From positions 128,001 to 192,000 of the forward strand of contig OY781945.1 of the NCBI GenBank assembly GCA_963677435.1: DNA of 64,000 nt, given 5' to 3'. Of the stretch, positions 1 to 64,000 are shown in pieces. The translations under genes were made by a program, and so were the position numbers. Every line of letters begins with the position of its first letter. Position 1 is the first letter of the stretch. The notes under the pieces are model-generated. The model was not told where the DNA came from and ran no database searches. It worked only from the letters and a program-made list of their open reading frames with translations. This stretch comes from an uncultured Aliarcobacter sp. (GTDB lineage Bacteria > Campylobacterota > Campylobacteria > Campylobacterales > Arcobacteraceae).

Positions 1-42
1 AAAAAGCAAATTTAATAGATGTTGCATAACTATAATTTTTAA

Positions 43-606
43 TTATAGTAAATGCCCCATTTTCTCTTTTTTTGTCTCTAAATATTCATAATTATATTCA
101 CAACTATTTATAATAATCGGAACTCTTTTTACTATTTTTGTATATTTTAATGATGTTAATTTCAAAGGATTATTTGTCATTAGTTTTATTTTTTTTATAT
201 TAAAATGTTTTAAAATTTCATCTACAATTTTGTAATCTCGATAATCTTGTTTGAAACCTAAAAGCTCATTTGCTTTTATTGTGTCATGCCCTAAATCTTG
301 TAAAGAATATGCATTTACCTTATTAAAAAGTCCAATTCCTCTTCCTTCTTGTCTTAAGTAAATAACCATTCCACCATCTTTTTGAATCTGCTTTAATGCA
401 AAATCTAACTGTTCGCCACAATCACATTTTAAACTTTTAAAAACATCTCCAGTTAGACACTCTGAATGAATTCTAACGGTTGGAATTGAAGGAAGTGTAT
501 ATGTAAATATGGCTAAATGTTCTTTATCATTTTGTTTAAAAGATTGTATTTTAAAATCCCCATATGAAGTGGGTAAATTTGCTATTTTTGATATTTCTAT
601 ATTCAT
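43..606 (-). CDS. ribA: GTP cyclohydrolase II
   Basis: VRIHSECLTGD, KCDCG, YLRQEGRGIGL and LMTNNP motifs. Confidence 0.96.
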   Translation of the reverse strand: MNIEISKIANLPTSYGDFKIQSFKQNDKEHLAIFTYTLPSIPTVRIHSECLTGDVFKSLKCDCGEQLDFALKQIQKDGGMVIYLRQEGRGIGLFNKVNAYSLQDLGHDTIKANELLGFKQDYRDYKIVDEILKHFNIKKIKLMTNNPLKLTSLKYTKIVKRVPIIINSCEYNYEYLETKKEKMGHLL

Positions 607-649
607 GGCAGAATTTTAACAAAATCTGCTTATATGCAACTTAGTTGCA

Positions 650-1261
650 TTAATCTATGCAGTCAGTAGTTGCATTGTCAATTAAAGTTATATACCATTT
701 ATCATCTATCAGCGTCAAATAAAAAATCATGTTATAAGTAATGGTAACCTCATAGCTTGTTTGTTCAATAAAATCAACTTTTTCTATCTCTTCTTCTTTA
801 TAACTATTTGGATTTACAATATTAGCTTCTTCCATGATAGGTGTAATCAAAGGTTTTGTTTTAGCATTTAAATAAATTCCCTCTTTATCCCAACCGTATA
901 AACTATCATCTGAAGTGCTACAATAAAAATTTGCTTTTTCATTTTTTACTTCAAATGAATCTACATCGTTTTTTATTTTAGTTATACTATTTTTATGTTC
1001 AAAGATATTTTTTCCATCTAATTTTGAAACTTCATATAATCCATATTTTGGATTTATATATTTACTGTTTAGTAATGCTAAATTATTTTGTTTAATTAGA
1101 TGCGTAATATTAATCACTTCATTTATCAAAGAAGTTGTTATCTCTTTTTTTTCATAGCTTTTTTTCTTGTTTGGTGTCATTAAATTATTCACAGAACAAG
1201 CTGTAAAGAAAAATGCTAGAAGTAGGAATATTGCTAAATTTACTATTTTACGAAGGTACAT
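650..1261 (-). CDS. hypothetical lipoprotein
   Basis: N-terminal hydrophobic stretch ending in lipobox FTAC; no recognisable domain. Confidence 0.7.
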   Translation of the reverse strand: MYLRKIVNLAIFLLLAFFFTACSVNNLMTPNKKKSYEKKEITTSLINEVINITHLIKQNNLALLNSKYINPKYGLYEVSKLDGKNIFEHKNSITKIKNDVDSFEVKNEKANFYCSTSDDSLYGWDKEGIYLNAKTKPLITPIMEEANIVNPNSYKEEEIEKVDFIEQTSYEVTITYNMIFYLTLIDDKWYITLIDNATTDCID

Positions 1262-1399
1262 ATATCAATTCACTTATGTTTTTTTCTTTTATATTACATT
1301 TAATTATCTTAAATAATTAATAATTAACTTTAAGAGTTTACTTTAATAATATCTTAGATAAAATAAATGCTTATAATTTAATAATTAGGATTTTATAAA

Positions 1400-2320
1400 A
1401 TGACTGAATCAAAATATATATGGATGGATGGAGAATTTGTAGCTTGGCATGATGCAAAAGTTCATGTATTAAGTCACACTCTTCACTATGGAAATGGTGC
1501 TATTGAAGGTACTAAAGCTTATAAAACAGTAGATGGCAGATGTGCAATTTTTAAACTTAATGAACATACAAAGAGATTATTAAACTCTTCAAAAATGACA
1601 CTTATGAATGTACCTTTTACACTTGAAGAATTAAATAAAGCTCAAATAGAATTACTACAAAAAAATGAATTATTTGAAGGTGCTTATATTCGACCTTTAG
1701 TATATCTAGGTTACGGAGTTATGGGATTATATCATAAAGATGCACCTGTAAAAGTAAGTGTATCTGCATGGGAATGGGGAGCTTATTTAGGTGAAGAAGG
1801 TCTTAAAAAAGGTGTTAGAGTAAAAATATCATCAATGACAAGAACTCCAAATACTTCAGGAATGGGAAAAGCAAAAGCAGTTGCAAATTACCTTAACTCT
1901 CAAATGGCAAAATTTGAAGCAGTTGAAGCTGGATATGATGAAGCCTTGTTAAGAGATGACCAAGGTTATATCGCAGAAGCAAGTGGCGCTTGTTTCTTTA
2001 TCGTTAGAGATGGAGCATTAATTACTCCTCCAAATGATAATTCACTTGAATCAATTACACAAGCTACTGTTATTGATTTGGCTTCTGATATGGGAATTCC
2101 AGTTATTAGAAGAAGAATTTCTAGAGAAGAAGTTTATATAGCTGATGAAGCATTCTTCACAGGAACTGCTGCTGAAATAACTCCAATTAGAGATGTTGAT
2201 GCAAGAGTTATAGGTTGTGGATCAAGAGGTCCAATTACAGAAAAAATACAATCAGCATACTTTGATGTAGTTGCTGGTAAAAATGAAAAATATATTAAGT
2301 ATTTAACATATGTTAACTAA
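1400..2320 (+). CDS. ilvE: branched-chain amino acid aminotransferase
   Basis: HTLHYG..EG, YIRP, AKAVANY (PLP Lys), LESIT, EAFFTGTAAEITP. Confidence 0.96.
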   Translation: MTESKYIWMDGEFVAWHDAKVHVLSHTLHYGNGAIEGTKAYKTVDGRCAIFKLNEHTKRLLNSSKMTLMNVPFTLEELNKAQIELLQKNELFEGAYIRPLVYLGYGVMGLYHKDAPVKVSVSAWEWGAYLGEEGLKKGVRVKISSMTRTPNTSGMGKAKAVANYLNSQMAKFEAVEAGYDEALLRDDQGYIAEASGACFFIVRDGALITPPNDNSLESITQATVIDLASDMGIPVIRRRISREEVYIADEAFFTGTAAEITPIRDVDARVIGCGSRGPITEKIQSAYFDVVAGKNEKYIKYLTYVN

Positions 2321-2366
2321 TATTGAGTAACATAAATTTAATTAGATATTTAAAACAAGGAAAAAT

Positions 2367-3449
2367 ATGCCAATAGATAACGATTATTTTAAGAACAGAC
2401 AACAGAACAACGGTGGTGGGAACAATAATAATGGTGGTGGTGGAAATTTCCAACCTCCTTTTGAAACACCTGAATTTTTTAAAAACTTTGGGAAAAAAGC
2501 TGGAATGCTTTATGTGGTTATCATAATTATTGGTGCACTTTTTATTTTTAAACCATTTGTGATTATTGAATCTGGACAAGTTGGTATTATTGCAACAACT
2601 GGTAAATATGATAAAACACCATTAAATCCAGGTTTTCATTTATATATACCTGTTTTTCAAAAAGTTATTATAGTTGATACAAAAATTAGATTATTAAACT
2701 ATAGAAGTGTTGAAGAAATGAGTGGATTTGACCCTGGAATTAAAATTAATCCTGCAATTAATATTCTTGATGCAAGAGGATTACCTGTTTCTATTGAACT
2801 TACTGTTCAATATAAATTAATCGCAGATGGAGCACCAGAGACAATTGCTACATGGGGATTATCATGGGAAGATAAAATTGTAAATCCTGTTGTAAGAAAT
2901 GTTGTAAGAAATGTTGTAGGTGGATTTAATGCTGAAGATTTACCAACAAAAAGAAATGAAATTGCAACTATGATTGAATTAGATATCAAAAAACAAGTTT
3001 CTGAATTAGCAAAAGGTTCTGTATCAATTGAATCTGTTCAATTAAGAGAAATTGTTTTACCTGCAAAAATCAAAGAGCAAATTGAAAGAGTTCAAATTGC
3101 AAACCAAGAATCTGAAAGAGTAAGATACGAAGTTTTAAGAGCTAAACAAGAAGCTGAAAAAAGAGCAGCTCAAGCAACTGGTGAAGCTGAAGCTAAAAGA
3201 ATTGAAGCACAAGGTAGAGCAGATGCTGTAACGATTGAAGCAAAAGCACAATCTGTTGCAAATAAAACAATTGCTGAGTCTTTAACACCTGCATTATTAC
3301 AAATGCAACAAATTGAAGTTCAAGGTAGATTTAATGATGCATTAAAAGAAAATAAAGATGCTAAAATTTTCTTAACTCCTGGTGGTTCAACTCCAAATAT
3401 TTGGGTTGATACTAAAGATAAATCAAGAGATTCATCTATTAACAAATAA
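2367..3449 (+). CDS. SPFH/prohibitin (band 7) family membrane protein
   Basis: TM helix, PGFHLYIP, band-7 domain, AxGEAEA coiled coil; N/G-rich N-terminus. Confidence 0.9.
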   Translation: MPIDNDYFKNRQQNNGGGNNNNGGGGNFQPPFETPEFFKNFGKKAGMLYVVIIIIGALFIFKPFVIIESGQVGIIATTGKYDKTPLNPGFHLYIPVFQKVIIVDTKIRLLNYRSVEEMSGFDPGIKINPAINILDARGLPVSIELTVQYKLIADGAPETIATWGLSWEDKIVNPVVRNVVRNVVGGFNAEDLPTKRNEIATMIELDIKKQVSELAKGSVSIESVQLREIVLPAKIKEQIERVQIANQESERVRYEVLRAKQEAEKRAAQATGEAEAKRIEAQGRADAVTIEAKAQSVANKTIAESLTPALLQMQQIEVQGRFNDALKENKDAKIFLTPGGSTPNIWVDTKDKSRDSSINK

Positions 3450-3452
3450 TTT

Positions 3453-3478
3453 AAATAGAGTAGGAAACTACTCTATTT
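3453..3478 (+). terminator. intrinsic terminator hairpin after SPFH gene
   Basis: AAATAGAGTAG-gaaa-CTACTCTATTT inverted repeat. Confidence 0.7.
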
Positions 3479-3484
3479 TACTCA

Positions 3485-3904
3485 ATGAAAAAAATACTTA
3501 TATTTCTTATCTTTATTATTCTTTTATTCTTTTTTTCTTTACCCACAGATAATGTAAATAAAGAAGAGTTAAAACTAAATAAAGAAAAAAATAAAATCAC
3601 AAAAGAGACCACTCCTACAATAATAGAAAATAATACTCCTCCTTCAACTAAAAAAGAAGAAGCAAAAAAAATAATAAAAACTCCTATAAAAAAAGAAGAA
3701 GTTAAAATCAATTTAAATCCAGAAATTACAATAAGTAGAGAAAAAGATAGATATAAAAAAGAGAAATACAAAGAACCAAAATCTATTAAAGAAGTGCATG
3801 AAGAGAAAATAAAAGAAGATTTAGAGATGAATTTTGGTATAAGTATCGATAAAGAAAAAAAAGCAATAGATTCAATTAAACTAGATTTACAAAAAAAATT
3901 TTAA
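3485..3904 (+). CDS. hypothetical exported Lys/Glu-rich protein
   Basis: N-terminal hydrophobic segment, charged linker, co-oriented between SPFH and hisIE. Confidence 0.65.
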   Translation: MKKILIFLIFIILLFFFSLPTDNVNKEELKLNKEKNKITKETTPTIIENNTPPSTKKEEAKKIIKTPIKKEEVKINLNPEITISREKDRYKKEKYKEPKSIKEVHEEKIKEDLEMNFGISIDKEKKAIDSIKLDLQKKF

Positions 3905-3913
3905 GGCTAAGAG

Positions 3914-4597
3914 ATGGAAATATTAAATAAGGTTGACTGGGAAAAAATGGAAGGATTGATTCCTGTTATTACACAAGATGCGACGACAAATGAAGTTTTA
4001 ATGCTTGCATACATGAATAAAGAGGCTCTTGAATTAACAATTAAAACAAACTATGCTCATTATTTTAGTAGAAGTAAACAACGAATTTGGAAAAAAGGTG
4101 AAAGTTCAAACCATCTTCAAGAAATTGTAGAAATTTTAATCGATTGTGATAATGATACTTTACTTTTAAAAGTAAATCAAGCAGGTGTTGCTTGTCATAC
4201 AGGAAGAAAATCTTGTTTCTTTACGAATCTCGCTACAAATGAAACAATAAGTGATGTTCAAATTGATACAACATCTGCTTATGGAGTTATTGATACTTTA
4301 TATCACACAATTCAAGAGAAAAAAAATGATGATCCAACAAAATCATATACAGCAAAACTTCTTCAAGGTAAACAAAACTCAATGCTTAAAAAAATTGTTG
4401 AAGAATCAGGTGAATTTACTTTTGCAATAAAAGATAATGACACAGAAGAAATCATTTATGAAGCAGCTGATATTACATACCATGTTTTAGTTGCACTTGC
4501 ATCTAAAAATATAAGTCCAGATAGAGTTAAACAAGAGTTAGCTAGAAGATTTGGAATTTCAGGGATTGAAGAGAAAAATTCAAGAACAGATAAATAA
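3914..4597 (+). CDS. hisIE: bifunctional phosphoribosyl-AMP cyclohydrolase/phosphoribosyl-ATP diphosphatase
   Basis: WKKGESS, DCDND, ACHTGRKSCF, SYTAKL, EAAD..YH. Confidence 0.96.
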   Translation: MEILNKVDWEKMEGLIPVITQDATTNEVLMLAYMNKEALELTIKTNYAHYFSRSKQRIWKKGESSNHLQEIVEILIDCDNDTLLLKVNQAGVACHTGRKSCFFTNLATNETISDVQIDTTSAYGVIDTLYHTIQEKKNDDPTKSYTAKLLQGKQNSMLKKIVEESGEFTFAIKDNDTEEIIYEAADITYHVLVALASKNISPDRVKQELARRFGISGIEEKNSRTDK

Positions 4598-4620
4598 AAA
4601 GAGCTAAAAACTCTTTTTAT
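4594..4620. terminator. bidirectional terminator between hisIE and mrp
   Basis: ATAAAAAGAG...CTCTTTTTAT inverted repeat between convergent genes. Confidence 0.6.
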
Positions 4621-4632
4621 CTTTAAAAAAAC

Positions 4633-5823
4633 TTAGTGGCAACCACATCCAGTTCCACAACTTCCTGATGAAGCTTGTTTCTGTGCTTTTTCATGCTCAG
4701 CTTTTATTTTTTGACCTTCAGTTGAACAAGCACTTACACCTGCTGGCATAATTGGTTGAATTGCTGAGTTACTGATATTATCATCAATACTTGCTAAAAA
4801 CTGAATTAATTTATCAGCTGCAATCATATATCTTTTTGCAGAAACTGATTCAGGATTGAAGTAAACTACAGGTTTTCCAGCATCTCCACCTTCTCTAATA
4901 GCTGGTTCAATTGGTAAATTTGCTAATACTTGCGTATTATATTGAACTGCAAGTTCTTCACATGTTCCCATTCCAAAAATATCAGATTCAGTATTACATG
5001 AAGGACAAACAAATCCGCTCATATTTTCAACAATTCCAGCAACTGGAATATGTAGTTTTTTGAACATATCTAAAGATCTTCTTGAATCATCAAGAGCAAC
5101 ATGTTGAGGAGTAGTAACATTAATTCCAGCACTTACAGGTACACTTTGAGCTAATGTTAATTGAGCATCACCCGTTCCTGGAGGCATATCAATAAATAAA
5201 ATATCTAACTCTTCCCATAAAATATCTCTTAAAAGTTGTTGGATTGCTTTCATAATCATAGCACCTCTCCAAATAAGAGCTTGACCTTCTTCCATTAACA
5301 TACCCATTGACATAACATCAACACCATAAGCATTTAAAGGTTTTGCTTTATCTCCAACAATTTCTACTTCTTTACCTTGTAAACCCATCATACGAGGGAT
5401 ATTTGGTCCATAAATGTCAGCATCAAGGATACCAACTCTTTTACCTTGCATTGCAGCTGCAACTGCTAAGTTTACAGTTGTAGTTGATTTACCAACTCCA
5501 CCTTTTCCTGAACTTACCATTACAACTTTTTTGATTTGTGGTGCAATATTTTTACCACTTACACTATTACTTGATTGTTTTTGCTCTTGAGGTTTATTAA
5601 AATTCAGCGTTACATTCATTCCAATAGTACTTAATGCTGCTGTAATTTCTTTTCTTAGTTGAGCTTCAACTTCAGGAGCAGTTGATGTAATATCAAGTAC
5701 AACTAAACAGTCTGTTCCATTTACTTGAATATCTTTTACAAATCCAAACTCTACTATTGATTTTGCAAAACCTGGATATTTAATATTTTCTAATTCTTTT
5801 TTAATATTTTCTACATTTGCCAT
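4633..5823 (-). CDS. mrp: Mrp/ApbC/NBP35 Fe-S cluster carrier ATPase
   Basis: SGKGGVGKST, DADIYGP, DMPPGTGD, ENMS..CPSC. Confidence 0.93.
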   Translation of the reverse strand: MANVENIKKELENIKYPGFAKSIVEFGFVKDIQVNGTDCLVVLDITSTAPEVEAQLRKEITAALSTIGMNVTLNFNKPQEQKQSSNSVSGKNIAPQIKKVVMVSSGKGGVGKSTTTVNLAVAAAMQGKRVGILDADIYGPNIPRMMGLQGKEVEIVGDKAKPLNAYGVDVMSMGMLMEEGQALIWRGAMIMKAIQQLLRDILWEELDILFIDMPPGTGDAQLTLAQSVPVSAGINVTTPQHVALDDSRRSLDMFKKLHIPVAGIVENMSGFVCPSCNTESDIFGMGTCEELAVQYNTQVLANLPIEPAIREGGDAGKPVVYFNPESVSAKRYMIAADKLIQFLASIDDNISNSAIQPIMPAGVSACSTEGQKIKAEHEKAQKQASSGSCGTGCGCH

Positions 5824-5970
5824 ATAAAATTTCCTTTAATATTTACTAACGATTGCATTATAATTTAAATAGGATAATTATTATCTTAATTAATTATACT
5901 ATAAAGTATTTTAGCTAAAGAATAAAAAGAATAAAGAATAAATATGATAGAAAAATGAGAAATTTACAAA

Positions 5971-6001
5971 AATAGTAGATACAAATTTTGTATCTACTAT
6001 T
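5971..6001 (-). terminator. terminator downstream of thiC
   Basis: 15-bp arms AATAGTAGATACAAA / TTTGTATCTACTATT. Confidence 0.75.
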
Positions 6002-6012
6002 AAAAAGAGAGA

Positions 6013-7380
<1,368 letters not shown>

Positions 7381-7512
7381 TTATTATATTTGAATTGTAA
7401 ATCGATTATAGCTAAAAATATTTACAGAACAATAATTACTTTCATTAATTTGTAATTATTATTTGTATAAGTTTCTTTTCTATATAATAAATGTAAATAT
7501 ATACTAGGAGTA

Positions 7513-9504
7513 ATGATGATTAGTAATAAAGATTCTAATAACTCCCCAACTTTTAGTTTTTATAGCAAAAAAGAGTTGGCACAAAAAGATAGTATAAAAC
7601 AAATAGATTTAATCTTAGAAAAATATAACATCTTAGAAAATGACAATCAATTAATAAGTTCTTTTGAAAAAAATGTTTTATATATTATTAATTATATAGA
7701 AGTATTATTCATCAAAAGAGTACCTATCCCTGAAGATATTGAAGATTTATTTCTAAATAACCCTTCATTAAAAGAGAATGTAAATCTTTTTATTGAAAAA
7801 AAACTACTTAATTTAACAAAAAAAGACTCTTTGTATTTTTTTAAAGATATAAATATTATGTTACATATTTTATCTATTGGTACAAATGAAAAAATCATAG
7901 AATCATATAATAATTACAATTTTGATAGTACATCTAATCTTTTTAGATTTTACGAAAATAGATTAAAAGAGTTGTTTTTAACTAATAAAGAGCTCTTTTG
8001 TTTATCTTTTGATTCTTATATAATTTTATTAAGAACTATAACCCAACTATGTAATTTTAATTCAATTGATGAAATTGCCAAAAAAAGTATTAAATTCTTT
8101 ATTGAATTAATGACAGAATCAATTAATATTTTAAAATTTAATATTTTACTAGATAAAAATCAGTTAAATAAATTAAATAATATTCAAGGAAAATATCTAT
8201 ATTATTTTTCATATATTGAAAATATACCATTTGATACTAATGATTTAAAAACAACTTTTGAAAACTATTTTTTAACCCTTGAAAGACATGAAGCTGGATA
8301 TGTAATCTCCTCTGAGAGTAATTTTGGTGATGAAACACAAAATTTAGATTCTCAAGAATTTTTAATATATAAAAAGAATTCTTCTGTCTTAATTTTAAAA
8401 TTGATAAAAGATTTAAAAGCTAATATTAATGAAGAATTATATTTTAAAGAAGAAGATTTTCAAAGGATTCTAAGATTTTACTACAAAAAATTTAGTCTTT
8501 ATCATTCAAATGATGATATAGCTGAAAATTTAGATATTTTTCAAAAAGATCTCTTAAATACACTTTTATTAAATTATCATATTAATCAGGATTTTAAAAA
8601 ACAACTTGATTATCATTTTATTATTGATGATTTCATATTTTCACAAGAGATTTTGACTAATACAAATATTGAAATTATTTTCCAGCTTCTATATTTTACT
8701 GATGATATCGCTTTATATAAATATCATCTAATTTCACAGATTCTTGTGCAACATAATCCTATAAAGAATGATTATCACGAATATTTTAAATTAGCAATTT
8801 TTGATTTATGTGTAAATAAGTCTATTCATATCAAATATAATACAGATTTAGAAAATGTTCTAAAAAAAATATTTACCTATGTAGATAACTACAAAATTGC
8901 ATCTCATCTTTTATCAGTTTACTCTAAAATTTATTTAAGTCTCAGTCTTTTTTACTCAGAAAATCAAATTAATATTGATAAGGCAAAAAAATTATATGCT
9001 AGCTTTATTCAAATAAATGGCTTAGAAATTCTAGAAAATGAGTACAATGAAATAAATCTTAAAATTTTGTCTAATATTCAACATTCTAAAGATTTTATTT
9101 TAAATGAATTTTTTGAAAATAAAAATCGTGAATTAAAAAATGAACTTGAGTCAATTAAAAACAGAATCGATAAAAATATTTCATCAAATGAGATGAAAAC
9201 TTTATTATCAATTTTTATTTCAAATGATATCTTTCATGGTGTATGTGAGACTGTTATTGTTGAATATGAAGAAAAGTTAGCTACATTAGATGCAGGATTT
9301 GAAGAATATCAAATAATTTTACCAAAGTATATAATTAGGCTAATTTTTACATCTGTTTATAAAAATAATTTTTTATCAATTTTTGATAATTATAAATCTT
9401 TTCTAGAAAATGATCTTTGCTCTATTCTCAATGATTTTAAAGAAAAAAATAAAAAATTCAGCATTCTTATTGATGATGAAGATGAAATTGAAATAAACTA
9501 TTAA
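7513..9504 (+). CDS. hypothetical cytoplasmic helical protein (663 aa)
   Basis: long ORF with AGGAG RBS; no recognisable motif. Confidence 0.7.
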   Translation: MMISNKDSNNSPTFSFYSKKELAQKDSIKQIDLILEKYNILENDNQLISSFEKNVLYIINYIEVLFIKRVPIPEDIEDLFLNNPSLKENVNLFIEKKLLNLTKKDSLYFFKDINIMLHILSIGTNEKIIESYNNYNFDSTSNLFRFYENRLKELFLTNKELFCLSFDSYIILLRTITQLCNFNSIDEIAKKSIKFFIELMTESINILKFNILLDKNQLNKLNNIQGKYLYYFSYIENIPFDTNDLKTTFENYFLTLERHEAGYVISSESNFGDETQNLDSQEFLIYKKNSSVLILKLIKDLKANINEELYFKEEDFQRILRFYYKKFSLYHSNDDIAENLDIFQKDLLNTLLLNYHINQDFKKQLDYHFIIDDFIFSQEILTNTNIEIIFQLLYFTDDIALYKYHLISQILVQHNPIKNDYHEYFKLAIFDLCVNKSIHIKYNTDLENVLKKIFTYVDNYKIASHLLSVYSKIYLSLSLFYSENQINIDKAKKLYASFIQINGLEILENEYNEINLKILSNIQHSKDFILNEFFENKNRELKNELESIKNRIDKNISSNEMKTLLSIFISNDIFHGVCETVIVEYEEKLATLDAGFEEYQIILPKYIIRLIFTSVYKNNFLSIFDNYKSFLENDLCSILNDFKEKNKKFSILIDDEDEIEINY

Positions 9505-9519
9505 TAATATAGGGAAATA

Positions 9520-10341
9520 ATGAAAAAAGATTTAATAGAAGAGATAAATTCTTTACCTCCTCTTCCAGCAAGTGTAATTGAACTTGATAAATATAGAAAC
9601 ATAAAAAATACAGATATTAAAAATCTAATTTCTATTATTGAAAAAGATCCATTAATGGTGGTAACTATTCTAAAAATAGCTAATTCAAGTATGTTTGGAT
9701 TTAAGAGTAAAATTGAAACACTAAGTAGAGCTATAAATTTACTTGGTACAAATTTCACATTAACTGTTGCAATTGGTTATGCAATGCAAAATACAATTCA
9801 TAGTAATTTATTAGCATATGCTGTAAAAAATGAAGACTTTTTATTTATTAGTTCATTAGCAACAAATATCGTAAATACTTGGGTTTCAAAAATTGATTTC
9901 GATTTAAAAAATGAATTACTTTTACCTGCTTTTTTACAAGAGGTTGGGAAATTTATAATTTCACAAGTAATACAAAAAAATAGAAAATCGGAAGAATTCT
10001 TAATTGAATTAGAAGAAACAAGAGATACGACCTATTGTGAAAAAAAATATACTGGTTATAGCTGCGCTAGAATAACTGCAAATATATTTAAACAATGGGA
10101 TATAAGTCCTAATATAATTATTCCTATTGCCTTTACTGATGACATTGTTTCTTGCCCAATTGAATTTAGAACTAAAGCTCAGATTTTAGAAATCATTAAA
10201 ATATTATGTGACATTCGTTATCCACTAAGTGACAAAAATATTGAAAAGGCTTTAAATAAAGTATCTATGTATAATTTCGATATTGAGCATTTTTTAAACT
10301 CAATAGATGTTATAAAAGAAGTACTTACACAAAATTCTTAA
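9520..10341 (+). CDS. HDOD domain protein
   Basis: SLPPLP, IIEKDP..ILKIANS, AINLLG, LQEVGK. Confidence 0.88.
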   Translation: MKKDLIEEINSLPPLPASVIELDKYRNIKNTDIKNLISIIEKDPLMVVTILKIANSSMFGFKSKIETLSRAINLLGTNFTLTVAIGYAMQNTIHSNLLAYAVKNEDFLFISSLATNIVNTWVSKIDFDLKNELLLPAFLQEVGKFIISQVIQKNRKSEEFLIELEETRDTTYCEKKYTGYSCARITANIFKQWDISPNIIIPIAFTDDIVSCPIEFRTKAQILEIIKILCDIRYPLSDKNIEKALNKVSMYNFDIEHFLNSIDVIKEVLTQNS

Positions 10342-10397
10342 CTTATGCATAAGTAACTATATACTATAATCTGTAACTTTTTTACACAAAGGGGATT

Positions 10398-11525
10398 TTG
10401 TTGTTAGATGTTACACTCATAGTTTTATGCGCGGGGAATTCTTCACGGTTTGAGCATAAAACAAAAAAACAATGGATTAGAATTGAAAATGAACCATTAT
10501 GGTTAAATGTTACGAAAAGGCTATCATCATTTTCACAATTCAATAAAATTATTGTTGCTTCCCATGAAAATGAATTAAATTATATGAAAAATTTCACAGA
10601 TGATTTTACTTTTGTAAAAGGTGGAGAAACTAGACAAAAATCTATTTTAAACTGCTTAGAATTTGTAACAACAAAATTTGTAATGATAAGTGATGTAGCC
10701 AGAGCTTGTATTCCCCAAAGTGTAATAAAAAATCTTTTAGAGGAAAAAGGAAATGCTGATTGCATAGTTCCTGTTTTAAATGTTACAGATACTGTAATTT
10801 ATGAAACAAATACTATAAATAGAGATTCTGTAAAATTAATACAAACTCCTCAACTTTCCCTTACTCAAAAACTAAAAGATGCATTAAATACTTCTATAGA
10901 ATTTACAGATGAGAGTTCTGCAATAAAGGCAATAAATGGAACAATTAAGTATATTCAAGGAAGTAATGAGAGTAAAAAATTAACACTTGGAAATGAATTA
11001 GATGAACTTCCAAATTTAAAAGCTCCTTCGAATAACTTCTTTACTGGAACAGGTTTTGATATTCATGCATTTGAAGATAATAAAGAGATGTTTTTAGGTG
11101 GAGTAAAACTTCCCTATGAATTTGGATTTAAAGCTCACAGTGATGGTGATGTTTTGATTCATTCAATTATTGATGCACTTTTAGGAGCTTGTGGAGCAGG
11201 AGATATTGGTGAATTTTTCCCAGATACAGATGAAAAGTATAAAGGAATAGATTCAAAAATTTTACTTGAGCATATTATTAAATTTATTTGCAGTGTTGGT
11301 TATGAAATTGTAAATATAGATACAACAATAATTGCTCAAAAACCAAAAATAAATCCATTTAAACATGAAATAAAGAATTCATTAGCTGCGTTATTGAATA
11401 TCGAAAAACAATTTATAAATGTAAAAGCAACAACTGCTGAAAAAATGGGATTTATTGGACGAGCAGAAGGTGTAGCAGTTCAAAGTATAGCTACATTGAA
11501 ATACTATAATTGGAAACAAAAATGA
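10398..11525 (+). CDS. ispDF: bifunctional IspD/IspF
   Basis: AGNSSRF..KQW, QTPQ, GFDIH, AHSDGDV, GDIG, NVKATTAE. Confidence 0.95.
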   Translation: MLLDVTLIVLCAGNSSRFEHKTKKQWIRIENEPLWLNVTKRLSSFSQFNKIIVASHENELNYMKNFTDDFTFVKGGETRQKSILNCLEFVTTKFVMISDVARACIPQSVIKNLLEEKGNADCIVPVLNVTDTVIYETNTINRDSVKLIQTPQLSLTQKLKDALNTSIEFTDESSAIKAINGTIKYIQGSNESKKLTLGNELDELPNLKAPSNNFFTGTGFDIHAFEDNKEMFLGGVKLPYEFGFKAHSDGDVLIHSIIDALLGACGAGDIGEFFPDTDEKYKGIDSKILLEHIIKFICSVGYEIVNIDTTIIAQKPKINPFKHEIKNSLAALLNIEKQFINVKATTAEKMGFIGRAEGVAVQSIATLKYYNWKQK

Positions 11526-12412
11526 ACATATTAATCATTGAAAATGAAATTTATCTGGCGCAAAAAGTTGTATCAAGATTACTTGATGATGGACACAGTT
11601 GTGATTACATTGAGTCACCAAATATTGATAATCTTACAAAAGATTATGACACAATACTTTTATCAACATCTTTGCCCTCAGCTTTATGTAAAAATATTAT
11701 AAAAAAATACTCAGAGAATTCAATAATTCTTCTTTTAGTTTCTTATATTTCAGATGAAACGGTTACCAATCCTATCAAAGATGGCGCAAAAGACTATATT
11801 ATGAAACCATTTATCATGGATGAATTAATTAGAAAAATCTATCACTATAAAGAGTGTAGAAGTCTAAAAAGGGAGTTACAAACCCTAAGAGAATATTTTG
11901 ATTTTACAATGGCTGAAATTGATACAACAGATGTTTTATTACCGCCATCATTTCCAACGCTAATAGAATCAAATTCACAAAAATGTGCTGATAAATTAGT
12001 TTTTGAACTTTCTAGAAAAATGGATTTACCAATTAATTTTATTCCATTAACTTCATCAGTATGGCAAAAACAAGTAAATGCTATACAAGGTAAATCTATT
12101 ATTTATCTTACAGAGTATCACTCTTTGAAAAAAAATGCAAAAGAGAATGTTATTAAATTTATAGAAGACAAAAATTGCGTTGTTTCAACTTTAGAAACTG
12201 AAATTGATTTTCCTTATAGAAAAATTGAATTTAACAATGAGAATCAACTTATTGGGAACTCTAATATTATGACAATAAATGATTATGTTAAAATGATGGT
12301 TATTTCATATCAAGGGAAATATCCTGATACTGAGTTATCTAAAAAACTTGGGATTTCAAGAAAATCACTTTGGGAAAAAAGAAAAAAACTAGATATTGAA
12401 AAGAAAAAATAA
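11522..12412 (+). CDS. atypical response regulator with Fis-type HTH (HP1021/Cj1608-like)
   Basis: receiver fold with Ser at the phospho-Asp position (ILLSTSLP), C-terminal LSKKLGISRKSLW HTH, directly after ispDF; ATG at 11522. Confidence 0.85.
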   Translation: MNILIIENEIYLAQKVVSRLLDDGHSCDYIESPNIDNLTKDYDTILLSTSLPSALCKNIIKKYSENSIILLLVSYISDETVTNPIKDGAKDYIMKPFIMDELIRKIYHYKECRSLKRELQTLREYFDFTMAEIDTTDVLLPPSFPTLIESNSQKCADKLVFELSRKMDLPINFIPLTSSVWQKQVNAIQGKSIIYLTEYHSLKKNAKENVIKFIEDKNCVVSTLETEIDFPYRKIEFNNENQLIGNSNIMTINDYVKMMVISYQGKYPDTELSKKLGISRKSLWEKRKKLDIEKKK

Positions 12413-12421
12413 GGATCTATT

Positions 12422-12898
12422 TTGAATTTAAGAAAATTTTTTTTAACAGTTGGATTTAGTGGTTTAAGCCCAAAAGCTCCAGGAACTGTAGGTTCTTTTG
12501 TATCTTTATTTATTGGTTTATTTTTACTAGAATTTCTTCATGTATCAACTCTATTTTTATTATCTTTACTAATTACTGTAATTGCTATTAAACAAATAGA
12601 TATTTATGAAAAAGAAGTTGGTATACATGATGGTAAAGAAATAGTAATTGATGAACTTGCAGGAATGTGGATAGCACTTTCTATTTGTGGAATCAATAGT
12701 GAAAACATGGTTATTATGGCTATTTTAGCATTTGCTTTTTTCAGACTTTTTGATATTTGGAAACCCTCAATTATTGGTAAAATCGACAGAGAGGTAAAAG
12801 GTGGATTAGGAGTAATGGGAGATGATGTTCTTGCTGGAATTGCTGCTGGAATCGCTAGTGCTGGAGTTTATCAGTTGATTGAGAAATTTATTTTGTAA
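12422..12898 (+). CDS. pgpA: phosphatidylglycerophosphatase A
   Basis: APGTVGS, IVIDE..G, FRLFDIWKP, GGLGVMGDD. Confidence 0.95.
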   Translation: MNLRKFFLTVGFSGLSPKAPGTVGSFVSLFIGLFLLEFLHVSTLFLLSLLITVIAIKQIDIYEKEVGIHDGKEIVIDELAGMWIALSICGINSENMVIMAILAFAFFRLFDIWKPSIIGKIDREVKGGLGVMGDDVLAGIAAGIASAGVYQLIEKFIL

Positions 12899-13323
12899 TG
12901 CTTGATTATGTAATCTTTTTTCTAATTGTATTTATTTTAGGAGTTATACCGAGTATTTACTATATTAAAAACTATTCTAAAATTAAGAAAAAAAATGAAA
13001 ATAAAGAAAAAAAGAAAATTAATAAAAATTTCATATATTTAACTATTCTTTTAACTATAATAAATTTAGCTTATTTAATTATATTTCAAGATAAACATGA
13101 TTTGAATACATTTATTCTTCTGCCAATACTTTTTATTCTTTTAGGTGGTTTTATTGAGTTAGAATTTATAATTTACTTTTTTCTAATTTATAATCTATTC
13201 ATCTTATTTACATATAAAAGTGTTATTTTACGTTTTGCAAAAACAGTGAATTATTTCACTATTTTTGCAAATTCAGCAAAGATATATTTTGACTCGTGTG
13301 GACCTGGACTTGCTTCTGGGTGA
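12898..13323 (+). CDS. hypothetical membrane protein
   Basis: several hydrophobic helices, start coupled to pgpA stop; 3' end overlaps carA. Confidence 0.45.
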   Translation: MLDYVIFFLIVFILGVIPSIYYIKNYSKIKKKNENKEKKKINKNFIYLTILLTIINLAYLIIFQDKHDLNTFILLPILFILLGGFIELEFIIYFFLIYNLFILFTYKSVILRFAKTVNYFTIFANSAKIYFDSCGPGLASG

Positions 13324-14369
13324 TGTTGAACTGAGAAAATCTCTTTATTTTTATATTTAACACCCTCAATAGTATTATCAAATAAATTTACATGTGTTAC
13401 ATCTGCAATCTCTACAATATTATCAGGAACATTATAGTTATGATTTTGTGCTGTGATTTCTACAACTCCATTATTAGCAACTGGATGGTTACCACCATGT
13501 TGTCCAAATTTAAGCTTATAAGTATCATAACCATGGGCAATTGATAACATTTGGTGTCCTAAACAAATAGCAAAAATTGGAATATCAGTTTTTACTAATT
13601 TTTGAACTTGCTCTTTTTCAGCAATTAATGTTAATGGATCACCAGGGCCATTTGATAGGAAAACTCCACCAATTTCTTTTGCTTCAAATCTTGCAATTAA
13701 ATCATCTGCTTTAAAAGTTGAAGGTACAACTTCTACTTCAAGACCTGATTCTACAAGCTCATTTAAAATATTTCTTTTTACACCAAAGTCAATAACAACA
13801 ACTTTTTTATCACTCATTACAGCTTTATTATAAGCTTTAATGCCATGATTCCACGCACCTGATTTATGAACATAAGACTCTTTTGTTGAAACTATTTCAA
13901 TATAATTTACATCTTCTATTCTAGGGCTTGATTTTAGTTGTTTTGCTAATTCTTCTTTATCAGAAACTTCAGTTGAAGCTATCATCATCATAGCACCTTC
14001 ATCTCTAATCATTTTTGTTAAATATCTAGTATCAATATCACAAATACCTAAAACACCATGCTCTTTTAATAAAGAATCTAAATCATTTTGTGCTCTATAG
14101 TTTGAATATTCACTATGATAATTTCTAACTAATACACCTTTACAATGACACTTTCTACTTTCCATGTCATTATCATTTACTCCTACATTTCCAATTTCTG
14201 GCATAGTAAAAGTAATGAATTGCCCAGCGTAAGATGGATCTGAAATAATTTCTTGGTATCCAGTTAATGATGTATTAAAAACTATTTCTCCAACAGATGT
14301 TCCTGTTGCACCAAAAGATTTCGCTTCTAAAAAAGTCCCATTCTCTAAATATATCCATACTTTTTGCAT
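13251..14369 (-). CDS. carA: carbamoyl-phosphate synthase small subunit
   Basis: GEIVFNT, DPSYAGQ, LSNGPGDP, ICLGHQ, QHHPEASPGP. Confidence 0.97.
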   Translation of the reverse strand: MQKVWIYLENGTFLEAKSFGATGTSVGEIVFNTSLTGYQEIISDPSYAGQFITFTMPEIGNVGVNDNDMESRKCHCKGVLVRNYHSEYSNYRAQNDLDSLLKEHGVLGICDIDTRYLTKMIRDEGAMMMIASTEVSDKEELAKQLKSSPRIEDVNYIEIVSTKESYVHKSGAWNHGIKAYNKAVMSDKKVVVIDFGVKRNILNELVESGLEVEVVPSTFKADDLIARFEAKEIGGVFLSNGPGDPLTLIAEKEQVQKLVKTDIPIFAICLGHQMLSIAHGYDTYKLKFGQHGGNHPVANNGVVEITAQNHNYNVPDNIVEIADVTHVNLFDNTIEGVKYKNKEIFSVQHHPEASPGPHESKYIFAEFAKIVK

Positions 14370-14921
14370 TTATATCAATCCTCTTTTTGTTAATTCCTCT
14401 TCATATAATCTGTGATAAACAAGATCATAATCCTCAGTTCCTGGTATTAATTTTCTTTTATAATTTTTTAATTTTGCCATTACTTCACTATCTGCTTTTT
14501 CAAAACCTTTTATGAAATCATCTAAAGAAGCAAAAATTACATTTTTTATTTGATTATCAGAACATGTATAATGTATAAAATCTTCTTCCCATAAATAATC
14601 TAATATTTTATGAGCAATATCTGAAAATCTATCTTCATTATTCAAAATAACACCATAATCATTTGCAAGTCTTTTTTTTGTCATCCAAAAAAGCTGTCTT
14701 CTATCAGCATTTAAATACTCAATTTCTTCTTCTTGTGCTGTTAAAATTTCCTGAACTTTTTCGTCTAACCCAAACTCTTTTTCAATATCAGCATCTAATA
14801 TTTTTTCTATTTCTGCTTCAATACTATGTTTTTCTTTTCTCACCTCAACAAAGTCACAATTTGCTAAATCTCTTGTAATTCTTCTTGAGACATACGGTGT
14901 ATGATGTAATTTCATTCTCAT
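14370..14921 (-). CDS. DUF507 family protein
   Basis: acidic protein between purA and carA, RKLIPGTEDY motif; known Campylobacterota synteny. Confidence 0.75.
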   Translation of the reverse strand: MRMKLHHTPYVSRRITRDLANCDFVEVRKEKHSIEAEIEKILDADIEKEFGLDEKVQEILTAQEEEIEYLNADRRQLFWMTKKRLANDYGVILNNEDRFSDIAHKILDYLWEEDFIHYTCSDNQIKNVIFASLDDFIKGFEKADSEVMAKLKNYKRKLIPGTEDYDLVYHRLYEEELTKRGLI

Positions 14922-14927
14922 GCGTTT

Positions 14928-17026
<2,099 letters not shown>

Positions 17027-17031
17027 TACTT

Positions 17032-18138
17032 TTAGTTTCCTTTAAACATATTTGATGCAAAAACTCTATTTGCAGTTCCATCAAATGTTCTTATACCTAA
17101 ATCATCTAATGCTAATTCAACAGCATTTACAGCCCATGAAGCTTCATAATCTTCAACTAATCCCATATGATTAATTCTAAAGATTTTACCTGCTAAATGA
17201 TCTTGACCACCCGCAATATCAACATTATATTTATTTTTTAGTATTTTTCTAATTGCACTTGATTGCTCTGTATAAACAGTAGTCATAGCATCAGCAGGAG
17301 ATTTTGGATAAATATCAAATCCTATTGCTTTTAAAGCTTCTCTTGTCGCTTTTGCTCTTAATGCTGTTTGTTTATATAAATTATCAAATCCATCATTTTT
17401 TATTTTTTCTAAAATTGCACCTAAACCAATAATAAGTGTAGTTGCAGCCGTCCATGCTGTTGTATTTGTTCTTTGTTTTTTAATTTCTGTAGCTAAATTA
17501 AAATAGTAACCTTTTGGTTTTAATTCAATTTTCGCAACTGCTTCATTTGAGAATCCAATTATTGCAAGACCTGGTGGTAACATTAATGCTTTTTGACTTC
17601 CTGTAATAATGGCATCTAAATTCGTAGTATCAATCTTTTCAACACCAATAGCTGTAATTCCATCTGCAATAATCATAATATCTTTATTGATTTTTTTAAC
17701 CTCAGCAGCAATTTGTTCAACAGGATGTCGTAATCCTCCTGCACTTTCACAAATCTGAATAAAAATAGCATCAATAGATGAATCTGATTTTACAGCATTT
17801 ACAACCGCTTCTACACTAACAGGAGTATCCCATTCATTTTTAATTTCAGTATAATCTATACCAAAAGCAGCACAAATCTTTCCGAATCTTTCACCGAATT
17901 TTCCTGAATTAATTGTAAGTGCTTTTTTATGTGTTAAATTTGTAACACAAGCTTCCATTGCACCTGTACCACTTGAAGCTAACATTACAACTTCTGGCAT
18001 ATTGTATAATTCTATTAATAATTCTCTAGTATTTTTAAAAATCGCTTCAAACTCTTCAGTTCTATGATGAATCGTAATATCAGCCATCGCTTTTCTTACA
18101 AATTCTGGTACTGGAGTTGGACCTGGCGTCAATAGCAT
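17032..18138 (-). CDS. class V PLP aminotransferase (alanine-glyoxylate/serine-pyruvate type)
   Basis: LTPGPT, HHRT, SGTGAMEA, GSQKALMLPPG, AGGQ..FRINHMG. Confidence 0.9.
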   Translation of the reverse strand: MLLTPGPTPVPEFVRKAMADITIHHRTEEFEAIFKNTRELLIELYNMPEVVMLASSGTGAMEACVTNLTHKKALTINSGKFGERFGKICAAFGIDYTEIKNEWDTPVSVEAVVNAVKSDSSIDAIFIQICESAGGLRHPVEQIAAEVKKINKDIMIIADGITAIGVEKIDTTNLDAIITGSQKALMLPPGLAIIGFSNEAVAKIELKPKGYYFNLATEIKKQRTNTTAWTAATTLIIGLGAILEKIKNDGFDNLYKQTALRAKATREALKAIGFDIYPKSPADAMTTVYTEQSSAIRKILKNKYNVDIAGGQDHLAGKIFRINHMGLVEDYEASWAVNAVELALDDLGIRTFDGTANRVFASNMFKGN

Positions 18139-18256
18139 TTTAGTATCCTTATTTTTTCATTCTTTTATAGCAAAACGGAATATTTTATCCAAATATAGTT
18201 TATTAAACGGTTAAGCAAAAGAACAATCTTCAAATCATAATAATATTAGTTTTTAT

Positions 18257-18285
18257 TTGACAATTATACTTTATTTATATAGAAT
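18257..18285 (+). promoter_or_regulatory. sigma70-type promoter of the Lys-rich small gene
   Basis: TTGACA-17 nt-TAGAAT. Confidence 0.65.
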
Positions 18286-18338
18286 GTATATATTATATTA
18301 CTTTTATAATATAATTAATTCAAATTAAGGAATTCGAA

Positions 18339-18524
18339 ATGGCAGAATTATTAAAGAAGAAAAAAGTTGCAAGAATTGCTAAGAAAGCAGTTAAGAAAAT
18401 TGCTGATAAAAAAGATGTAAAGAAAATCACGAAAAAAGTTACGAAAAAAGTTTTAGGTTTAAAACTTAAAAAAACAAAAAAAGCTAAATCAGCAATTAAA
18501 AAAGCAATTAAAAAAGTTGCTTAA
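18339..18524 (+). CDS. small Lys-rich histone H1-like protein
   Basis: AAGGA RBS, own promoter and terminator, 26 Lys in 61 aa. Confidence 0.75.
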   Translation: MAELLKKKKVARIAKKAVKKIADKKDVKKITKKVTKKVLGLKLKKTKKAKSAIKKAIKKVA

Positions 18525-18526
18525 TC

Positions 18527-18554
18527 TTAAAGTAGTAGGTTTCTACTACTTTAA
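18527..18554 (+). terminator. terminator after Lys-rich gene
   Basis: TTAAAGTAGTAG-gttt-CTACTACTTTAA. Confidence 0.75.
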
Positions 18555-18672
18555 TTCTCATCTATTGTAAAAAATTAATTTTTTTTCCACCATCAATCCC
18601 CTTAAATATAGAGTTTTTAATCAGAAAAATCAAAATAAAATATTAAATATTTCAATTCTTTTGAAAAAATCC

Positions 18673-18701
18673 TTGACATTAGTACTAATTAGTACTATAA
18701 T
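18673..18701 (+). promoter_or_regulatory. consensus promoter with palindromic operator upstream of yceI copy 1
   Basis: TTGACA-17 nt-TATAAT; perfect palindrome TAGTACTAATTAGTACTA at 18680-18697. Confidence 0.85.
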
Positions 18702-18730
18702 TTCGACATGAGTATCTAAAGAGTTAAAAT

Positions 18731-19394
18731 ATAAGGTTTACAGAGCGAATTAAACTTTTCTTTTGCTCTTTTAGTACTAATTAGTAATTAATAAAACAAA
18801 CAATAAAAAAAGGATTAATATGAAATTTTTAAAATTAGGTTTAGCTTCTTTGGTAGCTTCAAGTGCTCTTTTTGCTGGTACTTATAATGTTGATGCTAGT
18901 CATTCAAATGTTGGGTTTAAAGTTAAACACTTAATGATCTCTAATGTTACTGGTAAGTTTGACAATTTCAGTGGTAAATTTGTTTACGACGAAAAAACTA
19001 AAACTTTAAAAAGTTTAGAGGGTGAAGTTAGTGTTGCTTCTATTAACACTGAAGATGATAAAAGAGATGCTCATTTAAAATCTGCTGATTTCTTTGATCA
19101 AGCCAACAACCCTACTTTAACTTACAAATTAGAAAAAATTGAAGGTGACACTGCTTATGGTAAGTTAACTATTAGAGGTATTACTAAAGATGTTAAACTT
19201 GATTTTGAAGACAACGGTACTGCTGTTGATCCTTGGGGAAACACTAGAGTTGGTTTAGAGTTAACTGGTAAAATTAACAGAAAAGATTTTGGTCTTAATT
19301 GGAACAAAGCTTTAGAAGCTGGTGGTGTTTTAGTTGACGAAACTGTTAAATTAAACATTGAAATTGAAGGTATCTTAGCTAAGTAATTAGCTAA
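18731..19394 (+). repeat. 664-bp direct repeat, copy 1 (marR 3' tip + yceI)
   Basis: matches 21230-21893 at offset 2499; no mismatch seen by eye. Confidence 0.93.
18820..19386 (+). CDS. yceI: YceI family polyisoprenoid-binding periplasmic protein, copy 1
   Basis: signal peptide, HS.VGFKVKHL, RDAHLKSADFF, GKLTIRGITK, DPWG, INRKDFG. Confidence 0.93.
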   Translation: MKFLKLGLASLVASSALFAGTYNVDASHSNVGFKVKHLMISNVTGKFDNFSGKFVYDEKTKTLKSLEGEVSVASINTEDDKRDAHLKSADFFDQANNPTLTYKLEKIEGDTAYGKLTIRGITKDVKLDFEDNGTAVDPWGNTRVGLELTGKINRKDFGLNWNKALEAGGVLVDETVKLNIEIEGILAK

Positions 19395-19495
19395 AACCTC
19401 TTTTTCAAATAGAGAAATATTTTATTCAGTATTTCAAGGAAAAGTTTTATTTTCTATAAATAAAACCCATTATAATCAATTTTAAAGGAATAAAA

Positions 19496-19999
19496 ATGAT
19501 ATTAATATTTGTAGCAAGCTTAAATGAAAATATGAAACTTGCAAATACTATAAAAACAAATTTTGACAAACAAGATGTGGATTCAAAAATAATTAATTTA
19601 GTAAATCTTAACTTACCAATGTATGATACATTCAAAGAACAAAATGATGGCATTCCTCAAGTTGCATTAGATTTAGCAAAAGAGATGGAAAAAGCTAGTG
19701 GTTATGTTATTGTAACTCCTGAATATAATTATGGTGTAACTCCTGTATTAGTAAATACAATAGCTTGGATTTCAAGAATTGGGGATGATTTTAGAGCATT
19801 ATTTAATTTAAAAGCGATTCAGTTAGCAACACACTCTGGTGGAGGTGGTCAAGATTCATTAAACTCTTTAAGAAATCAATTCACAAGACTTGGTTCTATT
19901 GTTATGCCAAGAGAAATTATGGCAACCTATGAAAGAGCTGTAAATGAAGATAGTGTAGACAAAATCTTAGTTCAATTTAAAAATTTAATAAAAGGATAA
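19496..19999 (+). CDS. NADPH-dependent FMN reductase family protein
   Basis: LPMYD, VTPEYNYG..P.L.N.I.W, SGGGG. Confidence 0.88.
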   Translation: MILIFVASLNENMKLANTIKTNFDKQDVDSKIINLVNLNLPMYDTFKEQNDGIPQVALDLAKEMEKASGYVIVTPEYNYGVTPVLVNTIAWISRIGDDFRALFNLKAIQLATHSGGGGQDSLNSLRNQFTRLGSIVMPREIMATYERAVNEDSVDKILVQFKNLIKG

Positions 20000-20002
20000 C
20001 TT

Positions 20003-20707
20003 ATGTTAAAAAAATTGCCAAAAGAAAACATGGGAACATCAAATCTTGGTTGGTTAGAAAGTAGATTTCACTTCTCATTTGCAGAATATAGAAATCCAAA
20101 TAATATAAATTTTGGAGTGTTAAGAGTATTAAATGATGATATTGTTCATCCAAATTCAGGATTTGATACACATCCCCATTCAAATATGGAAATTATCTCA
20201 TATGTAGTTGATGGTGAGATTACACACAAAGATTCAATGGGAAATGCAGAGACTTTAAAAAGAGGTGAAGTTCAATATTTAAGTGCTGGAGATGGAATAT
20301 ATCACAGTGAACACAATTGGAATAAAACAAAAGATTTAAGACTTTTACAAATTTGGATAGTTCCGCCAAAATCAGGACTTCCAAGACTTTATGGTTCTAA
20401 ACAATTCAATGAAATTGAAAGAAAAAATAAATTATTAAATATAGTTTCAAGCCAAGATGGAAATGCAGATATAAAAATTTATCAAGATATAAATATGTAT
20501 GTTAGTGAATTAGAAGCTAATAAAACTATAGATTTTGATATTAAAAAAGATAGACAAGTTTATTTTGTACAAATTGAAGGAACTGCTTCAATAAATGGAA
20601 TAAGTTTAAATAATGGTGATGCAATGGAAATAATAGATGTTGACAAGCTTGAAATCAAAGCTTTAAATAACTCTCACTTTTTATTCATCGAAATGAAAAA
20701 GGTTTAA
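20003..20707 (+). CDS. pirin family protein (YhhW-like)
   Basis: GWLESRFHFSF, GFDTHPH.NMEI, HKDSMG, SAGDGI.HSE. Confidence 0.93.
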   Translation: MLKKLPKENMGTSNLGWLESRFHFSFAEYRNPNNINFGVLRVLNDDIVHPNSGFDTHPHSNMEIISYVVDGEITHKDSMGNAETLKRGEVQYLSAGDGIYHSEHNWNKTKDLRLLQIWIVPPKSGLPRLYGSKQFNEIERKNKLLNIVSSQDGNADIKIYQDINMYVSELEANKTIDFDIKKDRQVYFVQIEGTASINGISLNNGDAMEIIDVDKLEIKALNNSHFLFIEMKKV

Positions 20708-20752
20708 AACAAATTGTAAAAAAGTTTTTTTTATAATTTAAGTAAAAAACAC

Positions 20753-20781
20753 TTGACATTAGTACTAATTAGTACTATAAT
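20753..20781 (+). promoter_or_regulatory. marR promoter with palindromic operator
   Basis: TTGACA-17 nt-TATAAT; palindrome TAGTACTAATTAGTACTA at 20760-20777. Confidence 0.85.
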
Positions 20782-20799
20782 TTCGACAGGAGTATGTAA

Positions 20800-21252
20800 A
20801 TGAATAAAAAATCGTTAAAGTCTTATGGTATAAGAACAGATAAAGCTATGAAAACAGTTGTTAGATTAGAAAAAGCTAGTTTAAAAATAACAAATTTAAC
20901 AATAAATTATTTATCAAAACATAATCTCACATTTAATCAATTTAAAGTATTAGAAGTTTTATATCACTTAGGTGATTTAAACATTGGTTCAATTACAAAA
21001 ATAACAATGAGTACGCCTGGAAATATAACGGTTGTTGTAAGAAATCTAAAAAGAGATGAATGGATTACTTCAATAAAAGATCCAAATGACAGCAGAGCAT
21101 CAATTTTATCAATTACTCAAAAAGGTAAAGATATTATTGAAGAAGTATTTCCAACGCATTCAAGTAATTTAACAAAGTCAATGGAAATTTTAAGTGATAA
21201 TGAACTTGATACTTTATATGATTTATTAGATAAGGTTTACAGAGCGAATTAA
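20800..21252 (+). CDS. MarR family transcriptional regulator (MhqR-like)
   Basis: LTFNQFKVLEVL, GNITVVVRNL, DPNDSR..ITQKG winged HTH. Confidence 0.92.
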   Translation: MNKKSLKSYGIRTDKAMKTVVRLEKASLKITNLTINYLSKHNLTFNQFKVLEVLYHLGDLNIGSITKITMSTPGNITVVVRNLKRDEWITSIKDPNDSRASILSITQKGKDIIEEVFPTHSSNLTKSMEILSDNELDTLYDLLDKVYRAN

Positions 21253-21893
21253 ACTTTTCTTTTGCTCTTTTAGTACTAATTAGTAATTAATAAAACAAAC
21301 AATAAAAAAAGGATTAATATGAAATTTTTAAAATTAGGTTTAGCTTCTTTGGTAGCTTCAAGTGCTCTTTTTGCTGGTACTTATAATGTTGATGCTAGTC
21401 ATTCAAATGTTGGGTTTAAAGTTAAACACTTAATGATCTCTAATGTTACTGGTAAGTTTGACAATTTCAGTGGTAAATTTGTTTACGACGAAAAAACTAA
21501 AACTTTAAAAAGTTTAGAGGGTGAAGTTAGTGTTGCTTCTATTAACACTGAAGATGATAAAAGAGATGCTCATTTAAAATCTGCTGATTTCTTTGATCAA
21601 GCCAACAACCCTACTTTAACTTACAAATTAGAAAAAATTGAAGGTGACACTGCTTATGGTAAGTTAACTATTAGAGGTATTACTAAAGATGTTAAACTTG
21701 ATTTTGAAGACAACGGTACTGCTGTTGATCCTTGGGGAAACACTAGAGTTGGTTTAGAGTTAACTGGTAAAATTAACAGAAAAGATTTTGGTCTTAATTG
21801 GAACAAAGCTTTAGAAGCTGGTGGTGTTTTAGTTGACGAAACTGTTAAATTAAACATTGAAATTGAAGGTATCTTAGCTAAGTAATTAGCTAA
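21230..21893 (+). repeat. 664-bp direct repeat, copy 2
   Basis: matches 18731-19394. Confidence 0.93.
21319..21885 (+). CDS. yceI: YceI family protein, copy 2 (identical protein)
   Basis: translation identical to 18820..19386. Confidence 0.93.
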   Translation: MKFLKLGLASLVASSALFAGTYNVDASHSNVGFKVKHLMISNVTGKFDNFSGKFVYDEKTKTLKSLEGEVSVASINTEDDKRDAHLKSADFFDQANNPTLTYKLEKIEGDTAYGKLTIRGITKDVKLDFEDNGTAVDPWGNTRVGLELTGKINRKDFGLNWNKALEAGGVLVDETVKLNIEIEGILAK

Positions 21894-21903
21894 GATTTTA
21901 CCC

Positions 21904-22683
21904 ATGAATCCAACACTATTTATTTCACATGGCGCTCCAAATATACTTTTAAGCGACCTGAAATCTAAAAAAAATATTAATAATTTAGCTAAAGAATTAG
22001 AAATGCCAAAATATATTATTATATTTTCAGCACATTATTTAACAAAAGATTTAAAGATTATTTCACCTGAAACAAATAAAATAATGTATGATTTTTATGG
22101 TTTTGAAGAAGAATTATATAAAGTAAAATATGAGATAAATAGTGATGAAAAATTAACTTTTGACTTAATTGAAAAATTGAAAAGAAATAATATTGATATC
22201 TCTATAGATGAAAATAGAAAAAGTTATGATCATGGAGTTTGGAATGTATTAGCATTAATGTATGAAAAACTCTCAATTCCAGTACTACAGCTAAGTATTC
22301 CTATTTCATATAATATAGACCAACTTATTAATTTAGGAGTTGCACTTCAACAATTTAAAGATGAAGCTTTGATTATATGTAGTGGTGGAATTACTCATAA
22401 TTTAGGTGATGCCAGAATGCATTTAAATATACAAGATTATGCAACAAAATTTAATGACGATATTATAGATATTATTGAAAATGCAAAAGATGATGAATTA
22501 AGAAACATTCAAAAAAATATAAATTTTTATAAAAATCATCCATCAACAGAGCATTTTCTACCACTATTTATTGCCTATGGTAATGCTATAGATAAAAAAG
22601 GAAAATCTTTCAACAAAGAGATGATTTATTCAAATATCTCTATGGAGAGTTTTATATTTGATGAAAAAGAGCTAATTAGTTAA
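21904..22683 (+). CDS. DODA/YgiD-type class III extradiol ring-cleavage dioxygenase
   Basis: FISHGAP, FSAH, YDFYGF, DHGVW, SGGITHNL, HPSTEHFLPL. Confidence 0.92.
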   Translation: MNPTLFISHGAPNILLSDLKSKKNINNLAKELEMPKYIIIFSAHYLTKDLKIISPETNKIMYDFYGFEEELYKVKYEINSDEKLTFDLIEKLKRNNIDISIDENRKSYDHGVWNVLALMYEKLSIPVLQLSIPISYNIDQLINLGVALQQFKDEALIICSGGITHNLGDARMHLNIQDYATKFNDDIIDIIENAKDDELRNIQKNINFYKNHPSTEHFLPLFIAYGNAIDKKGKSFNKEMIYSNISMESFIFDEKELIS

Positions 22684-22738
22684 AGTTTTCTTTTATGCTA
22701 CAATAGGTGAACAAAAATTAGTTTAGGTCTTATAAATA

Positions 22739-23770
22739 ATGAAAATAAAAGTTCTGTTAAATGGTGTAGGTCGTATTGGTAAAGCTATTTTAAAAATAAT
22801 GCTTGAAAATAAAAATTTTGAAATAGTTGCAATTAATGAAATAAATCCATATCTTGAAAATATAGTTTATTCAATAAACCATGATTCAACATATGGAAAT
22901 ATTTCCGATAAATTCAAAATAATAGAAAACAATTTAATTGAAAATTCTTGCTCAAAAATCAAAATATTAAATCATAAAAATTTAAGTGATATTGATTTAT
23001 CAAATATAGATATTATAATAGATGCAAGTGGAGTTAAAGAGGATATCAATCTTCTAAAAAGTCTCCCTGTACAAGCTATTTTTCTAACACATCCAAGTGC
23101 TAAGTCTGATATAAACATCATTTTAGGTGTAAATGAAGAAAACCTTAATTTAGATATTCATAAAATCATATCAACAAGTTCATGTAATGCAACAGCCCTA
23201 CTTCCTGCACTTAAAATCATAGATGATAAATATGAAATCTTATGTGGTGATATAGTAACCATTCATCCACTTTTAAATCATCAAAGGGTTTTAGATGGTA
23301 ACTTTGTTTCAAGTCAAACAAGAGATGTTGAGTATAACTTTGAATTTGGAAGATCATCTACTCAAAATATAATTCCTAATAAAACAACCACTATAAATGC
23401 TTGTTCTTATGTATTACCAAAAATCAATGCTGAGCTTATTTCATCAAGTTCATTAAGAGTTCCTACCGATACAGTTGGAGTTATAAATGTAACTTTAATG
23501 ATAAAAAAAGAGTGTTCAAAAAATGAAGTTATTAAGATATTTGAGGAATATGAAAAAAATCAGAAATTCCCAATTGTATTAAATAATTATGAACCACTTG
23601 TTTCAAGCGATTTTAAAAAAGAGAATAAAACTACTATTGTAGACCATAGATACACTGATGTTAAAAATAATCATATGATAAAACTTTTGGTTTGGTATGA
23701 CAATGAATGGGGTTATGCTTCAAAGGTTGTGGATATTTTAAACTTTTATAAAAGCATAAAAAAAGGCTAA
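22739..23770 (+). CDS. divergent type I GAPDH/Epd-family dehydrogenase
   Basis: LNGVGRIG, AINE, HDSTYG, SSC catalytic Cys, LRVPT, PLVSSDF, WYDNEWGY. Confidence 0.85.
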   Translation: MKIKVLLNGVGRIGKAILKIMLENKNFEIVAINEINPYLENIVYSINHDSTYGNISDKFKIIENNLIENSCSKIKILNHKNLSDIDLSNIDIIIDASGVKEDINLLKSLPVQAIFLTHPSAKSDINIILGVNEENLNLDIHKIISTSSCNATALLPALKIIDDKYEILCGDIVTIHPLLNHQRVLDGNFVSSQTRDVEYNFEFGRSSTQNIIPNKTTTINACSYVLPKINAELISSSSLRVPTDTVGVINVTLMIKKECSKNEVIKIFEEYEKNQKFPIVLNNYEPLVSSDFKKENKTTIVDHRYTDVKNNHMIKLLVWYDNEWGYASKVVDILNFYKSIKKG

Positions 23771-23794
23771 GTTCAATTGAACTTAGCCTTTTTA
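23759..23794. terminator. bidirectional terminator, perfect 36-bp palindrome
   Basis: AAAAAAGGCTAAGTTCAA|TTGAACTTAGCCTTTTTT between convergent genes. Confidence 0.85.
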
Positions 23795-23809
23795 TTTATC
23801 TAAAAAATA

Positions 23810-24805
23810 TTAGATAAATTCAACACCTTTTTCACCATCAGCAATATGACCAATCACATAACCATCTGTGTTTGATAAAACTGACTCAACATTTTCAGAA
23901 CTAACTACAAGAACCATACCAACACCCATATTAAATGTTCTGTACATCTCTTCTAGTTCTACATGTTCAGCCATAAATTGGAAAATTGGTAAAACTCTAA
24001 CATCAGCTCTTTTTACAACTGCTTTTAAATTATCAGGTAAAACTCTTGGTAGGTTTTCTGTAATTCCACCACCAGTAATATGTGCTAAAGCATTGATTTT
24101 ACTTTTATTTGCTTTGAACTCTTTTACATAAATTCTAGTTGGTTCTAATAATACATCTTTAAGTGGTTTCCCTTGGAAATCGTCATCTAAAGACATTCCT
24201 AATTTTTCTAAAAGTAATTTTCTAACAAGTGAAAAACCATTTGAGTGAACACCAGAAGATGGTAACGCAATTAATGTGTCACCTGCTTTAATTTTATCAA
24301 TTCTATTTAATTCATCTTTTTCTGCAATTCCAACACAAAAACCAGCTAAATCAAAATCACCCTCTTTATACATTCCTGGCATTTCAGCAGTTTCACCACC
24401 AACAAGTGCGCACTCAGATCTAATACAACCTTCTGCAATACCCTTTACAACTTGAGTTGCTTCATTTACATCCAGTTTTGCAGTTGCATAATAATCTAGG
24501 AAAAATAATGGTTCTCCAAAGTTACATAATAAATCATTTGAACACATAGCAACTAAGTCAATTCCTACTGTATCAAATTTTTTTGCATCAATTGCAAGTT
24601 TTAGTTTTGTTCCAACTCCATCTGTTCCAGATAGAATTACTGGTTTTTTATAACCTTCTGGTAATTCAAACGCTCCTGCAAAAGAACCTATTCCACCAAG
24701 AACACCTGGAATCATTGTTGATTTTACATAAGGTTTGATATTTTCTACAAACTGATTTCCAGCATCAATATCAACCCCAGCATCTTTGTAACTAACTGTT
24801 GCCAT
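23810..24805 (-). CDS. purM: phosphoribosylformylglycinamidine cyclo-ligase
   Basis: YKDAGVDI, TDGVGTK, GGETAEMPG, HSNGFSL, HITGGG, TFNMGVG. Confidence 0.97.
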   Translation of the reverse strand: MATVSYKDAGVDIDAGNQFVENIKPYVKSTMIPGVLGGIGSFAGAFELPEGYKKPVILSGTDGVGTKLKLAIDAKKFDTVGIDLVAMCSNDLLCNFGEPLFFLDYYATAKLDVNEATQVVKGIAEGCIRSECALVGGETAEMPGMYKEGDFDLAGFCVGIAEKDELNRIDKIKAGDTLIALPSSGVHSNGFSLVRKLLLEKLGMSLDDDFQGKPLKDVLLEPTRIYVKEFKANKSKINALAHITGGGITENLPRVLPDNLKAVVKRADVRVLPIFQFMAEHVELEEMYRTFNMGVGMVLVVSSENVESVLSNTDGYVIGHIADGEKGVEFI

Positions 24806-24903
24806 TATTCACCTTTTTTAATTCTATTTTCTAATTCTACTATTACTTTAAAAATTTTTTGGTATTATAGCAAAATGTTTATAAATATTAAGGACTATAT
24901 ATA

Positions 24904-25452
24904 ATGAAAGATAATAACGCGTTTAATGAAATGATGGTACATTTACCATTGTGTACACACAAAGAAGCTTCAAATGTTCTAATTATTGGAACTGCTGATG
25001 AAGATATGAAAAATCAAGCTGCTAAACATTCAAAAGTTTCAAACATCCAATTTGGAGATGTATCACTACTTACTTCAAAAAATGAAAAAGATATTGATGT
25101 AATAATTCTAACAGATGTGAAAATTGATGAATTGTTATTAGCAAACATTGAAAGAATTCTAAAAGATGATGGTTTAATTGCTTTTGCTTCAAAAGCATTT
25201 TCAAGAGATGAAGAGCAATTATTTGCTGATTTAAAACTAGCTGGAACAAAATTCTGGATTGCTATGCCATTTAAATTTGGTCATAATACTTCAATTATTG
25301 CTTCAAAAAGATATCACCCAACAGCTGATATAAATCTACAAAGAGCTGATTTATTAGATGGATTAGACTACTATTCTGCCGAAATTCAACTAGCTTCTTT
25401 TGTATTTCCAGCAGCGGAACACAGAGCATTAACTGGTATTGCAAAAAGATAA
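24904..25452 (+). CDS. short, degenerate spermidine synthase-like protein
   Basis: NEMMVH.PL..H....VLIIG, LKDDG, YY.AEI..ASF..P; lacks GGGDG motif. Confidence 0.75.
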   Translation: MKDNNAFNEMMVHLPLCTHKEASNVLIIGTADEDMKNQAAKHSKVSNIQFGDVSLLTSKNEKDIDVIILTDVKIDELLLANIERILKDDGLIAFASKAFSRDEEQLFADLKLAGTKFWIAMPFKFGHNTSIIASKRYHPTADINLQRADLLDGLDYYSAEIQLASFVFPAAEHRALTGIAKR

Positions 25453-25501
25453 AATCTGCTATTAAATATAAATAAATCATTATTATAGTAAAATTGTTAC
25501 T

Positions 25502-26092
25502 ATGAGTAATGATTTATTTAAAAACGCTATCGCTTTAACAGGCGGAATATCAACAGGAAAAAGCACTGTTTGTAACCTTTTTAAACTTCACGGTTTTTTA
25601 ACAATTGATGCTGACTTAATTGCACATAAATTATTGGATATAAATTCTAATAAAATTGCTTCTATGTTTGGTGAACAATATGTGGAAAATGGAAAAGTTT
25701 TAAGAAAAGAATTAGGGAAAATTATATTTTCAAATGAACAAAATAAATTAAAATTAGAAGCCCTACTTCACCCATTGATTAAAGAAGAAATCATTAAAGA
25801 ATCAAAAATATTTGAAGAGCAAAATAAACCATATTTTGTAGATATTCCACTATTTTTTGAGAAAATGCATTATCCAATATCAAAATCTTTGGTAATTTAT
25901 ACTCCAAAAGAGATACAAATCCAAAGGCTTATGAAAAGAGATAATATTGATGAAGATGAAGCAAAACTAAAAATATCAAATCAGATGGATATTGAAGAAA
26001 AAAGAAAATTAGCTGATATGGTAATTGATAATTCACAGAATTTAAAACATCTTCAAAATGAAGTTGAACGAATCATCGGAGAGATTATATGA
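25502..26092 (+). CDS. coaE: dephospho-CoA kinase
   Basis: LTGGISTGKSTV, IDAD, LLHP, DIPLFFE. Confidence 0.95.
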   Translation: MSNDLFKNAIALTGGISTGKSTVCNLFKLHGFLTIDADLIAHKLLDINSNKIASMFGEQYVENGKVLRKELGKIIFSNEQNKLKLEALLHPLIKEEIIKESKIFEEQNKPYFVDIPLFFEKMHYPISKSLVIYTPKEIQIQRLMKRDNIDEDEAKLKISNQMDIEEKRKLADMVIDNSQNLKHLQNEVERIIGEII

Positions 26093-26829
26093 CATATACA
26101 AAATATAGTGCAAGTGGAAATGACTTTGTAATTTTTCACACTATTTTAGAAAAAGATTATTCAAGTGATGCTATAAAATTATGTAATAGAACAGAAGGAA
26201 TTGGTGCAGATGGATTAGTTGTAATAATCCCATCTTCTCAAGCTGATTTCAAATGGCAATTTTACAATAGTGATGGAAGTAATGCTGCTATGTGTGGAAA
26301 TGCTACAAGAGCAGTTTCACATTATGCCTTTACTAATAATTTAGTGACATCAAATGAAATGCAGTTTTTAACAGATGCTGGACTAATAAAATCACATGTT
26401 GAGAATGATATAGTTGAAACACAATTAACTCAACCAAAAGTTATTAAAGAAGAGTTTGTTGAAGATGGCTTCACTTGGTATTTGATTGACACTGGAGTTC
26501 CTCATTTAGTAACATTTGTAGATGATTTAGAACTATATAACCATGATTTATGTGCAAAAATGAGATACAAATACAATACAAATGTAAATTTTGCAAAAAT
26601 AGAAGATGGTATCATAAAAGTTAGAACCTATGAAAGAGGTGTTGAAGGTGAAACACTTGCTTGTGGAACGGGAATGGCCGCATGTTTTTTAAGAGCAAAT
26701 CAATTAAATCTTGTTAAAGAATCGACATTTGTTTATCCAAAAAGTGGTGAACAATTGACTCTTTCAAGGAAAAATGGCACTATTTATTTCAAAGGTGCTG
26801 TTAAAAAAGTTTTTGTAACAACAATTTAA
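26089..26829 (+). CDS. dapF: diaminopimelate epimerase
   Basis: GNDF, GIGADG, NSDGS..MCGN, ERGVEGETLACGTG. Confidence 0.96.
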   Translation: MTYTKYSASGNDFVIFHTILEKDYSSDAIKLCNRTEGIGADGLVVIIPSSQADFKWQFYNSDGSNAAMCGNATRAVSHYAFTNNLVTSNEMQFLTDAGLIKSHVENDIVETQLTQPKVIKEEFVEDGFTWYLIDTGVPHLVTFVDDLELYNHDLCAKMRYKYNTNVNFAKIEDGIIKVRTYERGVEGETLACGTGMAACFLRANQLNLVKESTFVYPKSGEQLTLSRKNGTIYFKGAVKKVFVTTI

Positions 26830-26832
26830 TTC

Positions 26833-27600
26833 ATGTATTTATTAAACTTTTTTATTAACAACTCAAAGAAGATTATGTTAAATCTTTGTCTAATTGCTTC
26901 ATTACAAACATGTGGAATAGGCAAAGGTTTTCCTAAAGAGTATTATGAGATAAAAGATATTAACAAAGCAAAAGAGTATTTCTTTGAGCATTTGTATGGT
27001 CTTATTTTAAATGAAAATTTAAAAATAAAAGAGGAAAAAACATTAGTAAAAAATATTTTAACTTCTAATATTCTAAATATTGATTTTGATTCATCCGCAT
27101 TTTATAAACTTCTAGAAATTAAACAAAAATATAAAATTAAAAATATTTATACCCTACAAGAGTATCAAAAAAAGATTGATATAATTCCTCCTTCTATGGC
27201 TCTAGCACAAGCAGCAGTTGAAAGTGCATGGGGAAGAAGTAGATTTATGCAAGAAGCAAATAATATCTTTGGTCACTGGACCTATAACTCGCAAATAGGA
27301 ATACTTCCAAGAAGAAGAGATTTAGGCGCGACTCATTTTGTTAGAGTTTTTGACTCTTTAAAAGATTCTGTTTCAGCATATATGCTTAATTTAAATAGAA
27401 ATCTGGCCTATAAATCTTTTAGAGATAAACGATCTTTTTTTAAAAAACAAAAAGAAAAATTCGATGGATTAGAACTTTCTCAAACACTTTTAAACTATTC
27501 AGGAATTGCACAAGATTATTTAAAAATATTAAAAGATATAATCTCTCTAAATAATCTTCAAGACTATGATAATAGATTTTATCAACAAATCAATAATTAA
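26833..27600 (+). CDS. Bax-like glucosaminidase domain protein
   Basis: [34 protein letters not shown]. Confidence 0.85.
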
Positions 27601-27608
27601 GGACAAAA

Positions 27609-28778
27609 ATGAAATTCCCCGCACCGTTAAAATCTGACTCTATAAAAATTATGCTTCTTGGAAGTGGAGAACTTGGTAAAGAAGTAATAATCGAAGCTCA
27701 AAGATTAGGAATTGAAACAATCGCTGTTGATAGTTATAATAATGCCCCAGCTCAATTAGTTGCAAATAAATCATATACAATCAACATGAAAAATAAAAAT
27801 GAAATTCTTGATGTTATTAGAAGAGAAAAACCTACTTTTATACTTCCAGAAGTTGAAGCTATAAATATTCAAGCACTTTTTGAAGCTGAAAAAGAAGGAT
27901 TTCATGTAATTCCTAATGCAGATGCTGTTAATAAAACTATGAATAGAAAAAATATTAGAGAGTTTGCAGCTGTTGATTTAAAACTACCAACTAGTAAATT
28001 TGAATTTGTTACAACATTTGAAGCATTACAAAAAGCTGCTTCTAATATTGGTTTTCCTTGTGTTATAAAACCTGTTATGAGCTCATCAGGACATGGACAA
28101 AGTGTTGCACGAAGTGAGGCTGATTTAGAAAAGTCTTGGGAAATTGCAAAAGAAGCTAGAGGAGATGCTAGTGAATTAATCGTTGAAGAGTTTATCACTT
28201 TTGATTATGAAATCACTATGCTAACTGTTAGAAATGGTAAAGAGACAGTATTTTGTGAACCAATTGGACATATTCAAAAAGATGGTGATTATATCTTCTC
28301 TTGGCAACCTATGAATATGAGTGATGTTGCTATTGCTAAATCTCAAGAAATCGCTAAAAAAATCACTGATGGTTTAGGTGGAAGAGGAATTTTCGGAGTT
28401 GAACTATTTGTAAAAGGCGATGATGTTTATTTTTCAGAAGTAAGTCCAAGACCTCATGATACGGGAATGGTTACTATGATTACTCAAAGTGCTAGTGAAT
28501 TTGCACTTCATGTAAGAGCTGTTTTAGGTTTACCAATTGATTTTGTAACTTATGGAGCAGGAGCAAGTGCTGCTTATAAAGCAAGTGGTGATAGTTTTAA
28601 TCCAAATATTGACATTTTTGATTCATCATTCACAAAAGATTCAATTATTAGAGTATTTGGTAAGCCACAAAGCCATGTGGGAAGAAGAATGGCAGTTGCA
28701 CTTACTTTTGATAAGGATTCAAGTGACAAAGCTTTACAAAAAGCAAAAGAGATTATAGGAAATTTTGCAGATAATTAA
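27609..28778 (+). CDS. purT: formate-dependent GAR transformylase
   Basis: [31 protein letters not shown]. Confidence 0.96.
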
Positions 28779-28785
28779 AATACAG

Positions 28786-28814
28786 AAACTGAACAAACAA
28801 GTTTTGTTCAGTTT
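28786..28814. terminator. bidirectional terminator between purT and the filament locus
   Basis: AAACTGAACAAA...TTTGTTCAGTTT. Confidence 0.7.
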
Positions 28815-29883
28815 ATATTTTTATTGTTAAAGAGTATTGCATTCCTTCATTGTCTATTGGTGTAATATCAATTTTTCCATTTATTGCATATGCTAAATTT
28901 TTTGCTTCTAATATTGTTTTATTATCAACATCTGATAAAAACAGACTATGAATATTTTTTATTTCAAATCCATTATTTTTCACAATAATTTGAATATTTG
29001 ATTTAGATACTAATACATTTACTTCAATTTGTTTTTGTATTTTCCCTTTTTTTAACTCTTTTTTTATTAAATCAATACAAGATTGTTCTATAAAACAAGA
29101 TAAAATATTTTCGAAATAAGCTTTATCTAAATATATAGGTTTACTTAAAGTAGTTTCAACATCATAATCTATAAAAATTTTATATCTTACATTTGCATAG
29201 ACAAAATTATCAGTTCTTCTTTTATGTAATTCTAAAATGTAATTAAGATTATTTAAATTTGTAATTTTCTCATTTTTATGATTTAAATTTAATATTTCAT
29301 ACTCAAATTTTTTTAATTCTTCATATTGTAAAGCATATGAGTCAATAATTTGGAAAATGATTGTACTATTAATTAAATCTTCAACACCTAATTTATTAAT
29401 ATATTTATCAAAGATATCAGTGTTAAACATATCAAGGTAATATTTAAGATTAAAAAGCCTATTCTTTAAATTTAAAAGATTATTTATATCTTTAAAATAC
29501 TTATTTTTTAACTCTTTGGATAATAAACTATTTTTTAAATTCAACTCAATCATTTTAATGAAATTCTCATCATCAAAAATTAAATTTGTTACTTCGACTT
29601 TTTGTGATTCACCACATAATAATAGGACTTCTTTTAATTGGTCTTTTACAATCGTTAACGACTCGTCTAAACATAAACTTATTTCAAAAATTGAAGGTTG
29701 TATATCCTCATGGTTTTCATTAAAAACTTGTCGATTTAATCTTGTTTTTCCACCATTTTCACTAGAAAAAATTTCTGCTATATTAAAAAATTTATTGTAT
29801 TTAACAATTAAAATTTTTAACTCATTTGATATTTTTTCTATATCAAATGCAACCCCTGATATATTTTCATATTTATTATCCAA
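28813..29883 (-). CDS. hypothetical protein with degenerate C-terminal HATPase_c (GHKL)-like domain
   Basis: IQIIVKNNGFEI..LF, AINGKIDI..EGMQYSLTI resemble a histidine-kinase ATPase fold; N and G2 boxes lost. Confidence 0.6.
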   Translation of the reverse strand: MDNKYENISGVAFDIEKISNELKILIVKYNKFFNIAEIFSSENGGKTRLNRQVFNENHEDIQPSIFEISLCLDESLTIVKDQLKEVLLLCGESQKVEVTNLIFDDENFIKMIELNLKNSLLSKELKNKYFKDINNLLNLKNRLFNLKYYLDMFNTDIFDKYINKLGVEDLINSTIIFQIIDSYALQYEELKKFEYEILNLNHKNEKITNLNNLNYILELHKRRTDNFVYANVRYKIFIDYDVETTLSKPIYLDKAYFENILSCFIEQSCIDLIKKELKKGKIQKQIEVNVLVSKSNIQIIVKNNGFEIKNIHSLFLSDVDNKTILEAKNLAYAINGKIDITPIDNEGMQYSLTIKI

Positions 29884-29892
29884 TTTTATATC

Positions 29893-30933
29893 CTACATAC
29901 AATTTGAATCGGTAGCAGTTACATTATTATCAATAATCTGAAGCCAATTATTTTCATTAGCAACCAGCATTACATCACCTGATTTTTTCTTATATATTGT
30001 ATCAAGTTGCACCCAATCTGATTTCTTTTGTTTTACTGTAAATTGATCATCTAATTTTAAAACTCTTAATATTTTGGCATTTAATTCATTAGAATTTCTA
30101 ACATTTAAATTTGATTTTTTTACTGTATATAAACAACTTGAATTCTCATTATTAGAACTTTTTGCTACAGGTATTTTTGAGTCTTCTTTAGTAGAAACTT
30201 GGGAAAAAGCTTTTTTTACAGAAGTTTCTTCTTTAATCATTGCTTTTATTTCTTCTTTTTTAGGAGTTTTTTCACTATCATTTTTTTCTTCAACCTTTGG
30301 AATTTTCTTTAAATCACTTACTGAAATTCCATAATTACTTAAATAAATAGTATAACCATACTCTTCATCAAGTTTTTTATATAACTCAACACTTTTTGTT
30401 CTTGTATTAATGCTTACTATTTTATGCTCTAAAATTGAATCTCCAACAATATATCTTCCTTCTATATTAGCGCTTAATTCGTTACTTAGAGTTTTTTTAG
30501 CAGTTACTGCTTCATCTTCAAGTTTTAATACAACATAATCTTTTCCATTAAAAGAGTACATACTTTTAATTTTTAAATCTTTTAATTTTTTTGTTCTTGT
30601 AAAATCTGTTGTAAGTCTTGCCATATCATTTTGGTGAGTAAATACATATTTTTCATAATCTTCTTGGGAAAGTTTTGGTTCTTCTTTTACAATTGTTTGT
30701 ACTTGTGGATTACTTGGATTAATCGTGTTTGTATCTTTTTTATTTTTTATCGCACTTACTTGTTCTTCTAAATAATCTTTTTGTAGTCCTGTAATTGCAT
30801 TAAAAAACTCTTTTGATTGTTTATCTAAAACATCTAACTTATCAGCATTTTGCATCTGAGTCTGAATTGATTCTTCTGCATGTAAATTAAGTGCCATAAA
30901 AAATAGAAATGTAACTAATTTTATTTTTTTCAT
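29893..30933 (-). CDS. exported PilP/GspC-like protein with C-terminal SH3b domain
   Basis: signal peptide, beta-rich YIVGDSI..HKIVSI segment, LNVRNS...DWVQL SH3b pattern. Confidence 0.6.
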   Translation of the reverse strand: MKKIKLVTFLFFMALNLHAEESIQTQMQNADKLDVLDKQSKEFFNAITGLQKDYLEEQVSAIKNKKDTNTINPSNPQVQTIVKEEPKLSQEDYEKYVFTHQNDMARLTTDFTRTKKLKDLKIKSMYSFNGKDYVVLKLEDEAVTAKKTLSNELSANIEGRYIVGDSILEHKIVSINTRTKSVELYKKLDEEYGYTIYLSNYGISVSDLKKIPKVEEKNDSEKTPKKEEIKAMIKEETSVKKAFSQVSTKEDSKIPVAKSSNNENSSCLYTVKKSNLNVRNSNELNAKILRVLKLDDQFTVKQKKSDWVQLDTIYKKKSGDVMLVANENNWLQIIDNNVTATDSNCM

Positions 30934-30951
30934 CTTTTCCCTTTTAAACTT

Positions 30952-33150
30952 TTATTTAAATATAAATTCATAATTAAATCCACCAATATATGTAGGATAT
31001 TTTATAAAGAATGGCCCTTTACTATCACTAGTCGTCCAATCACCTGATGTCATATTTGTAAGAAGATTATCTCCCCCTTCTGCAACTAAATAATCTTTAT
31101 TTATATCATATAAATTCGTATTAAATACAGGTATCATAAATGTATTACCAGTGGCATATCCAGATCTATAAAAAGATTGCATCCCCCAACAATACATTTG
31201 ATTATAAATATCAATTCCACACATTCCATTATCATCTTCAATAACTTTTATTTTTTTCCATTTAATTTTTGCTATTGAACTTTTAAATATTGTATCTGAA
31301 CGATTTTCACTAGTAAAATAATCTCCCTTTAATTCATTCTTTGAATTTATCCATACTATTCCATCCGAAGTAAAATCTACCCAAATTAATTCACTATCAT
31401 CCGCTTGCACATATTGAGAAGTATAACTTTTGATTTTTTCATTTACAGATTCTACAAGAGGCAAAGAACCCCATGGTTGACTTACTTTATAATATTTACC
31501 ATCTTCACCTTTTGCAACAAAAGCATTTAGTCCACCTTGAATTGATGTAAAAGAGATTGATGCTGATATTTTTAAAGGACTACATAGATTTACAGTTTTA
31601 TTACTTATTTTTTGAGAACAGTTATAATTTGAGTAAGTATCTAATCCCCAAATATAAATATCTCCACTATTAGATAATGCAGCTGTTTTTCTATAACCAA
31701 TTGTTAATAAATATGTAATATCTTTAAATAAAACTTTTGTATTATTTTCTGTTACTACTAATTCAGTTGGATTATTATAATTATTATAATAATTACTTCC
31801 ACCTCCTGAAAAGCCTGCATAATCATATCCCCATCGGTAAATTTTACCATCTTTATAATCACCATTTGCATCTATACTTGTATTGCCAAGCATTAACCAA
31901 ATTTGATTATTAGCAAATATTTTTGTTGCTTTTCTATCTGTAGTTCCATCAAAATAATTACTTCTATAAAACATTTCAGGTGGATTTCTTACATTGTCTG
32001 TATTAAGGTCTGTATACATTGAACTTTTATCACTTGCAGTTACTCCTCCACAATAAAGTTCTCCTTTTATTGATACCCCACAAGTACCATGGTAAACTGT
32101 ACTAAAAAAATCAACAAACTTAGGTCGTAATGGTGAAGAAAAATAGTTTTTATCATCTAATGCACTATTATATGTTTTAACCTTTGCTCTTACAAGTCCT
32201 GTAATTACTGGATATCTATTTGAAGAACCAGTATTTCCACTACCTTTTGTATATTTTTCTATATCTATTCCCGTTACTTTATTTGCATTATTTCCCCAAG
32301 TATAAATATCTCCATTTACAATCATCCCACCTGCTCTTCTTGTAAATTGAATTACAGTTTTCCCAATATCTCTTGTTTTAGAATTTACTTTAATAATACC
32401 ATTACTATTTCCAAGATTTATGTATTCACCAGCTGTATCTTCTGCTTTGTGAATAATTGTTTCACCTGAATATAAAACATTCTTATTAAGCATTAAAGCC
32501 TTAAATTCATCTGTTTTATTCCCATTTAAATCTAACATATTTACATTCTCATCAACAATTAAATCTTTGTTTATTGAGAATTTATATTTTCCTGATTCGT
32601 ACCAATGAAGAATGTTATTTGTATCTAAATAATATTTACCTGAAGCAGTACCAATTGCTGTATTTTTTGTTGTTGTAATACTGTTTTTATTTGTATATAT
32701 AAATTTTTCTTTTGTTGATAAAATAATTTCAACATTATTATTATTTATACCCATAGGTGCTTTTGTATTTACCCTATTTGTATTTGTATAATAATAATCA
32801 TATAAATTTGATTTTAATTTTAAATCTGTTGTCAAAAAATTTTCAAGTTCATGTTTATCATCTTTTATATCAAGGGGCAAAATATTTTCATCAATTTTTA
32901 ATTTCATTTGTTTACCAAAAGGATTAATTTCATTAAATCCCTTTGGTAAATAATTTGCATTTTTTAATTCTAAAATTGTTGTAGGATTTACCCCTTTATC
33001 TAAAATATATTTTTTATAAGCTGTTGCGATTTCTTCTTCTTTTTGTACAAGTTTTTTGATTTTTGTTAAAGTTAATGAATCAATATAATTATCACTTGCA
33101 AAAATATTCAAAGAAAGAAAAAATAAAATTAATATTCTAAATGAAAACAC
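30952..33150 (-). CDS. exported pilin-head/RCC1-like beta-propeller protein (putative adhesin 2)
   Basis: signal peptide; GDIYTWGNN, GELYCGG, IYRWG, GDIYIWG, MYCWG blades. Confidence 0.7.
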   Translation of the reverse strand: MFSFRILILFFLSLNIFASDNYIDSLTLTKIKKLVQKEEEIATAYKKYILDKGVNPTTILELKNANYLPKGFNEINPFGKQMKLKIDENILPLDIKDDKHELENFLTTDLKLKSNLYDYYYTNTNRVNTKAPMGINNNNVEIILSTKEKFIYTNKNSITTTKNTAIGTASGKYYLDTNNILHWYESGKYKFSINKDLIVDENVNMLDLNGNKTDEFKALMLNKNVLYSGETIIHKAEDTAGEYINLGNSNGIIKVNSKTRDIGKTVIQFTRRAGGMIVNGDIYTWGNNANKVTGIDIEKYTKGSGNTGSSNRYPVITGLVRAKVKTYNSALDDKNYFSSPLRPKFVDFFSTVYHGTCGVSIKGELYCGGVTASDKSSMYTDLNTDNVRNPPEMFYRSNYFDGTTDRKATKIFANNQIWLMLGNTSIDANGDYKDGKIYRWGYDYAGFSGGGSNYYNNYNNPTELVVTENNTKVLFKDITYLLTIGYRKTAALSNSGDIYIWGLDTYSNYNCSQKISNKTVNLCSPLKISASISFTSIQGGLNAFVAKGEDGKYYKVSQPWGSLPLVESVNEKIKSYTSQYVQADDSELIWVDFTSDGIVWINSKNELKGDYFTSENRSDTIFKSSIAKIKWKKIKVIEDDNGMCGIDIYNQMYCWGMQSFYRSGYATGNTFMIPVFNTNLYDINKDYLVAEGGDNLLTNMTSGDWTTSDSKGPFFIKYPTYIGGFNYEFIFK

Positions 33151-33641
33151 TATTTAATCTCCTTTGGCATTGATATATAATCCACAAAATAAATAGTCTC
33201 ATTTTGATCGTGTTTTTTGATTTTTCCAATATATGATAAAATTCCCAAAGCAGCTTGTAATCCATTCTCACTTTGAGCTGTTACTTGTGTTACAATTAAA
33301 TATCTATCAACACACATTTTTTTTGAATCTAGATATTTTAGCTGATAGTCAAACACTGACATTCTTGAAAAAATATCTTTCACTTTTGTTTCAAGTTCAT
33401 CTTTATTTATATACTCTTTTTCAACTGTTTCTATTTTCTTTTTTGATAACTCAACTTGTTTTTTTAAATTATCTGTTTGCGCTTTTTTTTCTTGTAATAC
33501 AATAGTTAAACTATCTTTTTCATAAGCGATTTTGAAATAAAGTACAGTTTTATATATTAAAAATCCAACTGAATATACTACTAAAGTAAATATACAAATT
33601 TTAGTAATTTTAGAGAGAGTTTTATTACTTATACTAATCAT
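33150..33641 (-). CDS. bitopic membrane protein, PilN/PilO/GspM-like
   Basis: single TM, coiled coil, small alpha/beta domain; position in the locus. Confidence 0.5.
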   Translation of the reverse strand: MISISNKTLSKITKICIFTLVVYSVGFLIYKTVLYFKIAYEKDSLTIVLQEKKAQTDNLKKQVELSKKKIETVEKEYINKDELETKVKDIFSRMSVFDYQLKYLDSKKMCVDRYLIVTQVTAQSENGLQAALGILSYIGKIKKHDQNETIYFVDYISMPKEIK

Positions 33642-34393
33642 TTTAAAACCTCATTTTTATTGCTAATACATTGGGTTAACTCTAAGTATTCTTTTTCACT
33701 CTTATTTAATAAAATCTCTTGTCTTTTTGCTAATTGGCCTTCAATTCTAATTTCTTGATTTAAATTATCTAAAGATTGCTGTTCAAACAATTTTGAAGTT
33801 AATAATTCTAATCCAAAAAATATTGTCCAAAAAACAAAACCTAATATAAAAATTGAATAAAACATTTTTACACTATGTGATTTAAAAGTATCAAGTTCAT
33901 TAAGTGGTTTTACTAAGTCATTAATTTCCCCTAATGATTTAGCAACTACTTCATTTTTTTCATTTTTTGTATTTTGTCTTAAAATATTTTCAACGGCACT
34001 TTTATATTTTGAATTTATTACATAATATATATTTTCAATTGCTCCACCACTTGAAAGCATTGCAATATGTTTTGTAATTAATATAGATTTTATCATATCA
34101 TCTGTAATAAAGTTTTGGTTTATTTTTGCTGAATATACAGTTTTGTGATTAAATAAAATCACATACTCATTTTCTGCAATATGTATCAAAAACTGATTTC
34201 TTCCCAAATGTTTTTTTGATAAAAGATTTAAAGAATATACTTCTTCATTTGTATCATATTTAGAAAGAAATACACTATATTTTTTAAAAGAGTTATATGT
34301 AAACATATTTTGCTCAGAAGCAAACTCATCATTTAAATAAAATGTTTCATTTAAATCTTTTGATGCAAAATCTGTTATTACTAATCGTACCAT
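33638..34393 (-). CDS. bitopic membrane protein, PilM-N/GspL-like alignment subunit
   Basis: cytoplasmic N-domain, one TM, periplasmic coiled coil; directly after the ATPase. Confidence 0.45.
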   Translation of the reverse strand: MVRLVITDFASKDLNETFYLNDEFASEQNMFTYNSFKKYSVFLSKYDTNEEVYSLNLLSKKHLGRNQFLIHIAENEYVILFNHKTVYSAKINQNFITDDMIKSILITKHIAMLSSGGAIENIYYVINSKYKSAVENILRQNTKNEKNEVVAKSLGEINDLVKPLNELDTFKSHSVKMFYSIFILGFVFWTIFFGLELLTSKLFEQQSLDNLNQEIRIEGQLAKRQEILLNKSEKEYLELTQCISNKNEVLK

Positions 34394-36072
34394 ACTTCCT
34401 CCCCTCTAATGATTGCAATTGCATCATCTTTTGTAATAAGTCCTTCATGATATTGAGCCATACAAGCTTTTTCTACAGTCATATATTCAGCAGGGTTTTC
34501 AAAATCTCCACCATGACCTATTTTAAACCTTACAACCTCAGCAATAGGTACCCTGTCTTTAAATCCTGTATGGTTACACTCATCACAACCAACTTTTTTA
34601 AATCCACCTTCTCCATCTTCTTCTTTACAAAATTTGCATAACTTTCTAACTAATCTTTGAGATACAATTCCTCTTAAGTTATCTATAATATCCCCTTCAT
34701 TAATTCCAAGAGAACTTGTCATCCTAGATACCGTTGCAGGTGCAGAGTTTGTATGCATTGTAGAGAATACTAACTGACCTAAGTTTGATGCATTTACAAG
34801 TTGTGAAGCCGTTTGAGGCTCTCTTGTTTCCCCAATCAGAATAATATTTGAATCTTGTCTTAAGATATCAACAACAGCTTCAGGGTAACCATATTTAAAT
34901 TCATCACTTGCACTTGCAAACTCAGATAAATCAATTTGGAAAAATGATTCATCCACATACTCAACAGGATCTTCAATAGTAATAACATATTGTTGTTGTT
35001 TTGCCAATTGTTGTAAAAGTGCATACATCAAGTGAGTTTTCCCTGATCCAACTTGACCTGTAATTAATATCATTCCATTTGCATATTTTGTTAAATTTGA
35101 TAAGATATCAACTGTTTCTTGTGGATAATTTAATCCTCTCAAGTTGTGTGAAACAACTCCTCGTCCACCAATCATCCTCATAACTAATGAAAAATTTAAT
35201 TTTGAGTTTATAAGCCCAAGTCTAAATTTAATATTTTTTTTACCATATTCATAATTTATAACCCCATTGATTGATTCATAATCTGAATCTTCTTGGTCAG
35301 CCATGGTTACCAATCTTCTTTTGATAGTTTTAGCAATTGTTATTGGCATTGTTCCCATATCAACTTTGATACCATCTATTCTAAACCATAAAGATGCATA
35401 TCTACTTGTTTTTTGAATATGTATATCAGATGCTCCAAGTAAAATAGCTTGTCCCATCATTTTGTCAAAATATTTATTTATCTCTTCATCATTTTCTGTG
35501 TCACTATTTGAATTAAAGATAATCTCTCTATCTTCCCCAAATACAGAAGATAAAACACCCTCTCCTAAAACAACTATTTTTGTAAAATAAAATTTACTCA
35601 AAACTTCAAAATCAAGATTTACAACATCTCTTATACCTAAAACTTTGTTTTTTATTTTTTTGTCTTCTAATGTAATTATATACATCGTTGTACATAGTTC
35701 TAGTTTCTTTTCATCTAATTGAAATGATGTATCTTGATAATGTTTTGACAATTCATTATAACTAGCATAATATTCATAACCTAAAGTTTTTACGAATTGT
35801 TCATATTTCTCTTCATTTGCCATTAAATCACCGTATCCACCTTTTAGCTGGAACTTCTCTTTAATAACATCTTCAATTAATATTGCAAGTTGAGTATCTA
35901 TATCTTCACTTTTTCCTAAAAATTCTAAAAATTTATTTTTTTGCTTCTCAAAAATAGCTTTATAATCTGTAGTTTTTGAGATTAGATGTTTTTTATTCTT
36001 TTGATTATTCTGATTTTTCAAAAAAGAAAATTTAGGGACATTTTTAAATGTAGCAAGAATTTTTTTAATCAT
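34381..36072 (-). CDS. PilB/GspE-family extension ATPase
   Basis: ASDIHI, FRIDG, Walker A GQVGSGKT, TIEDPVEY, LRQD..IILIGE, STMHTNSA, SQRLVRKLC, CxxC/CxxC Zn site. Confidence 0.93.
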   Translation of the reverse strand: MIKKILATFKNVPKFSFLKNQNNQKNKKHLISKTTDYKAIFEKQKNKFLEFLGKSEDIDTQLAILIEDVIKEKFQLKGGYGDLMANEEKYEQFVKTLGYEYYASYNELSKHYQDTSFQLDEKKLELCTTMYIITLEDKKIKNKVLGIRDVVNLDFEVLSKFYFTKIVVLGEGVLSSVFGEDREIIFNSNSDTENDEEINKYFDKMMGQAILLGASDIHIQKTSRYASLWFRIDGIKVDMGTMPITIAKTIKRRLVTMADQEDSDYESINGVINYEYGKKNIKFRLGLINSKLNFSLVMRMIGGRGVVSHNLRGLNYPQETVDILSNLTKYANGMILITGQVGSGKTHLMYALLQQLAKQQQYVITIEDPVEYVDESFFQIDLSEFASASDEFKYGYPEAVVDILRQDSNIILIGETREPQTASQLVNASNLGQLVFSTMHTNSAPATVSRMTSSLGINEGDIIDNLRGIVSQRLVRKLCKFCKEEDGEGGFKKVGCDECNHTGFKDRVPIAEVVRFKIGHGGDFENPAEYMTVEKACMAQYHEGLITKDDAIAIIRGEEVWYD

Positions 36073-36083
36073 ATTTCATCTTC

Positions 36084-37100
36084 TTACTTATATAGAGTTT
36101 TAAAGGTAAATGTACTAATAACTAAATTAATAATATCAGAACCAATAATAACCGTAACTAACATAGCAACCATCCAAAACATGAATTTCCATTGTAAAAC
36201 CATATAATTAATATTTTTCTCATACATAGTGTCACAAGTTTGATATAAAGCTTTTGTAACTTCTGAGAAACTAGTTTTACTTAGTTCTGATAGTTTTATA
36301 TCTGCTGTTATGATTGCTGGAAAATTATATTTTTCAAATACAATAAATAACTTCTTATTTCTGTTTATAATGTCAGCTAATTCATAGAAAAATGGTCTTA
36401 ATCCCTCTTTAAAATAGTCCTTTGATAAAATTAATGAAGTTTTATGAAATGAAATACCAGCACTTAACATACCATTTAAAATTCTAAACATAAATCTTCC
36501 ATCTGAAAATGCTTGTGTTTTAAAAACTTTATATAACCAAGCTGGTTTATACTTTTCACAATAAACATATCCAAAAAAGATAAATGCAGTCACAAATATT
36601 GATACTCCTAAACCTGTATATGCAATTTCATAAGTAAAATATTTTGGTATTCCCAAAAATTGCTCAACATCAGGATTCATTTTTCTTAACTGAACTAAAT
36701 CTTTTTGTAACATATCAAGATACAAAATCAAAGCATAAAATGTTCCTATAACTATTGATAAAGGAACAAAAATTGGATTTATCATTTTTAATAATAGATT
36801 TGAATTTGCTTTTTTAAAAGACAATACTAGCTTTAGCCCATCAATTGTACTTGTACTATTTACAACTAAACTAAATTGGAAACTATTTAGAAATTTATGT
36901 TTATGCAAAATTGCTTCAAGTTTATGTTTACCTATTTCCATATCTTTTATTGCAGCCATTAATCTTTTTTTAAAATTAGTCTCTCTTGAAATTTGTTCAC
37001 TGTACAATAATAATGCTCTTCTTGTATTTGAACCATTTTCTAATTTTGTAACTAGATAATCTAATAAAAACTGCTCATATGGATCAGCAAACATACTCAT
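36084..37100 (-). CDS. PilC/GspF-like inner-membrane platform protein
   Basis: two helical cytoplasmic lobes (LENG..; MLSAGIS) with TM helices, between secretin and ATPase. Confidence 0.72.
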   Translation of the reverse strand: MSMFADPYEQFLLDYLVTKLENGSNTRRALLLYSEQISRETNFKKRLMAAIKDMEIGKHKLEAILHKHKFLNSFQFSLVVNSTSTIDGLKLVLSFKKANSNLLLKMINPIFVPLSIVIGTFYALILYLDMLQKDLVQLRKMNPDVEQFLGIPKYFTYEIAYTGLGVSIFVTAFIFFGYVYCEKYKPAWLYKVFKTQAFSDGRFMFRILNGMLSAGISFHKTSLILSKDYFKEGLRPFFYELADIINRNKKLFIVFEKYNFPAIITADIKLSELSKTSFSEVTKALYQTCDTMYEKNINYMVLQWKFMFWMVAMLVTVIIGSDIINLVISTFTFKTLYK

Positions 37101-37102
37101 TA

Positions 37103-38761
37103 TTAAAAGCCTTTTATGTTTTTAAGAGTTACAATATAAACTATTTCTCTTCTAACATAAGATTTTGAATCTGTACCACCTATTGCAAATCCTTCAACAG
37201 GTAAAACACCTTGATAATTTTTAGTATCATCATGCACAATAATTGATCCAACTATTGATGTTTCGCCAAGTCTTATTTCTCTTGAAATATTATAACTTTG
37301 GTCATTATATTGAGGTAATTTTATTGTAGTTCCATCGATACTTACTTGATCAAACTCTATAAGTTTTTTAATTGTTGGTGAAATATTTAAAAATACTTTA
37401 TCTCTAGATATTTTAGCCATTGCTGTAATTGAAGTTCCCTCTTTTAGAGTATTAACCGTAACATCAGATGTTCTTGTATTTGTATCAGAATCAACTGTTG
37501 TTTCGATTTTTTCCACATAATCTGTATTTTGTGTTATTGATTGAACAGTTGGGATATTATTTTTTAGAACTAAAACATTTTTACTATAGTTTAATATTTT
37601 TCCAATTGCATTATTTGCAGTTGCTGTTACTTGAAGAAGTCTTGAAGCATTATCACTTGTAAAACTAAATGCACCATTTTCTCCTAAATTTCTAATAACT
37701 CCTTTTCCTGAATTCGTTTGCCTATCATCAGATATTGTTCCTATTCCATACTCTCTATTTTTATTTAAAAGAAGTTCTACTCTTTCAAACTCAATTACAG
37801 CTTCTTTTGCAAATGATGCTTCATAAGCTTTTGCAATAGTTCTAACTGCACTTTCTACAGAAGTTGTTGATTTTAAGAAAATTAATCCACTGGCTTTATC
37901 AATGTGATATGTTGATATCTTATCTGTTGATATAATATTCTTTAACATTTTATCTAACTCATCATATAGGGCTATTTGAGAGTTGTTTTCAACTTTACTC
38001 TCTCCTGTTGATTCTTGGTTAGAAGTTTGACTTGATGATTTCATATCTAATAATGGAATATTTAATTCAATTACAATATCTTTATATCTTGCGATATTTA
38101 TTACTTCTTTATCATAATCAATATCTACAAAAACATCTTTTGCATGTGATAGTGAGTTTAGAGCATCTTTTAAGTTTTTTGAACTAATACTAATTATACT
38201 ATTTTGAAAATCATCTCTATTATCTATATAACTTCCAATATTTACTTCATATCCAGAAGCAGCTGTTATTAATTTTATTAACTCTTCCACCGAAATTTGA
38301 CCATCAAGAATAAAAGGAATATGTTCTATTGATTGTTTTTTTGTTTCACTTGTACTTAAAAGTTGAACTAAATATATTGAGCCACTTTTTTTAATAAATA
38401 GTTCTTTATCTAGTACTGCATTTAAATATTGATTTAATTCAACAATATTATGTATTTTTATTCTGCTTTTAGGAATTAAAATATCACTACTTTTTAAATA
38501 ATAAAAATTACCATCTAATATTTCCATCTCTTTTAAAATGTCACCTAATGATTTATCATCCAAAATACTGATGTACTCTTTTTTTACTTCTTTTTCATTT
38601 ACTAAAGAGCCAGAATACGATTCCTGTAAACTTTTATACTCTTTTTTGTCAAGAGAGTTTTTTGTATTTGCAATCATTTCTTCATGATAACTTTTTGAGC
38701 TACAACCAGAAAGAAGTAGAGTCAAAATTGTAAAAGATAAAAGATTTCTATATTTTTTCAA
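37103..38761 (-). CDS. lipoprotein secretin (BfpB/TcpC/MshL-like)
   Basis: lipobox LSGC, IDKASGLI, LKEGTSI, IKLPQ..IRLGETSIVG, RREIVYIVT. Confidence 0.82.
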   Translation of the reverse strand: MKKYRNLLSFTILTLLLSGCSSKSYHEEMIANTKNSLDKKEYKSLQESYSGSLVNEKEVKKEYISILDDKSLGDILKEMEILDGNFYYLKSSDILIPKSRIKIHNIVELNQYLNAVLDKELFIKKSGSIYLVQLLSTSETKKQSIEHIPFILDGQISVEELIKLITAASGYEVNIGSYIDNRDDFQNSIISISSKNLKDALNSLSHAKDVFVDIDYDKEVINIARYKDIVIELNIPLLDMKSSSQTSNQESTGESKVENNSQIALYDELDKMLKNIISTDKISTYHIDKASGLIFLKSTTSVESAVRTIAKAYEASFAKEAVIEFERVELLLNKNREYGIGTISDDRQTNSGKGVIRNLGENGAFSFTSDNASRLLQVTATANNAIGKILNYSKNVLVLKNNIPTVQSITQNTDYVEKIETTVDSDTNTRTSDVTVNTLKEGTSITAMAKISRDKVFLNISPTIKKLIEFDQVSIDGTTIKLPQYNDQSYNISREIRLGETSIVGSIIVHDDTKNYQGVLPVEGFAIGGTDSKSYVRREIVYIVTLKNIKGF

Positions 38762-38773
38762 AACATTATTTCC

Positions 38774-41700
38774 TTATTTAAAATAAAATGGATAATCAAA
38801 TCCGCCAATATATGTGGGGTATTCTAAAAACAAACTTCCATTATTGTTATACTCATCAAAAGCCATTTGTACATTTTTTTCACTCTCTTGAGAAATAAAT
38901 AATTTATTTATAGTACTTATTTTAGCAACATCATACAAAGAAGTACTTAAAATTGGAATACTTCTTCCAACATTTCCCCAACAATACATTTGAGATGAGC
39001 TTCCAAGGCCAGTCATTGAACAAATATATGGAACAGTTCTAGTATTTGAACCATTTGAACTTGAACCAGCAGATGAACTACTTTTATTTCCTGTAAGAGT
39101 AAATAATATATTATCCACCCCCCATGAAACAGAATCTATATTTGCATCTTTTATATATGCTCCAAATCCTAATTTTATATTTCCAAATTCATCTAAGTTT
39201 TCTGTTCTTGTAAAATGAAATTTTCTATCTTCAGTATTTCCAGTATTATCAATTTTATTTAATTTGCTAGAAGATACATTATCATCCATAGAATATGTTA
39301 AATATTTTGTTCCATTTATAAAAGTGTAAAATCTATCTATTGTATACCAAATATTATATCTCCAGTCATCAATTCTATAAAAATCATACTCAATAGTTAC
39401 CTCTTTATTTGCATACTCTGATCCAAAGCTAAATACTTTATACACTTCTTCTGAACCATCACTTTCCCCTTGATAATTCGATAAACCCCAAGATTTTCTA
39501 TTAAATCTTCCTAAAAATTTTGTTGCTGTTCCACTATCTGTATAAATTGGATAGTTATAAAATGGATCAGAAGTTGAAGTATAAGGAACTGGACCTTTTG
39601 GTACGATCCAATAATCATGATTTGAATTTTCAAAATTTTCAAAATAAGTTCCACTTGAAAAAGTTGCATTATCTATTTGTCTACTAATCCTTATATTATC
39701 GATTCCAAAAGATTCATTTGTATAATCTTCTCCTAAAACTGCACCAAAACCTAAAGTTGATTTTCCATTTGAATCTAATGTTGTACTAAATGTATAACTA
39801 TGTTTTTGTCCCGTTTGATTCCCTGTATTAGATATTATTCCTAAATCAACTCCAGCTTTTGTATCATAAACATTATTACCTGAATACATATCGGATTGAA
39901 CTAAATTATTATTTATATAAACATAAAATTTCTCAGGAAGTCCATTTGGTCCTCTCCATACTGAATCATCCCCATCCCATGAACCTATCTCATACATATC
40001 AAATGTGATTTTTACATTTTGATTTGCCCATGAACTACCTAAACTAAATGTTTTTTTTACAACTTCACTTCCATCATCTGTTGCAATTCTATTTCTTCCC
40101 AACATTCCTAAAAATTTACTAGCAGTTAATCCTCCATCATGAATATAACTTACATTCCATCCAGAAGTTGAGCTATTTTCAAAATTTTCAACATAATCTT
40201 CTCCATAATCAGCCACTGTTTGATTAATTGTTGATCCAAAAATCGAGATATTTGAGAAATTTGCATATAAATTATTATTTATAGTATTTGTTAAACTATT
40301 AAGTTCATTCATAGCTGATGTAAAAACTGCATTTTCACTACTTGAACAGCTATTAAAATCTTTATCTTTGCAATTTAAAAATTCACTAGAAGCTTGAAGT
40401 TGCATATTTTTATCAATATAAATTAATATTTCTTTAGTCCCATAATCATAGATTGAAGCACTTAATGCACTTCCATCAATTCCTAAATCTTTTATACTTA
40501 AATCTGAATAAGTTCTAAAATATCTATTGTCAACACTCTTAAGAACAAACTCTTTGCTATTTACAAAAATTCCATTTTCATTAAATTTTTTTGAATTTGA
40601 TAAAATTATTGGTTTGTTATAAATTGTACCATTTGGTCTTTCTCCCCAAATCCAAAAATAATTTTGTTCATCTAAAGCACCAAAACATTTTATATCTCTT
40701 AATGCGTAAATCTTTTTAAAAACTTGTCCATTTGTATTTATTACCGTTGGTTCACTTACGGATAAAGTATAATTATCATTTCCAATACCTAATGCCCCTT
40801 TTTCATTTGAGCCAACAGTATAAATTTTACCTGAATCTGATAATGCAGCCCAAGTTCCATCAACCATAACTATATCTTTTAAATAAATTGCATTTGAATT
40901 GTAAATTCCATTCTCTTTTCCAGCTGCTACAACTTTATTTTTTCTTAATATAGAAGTTTCTGTTTGTCCATTTGTATCCAAATAAAAACTATCTGAATTA
41001 ACTGAACCATTACAATATAAATCTCCACCATATTTTTTTGTTGTACCTGCTTCATAATAATCAAAAATAGGAGATATACCACAAACATTTTTATTATTCA
41101 TCGCAACTTTTTCAAATTTAACTCTATAAGGATTGTTGTACCATTTTTTACTAATTAAATCTTGACTCTCAATATTTTCAATCTGTACTTTTAACATTAC
41201 AGGAGTATTTACATAATCTGGCTTTAAATTAGTATCCATCTGACCATAATTTTCAATTCCAGCTTTTTTATATTTATTATCACCCCAACAAAAGATATCC
41301 CCATTTGCAAGCATACAGCCACCATTTATTCTTAAAACTAAATCTTTTGAATCGGGGATGTAAGATAAAATTCTATCAGCAATACTCAACTCACTATCAT
41401 TTTGAGTTAGTGCATCACCCATTCCTGATGGTACCCAATTTTGTGTATCCACATCACCTTGATAATAATATTCATACCAAGAATTATTTTTTTTAACAAA
41501 TGCTTTATCTCCTATATTTGCTTTTACGAATTGCAAGTCATCCCAATTTTCAAGATAAATAGGAGCATCTTGGTATACATCAAATGAATATGTACTTCTA
41601 CAATATTTATATGTTAGTTTTCCATTATTCAACTGATAAAAATAATTATCAGTTGTACACTGTTGATTTGATTGTTTTATATCTTTGTGGTTTGTTTCGT

Positions 41701-42172
41701 TTAAAATTGAAACAATCTGCTTTTGTATATCATTGTATAAAACCTGAGAGCCTATAACTAATTTTTCTTTTGTTATATTTGAAGGAGGTATTGTATTTAC
41801 TCTAAATACTTTATTTATGTAAAAATTATATAAATAATTATACTCAGAATTATAATCCTTCTGATCTTCGATAACTCCCTGAATATAGGCACTATTTTTA
41901 TTATCAAAAGTAACTTTTATATTTTTAGATGTAATGGGATTAAGTTTATTAAAATTAACCCCTAGATATTCTGCTGTTTCTAATTTTTCCCAATCTAAAC
42001 TTTTATCACTTAATTTTGGAATAGTTGCCGTTTGTGCAATATATTTATTTATTGCCAAAGATATATATTCCTCTTTTTGAATAACATCTTTTATATTATT
42101 CATTAAAGATATATTTTCACTTGAAGAAAAAGAAAAATTTATAAAAATTAGTAAAAGAATTAGAGTTTTGAT
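38774..42172 (-). CDS. large exported pilin-head/RCC1-like propeller protein with two internal beta-sandwich repeats (putative adhesin 1)
   Basis: GDIFCWGDN, GKIYTVGSN..GALG, MYCWG; ORF track starts at 42103 but the frame is open to 42172 and encodes a signal peptide. Confidence 0.72.
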   Translation of the reverse strand: MKTLILLLIFINFSFSSSENISLMNNIKDVIQKEEYISLAINKYIAQTATIPKLSDKSLDWEKLETAEYLGVNFNKLNPITSKNIKVTFDNKNSAYIQGVIEDQKDYNSEYNYLYNFYINKVFRVNTIPPSNITKEKLVIGSQVLYNDIQKQIVSILNETNHKDIKQSNQQCTTDNYFYQLNNGKLTYKYCRSTYSFDVYQDAPIYLENWDDLQFVKANIGDKAFVKKNNSWYEYYYQGDVDTQNWVPSGMGDALTQNDSELSIADRILSYIPDSKDLVLRINGGCMLANGDIFCWGDNKYKKAGIENYGQMDTNLKPDYVNTPVMLKVQIENIESQDLISKKWYNNPYRVKFEKVAMNNKNVCGISPIFDYYEAGTTKKYGGDLYCNGSVNSDSFYLDTNGQTETSILRKNKVVAAGKENGIYNSNAIYLKDIVMVDGTWAALSDSGKIYTVGSNEKGALGIGNDNYTLSVSEPTVINTNGQVFKKIYALRDIKCFGALDEQNYFWIWGERPNGTIYNKPIILSNSKKFNENGIFVNSKEFVLKSVDNRYFRTYSDLSIKDLGIDGSALSASIYDYGTKEILIYIDKNMQLQASSEFLNCKDKDFNSCSSSENAVFTSAMNELNSLTNTINNNLYANFSNISIFGSTINQTVADYGEDYVENFENSSTSGWNVSYIHDGGLTASKFLGMLGRNRIATDDGSEVVKKTFSLGSSWANQNVKITFDMYEIGSWDGDDSVWRGPNGLPEKFYVYINNNLVQSDMYSGNNVYDTKAGVDLGIISNTGNQTGQKHSYTFSTTLDSNGKSTLGFGAVLGEDYTNESFGIDNIRISRQIDNATFSSGTYFENFENSNHDYWIVPKGPVPYTSTSDPFYNYPIYTDSGTATKFLGRFNRKSWGLSNYQGESDGSEEVYKVFSFGSEYANKEVTIEYDFYRIDDWRYNIWYTIDRFYTFINGTKYLTYSMDDNVSSSKLNKIDNTGNTEDRKFHFTRTENLDEFGNIKLGFGAYIKDANIDSVSWGVDNILFTLTGNKSSSSAGSSSNGSNTRTVPYICSMTGLGSSSQMYCWGNVGRSIPILSTSLYDVAKISTINKLFISQESEKNVQMAFDEYNNNGSLFLEYPTYIGGFDYPFYFK

Positions 42173-42928
42173 TTAATCCACCTTTAATATTTGTATACTA
42201 TTTGCTACATCAACAAGTTTTATATATTTAGAAACATCTTTAATATATATGTATGACCCTACTGATAAATCAACTATTTTAGGTTCATTAACTAAAACAC
42301 CTGCACTCATGGAAGTTGTGATATTCCCTTTATTAAATTCAATTTTACTATATTCAATCCATTGGGAACTAGCGTTATACCAACGAAAAGTTTTTTGATT
42401 ATTATTACAATATGTATTTATTAAATTTGAACTGCACACTTTTTGTATAGTGTAATTATTTGATAATAGATTAAATATAGTTTTTGCCTCATCACTTTGT
42501 AATTTAATTTCAACATATGATTTATCTAAATCAACTTTCGAATTACTATCTTTTACAAAATACACACTTGTAAAATCTCTATATAAATCTCTGTTATAAA
42601 GTTGTGCAACATACTTATCTGTATTTCTATATTCATCTTTTGTTATTAGATATTTTATTTTTAACTCTTTTGTATTTAGAAAATCTATATCTATTCCCAT
42701 TTTATTTATTTTTGAAAAATTACTTCCTAAATAATCATCAGTTATTAAATTATCTATTGTTGGTAATTTGAATTCAGTTAAAATATATTTTTCAAAGTTT
42801 TTTGCAATATTCTCTTCTATCTCAATTAAATTTTGTACATATAATGTATTTTGATTTTGAGCTAGTAAATTATCATCTGCATTTAAATAAAAGCAAAAAA
42901 TGAAAATTGAGAAAATACTTTTTATCAT
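42173..42928 (-). CDS. exported pilin-head-like protein
   Basis: Sec signal (YLNA), EE.IA..FEKYI...KLPT..L...YLG shared with three paralogues. Confidence 0.6.
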   Translation of the reverse strand: MIKSIFSIFIFCFYLNADDNLLAQNQNTLYVQNLIEIEENIAKNFEKYILTEFKLPTIDNLITDDYLGSNFSKINKMGIDIDFLNTKELKIKYLITKDEYRNTDKYVAQLYNRDLYRDFTSVYFVKDSNSKVDLDKSYVEIKLQSDEAKTIFNLLSNNYTIQKVCSSNLINTYCNNNQKTFRWYNASSQWIEYSKIEFNKGNITTSMSAGVLVNEPKIVDLSVGSYIYIKDVSKYIKLVDVANSIQILKVD

Positions 42929-43647
42929 TTTAAAGCCTCTATTCCTGTTGTAGTTTTAACATATTTCACACCTGCTGTATCATAAATCAAAGCACCTTTG
43001 GGAATAGAATTAAACTCATTTTCAGTTAGATGCTTAGAAGTATCACTTGTAATAACAATTGGTCCTGTTTTAAATTTATCAATATGATAACAAATTAAAT
43101 AATCAGTTATTTCACCTGAAGTATAGGTAGGTTTTATATAAATATGGCTATCTTTAATACAAGCTTTATCAGAATTGCTTGAGATACAAGTCCCAATTTC
43201 TTTATTTGTATTATTATTTAATGCAATTAAATCAAACAATTGTTTTGCAAAAATATCTTCTAAAATAAAATAAACAGCCCCACTTCTTACATAAGTTCTT
43301 TTTCTATAATTGTCACCCTCATATAAATTTTTTATACCTGAATCACTTGCCAATTCATTCCCTAAAGAATAACTCATTTTAGTTATACCAGATGTTAATG
43401 TTGTAACATTTACTTTATTAGTATCAATAGTAATAAATGAAGTAATTCCTCCACCTAAAAGTGTGTTTATATTCGCCATTGTAGGAAGTTTATAATTATT
43501 CAAAAGATACTCTTCATATGTTCTAGCAACTGATTCTTCATATTGAACTATATTTTTGACATTTTCCAAAGTTTCTTGTCTTTGTTCAAATGTTTCACTT
43601 TGAAGAAAAGAGAAACTAATAATTAAAAATAGAATAAATTTAATCAT
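42925..43647 (-). CDS. exported pilin-head-like protein
   Basis: Sec-type signal, EESVARTYEEYL...KLPT; ATGA coupling on both sides. Confidence 0.6.
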   Translation of the reverse strand: MIKFILFLIISFSFLQSETFEQRQETLENVKNIVQYEESVARTYEEYLLNNYKLPTMANINTLLGGGITSFITIDTNKVNVTTLTSGITKMSYSLGNELASDSGIKNLYEGDNYRKRTYVRSGAVYFILEDIFAKQLFDLIALNNNTNKEIGTCISSNSDKACIKDSHIYIKPTYTSGEITDYLICYHIDKFKTGPIVITSDTSKHLTENEFNSIPKGALIYDTAGVKYVKTTTGIEALK

Positions 43648-44402
43648 AATTCATCTTTTAGTTGATAATATAGCTTTGTTTCAGCAGCTGTTTCATTTAA
43701 ATAAAGTTTATCTTTAATCTTTGATTTAAAGTAATCTATTTTTCTATTTTTTAATACCGTTTCATTCAAAGTACTATCCAATGATATTTCAGTTGTTGTT
43801 CTAAAATCTTGATACATTTTATCATAAGGAATAAAATTATTATCATCATTTAAAAGCTTTGATAAAGTTTCTGATACTGTTTTATCTGAATATAAGATTT
43901 CAACTTCTAAGAAATGAATTGCTCTATTTACACTATTTTCAATCTGTTTGTCAGATAAAATTTCATTTTTATTATTTTCACCAATATTAATAGTATATTT
44001 TTTTGTTTCTTCATCAAAAGAAAGAGTATTTACATCTGTAATGTTTTTTAATTTTGCTTTTAAGGCTAGAAGTTTTAACTTTTCATCTTGACTTATTTCA
44101 ATATTTCCAGCACTATTCACTAGCTCTTTATTTGTTAAAGTGCTATTTTTATTTCTATCAAGTAATAAAACTTTTTCCCAATTTTCACCTTTTGGTAAAT
44201 TGGCAATTATTTCATCTCTTGTAATATCTTGGGGATTTTTGTTGTATTGCTTGGCTAAAAGTGTTTTGATTTCTGAGATTATTTCATAGTTTTCTTGGAT
44301 TTGTTTTGCTTCTTGAACATCACTATATGATTTGTACATAGCAGATGCTGAAAATATAGCTGTAACAATAAGAGCAGACGATAGCCATATATTTCCAAAC
44401 AT
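43644..44402 (-). CDS. pilin-like protein with N-terminal hydrophobic helix
   Basis: hydrophobic N-helix followed by amphipathic EIISEIKTLL helix. Confidence 0.5.
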   Translation of the reverse strand: MFGNIWLSSALIVTAIFSASAMYKSYSDVQEAKQIQENYEIISEIKTLLAKQYNKNPQDITRDEIIANLPKGENWEKVLLLDRNKNSTLTNKELVNSAGNIEISQDEKLKLLALKAKLKNITDVNTLSFDEETKKYTINIGENNKNEILSDKQIENSVNRAIHFLEVEILYSDKTVSETLSKLLNDDNNFIPYDKMYQDFRTTTEISLDSTLNETVLKNRKIDYFKSKIKDKLYLNETAAETKLYYQLKDEL

Positions 44403-44435
44403 TAATAAAAACCCTTCAAAAAAAGAAACTTAAAA

Positions 44436-44517
44436 TAAAAACTAAATACTATTGAGTTTTTAGTACTTAGTTTTTAGTTTATAAAAAAATAAACACTTAG
44501 GCTAAAGCCTAAATGTT
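44436..44517 (-). terminator. two hairpins downstream of the putative major pilin
   Basis: AACACTTAGGC-taaa-GCCTAAATGTT (44492-44517) followed by a U-tract on the minus strand; second imperfect inverted repeat 44436-44476. Confidence 0.65.
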
Positions 44518-44521
44518 AAAA

Positions 44522-45172
44522 TTATAATACTGTACCTAAATCTTTAAAATATATTGTAAATATACCATCACCTAAAGATGCAGCATCTGATTTAACTGTA
44601 CCTGCTGCTCCAGTTGTGTCTAAAACAGTTGCAGGTCGATTTGCTTTAGGAACTTCTCCATCAGCTAAAGCAACTGGACTACCATCAGTTGTTGTTCTAT
44701 CTGTAGATGCTTGAGATGCTAAATCTGAAGAAATCTGTCCTTCTAAAAATGCCGCATTAGTCGCTAATCCATTAAGTAACTCAACTCTAAGTCCTGGTAC
44801 TGAACCTGCACCATTTAAAATTAAAGAAATATTCATTCCTGGGTTAGTTTTTCCACCAAAAGAAATTGCAGAATATGTATTTACTTCACCTGTTGCAAAA
44901 TTAGTTGAGGCAGCTGTTTTATTATCTTTAAGCTGTTCATTAATTTGTTTTGAGAAATATCCAAGATTTGCTAAATCTTTTAATGTTACACCTGCTTTAA
45001 GTTCACCTGTTTTAATTGCAACAATTAAATCACCCCTAATATTATTGATTTCTGTCATTACACTTGTTTTTTGTGCAACACCTTCAATTTTATCACCTGT
45101 TCCACCAAATGTTTGGAACATATAAATCATTGCTCCAACTACTACGATTACCATTGCTATCAACTGTGGCAT
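44522..45172 (-). CDS. putative major pilin-like subunit lacking a class III leader
   Basis: AAGGA RBS, MPQLIAMVIVVVGAMIYMF N-helix, TEINNIR..LKDLANLGYF, Gly/Ala/Thr-rich head. Confidence 0.6.
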   Translation of the reverse strand: MPQLIAMVIVVVGAMIYMFQTFGGTGDKIEGVAQKTSVMTEINNIRGDLIVAIKTGELKAGVTLKDLANLGYFSKQINEQLKDNKTAASTNFATGEVNTYSAISFGGKTNPGMNISLILNGAGSVPGLRVELLNGLATNAAFLEGQISSDLASQASTDRTTTDGSPVALADGEVPKANRPATVLDTTGAAGTVKSDAASLGDGIFTIYFKDLGTVL

Positions 45173-45220
45173 ACTTCTATCCTTTTTGTTAAGTTAAATT
45201 TCTTAGACCTTTAGGTCGGT

Positions 45221-45226
45221 ATTATA
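45221..45226 (-). promoter_or_regulatory. -10 box for the putative major pilin
   Basis: TATAAT on the minus strand about 50 nt upstream of ATG 45172. Confidence 0.5.
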
Positions 45227-45252
45227 CTACAACTTCTTTTAGTTGCACCAAT

Positions 45253-45840
45253 TTACTTGAATACTATACAAACAAAAAGCCCATCATTGTTTGTACCATC
45301 TTCTTTAAAATCTTCTGTTCCAACTGTAGAATCATAAGATTTCCCATTTGTCTGAAAAGTTCCAAAAAGCAACTTTTCACAAAATTCTCTTCCCGAAAAA
45401 CTTTCTGAAAAGATTGCCTTACTCATCAAACTTCCATTTGCACGCATATCAACTAAAAGTTTATATGCACTTCCAGCCGATGTTGCAAATTTTGCATCTG
45501 TACTTAGAACTGGAATCATCTGCCAAACTACTGAACTTGATGGGAATGTTAATTTTGAAGCTTTTGCAGAACCTTTAACATTATCAGTAGATGATGCAGT
45601 TGGTTTTGTCATTTTTATATTTCCTGACAAAATACCAGCATCATACAATACTTCAAAATTAATATCTGATAAACTTCCACCAGATTGGATATATGTATTT
45701 ACATATCCATCAATAACTAAAAACATTGACTTCATTCTATCAAGTTCAGCAGTGATAGAACTATTATCAGATTCATATCTTGTAAGCAAAATAACTGTTG
45801 CCGCAACAATAGCAAGTAGTGAGGATACAAGATAGGGCAT
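45253..45840 (-). CDS. pilin-like protein lacking a class III leader
   Basis: AAGGA RBS before ATG 45840 (MPYLVSSLLAIVAATVILL), LYDAGIL, C-terminal Cys pair. Confidence 0.58.
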   Translation of the reverse strand: MPYLVSSLLAIVAATVILLTRYESDNSSITAELDRMKSMFLVIDGYVNTYIQSGGSLSDINFEVLYDAGILSGNIKMTKPTASSTDNVKGSAKASKLTFPSSSVVWQMIPVLSTDAKFATSAGSAYKLLVDMRANGSLMSKAIFSESFSGREFCEKLLFGTFQTNGKSYDSTVGTEDFKEDGTNNDGLFVCIVFK

Positions 45841-46057
45841 TTTTTTCCTTAAGTAGATATATTCTAACTTCAAATTTATTCTAACATAAGACGCATTAAA
45901 AATTAACTTAAAAAGTTATAATTTAATTATTTTTCTATTATCTTTAGTTACAGGCTTTGTAATTATTGCCTTTATTTATGAATTAATTATTCTTATTTTA
46001 TTACTTTTCTCAAAATTTAAGAAATTAAGTACATATAAATTTTTTAGTATAAATAAA

Positions 46058-46103
46058 AAAAGCCCGATTTAAAAACTCCAAAGAGTAATTAAATCGGGCT
46101 TTT
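46058..46103 (-). terminator. terminator downstream of tRNA-Arg
   Basis: AAAAGCCCGATTTAA...TTAAATCGGGCTTTT. Confidence 0.8.
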
Positions 46104-46106
46104 AGA

Positions 46107-46183
46107 TGGTACGCCTGACAGGAGTCGAACCTGTAACCGCCGGGGCCGAAACCCGATGCTCTATCCAGTTGAGCCACAGACGC
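46107..46183 (-). tRNA. tRNA-Arg (anticodon TCG)
   Basis: cloverleaf GCGTCTG..GCTC-D-GAGC, anticodon loop TTTCGGC, GGTTCGACTCC T-arm, encoded CCA; 77 nt. Confidence 0.96.
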
Positions 46184-46241
46184 ATTTGACATTCTTAAAA
46201 ATAAGGCTGGAATAATAGCACAGCCTTACTTAAAAATTCAA

Positions 46242-47102
46242 TTAAAAGAAAATATTATCTAATACAATCAAAATAAAAAACATGATTCCTAGGTAACCAT
46301 TAACTGTAAAAAAGGCTTTATCTATTTTTTTGAAATCTTTATTTACTAAGTAATGTTCATAAGATAACATCAATGCACTAAGGATAACTGCAACATAAGC
46401 AAAATATGAACTTCCAGAAGCTATAACAAATAAAAGCCAGAAAATCACAGTTAATAAATGAAAAATCTTTGAGATTTTCATTGTTTTTTCAACACCAAAT
46501 TTTGAGGGAATTGAGTGAAGTCCTAGTTTTTTATCAACTTCAATATCTTGCAAAGAGTAAAGTAAATCAAAGCCTGCAACCCAAAACATAACTCCAATAC
46601 TTAATAAAACTGCCCAAAAAGGAATTGTTTCACTAACAGCTACAACACCAGCAATTGGTGCAAGTCCTAATGAGATACCTAAAATTACATGTGCCAAATA
46701 TGAAAATCTTTTGAAATAAGAGTATGAACCAATTACTATCAAAATTGGAATTGATAAATATAATGCTAAATCATTTACAAAATATGCTACTAAGATAAAT
46801 CCCAAAGCATTTAAAGTTACAAAGATAAACATAGAAGAAGCACTGATTCTTCCATCAACATTTGGTCTGTTTATAGTTCGTGGATTCAAGGCATCTATAT
46901 CTCTATCCATAAATCTATTAAATCCCATTGCAAAGTTTCTAGCAGTAAGAGCTGCTAAAATTCCCAAAACAAAAAGTTTAAATCCAAACCAGCCATTTGC
47001 TGCAACTACCATCGCGATAAAGATAAAAGGTAGAGAAAAAATAGAGTGTTTGAACATAACAAGTTCGTTAAAATCGTTTAGTTTTTTTATAAGCTTATTC
47101 AT
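46242..47102 (-). CDS. mqnP: UbiA-family prenyltransferase (futalosine menaquinone pathway)
   Basis: HSIFSLPF, AMGFNR..DRDID..NPRT..RP, YSYFKRF, FDLLYSLQD. Confidence 0.88.
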   Translation of the reverse strand: MNKLIKKLNDFNELVMFKHSIFSLPFIFIAMVVAANGWFGFKLFVLGILAALTARNFAMGFNRFMDRDIDALNPRTINRPNVDGRISASSMFIFVTLNALGFILVAYFVNDLALYLSIPILIVIGSYSYFKRFSYLAHVILGISLGLAPIAGVVAVSETIPFWAVLLSIGVMFWVAGFDLLYSLQDIEVDKKLGLHSIPSKFGVEKTMKISKIFHLLTVIFWLLFVIASGSSYFAYVAVILSALMLSYEHYLVNKDFKKIDKAFFTVNGYLGIMFFILIVLDNIFF

Positions 47103-47193
47103 AAAAAGGATTGTATCAAAGATATTATTAAAAAAATTAGAATTAAACTTTTTCTAGTTATAATCAATTTTATTTTAATTATGAAAGAAACTA

Positions 47194-47397
47194 ATGTTTA
47201 AAATCACCCTATTTATAAGTACCCTACTTTTATCTCTTAGTTTTACAGCTTGCGTTTCAAAAGCTCAAAATGATGTTATAGATTCTGGTTCAAAAGATGT
47301 ATCTGATCTTTTAAGAACTCTTATTCAAAAAGAAAAAGAGATAAATGACTTAAATCAAAAATTAGAAGATTGTAAAAATTCAAAAGCAAAATCATGA
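47194..47397 (+). CDS. small lipoprotein
   Basis: lipobox FTAC and coiled coil; ATGA coupling to miaA. Confidence 0.6.
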   Translation: MFKITLFISTLLLSLSFTACVSKAQNDVIDSGSKDVSDLLRTLIQKEKEINDLNQKLEDCKNSKAKS

Positions 47398-48269
47398 AAG
47401 AAATCGCAATAATAGGTTCAACAGCTTCAGGTAAAACTGCCCTATCTTTAGACTTGGCAGAAAGAACTAATTCAATCATTTTGTCTCTTGATTCGCTTTG
47501 TGTTTATAAAGAGATAGAAATAGCTTCTGCAAAACCAAGCATAGAAGAGAGAGGAAATATAATTCATTTTGGAATAGATGAAGTTTTTCCAAATGAAGAG
47601 TTTGATGTTGTGAAATTTATTGAACTTTATAAAAAAACAAAAGATTATGCAATCAAAAATGAGAAAAATCTTATTATTGTTGGTGGAACTGGATTTTATT
47701 TAAAAGCTTTGATTGATGGATTGTCAAAAGGCGTTGATTCAAAAATCAAACTTGATATTTCTCAACAAGATGCTTATGAACTTCTTTATTCTCTAGATAA
47801 AGACTATATGCAAAAAATTGAAAAGAATGATAGATACAGAATCGAAAAAGCTTATGCTATTTACAAAGAAACAGGTCTTAGCCCTACTTCTTATTTTGAA
47901 AAAAATCCTAAAATTGCTGTTGCAAAAGATTTAAAAATTTTTGAAATTCTTTGGGACAAAGAAGAATTAAAAAATAGAATCGCTCAACGAACAAAAATTA
48001 TGGTAAATTCTGGTCTTATTGATGAAGTTATATTTTTAGAAAAAAAATACACAAGAGAGCCAAATTGTATGGCTTCTATTGGAATTATTGAAACTTTAGA
48101 GTATTTAGATGGAAAACTTTCAAAACAAGAATTAGAAGAAAAAATATCTGCAAATACAGCAAAACTTGCAAAGAGACAAAACACTTTCAATAAGTCCCAA
48201 TTTTTAGATAAAACATCAAATATAATAGAAAACTTAAATTCAGATATTATTAAGTATTTTTCGTTATAA
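47394..48269 (+). CDS. miaA: tRNA dimethylallyltransferase
   Basis: GSTASGKT, SAKP, VGGTGFY, LAKRQ.T. Confidence 0.95.
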   Translation: MKEIAIIGSTASGKTALSLDLAERTNSIILSLDSLCVYKEIEIASAKPSIEERGNIIHFGIDEVFPNEEFDVVKFIELYKKTKDYAIKNEKNLIIVGGTGFYLKALIDGLSKGVDSKIKLDISQQDAYELLYSLDKDYMQKIEKNDRYRIEKAYAIYKETGLSPTSYFEKNPKIAVAKDLKIFEILWDKEELKNRIAQRTKIMVNSGLIDEVIFLEKKYTREPNCMASIGIIETLEYLDGKLSKQELEEKISANTAKLAKRQNTFNKSQFLDKTSNIIENLNSDIIKYFSL

Positions 48270-48350
48270 TCCCGTCCCTAAAGAGTTTTTTAAAGGGCTA
48301 GCAATAGACTTGACCTTTTAATAAACATTAATTACATTAAGGATTATGGC

Positions 48351-48554
48351 ATGAAAAAAGATATTCATCCAGATTATAAAGTTTGTACAATTTCTTGTGC
48401 TTGTGGTAACTCATTTGAAACAAAATCAAATGTTGAGTCTTTAAGAATCGATATTTGTTCATCTTGTCACCCATTCTTTACAGGTGAGCAAAAACTTGTT
48501 GATGCTGCTGGTAGAGTTGAGAAATTCAAAGCTAAATATAACATGGCTAAATAG
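48351..48554 (+). CDS. rpmE: 50S ribosomal protein L31 (Zn-binding type)
   Basis: [27 protein letters not shown]. Confidence 0.97.
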
Positions 48555-48563
48555 TACAATATT

Positions 48564-49385
48564 ATGTTGTGCTTAGTTCCAACTCCAATAGGAAATCTTG
48601 AAGATATTTCAAAAAGGTCTTTAAGCGTCCTAATGGATGCGGAACTTATTTTTTGTGAAGATACAAGAGTAACAAAAAAACTTCTAAATCTTTTAGGTGA
48701 AAAAAACAACCTAGACTTTTCAAACAAAGAGTATAAATCTTTTCACTCACACAATGAAAATCAAATTTTACAATCTTTAACAAAAGAGACTTTTACTAAA
48801 AATGTTGTTTATGTAAGTGATGCGGGAATGCCTTGCGTTAGTGATCCTGGTGCTACACTTGTGGATTATTGCATAAAAAATGAGATACCTTATGATGTAC
48901 TTCCTGGTGCAAATGCAATTTTAACAGCATATGCAATGAGTGGATTTACTCACACAACTTTTTCATTTTATGGGTTTTTAGACCATAAAGGTGCAAGTCG
49001 TGCTTCAAAATTAAATGATGTTTTAAATGATGATAAATTAGCAATTCTTTATGAATCACCACATAGACTTATAAAACTACTTGAAGAGTTAAGCATAAAA
49101 GATGCAAATAGAACAATATTTTTAGCAAAAGAGATAAGTAAATTACACCAAAAAACCTATAAAAACTCTGCATTAAATCTGTTTAATGAGTTTAAAGAGA
49201 TAAATATTAGAGGTGAATGGGTTGTAATAGTTGAACCAAAAGAGACAGTTGGTTTTAACCTTGAACTAGATGATATACTCTCTTTAGATATTGCACCAAA
49301 AATAAAAGCTAAATTAGTAGCTAAAATGACTGGACAATCAATAAAAGAGGTTTATCAACAAATTTTAGATAGAATCCCCGAATGA
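48564..49385 (+). CDS. rsmI: 16S rRNA C1402 2'-O-methyltransferase
   Basis: TPIGNLEDI, CEDTR, VSDAGMP..SDPG, YESPHR, RGE. Confidence 0.95.
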   Translation: MLCLVPTPIGNLEDISKRSLSVLMDAELIFCEDTRVTKKLLNLLGEKNNLDFSNKEYKSFHSHNENQILQSLTKETFTKNVVYVSDAGMPCVSDPGATLVDYCIKNEIPYDVLPGANAILTAYAMSGFTHTTFSFYGFLDHKGASRASKLNDVLNDDKLAILYESPHRLIKLLEELSIKDANRTIFLAKEISKLHQKTYKNSALNLFNEFKEINIRGEWVVIVEPKETVGFNLELDDILSLDIAPKIKAKLVAKMTGQSIKEVYQQILDRIPE

Positions 49386-50071
49386 TAATATATGGAAAAC
49401 AAATCGTACTTTATGTACTTGACAAACACCCTCATTTAATAGAAGAAGTTTTTCTTTCAAAAGAAATTGATAAAAAACTTTTCTCAAGATTTGCAAAACT
49501 TGACAAAAAAATCCACAAATTGGATAATCAAAAAGCTCAAGCATTAGCAAAAGGTGGAAACCATCAAGGTTTCTTTTTAAAATTAACACATTCTGAATAT
49601 ACAGATATTAAAGAATTTAAAAAAATGAATTTTATTCTTGTATTAGATGGAGTTACTGATGTTGGAAATATTGGAGCAATCGCTAGAACTGCTTATTCTT
49701 TAGGAATAGAAGGGCTAATTGCTGCTGATATTAAAACTGTAAATGATTCTGGAATTTTAAGAACAAGTTCTGGAGCATTACTAGATTTACCATTTATGGT
49801 TCATCCGCGATCTGCTGATTTAGCAAGTGAATTAATTGATTGTGGTTTCACATTAATTGGTGCAACAACAGATGGAGTAGACTTAAAAAAATATGGGAAA
49901 ATTGAAAAAACTGATAAAGTTGCCCTATTTTTAGGAAGTGAAGGAACTGGTATCTCTCCTAAAGTTGCTAAAAAATTAGATTTAAAAGTTTCAATCGCGA
50001 TGGAACATGAATTTGATTCATTAAATGTATCTGTTGCTGCTGGGATTTTGATTTACAATCTTAAAAGATAA
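49382..50071 (+). CDS. rlmB: 23S rRNA Gm2251 methyltransferase (SPOUT)
   Basis: NHQG, LDGVTD.GN.GAI.RTA, GSEG.G, SLNVSVAAGI. Confidence 0.9.
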   Translation: MIIYGKQIVLYVLDKHPHLIEEVFLSKEIDKKLFSRFAKLDKKIHKLDNQKAQALAKGGNHQGFFLKLTHSEYTDIKEFKKMNFILVLDGVTDVGNIGAIARTAYSLGIEGLIAADIKTVNDSGILRTSSGALLDLPFMVHPRSADLASELIDCGFTLIGATTDGVDLKKYGKIEKTDKVALFLGSEGTGISPKVAKKLDLKVSIAMEHEFDSLNVSVAAGILIYNLKR

Positions 50072-50086
50072 AAGAAAGATAATACC

Positions 50087-50896
50087 GTGATAAGAAAAAT
50101 ACTTTTAATAATTACATTAAGCGTAATGCTAAGTGCAAATTTAGATATGAAAATAAAAGATTTATTAGGGAACAGTGATTACAATACTCACAAAAACCTA
50201 ATTAATCATATTTTTAGTAATGAAAGTAATTTTTATACAAATAATCAAATTGATTACACGCGTATTATCCAAGAGTTAATGAATAATGGTGTTTTAAAAT
50301 TAAATCTTTCATCAACTCAAGATATTTCTGTAACATTTAATGTTAATAGTAATCCAAAAAAATCATTAAGAAATTTAAATGATATTTTAAAAGCAATAGG
50401 CCAACCAAATTTTGTCACAAAAGAAGAAATCATTGTTGATAATAATCTTAGATGGACTATTCAACTAAAAACTGCGGCCGCCATAAGCCCTCTCAGATTA
50501 TCTCAAGAGTTACAAGCTATAAATTGTAGAATTGTGGATATAAAAAGAGAGGGAGACTATAATTGGAGTTATTCTATAGATACGACAAATTCTTCAATTT
50601 ATAAAGAAGAAAATCTAGAGGATAACAATCAATTATCTTTAAGAAAACCACTAAAACCTTATATGATAAAAGTAGCAAAAGCTTCAGTTATCACAATAAA
50701 ATCTAATAGTGGAAATACTTGGTTTCCAAGTGTTGTTTTTTATGATAATGGATTAAATATAATTGGAATTTATGAAGAAAATAGTTTGCAAAAGAGTTTA
50801 AAACTCGAAGTGCCTGAAAATACAAAATATATTAAAATTGATGATTTATTTACGCTTGCTAATCTCAAGCAAGGAATTAACATTACTAAGGAGTAA
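50087..50896 (+). CDS. hypothetical periplasmic protein
   Basis: signal peptide ending LSA; operonic. Confidence 0.7.
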   Translation: MIRKILLIITLSVMLSANLDMKIKDLLGNSDYNTHKNLINHIFSNESNFYTNNQIDYTRIIQELMNNGVLKLNLSSTQDISVTFNVNSNPKKSLRNLNDILKAIGQPNFVTKEEIIVDNNLRWTIQLKTAAAISPLRLSQELQAINCRIVDIKREGDYNWSYSIDTTNSSIYKEENLEDNNQLSLRKPLKPYMIKVAKASVITIKSNSGNTWFPSVVFYDNGLNIIGIYEENSLQKSLKLEVPENTKYIKIDDLFTLANLKQGINITKE

Positions 50897-50899
50897 ACA

Positions 50900-52114
50900 G
50901 TGTTCCAAGAATTTGAATTTGAAAGAATGAAAAGACTTCCAAACTATGTGTTTGCAGAAGTTAACAATATTAAAATGGAAGCTAGACGAGCAGGGGAAGA
51001 TGTAATTGATTTCTCAATGGGAAATCCTGATGGTCCAGCACCACAACATATTACTGATAAATTAATTGAAGCAGCTAACAAACCAAAAAATCATGGTTAT
51101 AGTGCAAGTGCTGGGATTTATAAATTAAGACTAGCAATTTGTAATTGGTATAAAAGAAAATATAATGTTGATTATTTAGACCCAAATAAACACGCATGTG
51201 CAACAATGGGTTCAAAAGAGGGATATGTTCACTTAGTTCAAGCAATTGTAAATGTAGGAGATGTGGCTGTTGTTCCAGATCCAACATATCCAATTCACTC
51301 ATATGCATTTATGTTAAATGGGGCAGCTGTTCATAAGTTTGAATTAGGATTTGATGATACATTTAAAGTTGATGAAGATCTTTTCTTTGAAAGATTACAA
51401 AAAACAATTGATGAGTCAATTCCAAAAGTAAAATTTGTAGTTGTTAACTTCCCACATAATCCTACATGTGCTACTGTTACACCTGAGTTTTATACTAAAT
51501 TAGTTGCAATGGCAAAAAGAGAAAGATTCTATATTATCTCTGATATTGCTTATGCAGATATTACATTTGATGGATATAGAACTCCTTCTATTTTTGAAGC
51601 AGAAGGTGCACTTGATGTTGCAGTTGAATGTTTTACATTAAGTAAATCATACAATATGGCAGGATGGAGAGTTGGTTGTATTGTTGGAAATGAAAGACTA
51701 ATTGGTGCTTTAAAAAGAATCAAATCATGGCTTGATTATGGTATGTTTACACCAATTCAAATTGCTGCAACTGTAGCACTTGATGGTCCACAAGATTGTG
51801 TTGATGAGCATGTTGAGAAATATAGAAAAAGAAGAGATTTAATGCTTGAAACATTTGCAGAAGCAGGGTGGAAAATGAATAAACCTAATGCTTCAATGTT
51901 TATTTGGGCAAAAATTCCAGAATGTGCGGCACATTTAGGAAGTATGGAATTCTCTAAACAATTATTGACAGAAGCTCATGTAGCTGTAAGTCCTGGTATT
52001 GGATTTGGTCATTATGGTGACCAATATGTAAGAATTGCGCTAATTGAAAATGAAAAAAGAATTAGACAAGCTGCAAAAAATATAAAGAAATATTTAAAAT
52101 CATTAGAAAAATAG
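50900..52114 (+). CDS. class I PLP aminotransferase (AlaC/LL-DAP aminotransferase-like)
   Basis: IDFSMGNPD, NFPHNPT, SDIAY, LSKSYNMAGWRVG; upstream of hom. Confidence 0.9.
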   Translation: MFQEFEFERMKRLPNYVFAEVNNIKMEARRAGEDVIDFSMGNPDGPAPQHITDKLIEAANKPKNHGYSASAGIYKLRLAICNWYKRKYNVDYLDPNKHACATMGSKEGYVHLVQAIVNVGDVAVVPDPTYPIHSYAFMLNGAAVHKFELGFDDTFKVDEDLFFERLQKTIDESIPKVKFVVVNFPHNPTCATVTPEFYTKLVAMAKRERFYIISDIAYADITFDGYRTPSIFEAEGALDVAVECFTLSKSYNMAGWRVGCIVGNERLIGALKRIKSWLDYGMFTPIQIAATVALDGPQDCVDEHVEKYRKRRDLMLETFAEAGWKMNKPNASMFIWAKIPECAAHLGSMEFSKQLLTEAHVAVSPGIGFGHYGDQYVRIALIENEKRIRQAAKNIKKYLKSLEK

Positions 52115-52123
52115 GAATTAGTT

Positions 52124-53386
52124 ATGTTAAGAGTTGGAATTATTGGAGTTGGTACAGTTGGAGCTAGCGTTGCAAATATTTTAAGAGATAATAAAAATAT
52201 TATAACCGCAAGAGCTGGAAAAGAGATTGTACCCGTACTTGGAGTAGTTTCAAACTTACATAAAGCTAGAAATGTTGATATAAAATTAACTGATGATATT
52301 GATGATGTTTTAAATGATGATTCAATTGATGTTGTTGTTGAGTTAATGGGTGGAATTGATAAGCCAAATGAGATTGTTAGAAAAGCTTTATTAAAAGGTA
52401 AAGCAGTGGTTACTGCTAATAAAGCTCTTTTAGCCTATCACCGATATGAACTGCAAGAACTAGCTGGTGATATTCCCTTTGAATTTGAAGCAGCAGTTGC
52501 TGGTGGAATTCCAATAATCAATGCTCTAAGAGATGGATTAAGTGCAAATCATATTAAATCTATTCAAGGTATTATGAATGGAACTTGTAACTATATGCTA
52601 ACACGAATGATAAATGATGGTGTTGATTATTTAGAAATATTAAAAGAAGCACAAGAATTAGGTTATGCAGAAGCTGATCCAACTTTTGATGTTGGTGGAT
52701 TTGATGCTGCACATAAACTTTTAATTCTTGGATCTATCGCTTATGGAATTGATGTAAAACCTGAAGATATTTTAATAGAGGGAATTCAAAATATTACAAG
52801 TGCAGATATTGCGTTTGCTAAAGAGTTTGAATTTTCAATTAAATTATTAGGAATTGCAAAAAAAGTAGGAAATGAAGTTGAATTAAGAGTTCATCCTGTT
52901 TTAATTCCTGAAGATAAAATGATTGCAAAAGTAGATGGAGTTATGAATGGAATCTCTGTAATTGGAGATAAAGTTGGAGAAACTATGTTTTATGGAGCAG
53001 GAGCAGGTGGTGATGCAACAGCATCAGCAGTTGTTGCTAATCTAATTGACATTGCAAGAAAAGGGAAAGGTTCTCCAATGCTTGGTTTTGAAAATCAACC
53101 AGGTGAAAAAATAACTTTAATGTCAAAAGATAATATCAAAACAAAATATTATTTAAGACTTCTAGTTGCTGATAAATCAGGGACTTTAGCAAAAATTGCA
53201 ACTATCTTAGGTGAAAATTCAATTTCAATTGAAGCAATGATGCAAAAACCATTAAAAAATGGAAGTGCAAATTTACTTCTTACAACACATACATCAATTG
53301 AAAGAGATATTTTAAAAGCTATAAATGAGTTAGAAAATTCAGGCGTAGTTTTATGTAAACCAGCAATGATTAGGATTGAAGAGTAG
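52124..53386 (+). CDS. hom: homoserine dehydrogenase with ACT domain
   Basis: GVGTVG, VVTANK, EAAVAGGIP, GYAEADP..DV.G.DAAHK. Confidence 0.96.
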   Translation: MLRVGIIGVGTVGASVANILRDNKNIITARAGKEIVPVLGVVSNLHKARNVDIKLTDDIDDVLNDDSIDVVVELMGGIDKPNEIVRKALLKGKAVVTANKALLAYHRYELQELAGDIPFEFEAAVAGGIPIINALRDGLSANHIKSIQGIMNGTCNYMLTRMINDGVDYLEILKEAQELGYAEADPTFDVGGFDAAHKLLILGSIAYGIDVKPEDILIEGIQNITSADIAFAKEFEFSIKLLGIAKKVGNEVELRVHPVLIPEDKMIAKVDGVMNGISVIGDKVGETMFYGAGAGGDATASAVVANLIDIARKGKGSPMLGFENQPGEKITLMSKDNIKTKYYLRLLVADKSGTLAKIATILGENSISIEAMMQKPLKNGSANLLLTTHTSIERDILKAINELENSGVVLCKPAMIRIEE

Positions 53387-53404
53387 TAATCTACTCTTCA
53401 CAAA

Positions 53405-54763
53405 TTGAAAACTAACTCACAAAACCTAACCACTGAAAATATTCCAGTATTAATAAGACAATTAGCAATTCCTGCTAGTGTTGGAATGTTTTTTAATACA
53501 ATGTATAATGTTGTTGATACATTTTATGCAGGACTCATTTCAACCCAAGCAATATCTGCATTAACCCTATCTTTTATGATTTTTTTCTTAATTATTGGTT
53601 TTGGATATGGTTTTAGTTCAGCAATAACAGCACTTCTTGGAAATGCTCTTGGTAAAAAAAGATATAAATTAGCTTCAATTTATGCCCACAAAGGGCTTAT
53701 ATTTGTGCCAGTAATTGGGATAATTTTAACTATTCTTGGATATTTTGCTTCACCTTATCTTTTTATGCTTTTAGGGGCAAAAGATGAATATCTACAAATC
53801 TCTCTTGATTATATAAATACTATTTTATTTGGTTCTGTGTTTTTTATGTTTAACTTCTCTTTAAACTCAATATTGGTGGCCACTGGAGATACAAAATCTT
53901 ACAGAAATAGTTTAATATTTGGTTTTTTTGCAAATATAGTTTTAAATCCTATATTTATTTATGGCTTTTTATTTATTCCAGCACTTGGAATAAAAGGTCT
54001 TGCCCTTGCCACTGTTTTAATTCAAGTTGTAAATATGTTTTATCTGCTTTATAAAGTATTACAAACAAAACTTGTTAACTTTCAAAAGCTTGAATATTTT
54101 ATGCCAAACCTAAGAGTATATAAACTATTTATCACTCAAGGATTGCCAGCAAGTCTAAATATGCTTACAATGTCTATTGGTTCACTAATTCTTACTTATT
54201 TTGTCTCTCACTATGGCGTACAAGCTGTTGCAGGATATGGAATTGGGTATAGAGTAGAACAACTTATGCTTTTACCTGCACTTGGACTAAATACAGCGGT
54301 TTTAACCCTTGTATCAAATAACTTTGGGGCAAAAAAATATGATAGAGTTATTGAAACTTTAAAAGTCTCAATAAAGTATGGATTTATAATCTCAACAGTT
54401 GGAATAATATCTCTTACAATTTTAGGCAGATTCATAATCTCTTTATTTGATTCAAATCCTGTTGTTGTTGATTTTGGAGTGCATTATTTACTTGTTGAGA
54501 TTTGGATATTTTATGCTTATGTTGTTTTATTCATTTGTGTATCTACTCTTCAAGCAATAAAACAACCTAAAATGCTTTTATATATAGGACTTTATAGACA
54601 AATTTTTGCAAAACTTATTATTGCTTATTTCATTGTAAAATATTTCGAACTTGATTTTATCTATTTATGGTTTGGGATTTTATTTATGATTTATAGTGCT
54701 GCTATTTTTGCATATTTTTATACAAATGGCTTATTAAAAAAGATTTGTAACAAAAGTTTATAA
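53405..54763 (+). CDS. MATE family efflux transporter
   Basis: LAIPA..MYNVVDT, GDTK, LNPIFIYG, GI.G.ALAT; about 12 TM. Confidence 0.93.
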   Translation: MKTNSQNLTTENIPVLIRQLAIPASVGMFFNTMYNVVDTFYAGLISTQAISALTLSFMIFFLIIGFGYGFSSAITALLGNALGKKRYKLASIYAHKGLIFVPVIGIILTILGYFASPYLFMLLGAKDEYLQISLDYINTILFGSVFFMFNFSLNSILVATGDTKSYRNSLIFGFFANIVLNPIFIYGFLFIPALGIKGLALATVLIQVVNMFYLLYKVLQTKLVNFQKLEYFMPNLRVYKLFITQGLPASLNMLTMSIGSLILTYFVSHYGVQAVAGYGIGYRVEQLMLLPALGLNTAVLTLVSNNFGAKKYDRVIETLKVSIKYGFIISTVGIISLTILGRFIISLFDSNPVVVDFGVHYLLVEIWIFYAYVVLFICVSTLQAIKQPKMLLYIGLYRQIFAKLIIAYFIVKYFELDFIYLWFGILFMIYSAAIFAYFYTNGLLKKICNKSL

Positions 54764-54764
54764 A

Positions 54765-54787
54765 AAGAAGCCTTTAAAAGGCCTCTT
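54765..54787. terminator. hairpin between MATE gene and GKCG peptide gene
   Basis: AAGAAGCCTTT-a-AAAGGCCTCTT imperfect inverted repeat. Confidence 0.55.
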
Positions 54788-54792
54788 AATTA

Positions 54793-55128
54793 TTATTTAG
54801 ATCCACATTTTCCAGTTCCACAAGAACCACTTTTAGATTCGTCTTTCATGTGTTTTTTTGTATCTTTCATATCATTATTCATTTTTGACATATCATTTTT
54901 CATATCGCCACCACATTTTCCTGTACCACAAGAACCACTTTTTGTTTCAGCTTTCATATTAGCTCCACATTTACCAGTTCCACAAGAAGCACCTTTTTTA
55001 TCCATCATCTCTTTTTTCATATCACCACCACATTTACCAGTTGCAGTTGAACTATCAGCCGCAAATGCAGATGTTGTTGCAAGTAATGCACCTAAAAATA
55101 AGCCAGCTAATTTTGTTTTCATATTCAT
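54793..55128 (-). CDS. secreted Cys/Met-rich low-complexity GKCG-repeat protein (HvfA/oxazolin-like precursor)
   Basis: AAGGA RBS, signal peptide AFA, four TGKCG repeats (three as SCGTGKCG). Confidence 0.8.
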   Translation of the reverse strand: MNMKTKLAGLFLGALLATTSAFAADSSTATGKCGGDMKKEMMDKKGASCGTGKCGANMKAETKSGSCGTGKCGGDMKNDMSKMNNDMKDTKKHMKDESKSGSCGTGKCGSK

Positions 55129-55177
55129 TTTATATCCTTGATTTTAATTTGATTAGTGTAAGTATAATCTAAAATTA

Positions 55178-55756
55178 TTACTTTTCTACCGCTTCCACAT
55201 CTACAGCAATTTTAACTTCTTCAGCAACTGCAACACCACCTAGTTCTAAAGCTTTGTTCCATTTTAAATCATAATCCATTCTATTGATTTTTCCTTTTAA
55301 AGAAAAACCAACTCTTTTATTTCCTTGGAAATCTTTTACTGTTCCTAGATCTTCAACATTGAATACTACTGGTTTTGTTATACCTCTAATTGTTAAATCT
55401 CCACTCATTTTCCCATCAGTTCCATCTGCTTTATAAGATTTCATAACAAATGTCATTTTGGGAAATTTTTCGCTTAAAAAGAAGTCTTCACTTTTTAAGT
55501 GAGCATCTCTTTTTTCAATTCCTGTATCCACAGATGCTGTATCAACATTTGCGCTAAATTCTTTAAATGTTTTAGTTGCTTCATCAAAATCAACTTTTGC
55601 ATCAAATGTTTTGAATTCTCCTTTTACATTTGTAATCATTAAATGTTTAACCGAAAAGCCAACTGTTGTGTGAGCATCATCAATACTATATTCAGATGCA
55701 TTTGCTAAGCCAAAACTTAAAATTAAAGCACTAGCTATTTTTGCGATAGATTTCAT
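55178..55756 (-). CDS. YceI family protein (third, divergent paralogue)
   Basis: VGFSVKHL, RDAHLKSEDFF, GDLTIRGITK, INRMDY. Confidence 0.92.
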   Translation of the reverse strand: MKSIAKIASALILSFGLANASEYSIDDAHTTVGFSVKHLMITNVKGEFKTFDAKVDFDEATKTFKEFSANVDTASVDTGIEKRDAHLKSEDFFLSEKFPKMTFVMKSYKADGTDGKMSGDLTIRGITKPVVFNVEDLGTVKDFQGNKRVGFSLKGKINRMDYDLKWNKALELGGVAVAEEVKIAVDVEAVEK

Positions 55757-55761
55757 AATTA

Positions 55762-58700
55762 TTATCCTTTTTTGAAGATATTGAATTTTATATTTTTTTT
55801 GTTTATTAAATGTGTAGGCTTAATATTTATTATATAAAAAATTGCTGGAATAATAATCAATGTTAAGAAAGTTGATGTAACCATTCCTCCAATCATTGGA
55901 GCTGCAATTCTTTGCATAACTTCACTTCCAACACCATGAATATACATAATAGGGATTAATCCTCCTAAAATTGTAAATAATGTCATAAGCTTTGGTCTAA
56001 GCCTTAATACTGCACCTTTATAAATAGCTGTTGAAATTTCTTTATTTGAACAATTTGTGCAATTTTGTTTTAGTTCTATCATTGCTTCATGTAAATATAC
56101 AAGCATTACAATTGATGTCTCTGAAGCAACTCCTAGTAGGGCTAGGAATCCAACAATTACTGCAATTGAAATATTAAAGTTAAGATAATCTAAATAAAAT
56201 ATTCCTCCTGTTAATGCAAAGGGAAGGGTGAAAAATATAATTAATGTATATGTCATATTTTTCAATGCTAAATATATTAGTATAAATATAATCATCAAAG
56301 TTAAAGGAATAATATAAAGCAATTTTTTCATTGCAGATTCTAAATATTCACTTTGTCCTGCCCATTCAAAATAGTAACCATCTGGTAACTCAATATTTTT
56401 TAGCAATTCCTTTGCTTCATCTTTATATTGTTTAGTTGAAACACCATCATTTGGTGTTATATAGATAAAGTTTACATTTAAAGCCTTTTCAGATTTAATA
56501 ACAGATGGTCCCTCTTCATATTTTAAATTAGCAAATAATCTTAATGGCTGAAAACCTAATTTAGTTTTAATTTGAAGATTATTCAAAGTTGTTAAATCTT
56601 CCCTTTGATTTGATTCAAATCTAAGACTTATTGGATATCTTTCTAACTTATCAAAGAAAGTTGATATTTGTGTTCCGCCAACTCCTAAAGAGATAGTTTC
56701 TAATATATCATTTTTACTAATTCCATATCTTGAAATCATCTCCTCATTAATATCAATATTTAAATAATATCCTGAGTTAATTTTGTCAGAAGATACAGAT
56801 AAAGTTCCCTTATATTTTCTTAACTCTTTTTCAATTTTTGTAGCTGTTTCTTCCAACACTTTATGATCATTTCCATAAAGTTTTATTCCAAGAGGAGTTC
56901 TAATACCTGTTAAAAGCATATCAATTCTACCTCTAATTGGATATGTCCATGAATTAATTAGCCCATTAACTTGAAGTTTTTTATCCATTTCATCCATTAG
57001 TTTTTTATATGTCATTCCCTCTCTCCACTGATCTTGTGGTTTGAAAGTTACTATTGTTTCAATCATCGCAAGTGGTGCCGGATCCGTTGCTGTTTGTGCT
57101 CGTCCAACTTTTGCAAAAGCTGTTTGCACTTCTGGGAATGATTTTAAAACCATATTTGTTTTCTGTGCTAACTCTTTTGCTAAATCAATTCCTATTCCAT
57201 AAGGAGTTACAGGCATGTACATAAAAGTTTGTTCATTCATCATAGGCATAAATTCCCAGTTTTGTTTTTCATAAACTGTAAATGCAAAAACTACAGTTGC
57301 TATATAAATGGCTACTATTAAATATCTAAATTTCAATGCTGCTTTTAATAAAGGAGAATAAATATTAATAAAAAACTTGTTTAATATATTTCTATCTTCT
57401 GCCATAATTTTTCCACGAATTAAAAAAACCATTAAAATAGGAACTATTGTTATTGATAAAATTGCTCCCGTCATCATCGCAAAAGATTTTGTAAATGCAA
57501 GTGGAGTAAACAATCGTCCTTCTTGTCCAGTTAGAGCAAAAATTGGTAAAAATGAAACCACAACTAATATTAAAGCAAAAAAGATTGGGCGACCTACTTG
57601 TTTCGCTGATTTTATTATTATTGCAGTTCTCTCTTCATTTGAAATATTCTCTTTTCCTTGCAGATATTTGTGGGCATTTTCAACCATAACAATTGTGGCA
57701 TCAACCATTGCTCCAATGGCTATTGCAATTCCTCCCAAACTCATAATATTTGAGCCTATTCCAAAAAGCTTCATCAATAAAAAGCTAATTAATACAGTTA
57801 TTGGAAGAGTTATGATTATTATCAAAGCTGATCTAAAATGAAATAAAAATAGTCCGGAAATAATGGCTACTATAATTGATTCTTCTACTAAAGTATGTTT
57901 TAAAGTATCAATTGCTTTATCTATTAGTGATGTTCTATCATAAACTTCTACAACTTCAACATCAGGTATTTGCAAAGTTTTTAATTTCTCTTTTACTGCT
58001 TTTATTACAGCATAAGGATTCTCACCATATCTAACAACAACGATTCCGCCAACTGTTTCTCCTTCACCATTTAAATCAACCATCCCTCTTCTTGGTGTTG
58101 ATGTAATTTTTATATCTGATATATCTTTTATTTTTAATGGTATATTGTTTAATGTTTTAATTGTAATATTTTCAATATCATCTATAGATTTTAAGTAACC
58201 ACGAGCGGTAATGATATTCTCATAACCTTTTTCTAAAATTATTCCTCCACCTAAATCATTATTATTTGCTTGAATAATCTTTTTTATATCATCTATACCT
58301 AAATCATATTGTACTAATTTATCTTGATTTAAAGTAATCTCATAATTTTTAATATATCCGCCAATAGAGGCTATCTCACTAACTCCATCTACTCCTAAAA
58401 GGGCATATTTGTAATAATAATCTTGTAGAGTTCGCAACTGCTCTAAACTTTTTGTTTTTGATTTTAGTGCATATTCATAAGCCCAACCAACACCCGTTGC
58501 ATCTGGTCCTAATTGAACAGTTGCACCTGTTGGAAAAGTACCTTGTAGTGTTGAAAGTTGCTCTAAAACTCTACTTCTTGAATCATAAATATCTGTTCCA
58601 TCTTTGAAAATAATATATATCATTGCATTTGAAAAAGAGCTCATTGCTCTAACTGTTTGAATATTTGGCAAACTCATCAGATTTGAGATTAGTGGATATG

Positions 58701-58896
58701 ATATTTGCTCTTCGATTGTTTTAGGACTTTGCCCATTCCATTCAACTTGAACTATAACTTGAGGAGGAGATAAGTCGGGTAGGGCATCTAAATTTGTATT
58801 TTTAACTGCCCAAAATGATGATATTGTTAATATTCCTACGAAAAAGAGTACTAAAAATTTATTTCTTATACTATATGCAATTATACTTTCTACCAT
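55762..58896 (-). CDS. cusA: CusA/CzcA heavy-metal RND permease
   Basis: LDALPDLSP, LGPDATGVGW, NIMSLGGIAIAIGAMVDA, ATDPAPL.MIET, RLRPKLMT; ATG at 58896. Confidence 0.93.
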   Translation of the reverse strand: MVESIIAYSIRNKFLVLFFVGILTISSFWAVKNTNLDALPDLSPPQVIVQVEWNGQSPKTIEEQISYPLISNLMSLPNIQTVRAMSSFSNAMIYIIFKDGTDIYDSRSRVLEQLSTLQGTFPTGATVQLGPDATGVGWAYEYALKSKTKSLEQLRTLQDYYYKYALLGVDGVSEIASIGGYIKNYEITLNQDKLVQYDLGIDDIKKIIQANNNDLGGGIILEKGYENIITARGYLKSIDDIENITIKTLNNIPLKIKDISDIKITSTPRRGMVDLNGEGETVGGIVVVRYGENPYAVIKAVKEKLKTLQIPDVEVVEVYDRTSLIDKAIDTLKHTLVEESIIVAIISGLFLFHFRSALIIIITLPITVLISFLLMKLFGIGSNIMSLGGIAIAIGAMVDATIVMVENAHKYLQGKENISNEERTAIIIKSAKQVGRPIFFALILVVVSFLPIFALTGQEGRLFTPLAFTKSFAMMTGAILSITIVPILMVFLIRGKIMAEDRNILNKFFINIYSPLLKAALKFRYLIVAIYIATVVFAFTVYEKQNWEFMPMMNEQTFMYMPVTPYGIGIDLAKELAQKTNMVLKSFPEVQTAFAKVGRAQTATDPAPLAMIETIVTFKPQDQWREGMTYKKLMDEMDKKLQVNGLINSWTYPIRGRIDMLLTGIRTPLGIKLYGNDHKVLEETATKIEKELRKYKGTLSVSSDKINSGYYLNIDINEEMISRYGISKNDILETISLGVGGTQISTFFDKLERYPISLRFESNQREDLTTLNNLQIKTKLGFQPLRLFANLKYEEGPSVIKSEKALNVNFIYITPNDGVSTKQYKDEAKELLKNIELPDGYYFEWAGQSEYLESAMKKLLYIIPLTLMIIFILIYLALKNMTYTLIIFFTLPFALTGGIFYLDYLNFNISIAVIVGFLALLGVASETSIVMLVYLHEAMIELKQNCTNCSNKEISTAIYKGAVLRLRPKLMTLFTILGGLIPIMYIHGVGSEVMQRIAAPMIGGMVTSTFLTLIIIPAIFYIINIKPTHLINKKNIKFNIFKKG

Positions 58897-58901
58897 AACT
58901 A

Positions 58902-59906
58902 TTACCAATCCTCATCATCAGATTGATACAATGAATTTGTAACAGCATCTGAATCTAAGAGAAACAGTGCATTATTAATTACTTCATCATTTTCTTCTAA
59001 ACCACTTAATATCTCATACTTATTTGAAGATATTCTTTTAGCCTTTATTTTCATAGGTTCAAACTCTCCATTTTCTAGAGGTTTAAATACATAAAAATCA
59101 TTTGCTTTTTTAAGTACTGCTGTTTTTGGTAAAGTTAACATTACATCTTTTTTCACACTAATATCAGCTTTTCCAAACATGCTAGGAATTAGTTTTAAAT
59201 CTTTATTATCTAAAACAAATCTAACATCAACTGTTTTAGTTTTTTCATCAAAAATAGGATAAACAAAATCAACTTTTGAACTAATCTTTTCATCTATTCC
59301 ATCAATACTTATAATTGCATCTTTTTGTTTTTTTACATATTCCAAATCACTTTGATAAACAGATGCTATAAACCAGATTTTGTCCAAAGAAGCTAACTGT
59401 AAAAGTAATTTCCCTTTATTTACTGCACTTGTTTGATTTATACTTTTTTCTATTAACAATCCATTTATTGGTGAACTTACAGTTATACCAGTTGAGTTGA
59501 TTTTTCCCTCTTTTATTCTTTGTTGCTCAGCTTTTGAAATATCTAAATTATCTAATTTTGATAAGGTACTTTTATATATGTTAGTATTTAAACCTTTTGC
59601 AATTTCTAACTCATTTTGAATAGATAAAATATCTTGTGAATAAATAGAGTATAAAGGTTCCCCTTTTTTTATTGTCATATATTTGTTATTTGCATTTAAT
59701 TTTGTAATAAATCCATCAAATCTACTTACAATATCAGTTAAAGAAGATTCATCTATCTTTGTAAGCCCATAGAAGCTCTTATTAATTGAGATTTCTTCTT
59801 TTTTTACCTTAGTTGTTGTTTTATTAAATAATTGCTTTGCGTCTATTATTTGTGCTTGTACAAATGCACTAAAAAGTAGGGTGCATATAACTATATTTTT
59901 AATCAT
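58902..59906 (-). CDS. cusB: CusB/CzcB RND periplasmic adaptor
   Basis: SRFDGFITKL, KGEPLYSIYS, SPINGL, VDFVYP, LFLLDSDA. Confidence 0.88.
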   Translation of the reverse strand: MIKNIVICTLLFSAFVQAQIIDAKQLFNKTTTKVKKEEISINKSFYGLTKIDESSLTDIVSRFDGFITKLNANNKYMTIKKGEPLYSIYSQDILSIQNELEIAKGLNTNIYKSTLSKLDNLDISKAEQQRIKEGKINSTGITVSSPINGLLIEKSINQTSAVNKGKLLLQLASLDKIWFIASVYQSDLEYVKKQKDAIISIDGIDEKISSKVDFVYPIFDEKTKTVDVRFVLDNKDLKLIPSMFGKADISVKKDVMLTLPKTAVLKKANDFYVFKPLENGEFEPMKIKAKRISSNKYEILSGLEENDEVINNALFLLDSDAVTNSLYQSDDEDW

Positions 59907-61102
59907 TTTATACCTTTATTTGTAAAATATAGAAGTTGTGAATAATTCTCATAATATTTTTGCAATTCATCTAAAGCTTTTGTTTCATAAGAAATTAACT
60001 CATTTAAATTTGAAATACTCTCTTGTGGTTTTATTAATTCAAAACTATTATAGTTTTCAATATTTTTCTGAATTTTTTGTTTTAATGGAATTATCTCTTG
60101 TTGAATTAATTTATAATTTTCATATGAATTATTCAAACTATTTTTTAGCATTTGAGTTTGAAGTAGGAAATTATGTTTTAATTGCTCCAACTTGTCATTT
60201 GTTTCATTTGCATCCATTTTTGCTTGTAATTTAGCCGTATTTTCCGTATTATAAATAGGAAGAGGAATACTAACAGCCACATTTACATAATCATTGAATT
60301 TATCATCTCTTTGAAAATATGCAAGACTCACTTGAACATCAGGTATTTTCTTTGCACTTTCAAATTTAGCAATTTCATTTGATTTTTTTGCACTCTCTTC
60401 TAAAACTTTAAATTTTGGATGTTCGGGATTATCTAATAACAAATCAATTTTTTTTATATCTATTTTTTCATCTATATGATCAATTTTTAAAAATGTGATT
60501 TGCTCTAATTTCAAATAAAAATTATCAATCAAATTTTTTAGTTTTTGTTTTTCTAAGTTAATATTTAAAGATGATATTTGTGAATTTAATATCTCGTTTT
60601 GTGTAGCTTTTTGGTATTTATATAAAGAAGTATATAAACTTTCTAACTTTTTTACATTCTGCTCATAAGAATCTAAAAGTTTATATTTTTCTTCTGATAT
60701 TAAAATATCATAGGCATATTCATATATCTTTGACTCTAATTCAAGTTTTTTATCTTCTAAATCTTCTATCTTAATATTTTTATCATTTTTTGCAATAGAT
60801 TCTTTTATGTCAAGTTTAGATGCTGTTGGTATAACCTGTGAAATTCCTACAAAAGAGGCTTGCATTGCCTCTTTGTTTCTTGAAGATAAATCATTTATCC
60901 ATAAATCATTTAGACCAAATGATAATATTGGATTTTGCCAATTTTTTGACAAAGATATTTGATGATTTGCAATATTAATTGATTTTTCTAAACTTTTCAA
61001 GTCATAATTATTTTCAAAACTATTTTTTACCAATTCATCTATTGTTGTTGCACTTAAAAGTGAGATAGCTAGCGATGAGCTTAGTAATATTCTTTTTAAC
61101 AT
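59903..61102 (-). CDS. TolC-family outer membrane protein (CrdB-like)
   Basis: signal peptide, NP.LSFG, GISQVIP, IPDVQV, SIPLPIY. Confidence 0.85.
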   Translation of the reverse strand: MLKRILLSSSLAISLLSATTIDELVKNSFENNYDLKSLEKSINIANHQISLSKNWQNPILSFGLNDLWINDLSSRNKEAMQASFVGISQVIPTASKLDIKESIAKNDKNIKIEDLEDKKLELESKIYEYAYDILISEEKYKLLDSYEQNVKKLESLYTSLYKYQKATQNEILNSQISSLNINLEKQKLKNLIDNFYLKLEQITFLKIDHIDEKIDIKKIDLLLDNPEHPKFKVLEESAKKSNEIAKFESAKKIPDVQVSLAYFQRDDKFNDYVNVAVSIPLPIYNTENTAKLQAKMDANETNDKLEQLKHNFLLQTQMLKNSLNNSYENYKLIQQEIIPLKQKIQKNIENYNSFELIKPQESISNLNELISYETKALDELQKYYENYSQLLYFTNKGIK

Positions 61103-61485
61103 TATAAGTTTACACTACCTTTTACTATGTGAACAACACCATCATCAGTCTTAAATTTTAATTGATATTGCCATGTTCCACTCATCGGAAGATTTATATT
61201 CATTTTAAATTTTCCATCAGTTAAAACACCATTATCTTCTGATTCCATATATGGCATTCCTGGCATTTCAGGCATAAAGAATTTTGCTTTTACTTTTGCT
61301 GTATCAATCACTTTTGAATCTTTTAATAACTCAACAAACAACTCATTATTTCCAACTATTAATGAATTTGATGAACTTAATTTCACATCATAGCCATCTT
61401 TTTGTCCATTTTGCTCTAAAAGTTCCGCATGTAAAAACCCAAATGTAAGGAAAAGTCCTAAAACTATTTTGATAAAATTTTTCAT
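61102..61485 (-). CDS. crdA: CrdA/FixH/YtkA-like periplasmic copper-resistance protein
   Basis: signal peptide, FMPEMPGMPYM, LPMSGTWQ as in Helicobacter CrdA; first gene of the efflux operon. Confidence 0.78.
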   Translation of the reverse strand: MKNFIKIVLGLFLTFGFLHAELLEQNGQKDGYDVKLSSSNSLIVGNNELFVELLKDSKVIDTAKVKAKFFMPEMPGMPYMESEDNGVLTDGKFKMNINLPMSGTWQYQLKFKTDDGVVHIVKGSVNL

Positions 61486-61513
61486 ATATACTCCAATGTA
61501 ATAAATTGCTTGT

Positions 61514-61543
61514 ATTTTATTTATTTTGTGTGGAGTTAGTGTG
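61514..61543 (-). promoter_or_regulatory. candidate CrdR box plus -10 for the crdA operon
   Basis: minus strand CACAC-N6-CACAC (11-bp period) then TAAAAT. Confidence 0.55.
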
Positions 61544-61547
61544 CAGA

Positions 61548-62705
61548 TTACTTAAAATTTAGTGTAAAGATTGTACCTTTATTTATTTGTGATTCTATAT
61601 TGATTTTTATATTATAAATTTTACAAATTTTATTTACAATATTTAAACCAATTCCAAAACCACCTTGTTCTTGTGTTGCTCTATAATATCTGTTATAAAT
61701 ATCCTCTATTTTATCTTTTTCAATTCCTATTCCCGTATCAGATATTGTTAATATATTATTTTGAAGTATTACATCTATCGTTCCAGCAATTTTATTGTAT
61801 TTTATTGCATTTGAAATTAGATTGTTAAATATTCTAATAAAATCATCTTTATTTATTTTATAAAAGGTATCTTCTATATTTTTATTTAAAGTAATTCGTT
61901 TTTTTGATGATAATAACTCTAAATATTCTAATTGTTCATTTATCAAATCTTTTAAATTAAATTCTTGAATATTTTTTATTGTTTCTCTATCTTCTAAAAA
62001 TAGATAAGTTAAATCATTGTAGATTTCAGAGACTCGTTTTGCACTTATTTTTATTCTTTCAATCTGTTTTTCAGTGAGGTTTTTATTTTCAGTTGACATT
62101 AAAATAGCACTAATTGGAGTATTTAATTCGTGGGTTGTATCTTTAATGAAGTTATTTAACTTCTCTCGTTCTTCTTTTATAGGCTTTAAAAAAAGTTTTG
62201 CTAAATAAAATCCAATAATTGCAATAATTAAATAAATAGCAAAAAATACACTAATTATATTTAATTTTAATTCATCAATTTTTTTAAAATACATATTCTC
62301 TTTTAATGCAATATAATAGATATCTAAATGACCTAAAACTGAATCATCTACTAAAATAAAACTATTTTTTGTTTCAATAATTTTTTTCGTAAAATCTATA
62401 TTTTCATCAAGATTTCCAAATATTTTATTTTGATTTTTATCATAAAAAGATATTTTATAATCTTTTTTATCTAAGAGTTTTTGCTTATTAAATTCACTTC
62501 CTCTCATGTGAGAAAGTATAATTTCTGAGGAGATTTTTGAGACTTCATTTTGCATATTTGATTTAGTTAAATCATAATACAAAATTTTTTCATTTTGATA
62601 ATAAAGAATAGTAATAAGTACCATTAAAATAAATGATGCACCTAAATATAAAGATAAAAATCTAAAAAAAGTACTCTTTTCACTTCTTGTTAAATCTATA
62701 ACCAA
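61548..62705 (-). CDS. sensor histidine kinase (CrdS-like)
   Basis: two TM, THELNTP H-box, NLISNAIKY, DTGIGI, GGFGIGL. Confidence 0.92.
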   Translation of the reverse strand: MVIDLTRSEKSTFFRFLSLYLGASFILMVLITILYYQNEKILYYDLTKSNMQNEVSKISSEIILSHMRGSEFNKQKLLDKKDYKISFYDKNQNKIFGNLDENIDFTKKIIETKNSFILVDDSVLGHLDIYYIALKENMYFKKIDELKLNIISVFFAIYLIIAIIGFYLAKLFLKPIKEEREKLNNFIKDTTHELNTPISAILMSTENKNLTEKQIERIKISAKRVSEIYNDLTYLFLEDRETIKNIQEFNLKDLINEQLEYLELLSSKKRITLNKNIEDTFYKINKDDFIRIFNNLISNAIKYNKIAGTIDVILQNNILTISDTGIGIEKDKIEDIYNRYYRATQEQGGFGIGLNIVNKICKIYNIKINIESQINKGTIFTLNFK

Positions 62706-63342
62706 CTCCTCTTAAATTTATTATATATTCATCCCCTAAATATTTTCTAAGATTTTTAATGTATGTTCTAATTGTTGATGAAAGAGGAGCATCTTCATAC
62801 GCCCAAACATTAAGACTAAGCTCTTCAATACTTACAGTTTTGGCACTATTATTTATCAAATATTCTAAAACTTCGCACTCTTTTTTAGCTATATGTATCT
62901 TATTTTGTTCTTTTTTAATAAAAAGATTTTTTTTGTCTAAATATATATCTTTTGATATTTGTATTAAATTTTCATTTTCAATATTAAATAATCTTTTAAT
63001 ATTATTTATTCTTATATCTAATTCTTTTAATTCGAAGGGTTTTTTTATGTAGTCATCACAACCAGATTTAAAACCTTTTTCTATATCATCTACTTGATTT
63101 AGAGAGGTTAAAAATATGGCTGGTGTAAGAATCTCTTTGAGTCTTAAATCTTTTAATAGTTCAAAGCCATTTAATAAAGGAACATTTACATCTAAAAGTA
63201 ATAAATCAAATTTTTTGCTGTAAAGCAAATCTTGTGCGTCAAAACCTGTAAAAACAGTTGTTATCTCGTGGTTTTGTGAAATTAAATGTTCTTCAATAAT
63301 TTCACTAAGTATTAAATCATCTTCTAATAATAATATTTTCAT
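62680..63342 (-). CDS. OmpR-family response regulator (CrdR-like)
   Basis: LLEDD, LLDVNVP, DDYIKKPF, IRTYIKNLR, RGVGY. Confidence 0.93.
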   Translation of the reverse strand: MKILLLEDDLILSEIIEEHLISQNHEITTVFTGFDAQDLLYSKKFDLLLLDVNVPLLNGFELLKDLRLKEILTPAIFLTSLNQVDDIEKGFKSGCDDYIKKPFELKELDIRINNIKRLFNIENENLIQISKDIYLDKKNLFIKKEQNKIHIAKKECEVLEYLINNSAKTVSIEELSLNVWAYEDAPLSSTIRTYIKNLRKYLGDEYIINLRGVGYRFNKK

Positions 63343-63445
63343 AATAATCCTTGAAAAATTATATCATAAAAGAAATATCATTTCTGATTGTGTTAAGTTG
63401 TATAAAAAGGAAGTAGGGCTTTAAAAAACCACTACTTATCTTAAA

Positions 63446-63712
63446 TTAGAATTGTCTTCTTGGTCTTTCTTCTCTAGGTTTAGCTTCATTAACTCTTAAA
63501 GTTCTACCTTCGCTCTCATTACCATTTAAAGCTTCGATTGCTTTAGTACCAGCTGATGAATCTTCCATTTCAATAAAACCAAAACCTTTTGATTTTCCTG
63601 TTTCTCTATCCATAATAACTTTTGCACTTTTTACTGCACCAAACTTTAAGAAAAGTTCTTCTAAATCTTTATCATTTGTTCTATATGATAAATTTCCTAC
63701 GTAAATATTCAT
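63446..63712 (-). CDS. RRM-domain RNA-binding protein
   Basis: RNP2 IYVGNL, RNP1 KGFGFIEM, LRVNEAKPR. Confidence 0.93.
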   Translation of the reverse strand: MNIYVGNLSYRTNDKDLEELFLKFGAVKSAKVIMDRETGKSKGFGFIEMEDSSAGTKAIEALNGNESEGRTLRVNEAKPREERPRRQF

Positions 63713-63765
63713 CTATTTTGTCCTTTGTAAATGTATAGCTATTATGCCAGATTATTTTTAAATAA

Positions 63766-64000
63766 TCAAGTATTTTGAAAATTTCTTTTAAGAGCTTCTT
63801 TTAACCTTGTAGAAACCTCACCAAAACCTAATATAGAGATGATATCGTACACTGATGGCGCTTGAGTTCCACCAGTTAGTGCTATTCTAATTGGCTGAAA
63901 TAATTGAGGAAATTTTAATCCATTTTGCTCAATAAATGGTTTTGTAATTGCTTCAACATTTTCCACATTGTATAACTCATCTTTATTTTTTTCTAATAGC
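63766..64000 (-). CDS. gltX: glutamate--tRNA ligase, C-terminal part (runs off the window)
   Basis: LFQPIRIALTGG..PSV..I..LG..E...RL anticodon-binding domain. Confidence 0.8.
   Translation of the reverse strand, partial: LLEKNKDELYNVENVEAITKPFIEQNGLKFPQLFQPIRIALTGGTQAPSVYDIISILGFGEVSTRLKEALKRNFQNT

What the first reader, a model, noticed from the sequence alone, without database searches (positions are those of the whole stretch)
28813..45840. Atypical 14-gene type IV filament-like machine without classical prepilins, prepilin peptidase or retraction ATPase
Seen: one co-oriented minus-strand cluster with tight or overlapping junctions. It encodes a lipoprotein secretin, a PilC/GspF-like platform, a PilB/GspE ATPase, two bitopic alignment-like proteins, a PilP-like/SH3b protein, three pilin-like proteins, four Sec-signal paralogues (two fused to propellers) and a degenerate HATPase. 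Known: type IV filament systems (T4aP, T4bP, MSH, T2SS, Tad, Com) use class III prepilins and an A24 peptidase, and lipoprotein secretins typify T4bP/MSH. Here no G|FxxxE prepilin, A24 peptidase or PilT is visible in the locus. Inference: a divergent, possibly undescribed branch of the superfamily in Arcobacteraceae.
Basis: partly seen in the sequence, partly recalled or inferred. Interest (0 to 1): 0.88.

Follow-up and report, generated by a model that had tools for sequence, protein, structure and literature searches.

The report
Type IVb-like pilus with leaderless pilins
A conserved 14-gene cluster in Arcobacter-family bacteria encodes a pilus-building machine related to type IVb pili, but its pilin subunits begin directly at the mature end, with no leader peptide for a prepilin peptidase to remove.

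Summary
The cluster is real: 14 co-oriented minus-strand genes (28813-45840) with tight junctions. The same 14 genes occur in the same order in 8 fetched loci from 6 Arcobacteraceae genera, and 3 further loci hold reduced 8-9 gene forms.

The core is a type IV filament machine:
- a GspE/PilB-type ATPase;
- a PilC-like platform;
- a lipoprotein secretin whose profile matches the type IVb secretin BfpB (E 3e-20).

The putative major subunit g02 models as a type IV pilin, with the type IVb pilins CofA and TcpA as best structural matches. It starts MPQLIAM with no leader. An in-frame stop and a ribosome-binding site lie just upstream in 12 of 12 loci. The N-terminus is near-invariant and the C-terminal domain is hypervariable.

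The four "Sec-signal paralogues" are also pilin-fold modules. Two carry RCC1-like propellers.

The nearest related systems found, in other Arcobacteraceae, keep canonical G|FxxxE prepilins, so the leader was probably lost once.

An A24 peptidase exists elsewhere in the genome, beside a Cts-like competence gene set, and is near-universal in the family. Lack of PilT is normal for some type IVb pili.

The HATPase, PilP-like and third-pilin labels found no support.

Verdict: an undescribed, peptidase-independent variant of type IVb-like pili.

The parts
45253..45840 (-). g01: leaderless minor pilin-like protein (195 aa from the Met of MPYLVSS)
   Evidence: 13 of 14 relatives start directly at M-[P/A/G/F]-x-hydrophobic, with a stop 0-12 codons upstream. 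hhalign against the g02 family gives probability 88.9, E 2.4e-6 over 130 columns. The TTG at 45873 is probably not the start.
44522..45172 (-). g02: putative major pilin, leaderless (starts MPQLIAM)
   Evidence: M1 P2 L4 I5 A6 are invariant in 51 of 51 sequences. A stop 3-18 codons upstream plus a Shine-Dalgarno site occur in 12 of 12 loci. The AF2 model has pLDDT 86.5, with a helix at 2-55 followed by a beta-sheet. VIA-align gives CofA Z 8.0, TcpA Z 7.4, PilA1 Z 6.2, and 30 of the 50 listed rows are pilins or pseudopilins. Residues 1-46 are 90% identical on average and residues 47-216 are 47% identical.
44492..44517 (-). Terminator-like hairpin 5 nt after the g02 stop
   Evidence: An 11-bp stem is followed by a T-run. 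The region holds 5 such sites against 2.3 +/- 1.4 in shuffles.
43644..44402 (-). g03: protein with an uncharged N-terminal hydrophobic segment; fold unknown
   Evidence: Hydrophobic segment at residues 5-23. It is conserved in 8 of 8 fetched 14-gene loci. hhalign found no relation to g01, g02 or g04/g05.
42925..43647 (-). g04: Sec-signal protein with a pilin-fold module
   Evidence: It aligns full-length with g05 in A4 and has a Sec-like N-terminus.
42173..42928 (-). g05: Sec-signal protein with a pilin-fold module plus a small C-terminal beta domain
   Evidence: The AF2 model has pLDDT 87.9. VIA-align over residues 1-145 gives C. difficile PilA1 Z 7.2, CofA Z 6.2, T. thermophilus PilA4 Z 6.2, EpsG Z 5.5 and TcpA Z 5.4; 17 of 50 rows are pilins. 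Foldseek found nothing.
38774..42172 (-). g06: pilin-fold module fused to an RCC1-like propeller and further domains; probable ATC start at 42170-42172
   Evidence: Pfam RCC1 scores 30.3 against a cut-off of 21.7. A signal peptide is encoded in frame upstream of the first ATG. The N-terminal ~220 residues of such long proteins match the g04/g05 profile.
37103..38761 (-). g07: lipoprotein secretin of type IVb kind
   Evidence: Its profile hits BfpB (9u5s_A) at E 3.2e-20. NCBIfam MshL 1.2e-11 and PilN 5.8e-5 are both far below their cut-offs. Cys20 is invariant.
36084..37100 (-). g08: GspF/PilC-like platform protein
   Evidence: Its profile hits the PilC N-domain (2whn) at E 8.2e-5. It has 3 hydrophobic regions. 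It is 72-98% identical across genera.
34381..36072 (-). g09: assembly ATPase of the GspE/PilB family
   Evidence: Pfam T2SSE 8.5e-66. Against PDB: GspE 3.8e-44, PilB 3.8e-39, PilT 2e-25. The Walker A motif and a CxxC...CxxC motif are visible in the translation.
33638..34393 (-). g10: bitopic protein with a ~180-aa cytoplasmic part, one TM segment and a short periplasmic tail
   Evidence: TM segment at 181-199. It overlaps the g09 stop by 13 nt. There is no Pfam hit and no PDB sequence hit.
33150..33641 (-). g11: bitopic protein with an N-terminal TM segment and a periplasmic domain
   Evidence: TM segment at 12-30. No family hit passes any cut-off.
30952..33150 (-). g12: pilin-fold module fused to an RCC1-like propeller
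   Evidence: Pfam WD40_RLD at 3.7e-13, below the cut-off. Its N-terminus is paralogous to g04/g05. It carries the C-terminal motif YPTYIGGFNYEFIFK.
29893..30933 (-). g13: Sec-signal periplasmic protein with a C-terminal SH3_3 domain
   Evidence: SH3_3 scores 27.9 against a cut-off of 27. Shorter forms without the SH3 domain occur in reduced loci.
28813..29883 (-). g14: cytoplasmic protein of unknown family
   Evidence: 0 of 9 orthologues hit any HATPase family, and there is no PDB sequence hit. Reduced loci keep only a ~120-aa protein at this position.
28786..28814 (.). Bidirectional terminator-like hairpin at the end of the cluster
   Evidence: A 12-bp stem is followed by T-runs on both strands.

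Best explanation
The cluster encodes a type IV filament machine of the type IVb kind: a lipoprotein secretin, a PilC-like platform, one PilB/GspE-type assembly ATPase and bitopic inner-membrane accessory proteins. I propose that it polymerises g02 into a surface pilus. g01, and perhaps g03, would act as low-abundance subunits.

Shown:
- g01 and g02 are translated without any leader.
- The residue after the initiator Met is in register with position +1 of mature pilins (P-Q-L-I-A against F-T-L-I-E).

Inferred:
- The initiator Met takes the place of the leader and is removed by methionine aminopeptidase, because the second residue is Pro, Ala or Gly in nearly all family members.
- Neither cleavage by an A24 prepilin peptidase nor Glu5 is therefore needed.
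- The acidic stretch after the hydrophobic helix keeps the globular domain on the periplasmic side.

Four further pilin-fold modules (g04, g05, and the N-termini of g06 and g12) enter the periplasm through ordinary Sec signal peptides and so lack the hydrophobic alpha1-N segment. I infer that they dock at the pilus tip or are exported through the secretin, and that the two RCC1-like propellers serve as adhesins. This would be analogous to minor-pilin/PilY1 tips and to TcpF/CofJ export.

As in TCP and CFA/III, there is no retraction ATPase.
For: Machine:
- T2SSE 8.5e-66.
- The secretin profile matches BfpB at 3.2e-20.
- The platform profile matches PilC at 8.2e-5.
- The ATPase is closer to GspE/PilB than to PilT.

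Pilin fold:
- The g02 model has pLDDT 86.5.
- Best matches are CofA Z 8.0 (160 aligned, rmsd 4.9) and TcpA Z 7.4 (168 aligned).
- 30 of the 50 listed rows are pilins or pseudopilins.
- TcpA residue 1 aligns with model residue 2.

Leaderless:
- The N-terminus is invariant in 51 of 51 sequences.
- An upstream stop plus a Shine-Dalgarno site occur in 12 of 12 loci.

Major-subunit signs:
- The N-terminus is 90% identical and the rest 47%.
- g02 has 490 clusters at 90% identity against 86 for the platform.
- G+A+T residues make up 33% of g02 against 16% in the other 13 proteins.
- A terminator-like hairpin lies right after g02.
- A contig in an RNA library replaces the variable domain with 549 other letters between conserved flanks.

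Linkage: g01 and g02 lie beside the secretin/platform/ATPase genes in 12 of 12 loci, including the 8-9 gene forms.

Evolution:
- Three related systems (22-33% identity in the core proteins) keep canonical prepilins, with TIGR02532 at 19.2 against a cut-off of 16.3.
- On the ATPase tree, a 100/100 branch separates these 3 canonical systems from the 12 leaderless ones.

Sec modules:
- The g05 model matches pilins over residues 1-145.
- 0 of 125 family members carry a prepilin motif.

Lack of a retraction ATPase is known in TCP and CFA/III (PMC5207764).
Against: - No filament has been seen; polymerisation, Met removal and membrane topology are all inferred.
- Foldseek gave no hit at E<=0.001 for either model; the best was TcpA at E 0.066 for g02.
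- VIA-align Z values of 6-8 are in the range the tool calls common for models without clear matches.
- hhalign did not link g01 or g02 to the canonical prepilins of the related systems (P 0.0095 to 0.17).
- The genome does hold an A24 peptidase and two canonical prepilins.
- The peptidase is present in 149 of 151 family genomes, so co-occurrence cannot show independence from it.
- Pilin modules without alpha1-N have no known way into a filament.
- g10, g11, g13 and g14 have no assigned family.
Confidence: 0.65

Rival explanations
1. It works as a type II-secretion-like exporter. g01 to g03 form a short periplasmic pseudopilus that pushes the Sec-delivered proteins g04, g05, g06 and g12 through the secretin, and no long surface pilus is made.
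For: Four proteins with ordinary Sec signal peptides are encoded in the operon. Type IVb systems are reported to export operon-encoded Sec proteins (TcpF, CofJ; abstracts in the search listing for PMC9565799 and PMC6048534). There is no retraction ATPase. The ATPase scores slightly higher against GspE than against PilB.
Against: The secretin is of the BfpB lipoprotein kind and gives no PF00263 hit. The g02 globular domain is hypervariable, with allelic replacement, which fits surface exposure better than a periplasmic piston. Every T2SS equivalog model scores far below its cut-off. The two readings are not exclusive.
Confidence: 0.2
2. The machine polymerises canonical prepilins encoded elsewhere and processed by the orphan A24 peptidase. 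g01 and g02 are membrane accessory proteins with a pilin-like shape.
For: The genome has an A24 peptidase and two canonical prepilins at C1:2167830 and C1:2477509.
Against: The genome also holds a second ATPase and platform, and two canonical secretins, which fit a Cts-like competence set and would use those prepilins. g01 and g02 travel with the machinery in 12 of 12 loci. g02 shows the conserved-N/variable-C pattern and the composition of a major subunit.
Confidence: 0.08
3. The cluster is a decaying remnant that no longer makes anything.
For: Only 29 of 151 family genomes match the platform. g06 lacks a standard start codon in this genome. One genome (G065) has the platform match in two pieces.
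Against: All 14 frames are open. The order is kept in 8 of 8 fetched 14-gene loci from 6 genera. ATPase and platform are 72-88% identical across genera. The catalytic motifs of the ATPase are intact. Contigs of RNA libraries cover g01 to g03 of related strains (DNA carry-over is not excluded).
Confidence: 0.04

Closest known systems
Type IVb pili of enteric bacteria (EPEC Bfp, V. cholerae TCP, ETEC CFA/III)
   Same: Lipoprotein secretin related to BfpB. The pilin fold is closest to CofA and TcpA. There is one assembly ATPase, one platform and a compact operon. There is no retraction ATPase, as in TCP and CFA/III. Operon-encoded Sec proteins accompany the machine.
   Different: There is no leader peptide, no Gly-1 and no Glu5. 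No prepilin peptidase gene lies in the operon. Seven pilin-fold or pilin-like genes are present, against the single minor pilin of TCP and CFA/III. Four of them carry Sec signals, and two are fused to RCC1-like propellers. Core proteins share no more than weak profile-level similarity.
Related systems in other Arcobacteraceae (loci L028, L029, L030)
   Same: The core is shared: lipoprotein secretin, platform, two bitopic proteins and ATPase, at 22-33% identity. Pilin C-termini are similar (DG-x-hydrophobic...F). One genome, G014, holds both kinds.
   Different: Their pilins carry canonical KKG|(F/I)TLIE leaders that score as N_methyl/TIGR02532. Gene order differs, and an SLT transglycosylase gene is present.
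Type IVa minor-pilin/PilY1 tip complex (recalled, not tested)
   Same: A beta-propeller protein with a Sec signal is associated with a set of low-abundance pilin-fold proteins.
   Different: Here the propeller is RCC1-like and is fused directly to a pilin-fold module. That module has a Sec signal instead of a class III signal.
TcpF/CofJ export by type IVb pili
   Same: Sec-dependent proteins are encoded in the pilus operon, and an N-terminal region shared by the paralogues could serve as a docking signal.
   Different: No sequence or fold relation was tested. The proteins here are pilin-fold modules. My knowledge of TcpF/CofJ comes from abstracts in a search listing and from recall.
Campylobacter Cts competence system (name recalled)
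   Same: It belongs to the same phylum and is a type II/IV-like machinery using an A24 peptidase and canonical pseudopilins.
   Different: In this genome it is a separate, scattered gene set: ATPase and platform at C1:1.10 Mb, prepilins at 2.17 and 2.48 Mb, and the peptidase at 0.53 Mb.

Membership tests
Type IV filament superfamily | GspE/PilB-family hexameric assembly ATPase | tested here: met
   PF00437 at 8.5e-66, 222 bits against a cut-off of 24.9. PDB GspE 3.8e-44.
Type IV filament superfamily | GspF/PilC polytopic platform protein | tested here: met
   The profile of 15 homologues hits the PilC N-domain at E 8.2e-5. 6 of 86 homologues have a precomputed PF00482. The window protein alone has no Pfam hit.
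Type IV filament superfamily | Subunit with the type IV pilin fold (long N-terminal helix packed on a beta-sheet) | tested here: met
   The g02 model has pLDDT 86.5. 30 of the 50 listed VIA-align rows are pilins or pseudopilins, with a top Z of 8.0. Foldseek gave no significant hit.
Type IV filament superfamily | Class III signal peptide (charged leader, Gly-1, Phe/Met+1, Glu+5) | tested here: not met
   None of the 14 proteins has an N_methyl/TIGR02532 hit. g02 starts MPQLIA in 51 of 51 sequences. An upstream stop occurs in 12 of 12 loci.
Type IV filament superfamily | Dedicated A24 prepilin peptidase | tested here: not met
   None lies in the locus. One orphan copy sits elsewhere, between uppS-like and lptF-like genes. 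Whether it acts on this system could not be tested.
Type IVb pilus | Outer-membrane lipoprotein secretin of the BfpB/TcpC/PilN kind | tested here: met
   BfpB at E 3.2e-20 over profile positions 159-506. The lipobox Cys is invariant. The NCBIfam PilN model scores 21.8 against a cut-off of 288.
Type IVb pilus | Type IVb pilin architecture rather than type IVa | tested here: inconclusive
   CofA (Z 8.0) and TcpA (Z 7.4) rank first, but C. difficile PilA1 follows at 6.2. The differences are near the tool's tie margin.
Type IVb pilus | Long leader peptide and an operon-encoded peptidase | tested here: not met
MSH pilus | MshL-type secretin at equivalog level | tested here: not met
   TIGR02519 scores 44.2 bits against a cut-off of 250.2.
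Type II secretion system | GspE and GspD at equivalog or family level | tested here: not met
   TIGR02533 scores 196 against a cut-off of 630. PF00263 finds two secretins elsewhere in the genome but not g07.
RCC1-like beta-propeller | RCC1 repeats | tested here: met
   g06: PF00415 scores 30.3 against a cut-off of 21.7. g12: only PF25390 at 3.7e-13, below the cut-off.
Histidine-kinase-like ATPase (g14) | HATPase_c/Bergerat-fold signature | tested here: inconclusive
   0 of 9 orthologues hit at E<=1 in Pfam, and there is no PDB sequence hit. No fold was predicted.

The most novel reading that the evidence does not exclude
This would be a natural diderm type IV pilus assembled without any prepilin peptidase. 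The initiator Met stands in for the leader. Its removal exposes a Pro, Ala or Gly N-terminus; an N-terminal Pro is a secondary amine, like N-methyl-Phe. Glu5 is dispensable. The filament is capped or decorated by pilin-fold modules that reach the periplasm through Sec without the hydrophobic alpha1-N, two of them carrying RCC1-propeller adhesins. If so, the class III signal peptide and the A24 peptidase are not obligatory features of the superfamily.
Probability: 0.45. Interest if true: 0.85.

Novelty: new variant of a known kind. Interest (0 to 1): 0.78.

Why it matters
The class III signal peptide and its A24 peptidase are treated as defining, universal features of type IV filaments, and annotation pipelines find pilins through them. 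This is my recollection of the field, and I checked it against no paper.

Here a conserved, widespread system has dropped both while keeping the motor, the platform, the secretin and the pilin fold. Its closest relatives still have the canonical leader. That gives a natural before-and-after pair for asking three questions:
- What are the leader, N-methylation and Glu5 really for?
- How does a pilin enter the membrane and the filament without them?
- What can pilin-fold modules without alpha1-N do?

It also shows that motif-based searches miss whole pilus systems. All g02 homologues that carry a source name are called 'hypothetical' or 'uncharacterized'. Arcobacteraceae include wastewater, marine and animal-associated species in which adhesion organelles are unknown.

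Tried and rejected
- Foldseek against PDB gave no hit at E<=0.001 for either model.
- Complex prediction with three copies of mature g05 gave 'no answer' (score 0.00). I draw nothing from it.
- hhalign found no significant link in any of these comparisons: g01 or g02 against the canonical prepilins of the related systems (P 0.0095-0.17); g03 against g01, g02 or g04/g05; the Sec proteins of locus L029 against g04/g05.
- The g10 profile and the g14 profile found nothing in PDB sequences.
- Co-occurrence of the cluster with the A24 peptidase is uninformative, because the peptidase is in 149 of 151 family genomes.
- The best plasmid hit of the ATPase (A. cryaerophilus pACRY43158, 28.9% identity) is a different, T2SS-like cluster with gspG.
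- A BLAST self-comparison of g06 found no internal repeat at E<=1e-3, although two stretches starting ENFENS look alike by eye.
- Promoter-like sites are no more frequent than in shuffles (129 against 133).
- Summed contig depths in the RNA libraries cannot rank genes, by the tool's own warning, so I make no expression claim.
- The flagellar-motor preprint PMC11870540 concerns pilMNOPQ-type type IVa sets, not this cluster (passages read).
- I did not run MacSyFinder/TXSScan or a phylogeny with named reference ATPases, because no named reference sequences were at hand.

Full report
**Observation.**

The window holds 14 co-oriented minus-strand ORFs between 28813 and 45873. Nine of the 13 junctions are between -13 and +18 nt. 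The larger gaps are 80 nt (g01-g02), 119 nt (g02-g03) and 69 nt (g05-g06).

A terminator-like hairpin sits 5 nt after the g02 stop, and a bidirectional one sits at the end of the cluster. The region has 5 such sites against 2.3 +/- 1.4 in shuffles.

The same 14 genes occur in the same order in 8 of 8 fetched loci with the full set. Together with the window these come from 6 genera of one family. Three further loci carry reduced forms:
- L021 and L022 hold g01, g02, secretin, platform, ATPase, g10, g11, a short g13 and a short g14-like gene.
- L023 holds a similar set in another order.

The platform protein finds a match in 29 of 151 sampled family genomes, in 10 of 22 genera. Of these, 27 are of this type and 3 are of a more distant type; one genome has both.

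In two same-genus genomes without the cluster, the flanking genes lie 2.4 and 5.3 kb apart instead of 17.5 kb. The cluster therefore behaves as one insertion or deletion at a conserved site.

**The machine.**

- **ATPase g09.** It is a GspE/PilB-family ATPase (Pfam T2SSE 8.5e-66). Walker A and a tetracysteine motif are visible in the translation. It is closer to GspE (3.8e-44) and PilB (3.8e-39) than to PilT (2e-25) among solved structures. It stays far below every NCBIfam equivalog cut-off: TfpB 198 against 850, GspE 196 against 630, PilB 192 against 676.
- **Secretin g07.** It has a lipobox whose Cys is invariant in 12 of 12 homologues. Its profile matches the type IVb secretin BfpB at E 3.2e-20. 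Pfam Secretin does not see it.
- **Platform g08.** It has no Pfam hit by itself, but its profile matches the PilC N-terminal domain at 8.2e-5.
- **g10 and g11.** Each has one membrane segment and no detectable family.
- **g13.** It has a Sec-like signal and an SH3_3 domain just over the cut-off.
- **g14.** I found no support for a HATPase: 0 of 9 orthologues hit, and there is no PDB sequence hit.

**The subunits.**

g02 begins MPQLIAMVIVVVGAM. Residues M1, P2, L4, I5 and A6 are invariant in 51 of 51 aligned homologues. In 12 of 12 loci an in-frame stop lies 3-18 codons upstream, with no start codon between, and a Shine-Dalgarno-like site precedes the ATG. The protein is therefore made without a leader.

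Its AlphaFold2 model has pLDDT 86.5. It shows a helix over residues 2-55 packed on a beta-sheet.

In a search of about 48,000 representative chains the best matches were:
- the ETEC type IVb pilin CofA (Z 8.0, 160 aligned);
- TcpA (Z 7.4, 168 aligned);
- C. difficile PilA1 (Z 6.2).

Thirty of the 50 rows shown are type IV pilins or pseudopilins. Residue 1 of mature TcpA aligns with residue 2 of the model. Against this, Foldseek found nothing at E<=0.001 (best TcpA, E 0.066). The tool also warns that Z values of 7-8 are common for models without clear relatives. The weight therefore lies in the enrichment of pilins, not in any single score.

g01 is homologous to g02 (hhalign probability 88.9, E 2.4e-6). 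It too starts at M-P/A/G-x-hydrophobic in nearly all of the 14 relatives.

g02 has the marks of a major subunit:
- Residues 1-46 are 90% identical on average and residues 47-216 are 47% identical.
- It has 490 clusters at 90% identity, against 86 for the platform.
- It is rich in Gly, Ala and Thr.
- In one wastewater RNA library, a contig joins the conserved flanks across 549 other letters in place of the variable domain.

**The Sec-signal paralogues.**

g04 and g05 align over their full length. They share a conserved helix (EE-x-IA) and a Cys pair.

The g05 model has pLDDT 87.9. Over residues 1-145 it matches pilins: PilA1 Z 7.2, CofA Z 6.2, T. thermophilus PilA4 Z 6.2, EpsG Z 5.5 and TcpA Z 5.4. 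Seventeen of 50 rows are pilins. Foldseek again found nothing.

A profile search of 1.84 billion representatives found only 151 relatives. They include 34 long proteins whose first ~220 residues match the whole module. None of the 125 members of at least 140 residues has a prepilin motif. Of the 34 long proteins, 21 end in YPTYIGGF-x-Y-x-F-x-FK.

Their N-termini look like ordinary Sec signal peptides, with a basic start, 10-15 hydrophobic residues and a small residue at -1. The unrelated g13 has the same kind. g06 and g12 add RCC1-like repeats.

**Relatives and direction of change.**

Three loci from other genera (L028 to L030) have the same core at 22-33% identity. Their pilins carry canonical leaders (KKG|ITLIE, KKG|FTILE) that score as N_methyl/TIGR02532. 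Their platform and secretin reach or approach the Pfam cut-offs.

On an ATPase tree a 100/100 branch separates these 3 from the 12 leaderless systems (midpoint root only). The simplest reading is one loss of the leader in a type IVb-like ancestor.

Sequence alone does not prove that g01 and g02 descend from such prepilins (hhalign P 0.0095-0.17).

**The rest of the genome.**

Elsewhere the genome holds:
- one A24 peptidase with its N-terminal domain, lying between housekeeping genes;
- a second ATPase, split by a TAA, next to a canonical T2SSF platform;
- two canonical prepilins;
- two canonical secretins.

This looks like the scattered Cts-type competence set of Campylobacter (name recalled). 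Only two T2SSE-family genes exist (three listed matches, two of them the halves of the split second ATPase), so there is no PilT. The peptidase is present in 149 of 151 family genomes, so its presence says nothing about this cluster.

**Mechanism proposed.**

Shown: a type IVb-like motor, platform and secretin; leaderless pilin-fold subunits; Sec-exported pilin-fold modules; conservation and linkage.

Inferred:
- g02 is inserted with its N-terminus in the cytoplasm. The flank after the helix is acidic.
- The initiator Met is removed by methionine aminopeptidase, since Pro, Ala and Gly at position 2 permit this (recalled specificity).
- The ATPase and platform lift the subunit into a filament that leaves through the secretin.
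- g01 primes or caps the filament.
- The Sec modules dock at the tip or are exported, presenting the propellers as adhesins.

Retraction, if any, would be passive, as in TCP (PMC5207764).

**Comparison and novelty.**

The system works like a type IVb pilus, but it fails two features that are usually treated as defining: the class III signal peptide and a dedicated peptidase.

I found no paper describing it. Searches for Arcobacter with pilus, secretin, pilin and type II secretion terms, and for leaderless or peptidase-independent pilins, gave nothing relevant.

Earlier AI notes of this scan report leaderless pilins in other phyla. I did not test these. They suggest the phenomenon may recur, and they are not independent support.

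I rate this a new variant of a known kind, with interest 0.78.

Noticed in passing
window 42104-42172: g06 has no ATG, GTG or TTG before its signal peptide. The 23 codons directly after the g05 stop encode IKTLILLLIFINFSFSSSENISL in frame, so translation probably starts at ATC. Locus L017 shows the same pattern, while other orthologues start with Met.
   Followed up: partly
G000:C1:1102233-1103250 (L031:7949-9269): The genome's second GspE-family ATPase, next to a canonical T2SSF platform, is split by one TAA into 317-aa and 130-aa ORFs. It may be a pseudogene of a Cts-like competence system.
   Followed up: partly
L031:4740-5312: An ORF beside that locus matches only the C-terminal part of Mg_chelatase (profile positions 115-201) plus Mg_chelatase_C. 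A ComM-like gene may be truncated or frameshifted here.
   Followed up: no
window 38774-39500, 30952-31000, 45253-45300, 44522-44570: The C-termini of g06 and g12 (YPTYIGGF-x-Y-x-F-x-FK), g01 (DGLFVCIVFK) and g02 (DGIFTIYFKD) share a G-aromatic...F-K ending. The pilins of the related canonical systems also end DG-x-hydrophobic...F. The meaning is unknown.
   Followed up: partly
window 44403-45037: A contig of a wastewater RNA library joins the flanks of g02 across 549 other letters. This is an allelic replacement of the variable pilin domain in a related strain.
   Followed up: partly
G014 (L023 and L030): One genome carries both a reduced leaderless system and a related system with canonical prepilins.
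   Followed up: partly
G065:C1:755286-757618: The platform match is in two pieces about 1.3 kb apart, so the gene may be interrupted in that genome.
   Followed up: no
L021:3230-4606 and L022:14464-15585: Reduced loci carry an extra, longer (373-458 aa) leaderless g01-like protein starting MPF(L/I), encoded beside the cluster.
   Followed up: no
L058 (NZ_CP032824.1 65528-86835): Plasmid pACRY43158 of Aliarcobacter cryaerophilus carries a separate T2SS-like cluster annotated with gspG, an F-family platform, a secretin and GspE. The ATPase is 28.9% identical to g09.
   Followed up: partly
window 38774-42103: g06 is 1109 aa here against 895-972 aa in 8 orthologues. Two stretches starting ENFENS look duplicated by eye, but a BLAST self-comparison found no repeat at E<=1e-3.
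   Followed up: partly

What the first reader, a model, noticed from the sequence alone, without database searches (positions are those of the whole stretch)
43644..45840. Leaderless pilin-like proteins: hydrophobic helix begins at the initiator Met
Seen: 45172 (MPQLIAMVIVVVGAMIYMF), 45840 (MPYLVSSLLAIVAATVILL) and 44402 (MFGNIWLSSALIVTAIF) start directly with a hydrophobic helix followed by an amphipathic helix. There is no charged leader, Gly(-1) or Glu5. For 45172 an in-frame stop lies at 45194-45196 with no alternative start, and an AAGGA RBS supports the ATG, so no hidden leader exists. 45172 and 45840 share L..L...G (LANLGYF/LYDAGIL) and C-terminal DG.F...FK. 45840 has a C-terminal Cys pair reminiscent of type IVb D-regions. 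Inference: subunits made already mature (Met removal could expose Pro), bypassing prepilin peptidase.
Basis: partly seen in the sequence, partly recalled or inferred. Interest (0 to 1): 0.85.

Follow-up and report, generated by a model that had tools for sequence, protein, structure and literature searches.

The report
Pilin-fold proteins made without a leader
A conserved pilus-type gene cluster of Arcobacter-like bacteria encodes two proteins with the fold of type IV pilins that begin directly at the membrane helix, with no leader peptide to cut off, which would break a rule thought to hold for all such filaments.

Summary
The ORFs at 45840 (195 aa), 45172 (216 aa) and 44402 (252 aa) start with about 18 hydrophobic residues. 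They have no leader, no Gly(-1)/Glu5 motif and no room for a hidden start.

The 195-aa protein is its paralogue (hhalign 88%), with weaker fold support and an invariant Cys pair. The 252-aa protein is a bitopic protein of unknown fold.

All three lie in a 14-gene cluster with a GspE/PilB ATPase, a divergent GspF-like platform and a lipoprotein secretin. The cluster is conserved in 16 of 19 fetched Arcobacteraceae loci and holds no prepilin peptidase. Distant relatives of the machine carry canonical prepilins (G|FTILE), so leader loss looks derived.

Assembly without a peptidase is inferred, not shown. This scan noted leaderless pilins before on other DNA (Ignavibacteriota and others, type IVa-like machines), but not this family.

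The parts
45253..45840 (-). p195: leaderless pilin-like protein, paralogue of p216, probably a minor or second subunit. Starts MPYLVSS.
   Evidence: ORF and start. 308 relatives; Cys154/Cys191 invariant in 24 of 24. AF2 pLDDT 78.1 with helix 3-52. VIA top rows PilA1 6.0, CofA 5.9, TcpA 5.5, PilS 5.1. Foldseek listed no pilin. hhalign to p216 88%.
44522..45172 (-). p216: leaderless pilin-like protein, candidate major subunit. Starts MPQLIAMVIVVVGAMIYMFQTFGGTGD.
45180..45184 (-). AAGGA ribosome-binding site, 7 nt before the ATG of p216. In-frame TAA at 45194-45196.
   Evidence: The same layout is seen in 12 of 12 loci.
44492..44517 (-). Terminator-like hairpin (11-bp stem followed by a T run) directly after p216.
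   Evidence: It is a consensus match only: 2 such sites were found in the region against 0.9 expected.
43644..44402 (-). p252: bitopic protein with an N-terminal hydrophobic helix and no leader. Fold unknown.
   Evidence: No family, PDB or Atlas match. No similarity to p216 or p195.
42925..43647 (-). p240: member of a second family with a Sec-type signal peptide and a conserved N-terminal helical domain.
   Evidence: hhalign to p251 99.9%. K/R in residues 2-6 in 16 of 18. First 22 residues 29% identical against 38% for the rest.
42173..42928 (-). p251: same family as p240.
38774..42172 (-). p1109: same N-terminal domain plus an RCC1-like beta-propeller. Probably starts at the ATC at 42172-42170, which restores a signal peptide.
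   Evidence: Pfam RCC1. hhalign. ATC start with an intact signal peptide in 4 genomes.
37103..38761 (-). Lipoprotein secretin (lipobox LLSGC).
   Evidence: NCBIfam MshL E 1.2e-11 and PilN (type IVB) E 5.8e-5, both far below their cut-offs. The distant orthologue in L063 reaches 26.9 bits on Pfam Secretin against a cut-off of 27.5.
36084..37100 (-). Polytopic platform protein, a very divergent GspF/PilC.
   Evidence: Pfam T2SSF only 15.3 bits, E 0.035. Distant relatives found with its profile (E 4.5e-19 and 2e-13) pass Pfam T2SSF at 25.5 and 27.2 bits.
34381..36072 (-). GspE/PilB-type assembly ATPase.
   Evidence: Pfam T2SSE E 8.5e-66. NCBIfam TfpB, GspE and PilB at about 1e-57.
33638..34393 (-). 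m251: conserved cluster protein with a C-terminal membrane helix. Assembly component of unknown family.
33150..33641 (-). m163: bitopic coiled-coil protein. Assembly component of unknown family.
30952..33150 (-). p732: Sec signal, the p240-type N-terminal domain, and an RCC1-like propeller.
28813..30933 (-). Two further conserved cluster genes: a 346-aa protein with an SH3_3 domain and a 356-aa protein with no family.

Best explanation
The three ORFs open a 14-gene type IV filament cluster (window 45840 to 28813, minus strand) of an Arcobacteraceae genome.

p216 is most likely the major subunit and p195 a paralogous second subunit of a pilus related to type IVb/MSH-type pili. Both are translated from the ATG directly into the hydrophobic alpha1N helix, so they are 'born mature': there is no class III leader and no Glu5. 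(Shown: fold, start, conservation, context.)

Inferred steps follow. SRP/Sec inserts them with the N-terminus at the cytoplasmic face and the head in the periplasm. The invariant Cys pair of p195 and the net negative C-terminal flank fit this. Methionine aminopeptidase probably removes Met1, because residue 2 is Pro, Ala or Gly. That would leave Pro1, a secondary amine like the N-methylated residue 1 of classical pilins.

The cluster's ATPase and GspF-like platform would then extract and polymerise the subunits through the lipoprotein secretin, with no prepilin-peptidase step.

The four Sec-signal proteins that share one N-terminal domain, two of them with RCC1-like propellers, are candidate tip-bound or secreted partners. 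This would be comparable to PilY1, or to TcpF and CofJ of type IVb pili (those roles are from my own knowledge, not from a call). p252 is a membrane-anchored accessory or minor subunit of unknown fold.
For: Start and absence of a leader: 12 of 12 loci; class III motif in 0 of 396 sequences across the four sets; controls 3 of 3. In 39 of 39 library representatives, every match that includes the profile's first position begins at residue 1 of the protein.

p195 is homologous to p216 (hhalign 88%, E 3e-6), and pilins top its lists.

Pilin-type conservation pattern: first 22 residues 0.90 against 0.47 for the rest (p216), 0.54 against 0.44 (p195) and 0.52 against 0.41 (p252). In the cluster's own Sec-signal proteins the N-terminus is the least conserved part (0.26-0.32 against 0.38-0.66). 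K/R in residues 2-6 occurs in 0 of 20 and 0 of 19, against 16-18 of 18. Selection acts on the protein: 20 of 24 invariant codons vary synonymously.

Context: ATPase, secretin and platform. All 14 genes are matched in 16 of 19 fetched loci. No A24 peptidase lies in the cluster; the genome's only one is about 358 kb away among housekeeping genes.

Derived state: distant relatives of the machine carry prepilins with KKG|ITLIE, KKG|FTILE and RKA|ISMVE.

A terminator-like hairpin follows p216.
Against: No filament, N-terminus or processing state has been observed; everything after 'fold and start' is inference.

A prepilin peptidase exists elsewhere in 21 of 21 cluster-bearing genomes and in 119 of 121 genomes of the family. 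Its involvement therefore cannot be excluded by gene content.

No sequence or profile link to any known pilin: Pfam and NCBIfam found none; PDB profile search found none; hhalign to the canonical prepilins of distant clusters gave 0.4-4%.

Without positive charges at the N-terminus, the membrane orientation is not dictated by the usual rule. Glu5, stated to be absolutely conserved in bacterial type IV pili (PMC10710030, passages read), is missing, so how the N-terminal charge would be buried is open.
Confidence: 0.6

Rival explanations
1. p216 and p195 are pilin-fold proteins that never leave the envelope. They would form a short periplasmic pseudopilus, as in type II secretion, or act as static membrane-anchored parts. 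The machine's real job would be to export the four Sec-signal proteins (p240, p251, p732, p1109).
For: Four cluster proteins carry Sec-type signals and share one domain. The ATPase scores as well on GspE as on PilB. No retraction ATPase lies in the cluster.
Confidence: 0.15
2. The proteins are processed after all. Either the distal housekeeping A24 peptidase or another protease cuts at a non-canonical site, for example after the conserved Gly3 of p252.
For: An A24 peptidase with an N-terminal CxxC...CxxC region is present in every cluster-bearing genome. Gly3 is present in 116 of 120 p252 relatives.
Against: p216 and p195 have no Gly/Ala(-1) followed by a hydrophobic stretch near the start. 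Presence of the peptidase does not co-vary with the cluster: 119 of 121 genomes have the peptidase and 22 of 121 have p216. The genome has separate canonical N_methyl prepilins that explain the peptidase.
Confidence: 0.1
3. The hydrophobic N-termini are ordinary signal peptides cut by signal peptidase I (for example after Gly23 of p216), releasing soluble periplasmic or secreted proteins.
For: T-F-G at positions 21-23 of p216 could fit a -3/-1 rule (my reading of the sequence).
Against: No K/R in the n-region in 0 of 20 and 0 of 19 sequences. The N-terminus is the best conserved part (0.90 against 0.47), the opposite of the cluster's true signal peptides. The models align to full-length filament pilins from residue 1-3 onward.
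Confidence: 0.05
4. The starts are wrong and a leader is encoded upstream.
For: A TTG lies 11 codons upstream of 45840. Upstream TTG or ATG codons also occur in 3 of 19 p195 and 3 of 18 p252 sequences.
Against: Stops lie 3-10 codons upstream in 12 of 12 p216 loci. No alternative start exists in 16 of 19 and 15 of 18 sequences. Shine-Dalgarno motifs sit before the conserved ATG.
Confidence: 0.02

Closest known systems
Type IVb pilins (V. cholerae TcpA, ETEC CofA, S. Typhi PilS) and C. difficile PilA1
   Different: The known pilins are made with class III leaders ending in Gly, carry Glu5, and their systems need a prepilin peptidase (PMC4471445 and PMC10191384, passages read). Here there is no leader, no Glu5 and no peptidase gene in the cluster. 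There is no detectable sequence similarity.
Canonical prepilin-bearing relatives of the same machine in other Campylobacterota (loci L061, L063)
   Same: Homologous secretin, platform and ATPase (hmmsearch E 1e-18 to 1e-54), in a similar compact arrangement.
   Different: Their pilins have leaders plus G|FTILE, G|ITLIE or A|ISMVE. They show no detectable similarity to p216 or p195.
Leaderless pilins noted earlier in this scan (Ignavibacteriota, Cloacimonadota, Rhodothermales; AI notes, unchecked)
   Same: Pilin-fold subunits that start at the hydrophobic helix, no Glu5, no linked peptidase.
   Different: Those sit in type IVa-like retractile machines and start Met-Gly(-Gln-Gln-Gln). This family starts Met-Pro, sits in a type IVb/MSH-like cluster of another phylum, and shares no sequence words with earlier windows.
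Archaeal type IV pilins
   Same: They often lack Glu5 (PMC4471445).
   Different: They still have class III leaders and a dedicated peptidase.

Membership tests
Type IV pilin (class III signal peptide protein) | Hydrophilic leader peptide ending in Gly or Ala, cut by a prepilin peptidase | tested here: not met
   Translation starts at the hydrophobic helix. Stops lie upstream in 12 of 12 loci. No alternative start in 16 of 19 and 15 of 18 sequences. Motif found in 0 of 396 sequences across four sets, with controls 3 of 3.
Type IV pilin (class III signal peptide protein) | About 20 hydrophobic residues forming alpha1N at the mature N-terminus | tested here: met
   The first charged residue is at position 27 (p216, 20 of 20) and at median position 21 (p195). 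Mean hydropathy of residues 2-19 is 2.2-2.4. Helices 2-20 and 3-52 in the models.
Type IV pilin (class III signal peptide protein) | Glu at position 5 of the mature protein | tested here: not met
   No D/E in residues 2-8 in 20 of 20 p216 and 19 of 19 p195 sequences.
Type IV pilin (class III signal peptide protein) | Lollipop fold: long alpha1 packed on a beta-sheet head | tested here: met
   p216. For p195 the same test is weaker. p252 was not folded.
Type IV pilin (class III signal peptide protein) | Pfam N_methyl / InterPro class III signature | tested here: not met
   No Pfam or NCBIfam hit. The genome-wide N_methyl search lists seven other places and none in this cluster.
Type IV pilin (class III signal peptide protein) | Polymerises into a filament through alpha1N | not testable with these tools
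It needs microscopy or biochemistry.
Type IVb pilus system | Compact cluster with assembly ATPase, platform and lipoprotein secretin | tested here: met
Type IVb pilus system | Prepilin peptidase gene inside the cluster (TcpJ, BfpP, PilU type; recalled) | tested here: not met
   No A24 match among the 14 proteins. The genome's only match is about 358 kb away. In the single-contig genomes it lies hundreds of kb or more from the cluster.
GspF/PilC platform (for the 338-aa protein) | Pfam T2SSF domains | tested here: inconclusive
   15.3 bits against a cut-off of 25.2. hhalign to the genome's canonical GspF gives 7.8%. However, relatives found with its profile pass T2SSF at 27.2 and 25.5 bits.
Sec (class I) signal peptide | Positively charged n-region and a poorly conserved h-region | tested here: not met
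   K/R in residues 2-6 in 0 of 20 (p216) and 0 of 19 (p195). The N-terminus is more conserved than the rest.

The most novel reading that the evidence does not exclude
A bacterial type IV filament whose subunits need no prepilin peptidase at all. The leader and Glu5 were lost from class III ancestors. The exposed N-terminal proline, a natural secondary amine, would stand in for the N-methylated first residue. This would have arisen independently of the Met-Gly leaderless pilins of Ignavibacteriota-like bacteria, so peptidase-free assembly would be a recurrent solution rather than an oddity. It would be testable here in cultured Arcobacter, Malaciobacter and Poseidonibacter strains.
Probability: 0.5. 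Interest if true: 0.85.

Novelty: new variant of a known kind. Interest (0 to 1): 0.8.

Why it matters
Reviews define type IV pilins by the class III signal peptide and state that processing by the prepilin peptidase must precede assembly (PMC4471445 and PMC10191384, passages read). A natural family with the pilin fold but no leader and no Glu5, sitting in a complete machine, would show that leader cleavage and the Glu5-to-N-terminus salt bridge are dispensable.

It would also explain why motif-based tools (N_methyl, PilFind-type rules, MacSyFinder models that make pilA and pilD mandatory; PMC6668835) would miss such systems.

It gives a handle on why pilins are N-methylated. Relatives are named in public records from cultured species: Arcobacter cloacae, A. 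ellisii, A. venerupis, A. peruensis, Malaciobacter pacificus and Poseidonibacter parvus. The question is therefore directly testable.

Tried and rejected
Sequence routes to a known family all failed:
- Pfam and NCBIfam gave nothing for the five small proteins.
- PDB profile searches with A1, A3, A4 and A5 found nothing better than E 0.29.
- hhalign of A1 and A2 against the canonical prepilins of L061 and L063 gave 0.4-4%.
- hhalign of A2 against the 169-aa L062 protein gave 20.8%.
- hhalign of A5 against the genome's canonical GspF gave 7.8%.

Atlas look-ups: nothing for p252. For p216, only its own Campylobacterota clusters, plus two leads at 0.89: a cluster with N_methyl in 22% of members and one with PilM in 23%.

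Foldseek alone was not significant for p216 (E 0.029) and showed no pilin for p195.

Gene content cannot show peptidase independence, because every cluster-bearing genome has an A24 peptidase elsewhere.

RNA evidence: contigs of RNA libraries from wastewater and activated sludge (4 runs laid, 3 studies) cover parts of all three genes. Contigs cannot give starts, strand or level, and DNA may be present in such libraries. I draw no expression claim from them.

Literature: five searches found no paper describing leaderless type IV pilins or this Arcobacter system. The library lacks most subscription journals.

I considered and dropped the idea that p240, p251, p732 and p1109 are also leaderless pilins. 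Their N-termini behave as ordinary Sec signals.
Full report
**What is there.** The window is AT-rich (GC 0.21-0.30) and lies at 128,001-192,000 of a complete 3.12-Mb genome. On the minus strand, a run of 14 genes extends from 45840 to 28813. It starts just after a tRNA-Arg gene (46107-46183). The genes, in order, are:
- p195 (45253-45840)
- p216 (44522-45172)
- p252 (43644-44402)
- p240 and p251
- an 1109-aa protein with an RCC1-like domain
- a 552-aa lipoprotein
- a 338-aa polytopic protein
- a 563-aa ATPase
- proteins of 251 and 163 aa
- a 732-aa protein with an RCC1-like domain
- a 346-aa SH3-domain protein
- a 356-aa protein

Pfam and NCBIfam recognise the ATPase (T2SSE, E 8.5e-66). They give weak matches for the secretin (MshL E 1.2e-11; type IVB PilN E 5.8e-5; both far below cut-off) and find the RCC1 repeats. 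They find nothing for the five small proteins or the 338-aa protein.

**Check of the observation.**
- *p216.* The TAA at 45196-45194 and the AAGGA 7 nt before the ATG are present. In 12 of 12 loci from different genomes, a stop lies 3-10 codons upstream of ATG-CCA, with no start codon between and a Shine-Dalgarno-like motif in place.
- *p195.* A TTG 11 codons upstream exists in the window. However, 16 of 19 sequences have no alternative start, and the AAGGA precedes the ATG.
- *p252.* 15 of 18 sequences have no alternative start.
- *Library search.* A profile of the p216 family, run against 1.84 billion representatives, found only 39 proteins. Every match that includes the first profile position begins at residue 1 of the protein.
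- *Class III motif.* A simple rule (leader of 3 or more residues, G/A at -1, E at +5, hydrophobic stretch) fits 0 of 120, 0 of 120, 0 of 36 and 0 of 120 sequences of the four sets. It fits 3 of 3 canonical prepilins taken from distant clusters.

**Are they pilins?**
- *p252.* It has no detectable relation to either protein and no match anywhere. Its 361 relatives are all unnamed.

**Conservation pattern.** Across the same set of genomes, the first 22 residues of p216 are 90% identical pairwise, against 47% for the rest. The figures are 54/44 for p195 and 52/41 for p252. The cluster's own Sec-type proteins show the reverse: p240 29/38, p251 30/46, p732 32/49 and the secretin lipoprotein 26/66. 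K/R in residues 2-6 occurs in 0 of 20 and 0 of 19 sequences, against 16-18 of 18 for the Sec-type proteins. Of the first 36 codons of p216, 24 are invariant at the amino-acid level in 19 sequences, and 20 of those use two or more synonymous codons. The constraint therefore acts on the protein. Residue 2 is Pro in 20 of 20 p216 sequences. In p195 it is Pro in 9, Ala in 8 and Gly in 1 of 19; the remaining one is an ORF-caller start two codons early. A highly conserved hydrophobic N-terminus on a variable head is the hallmark of filament subunits, not of cleaved signal peptides.

**The machine and its relatives.** All 14 genes are matched in 16 of 19 fetched loci. The platform is 71-87% identical and the ATPase about 80%, against 42-58% for p216. 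p216 was found in 22 of 121 sampled genomes of the family, in 9 of 22 genera.

The 338-aa protein scores only 15.3 bits on Pfam T2SSF. Its profile finds relatives in 10 of 401 sampled genomes of the phylum. Two of the three distant ones pass T2SSF at 27.2 and 25.5 bits, and the L063 secretin reaches 26.9 of the 27.5 bits required. HMMs of the secretin, platform and ATPase match all three distant loci.

In those loci the neighbouring pilin genes are canonical...KKG|ITLIE and ...KKG|FTILE (N_methyl 19.8 and 18.3 bits, just under the cut-off) and ...RKA|ISMVE. Leader and Glu5 therefore appear to have been lost in the Arcobacteraceae clade. I did not build a tree, so the direction of change is an inference.

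**Peptidase.** No A24 peptidase lies in the cluster. The genome's one copy is about 358 kb away, between uppS-like and permease genes, and carries CxxC motifs. It is present in 21 of 21 cluster-bearing genomes and in 119 of 121 genomes of the family. It is thus a core gene that does not co-vary with the cluster. The genome also has canonical GspE/GspF genes and N_methyl prepilins at other places, which explain it. Gene content therefore neither proves nor disproves independence from the peptidase.

**Mechanism proposed.** This is laid out under Best explanation. Shown: the starts, the fold of p216, the paralogy of p195, the conservation pattern, the machine, and the absence of a linked peptidase. 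Inferred: SRP/Sec insertion with the head outside, removal of Met1 to expose Pro (established specificity of methionine aminopeptidase, from my own knowledge), polymerisation without processing, and the roles of the Sec-signal proteins. A terminator-like hairpin after p216 and the variable head fit a highly expressed, exposed major subunit.

**Literature.** Passages read in two reviews and two research papers state the following:
- Type IV pilins are defined by the class III signal peptide.
- The leader ends in Gly or Ala.
- Processing precedes assembly.
- Glu5 is absolutely conserved in bacterial type IV pili, and in TCP it neutralises the N-terminal amine.

The sources are PMC4471445, PMC10191384, PMC10710030 and PMC6668835. 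Five searches found no description of leaderless pilins or of this system.

**Earlier notes of this scan.** Eight AI notes describe leaderless pilins in type IVa-like clusters of Ignavibacteriota, Cloacimonadota and Rhodothermales. None concerns this family. I did not test those notes. If they hold, this would be a second, independent origin.

**Verdict.** The pilin reading is well supported for p216, moderately supported for p195 and open for p252. Peptidase-free assembly is the most likely reading, but it is untested.

Noticed in passing
window 42170-42175 (and L017, L019, L025): The 1109-aa gene seems to start at ATC directly after the TAA of the preceding gene. Read from there, an intact Sec signal peptide (IKTLILLLIFINFSFSSS...) precedes the listed ATG at 42103. 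The same TAA-ATC layout with an intact signal occurs in three other genomes, whereas most orthologues have ATG. This looks like a conserved non-canonical start codon.
   Followed up: partly
window 30952-30996 and 38774-38818; also 45253-45285: p732 and p1109 end in an almost invariant YPTYIGGF(D/N)Y.F.FK in 18 of 18 orthologues each. p195 ends in DG.FVC.V(F/Y)K, and p216 has DG.FT.YFKD near its end. A shared C-terminal aromatic-Lys strand across three families could be a docking or sorting element. It remains unexplained.
   Followed up: partly
G000:C1:1101948-1103268 (locus L003 1216-2536): The genome's second, canonical GspE-type ATPase gene is split into two overlapping ORFs of 317 and 130 aa. 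This may be a frameshift or a sequencing error.
   Followed up: no
G065:C1:755286-757618 (loci L056, L060): In one relative, the platform gene of this cluster is in two pieces about 1.3 kb apart: profile positions 60-338 and 1-71. This suggests an insertion.
   Followed up: no
window 46107-46183; L017 542-618; L025 503-579: A tRNA-Arg(tcg) gene lies just upstream of the cluster in the window and in 2 of the 19 fetched loci. The other loci were fetched with too little upstream DNA to tell. Together with the patchy distribution (22 of 121 genomes), this hints at an island.
   Followed up: partly
L062 (G246:C10:5100-25090): A distant relative of the machine lies beside an SLT/TraH_2 transglycosylase and other genes that look conjugative to me, a reading from memory that was not tested. 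It also carries proteins of the p240/p732 family. Its 169-aa pilin-like gene starts MFFSKDMIMYAF..., with AGGAG before the first ATG. That is a short polar N-terminus without Gly(-1), possibly an intermediate form.
   Followed up: partly
window 44403-45037: A contig from an RNA library joins the conserved 5' end of p216 to the downstream region through 549 unlike letters in place of 633. It appears to be another allele of the variable head. One sampled genome (G019) has three p216-like copies, two of them adjacent.
   Followed up: no
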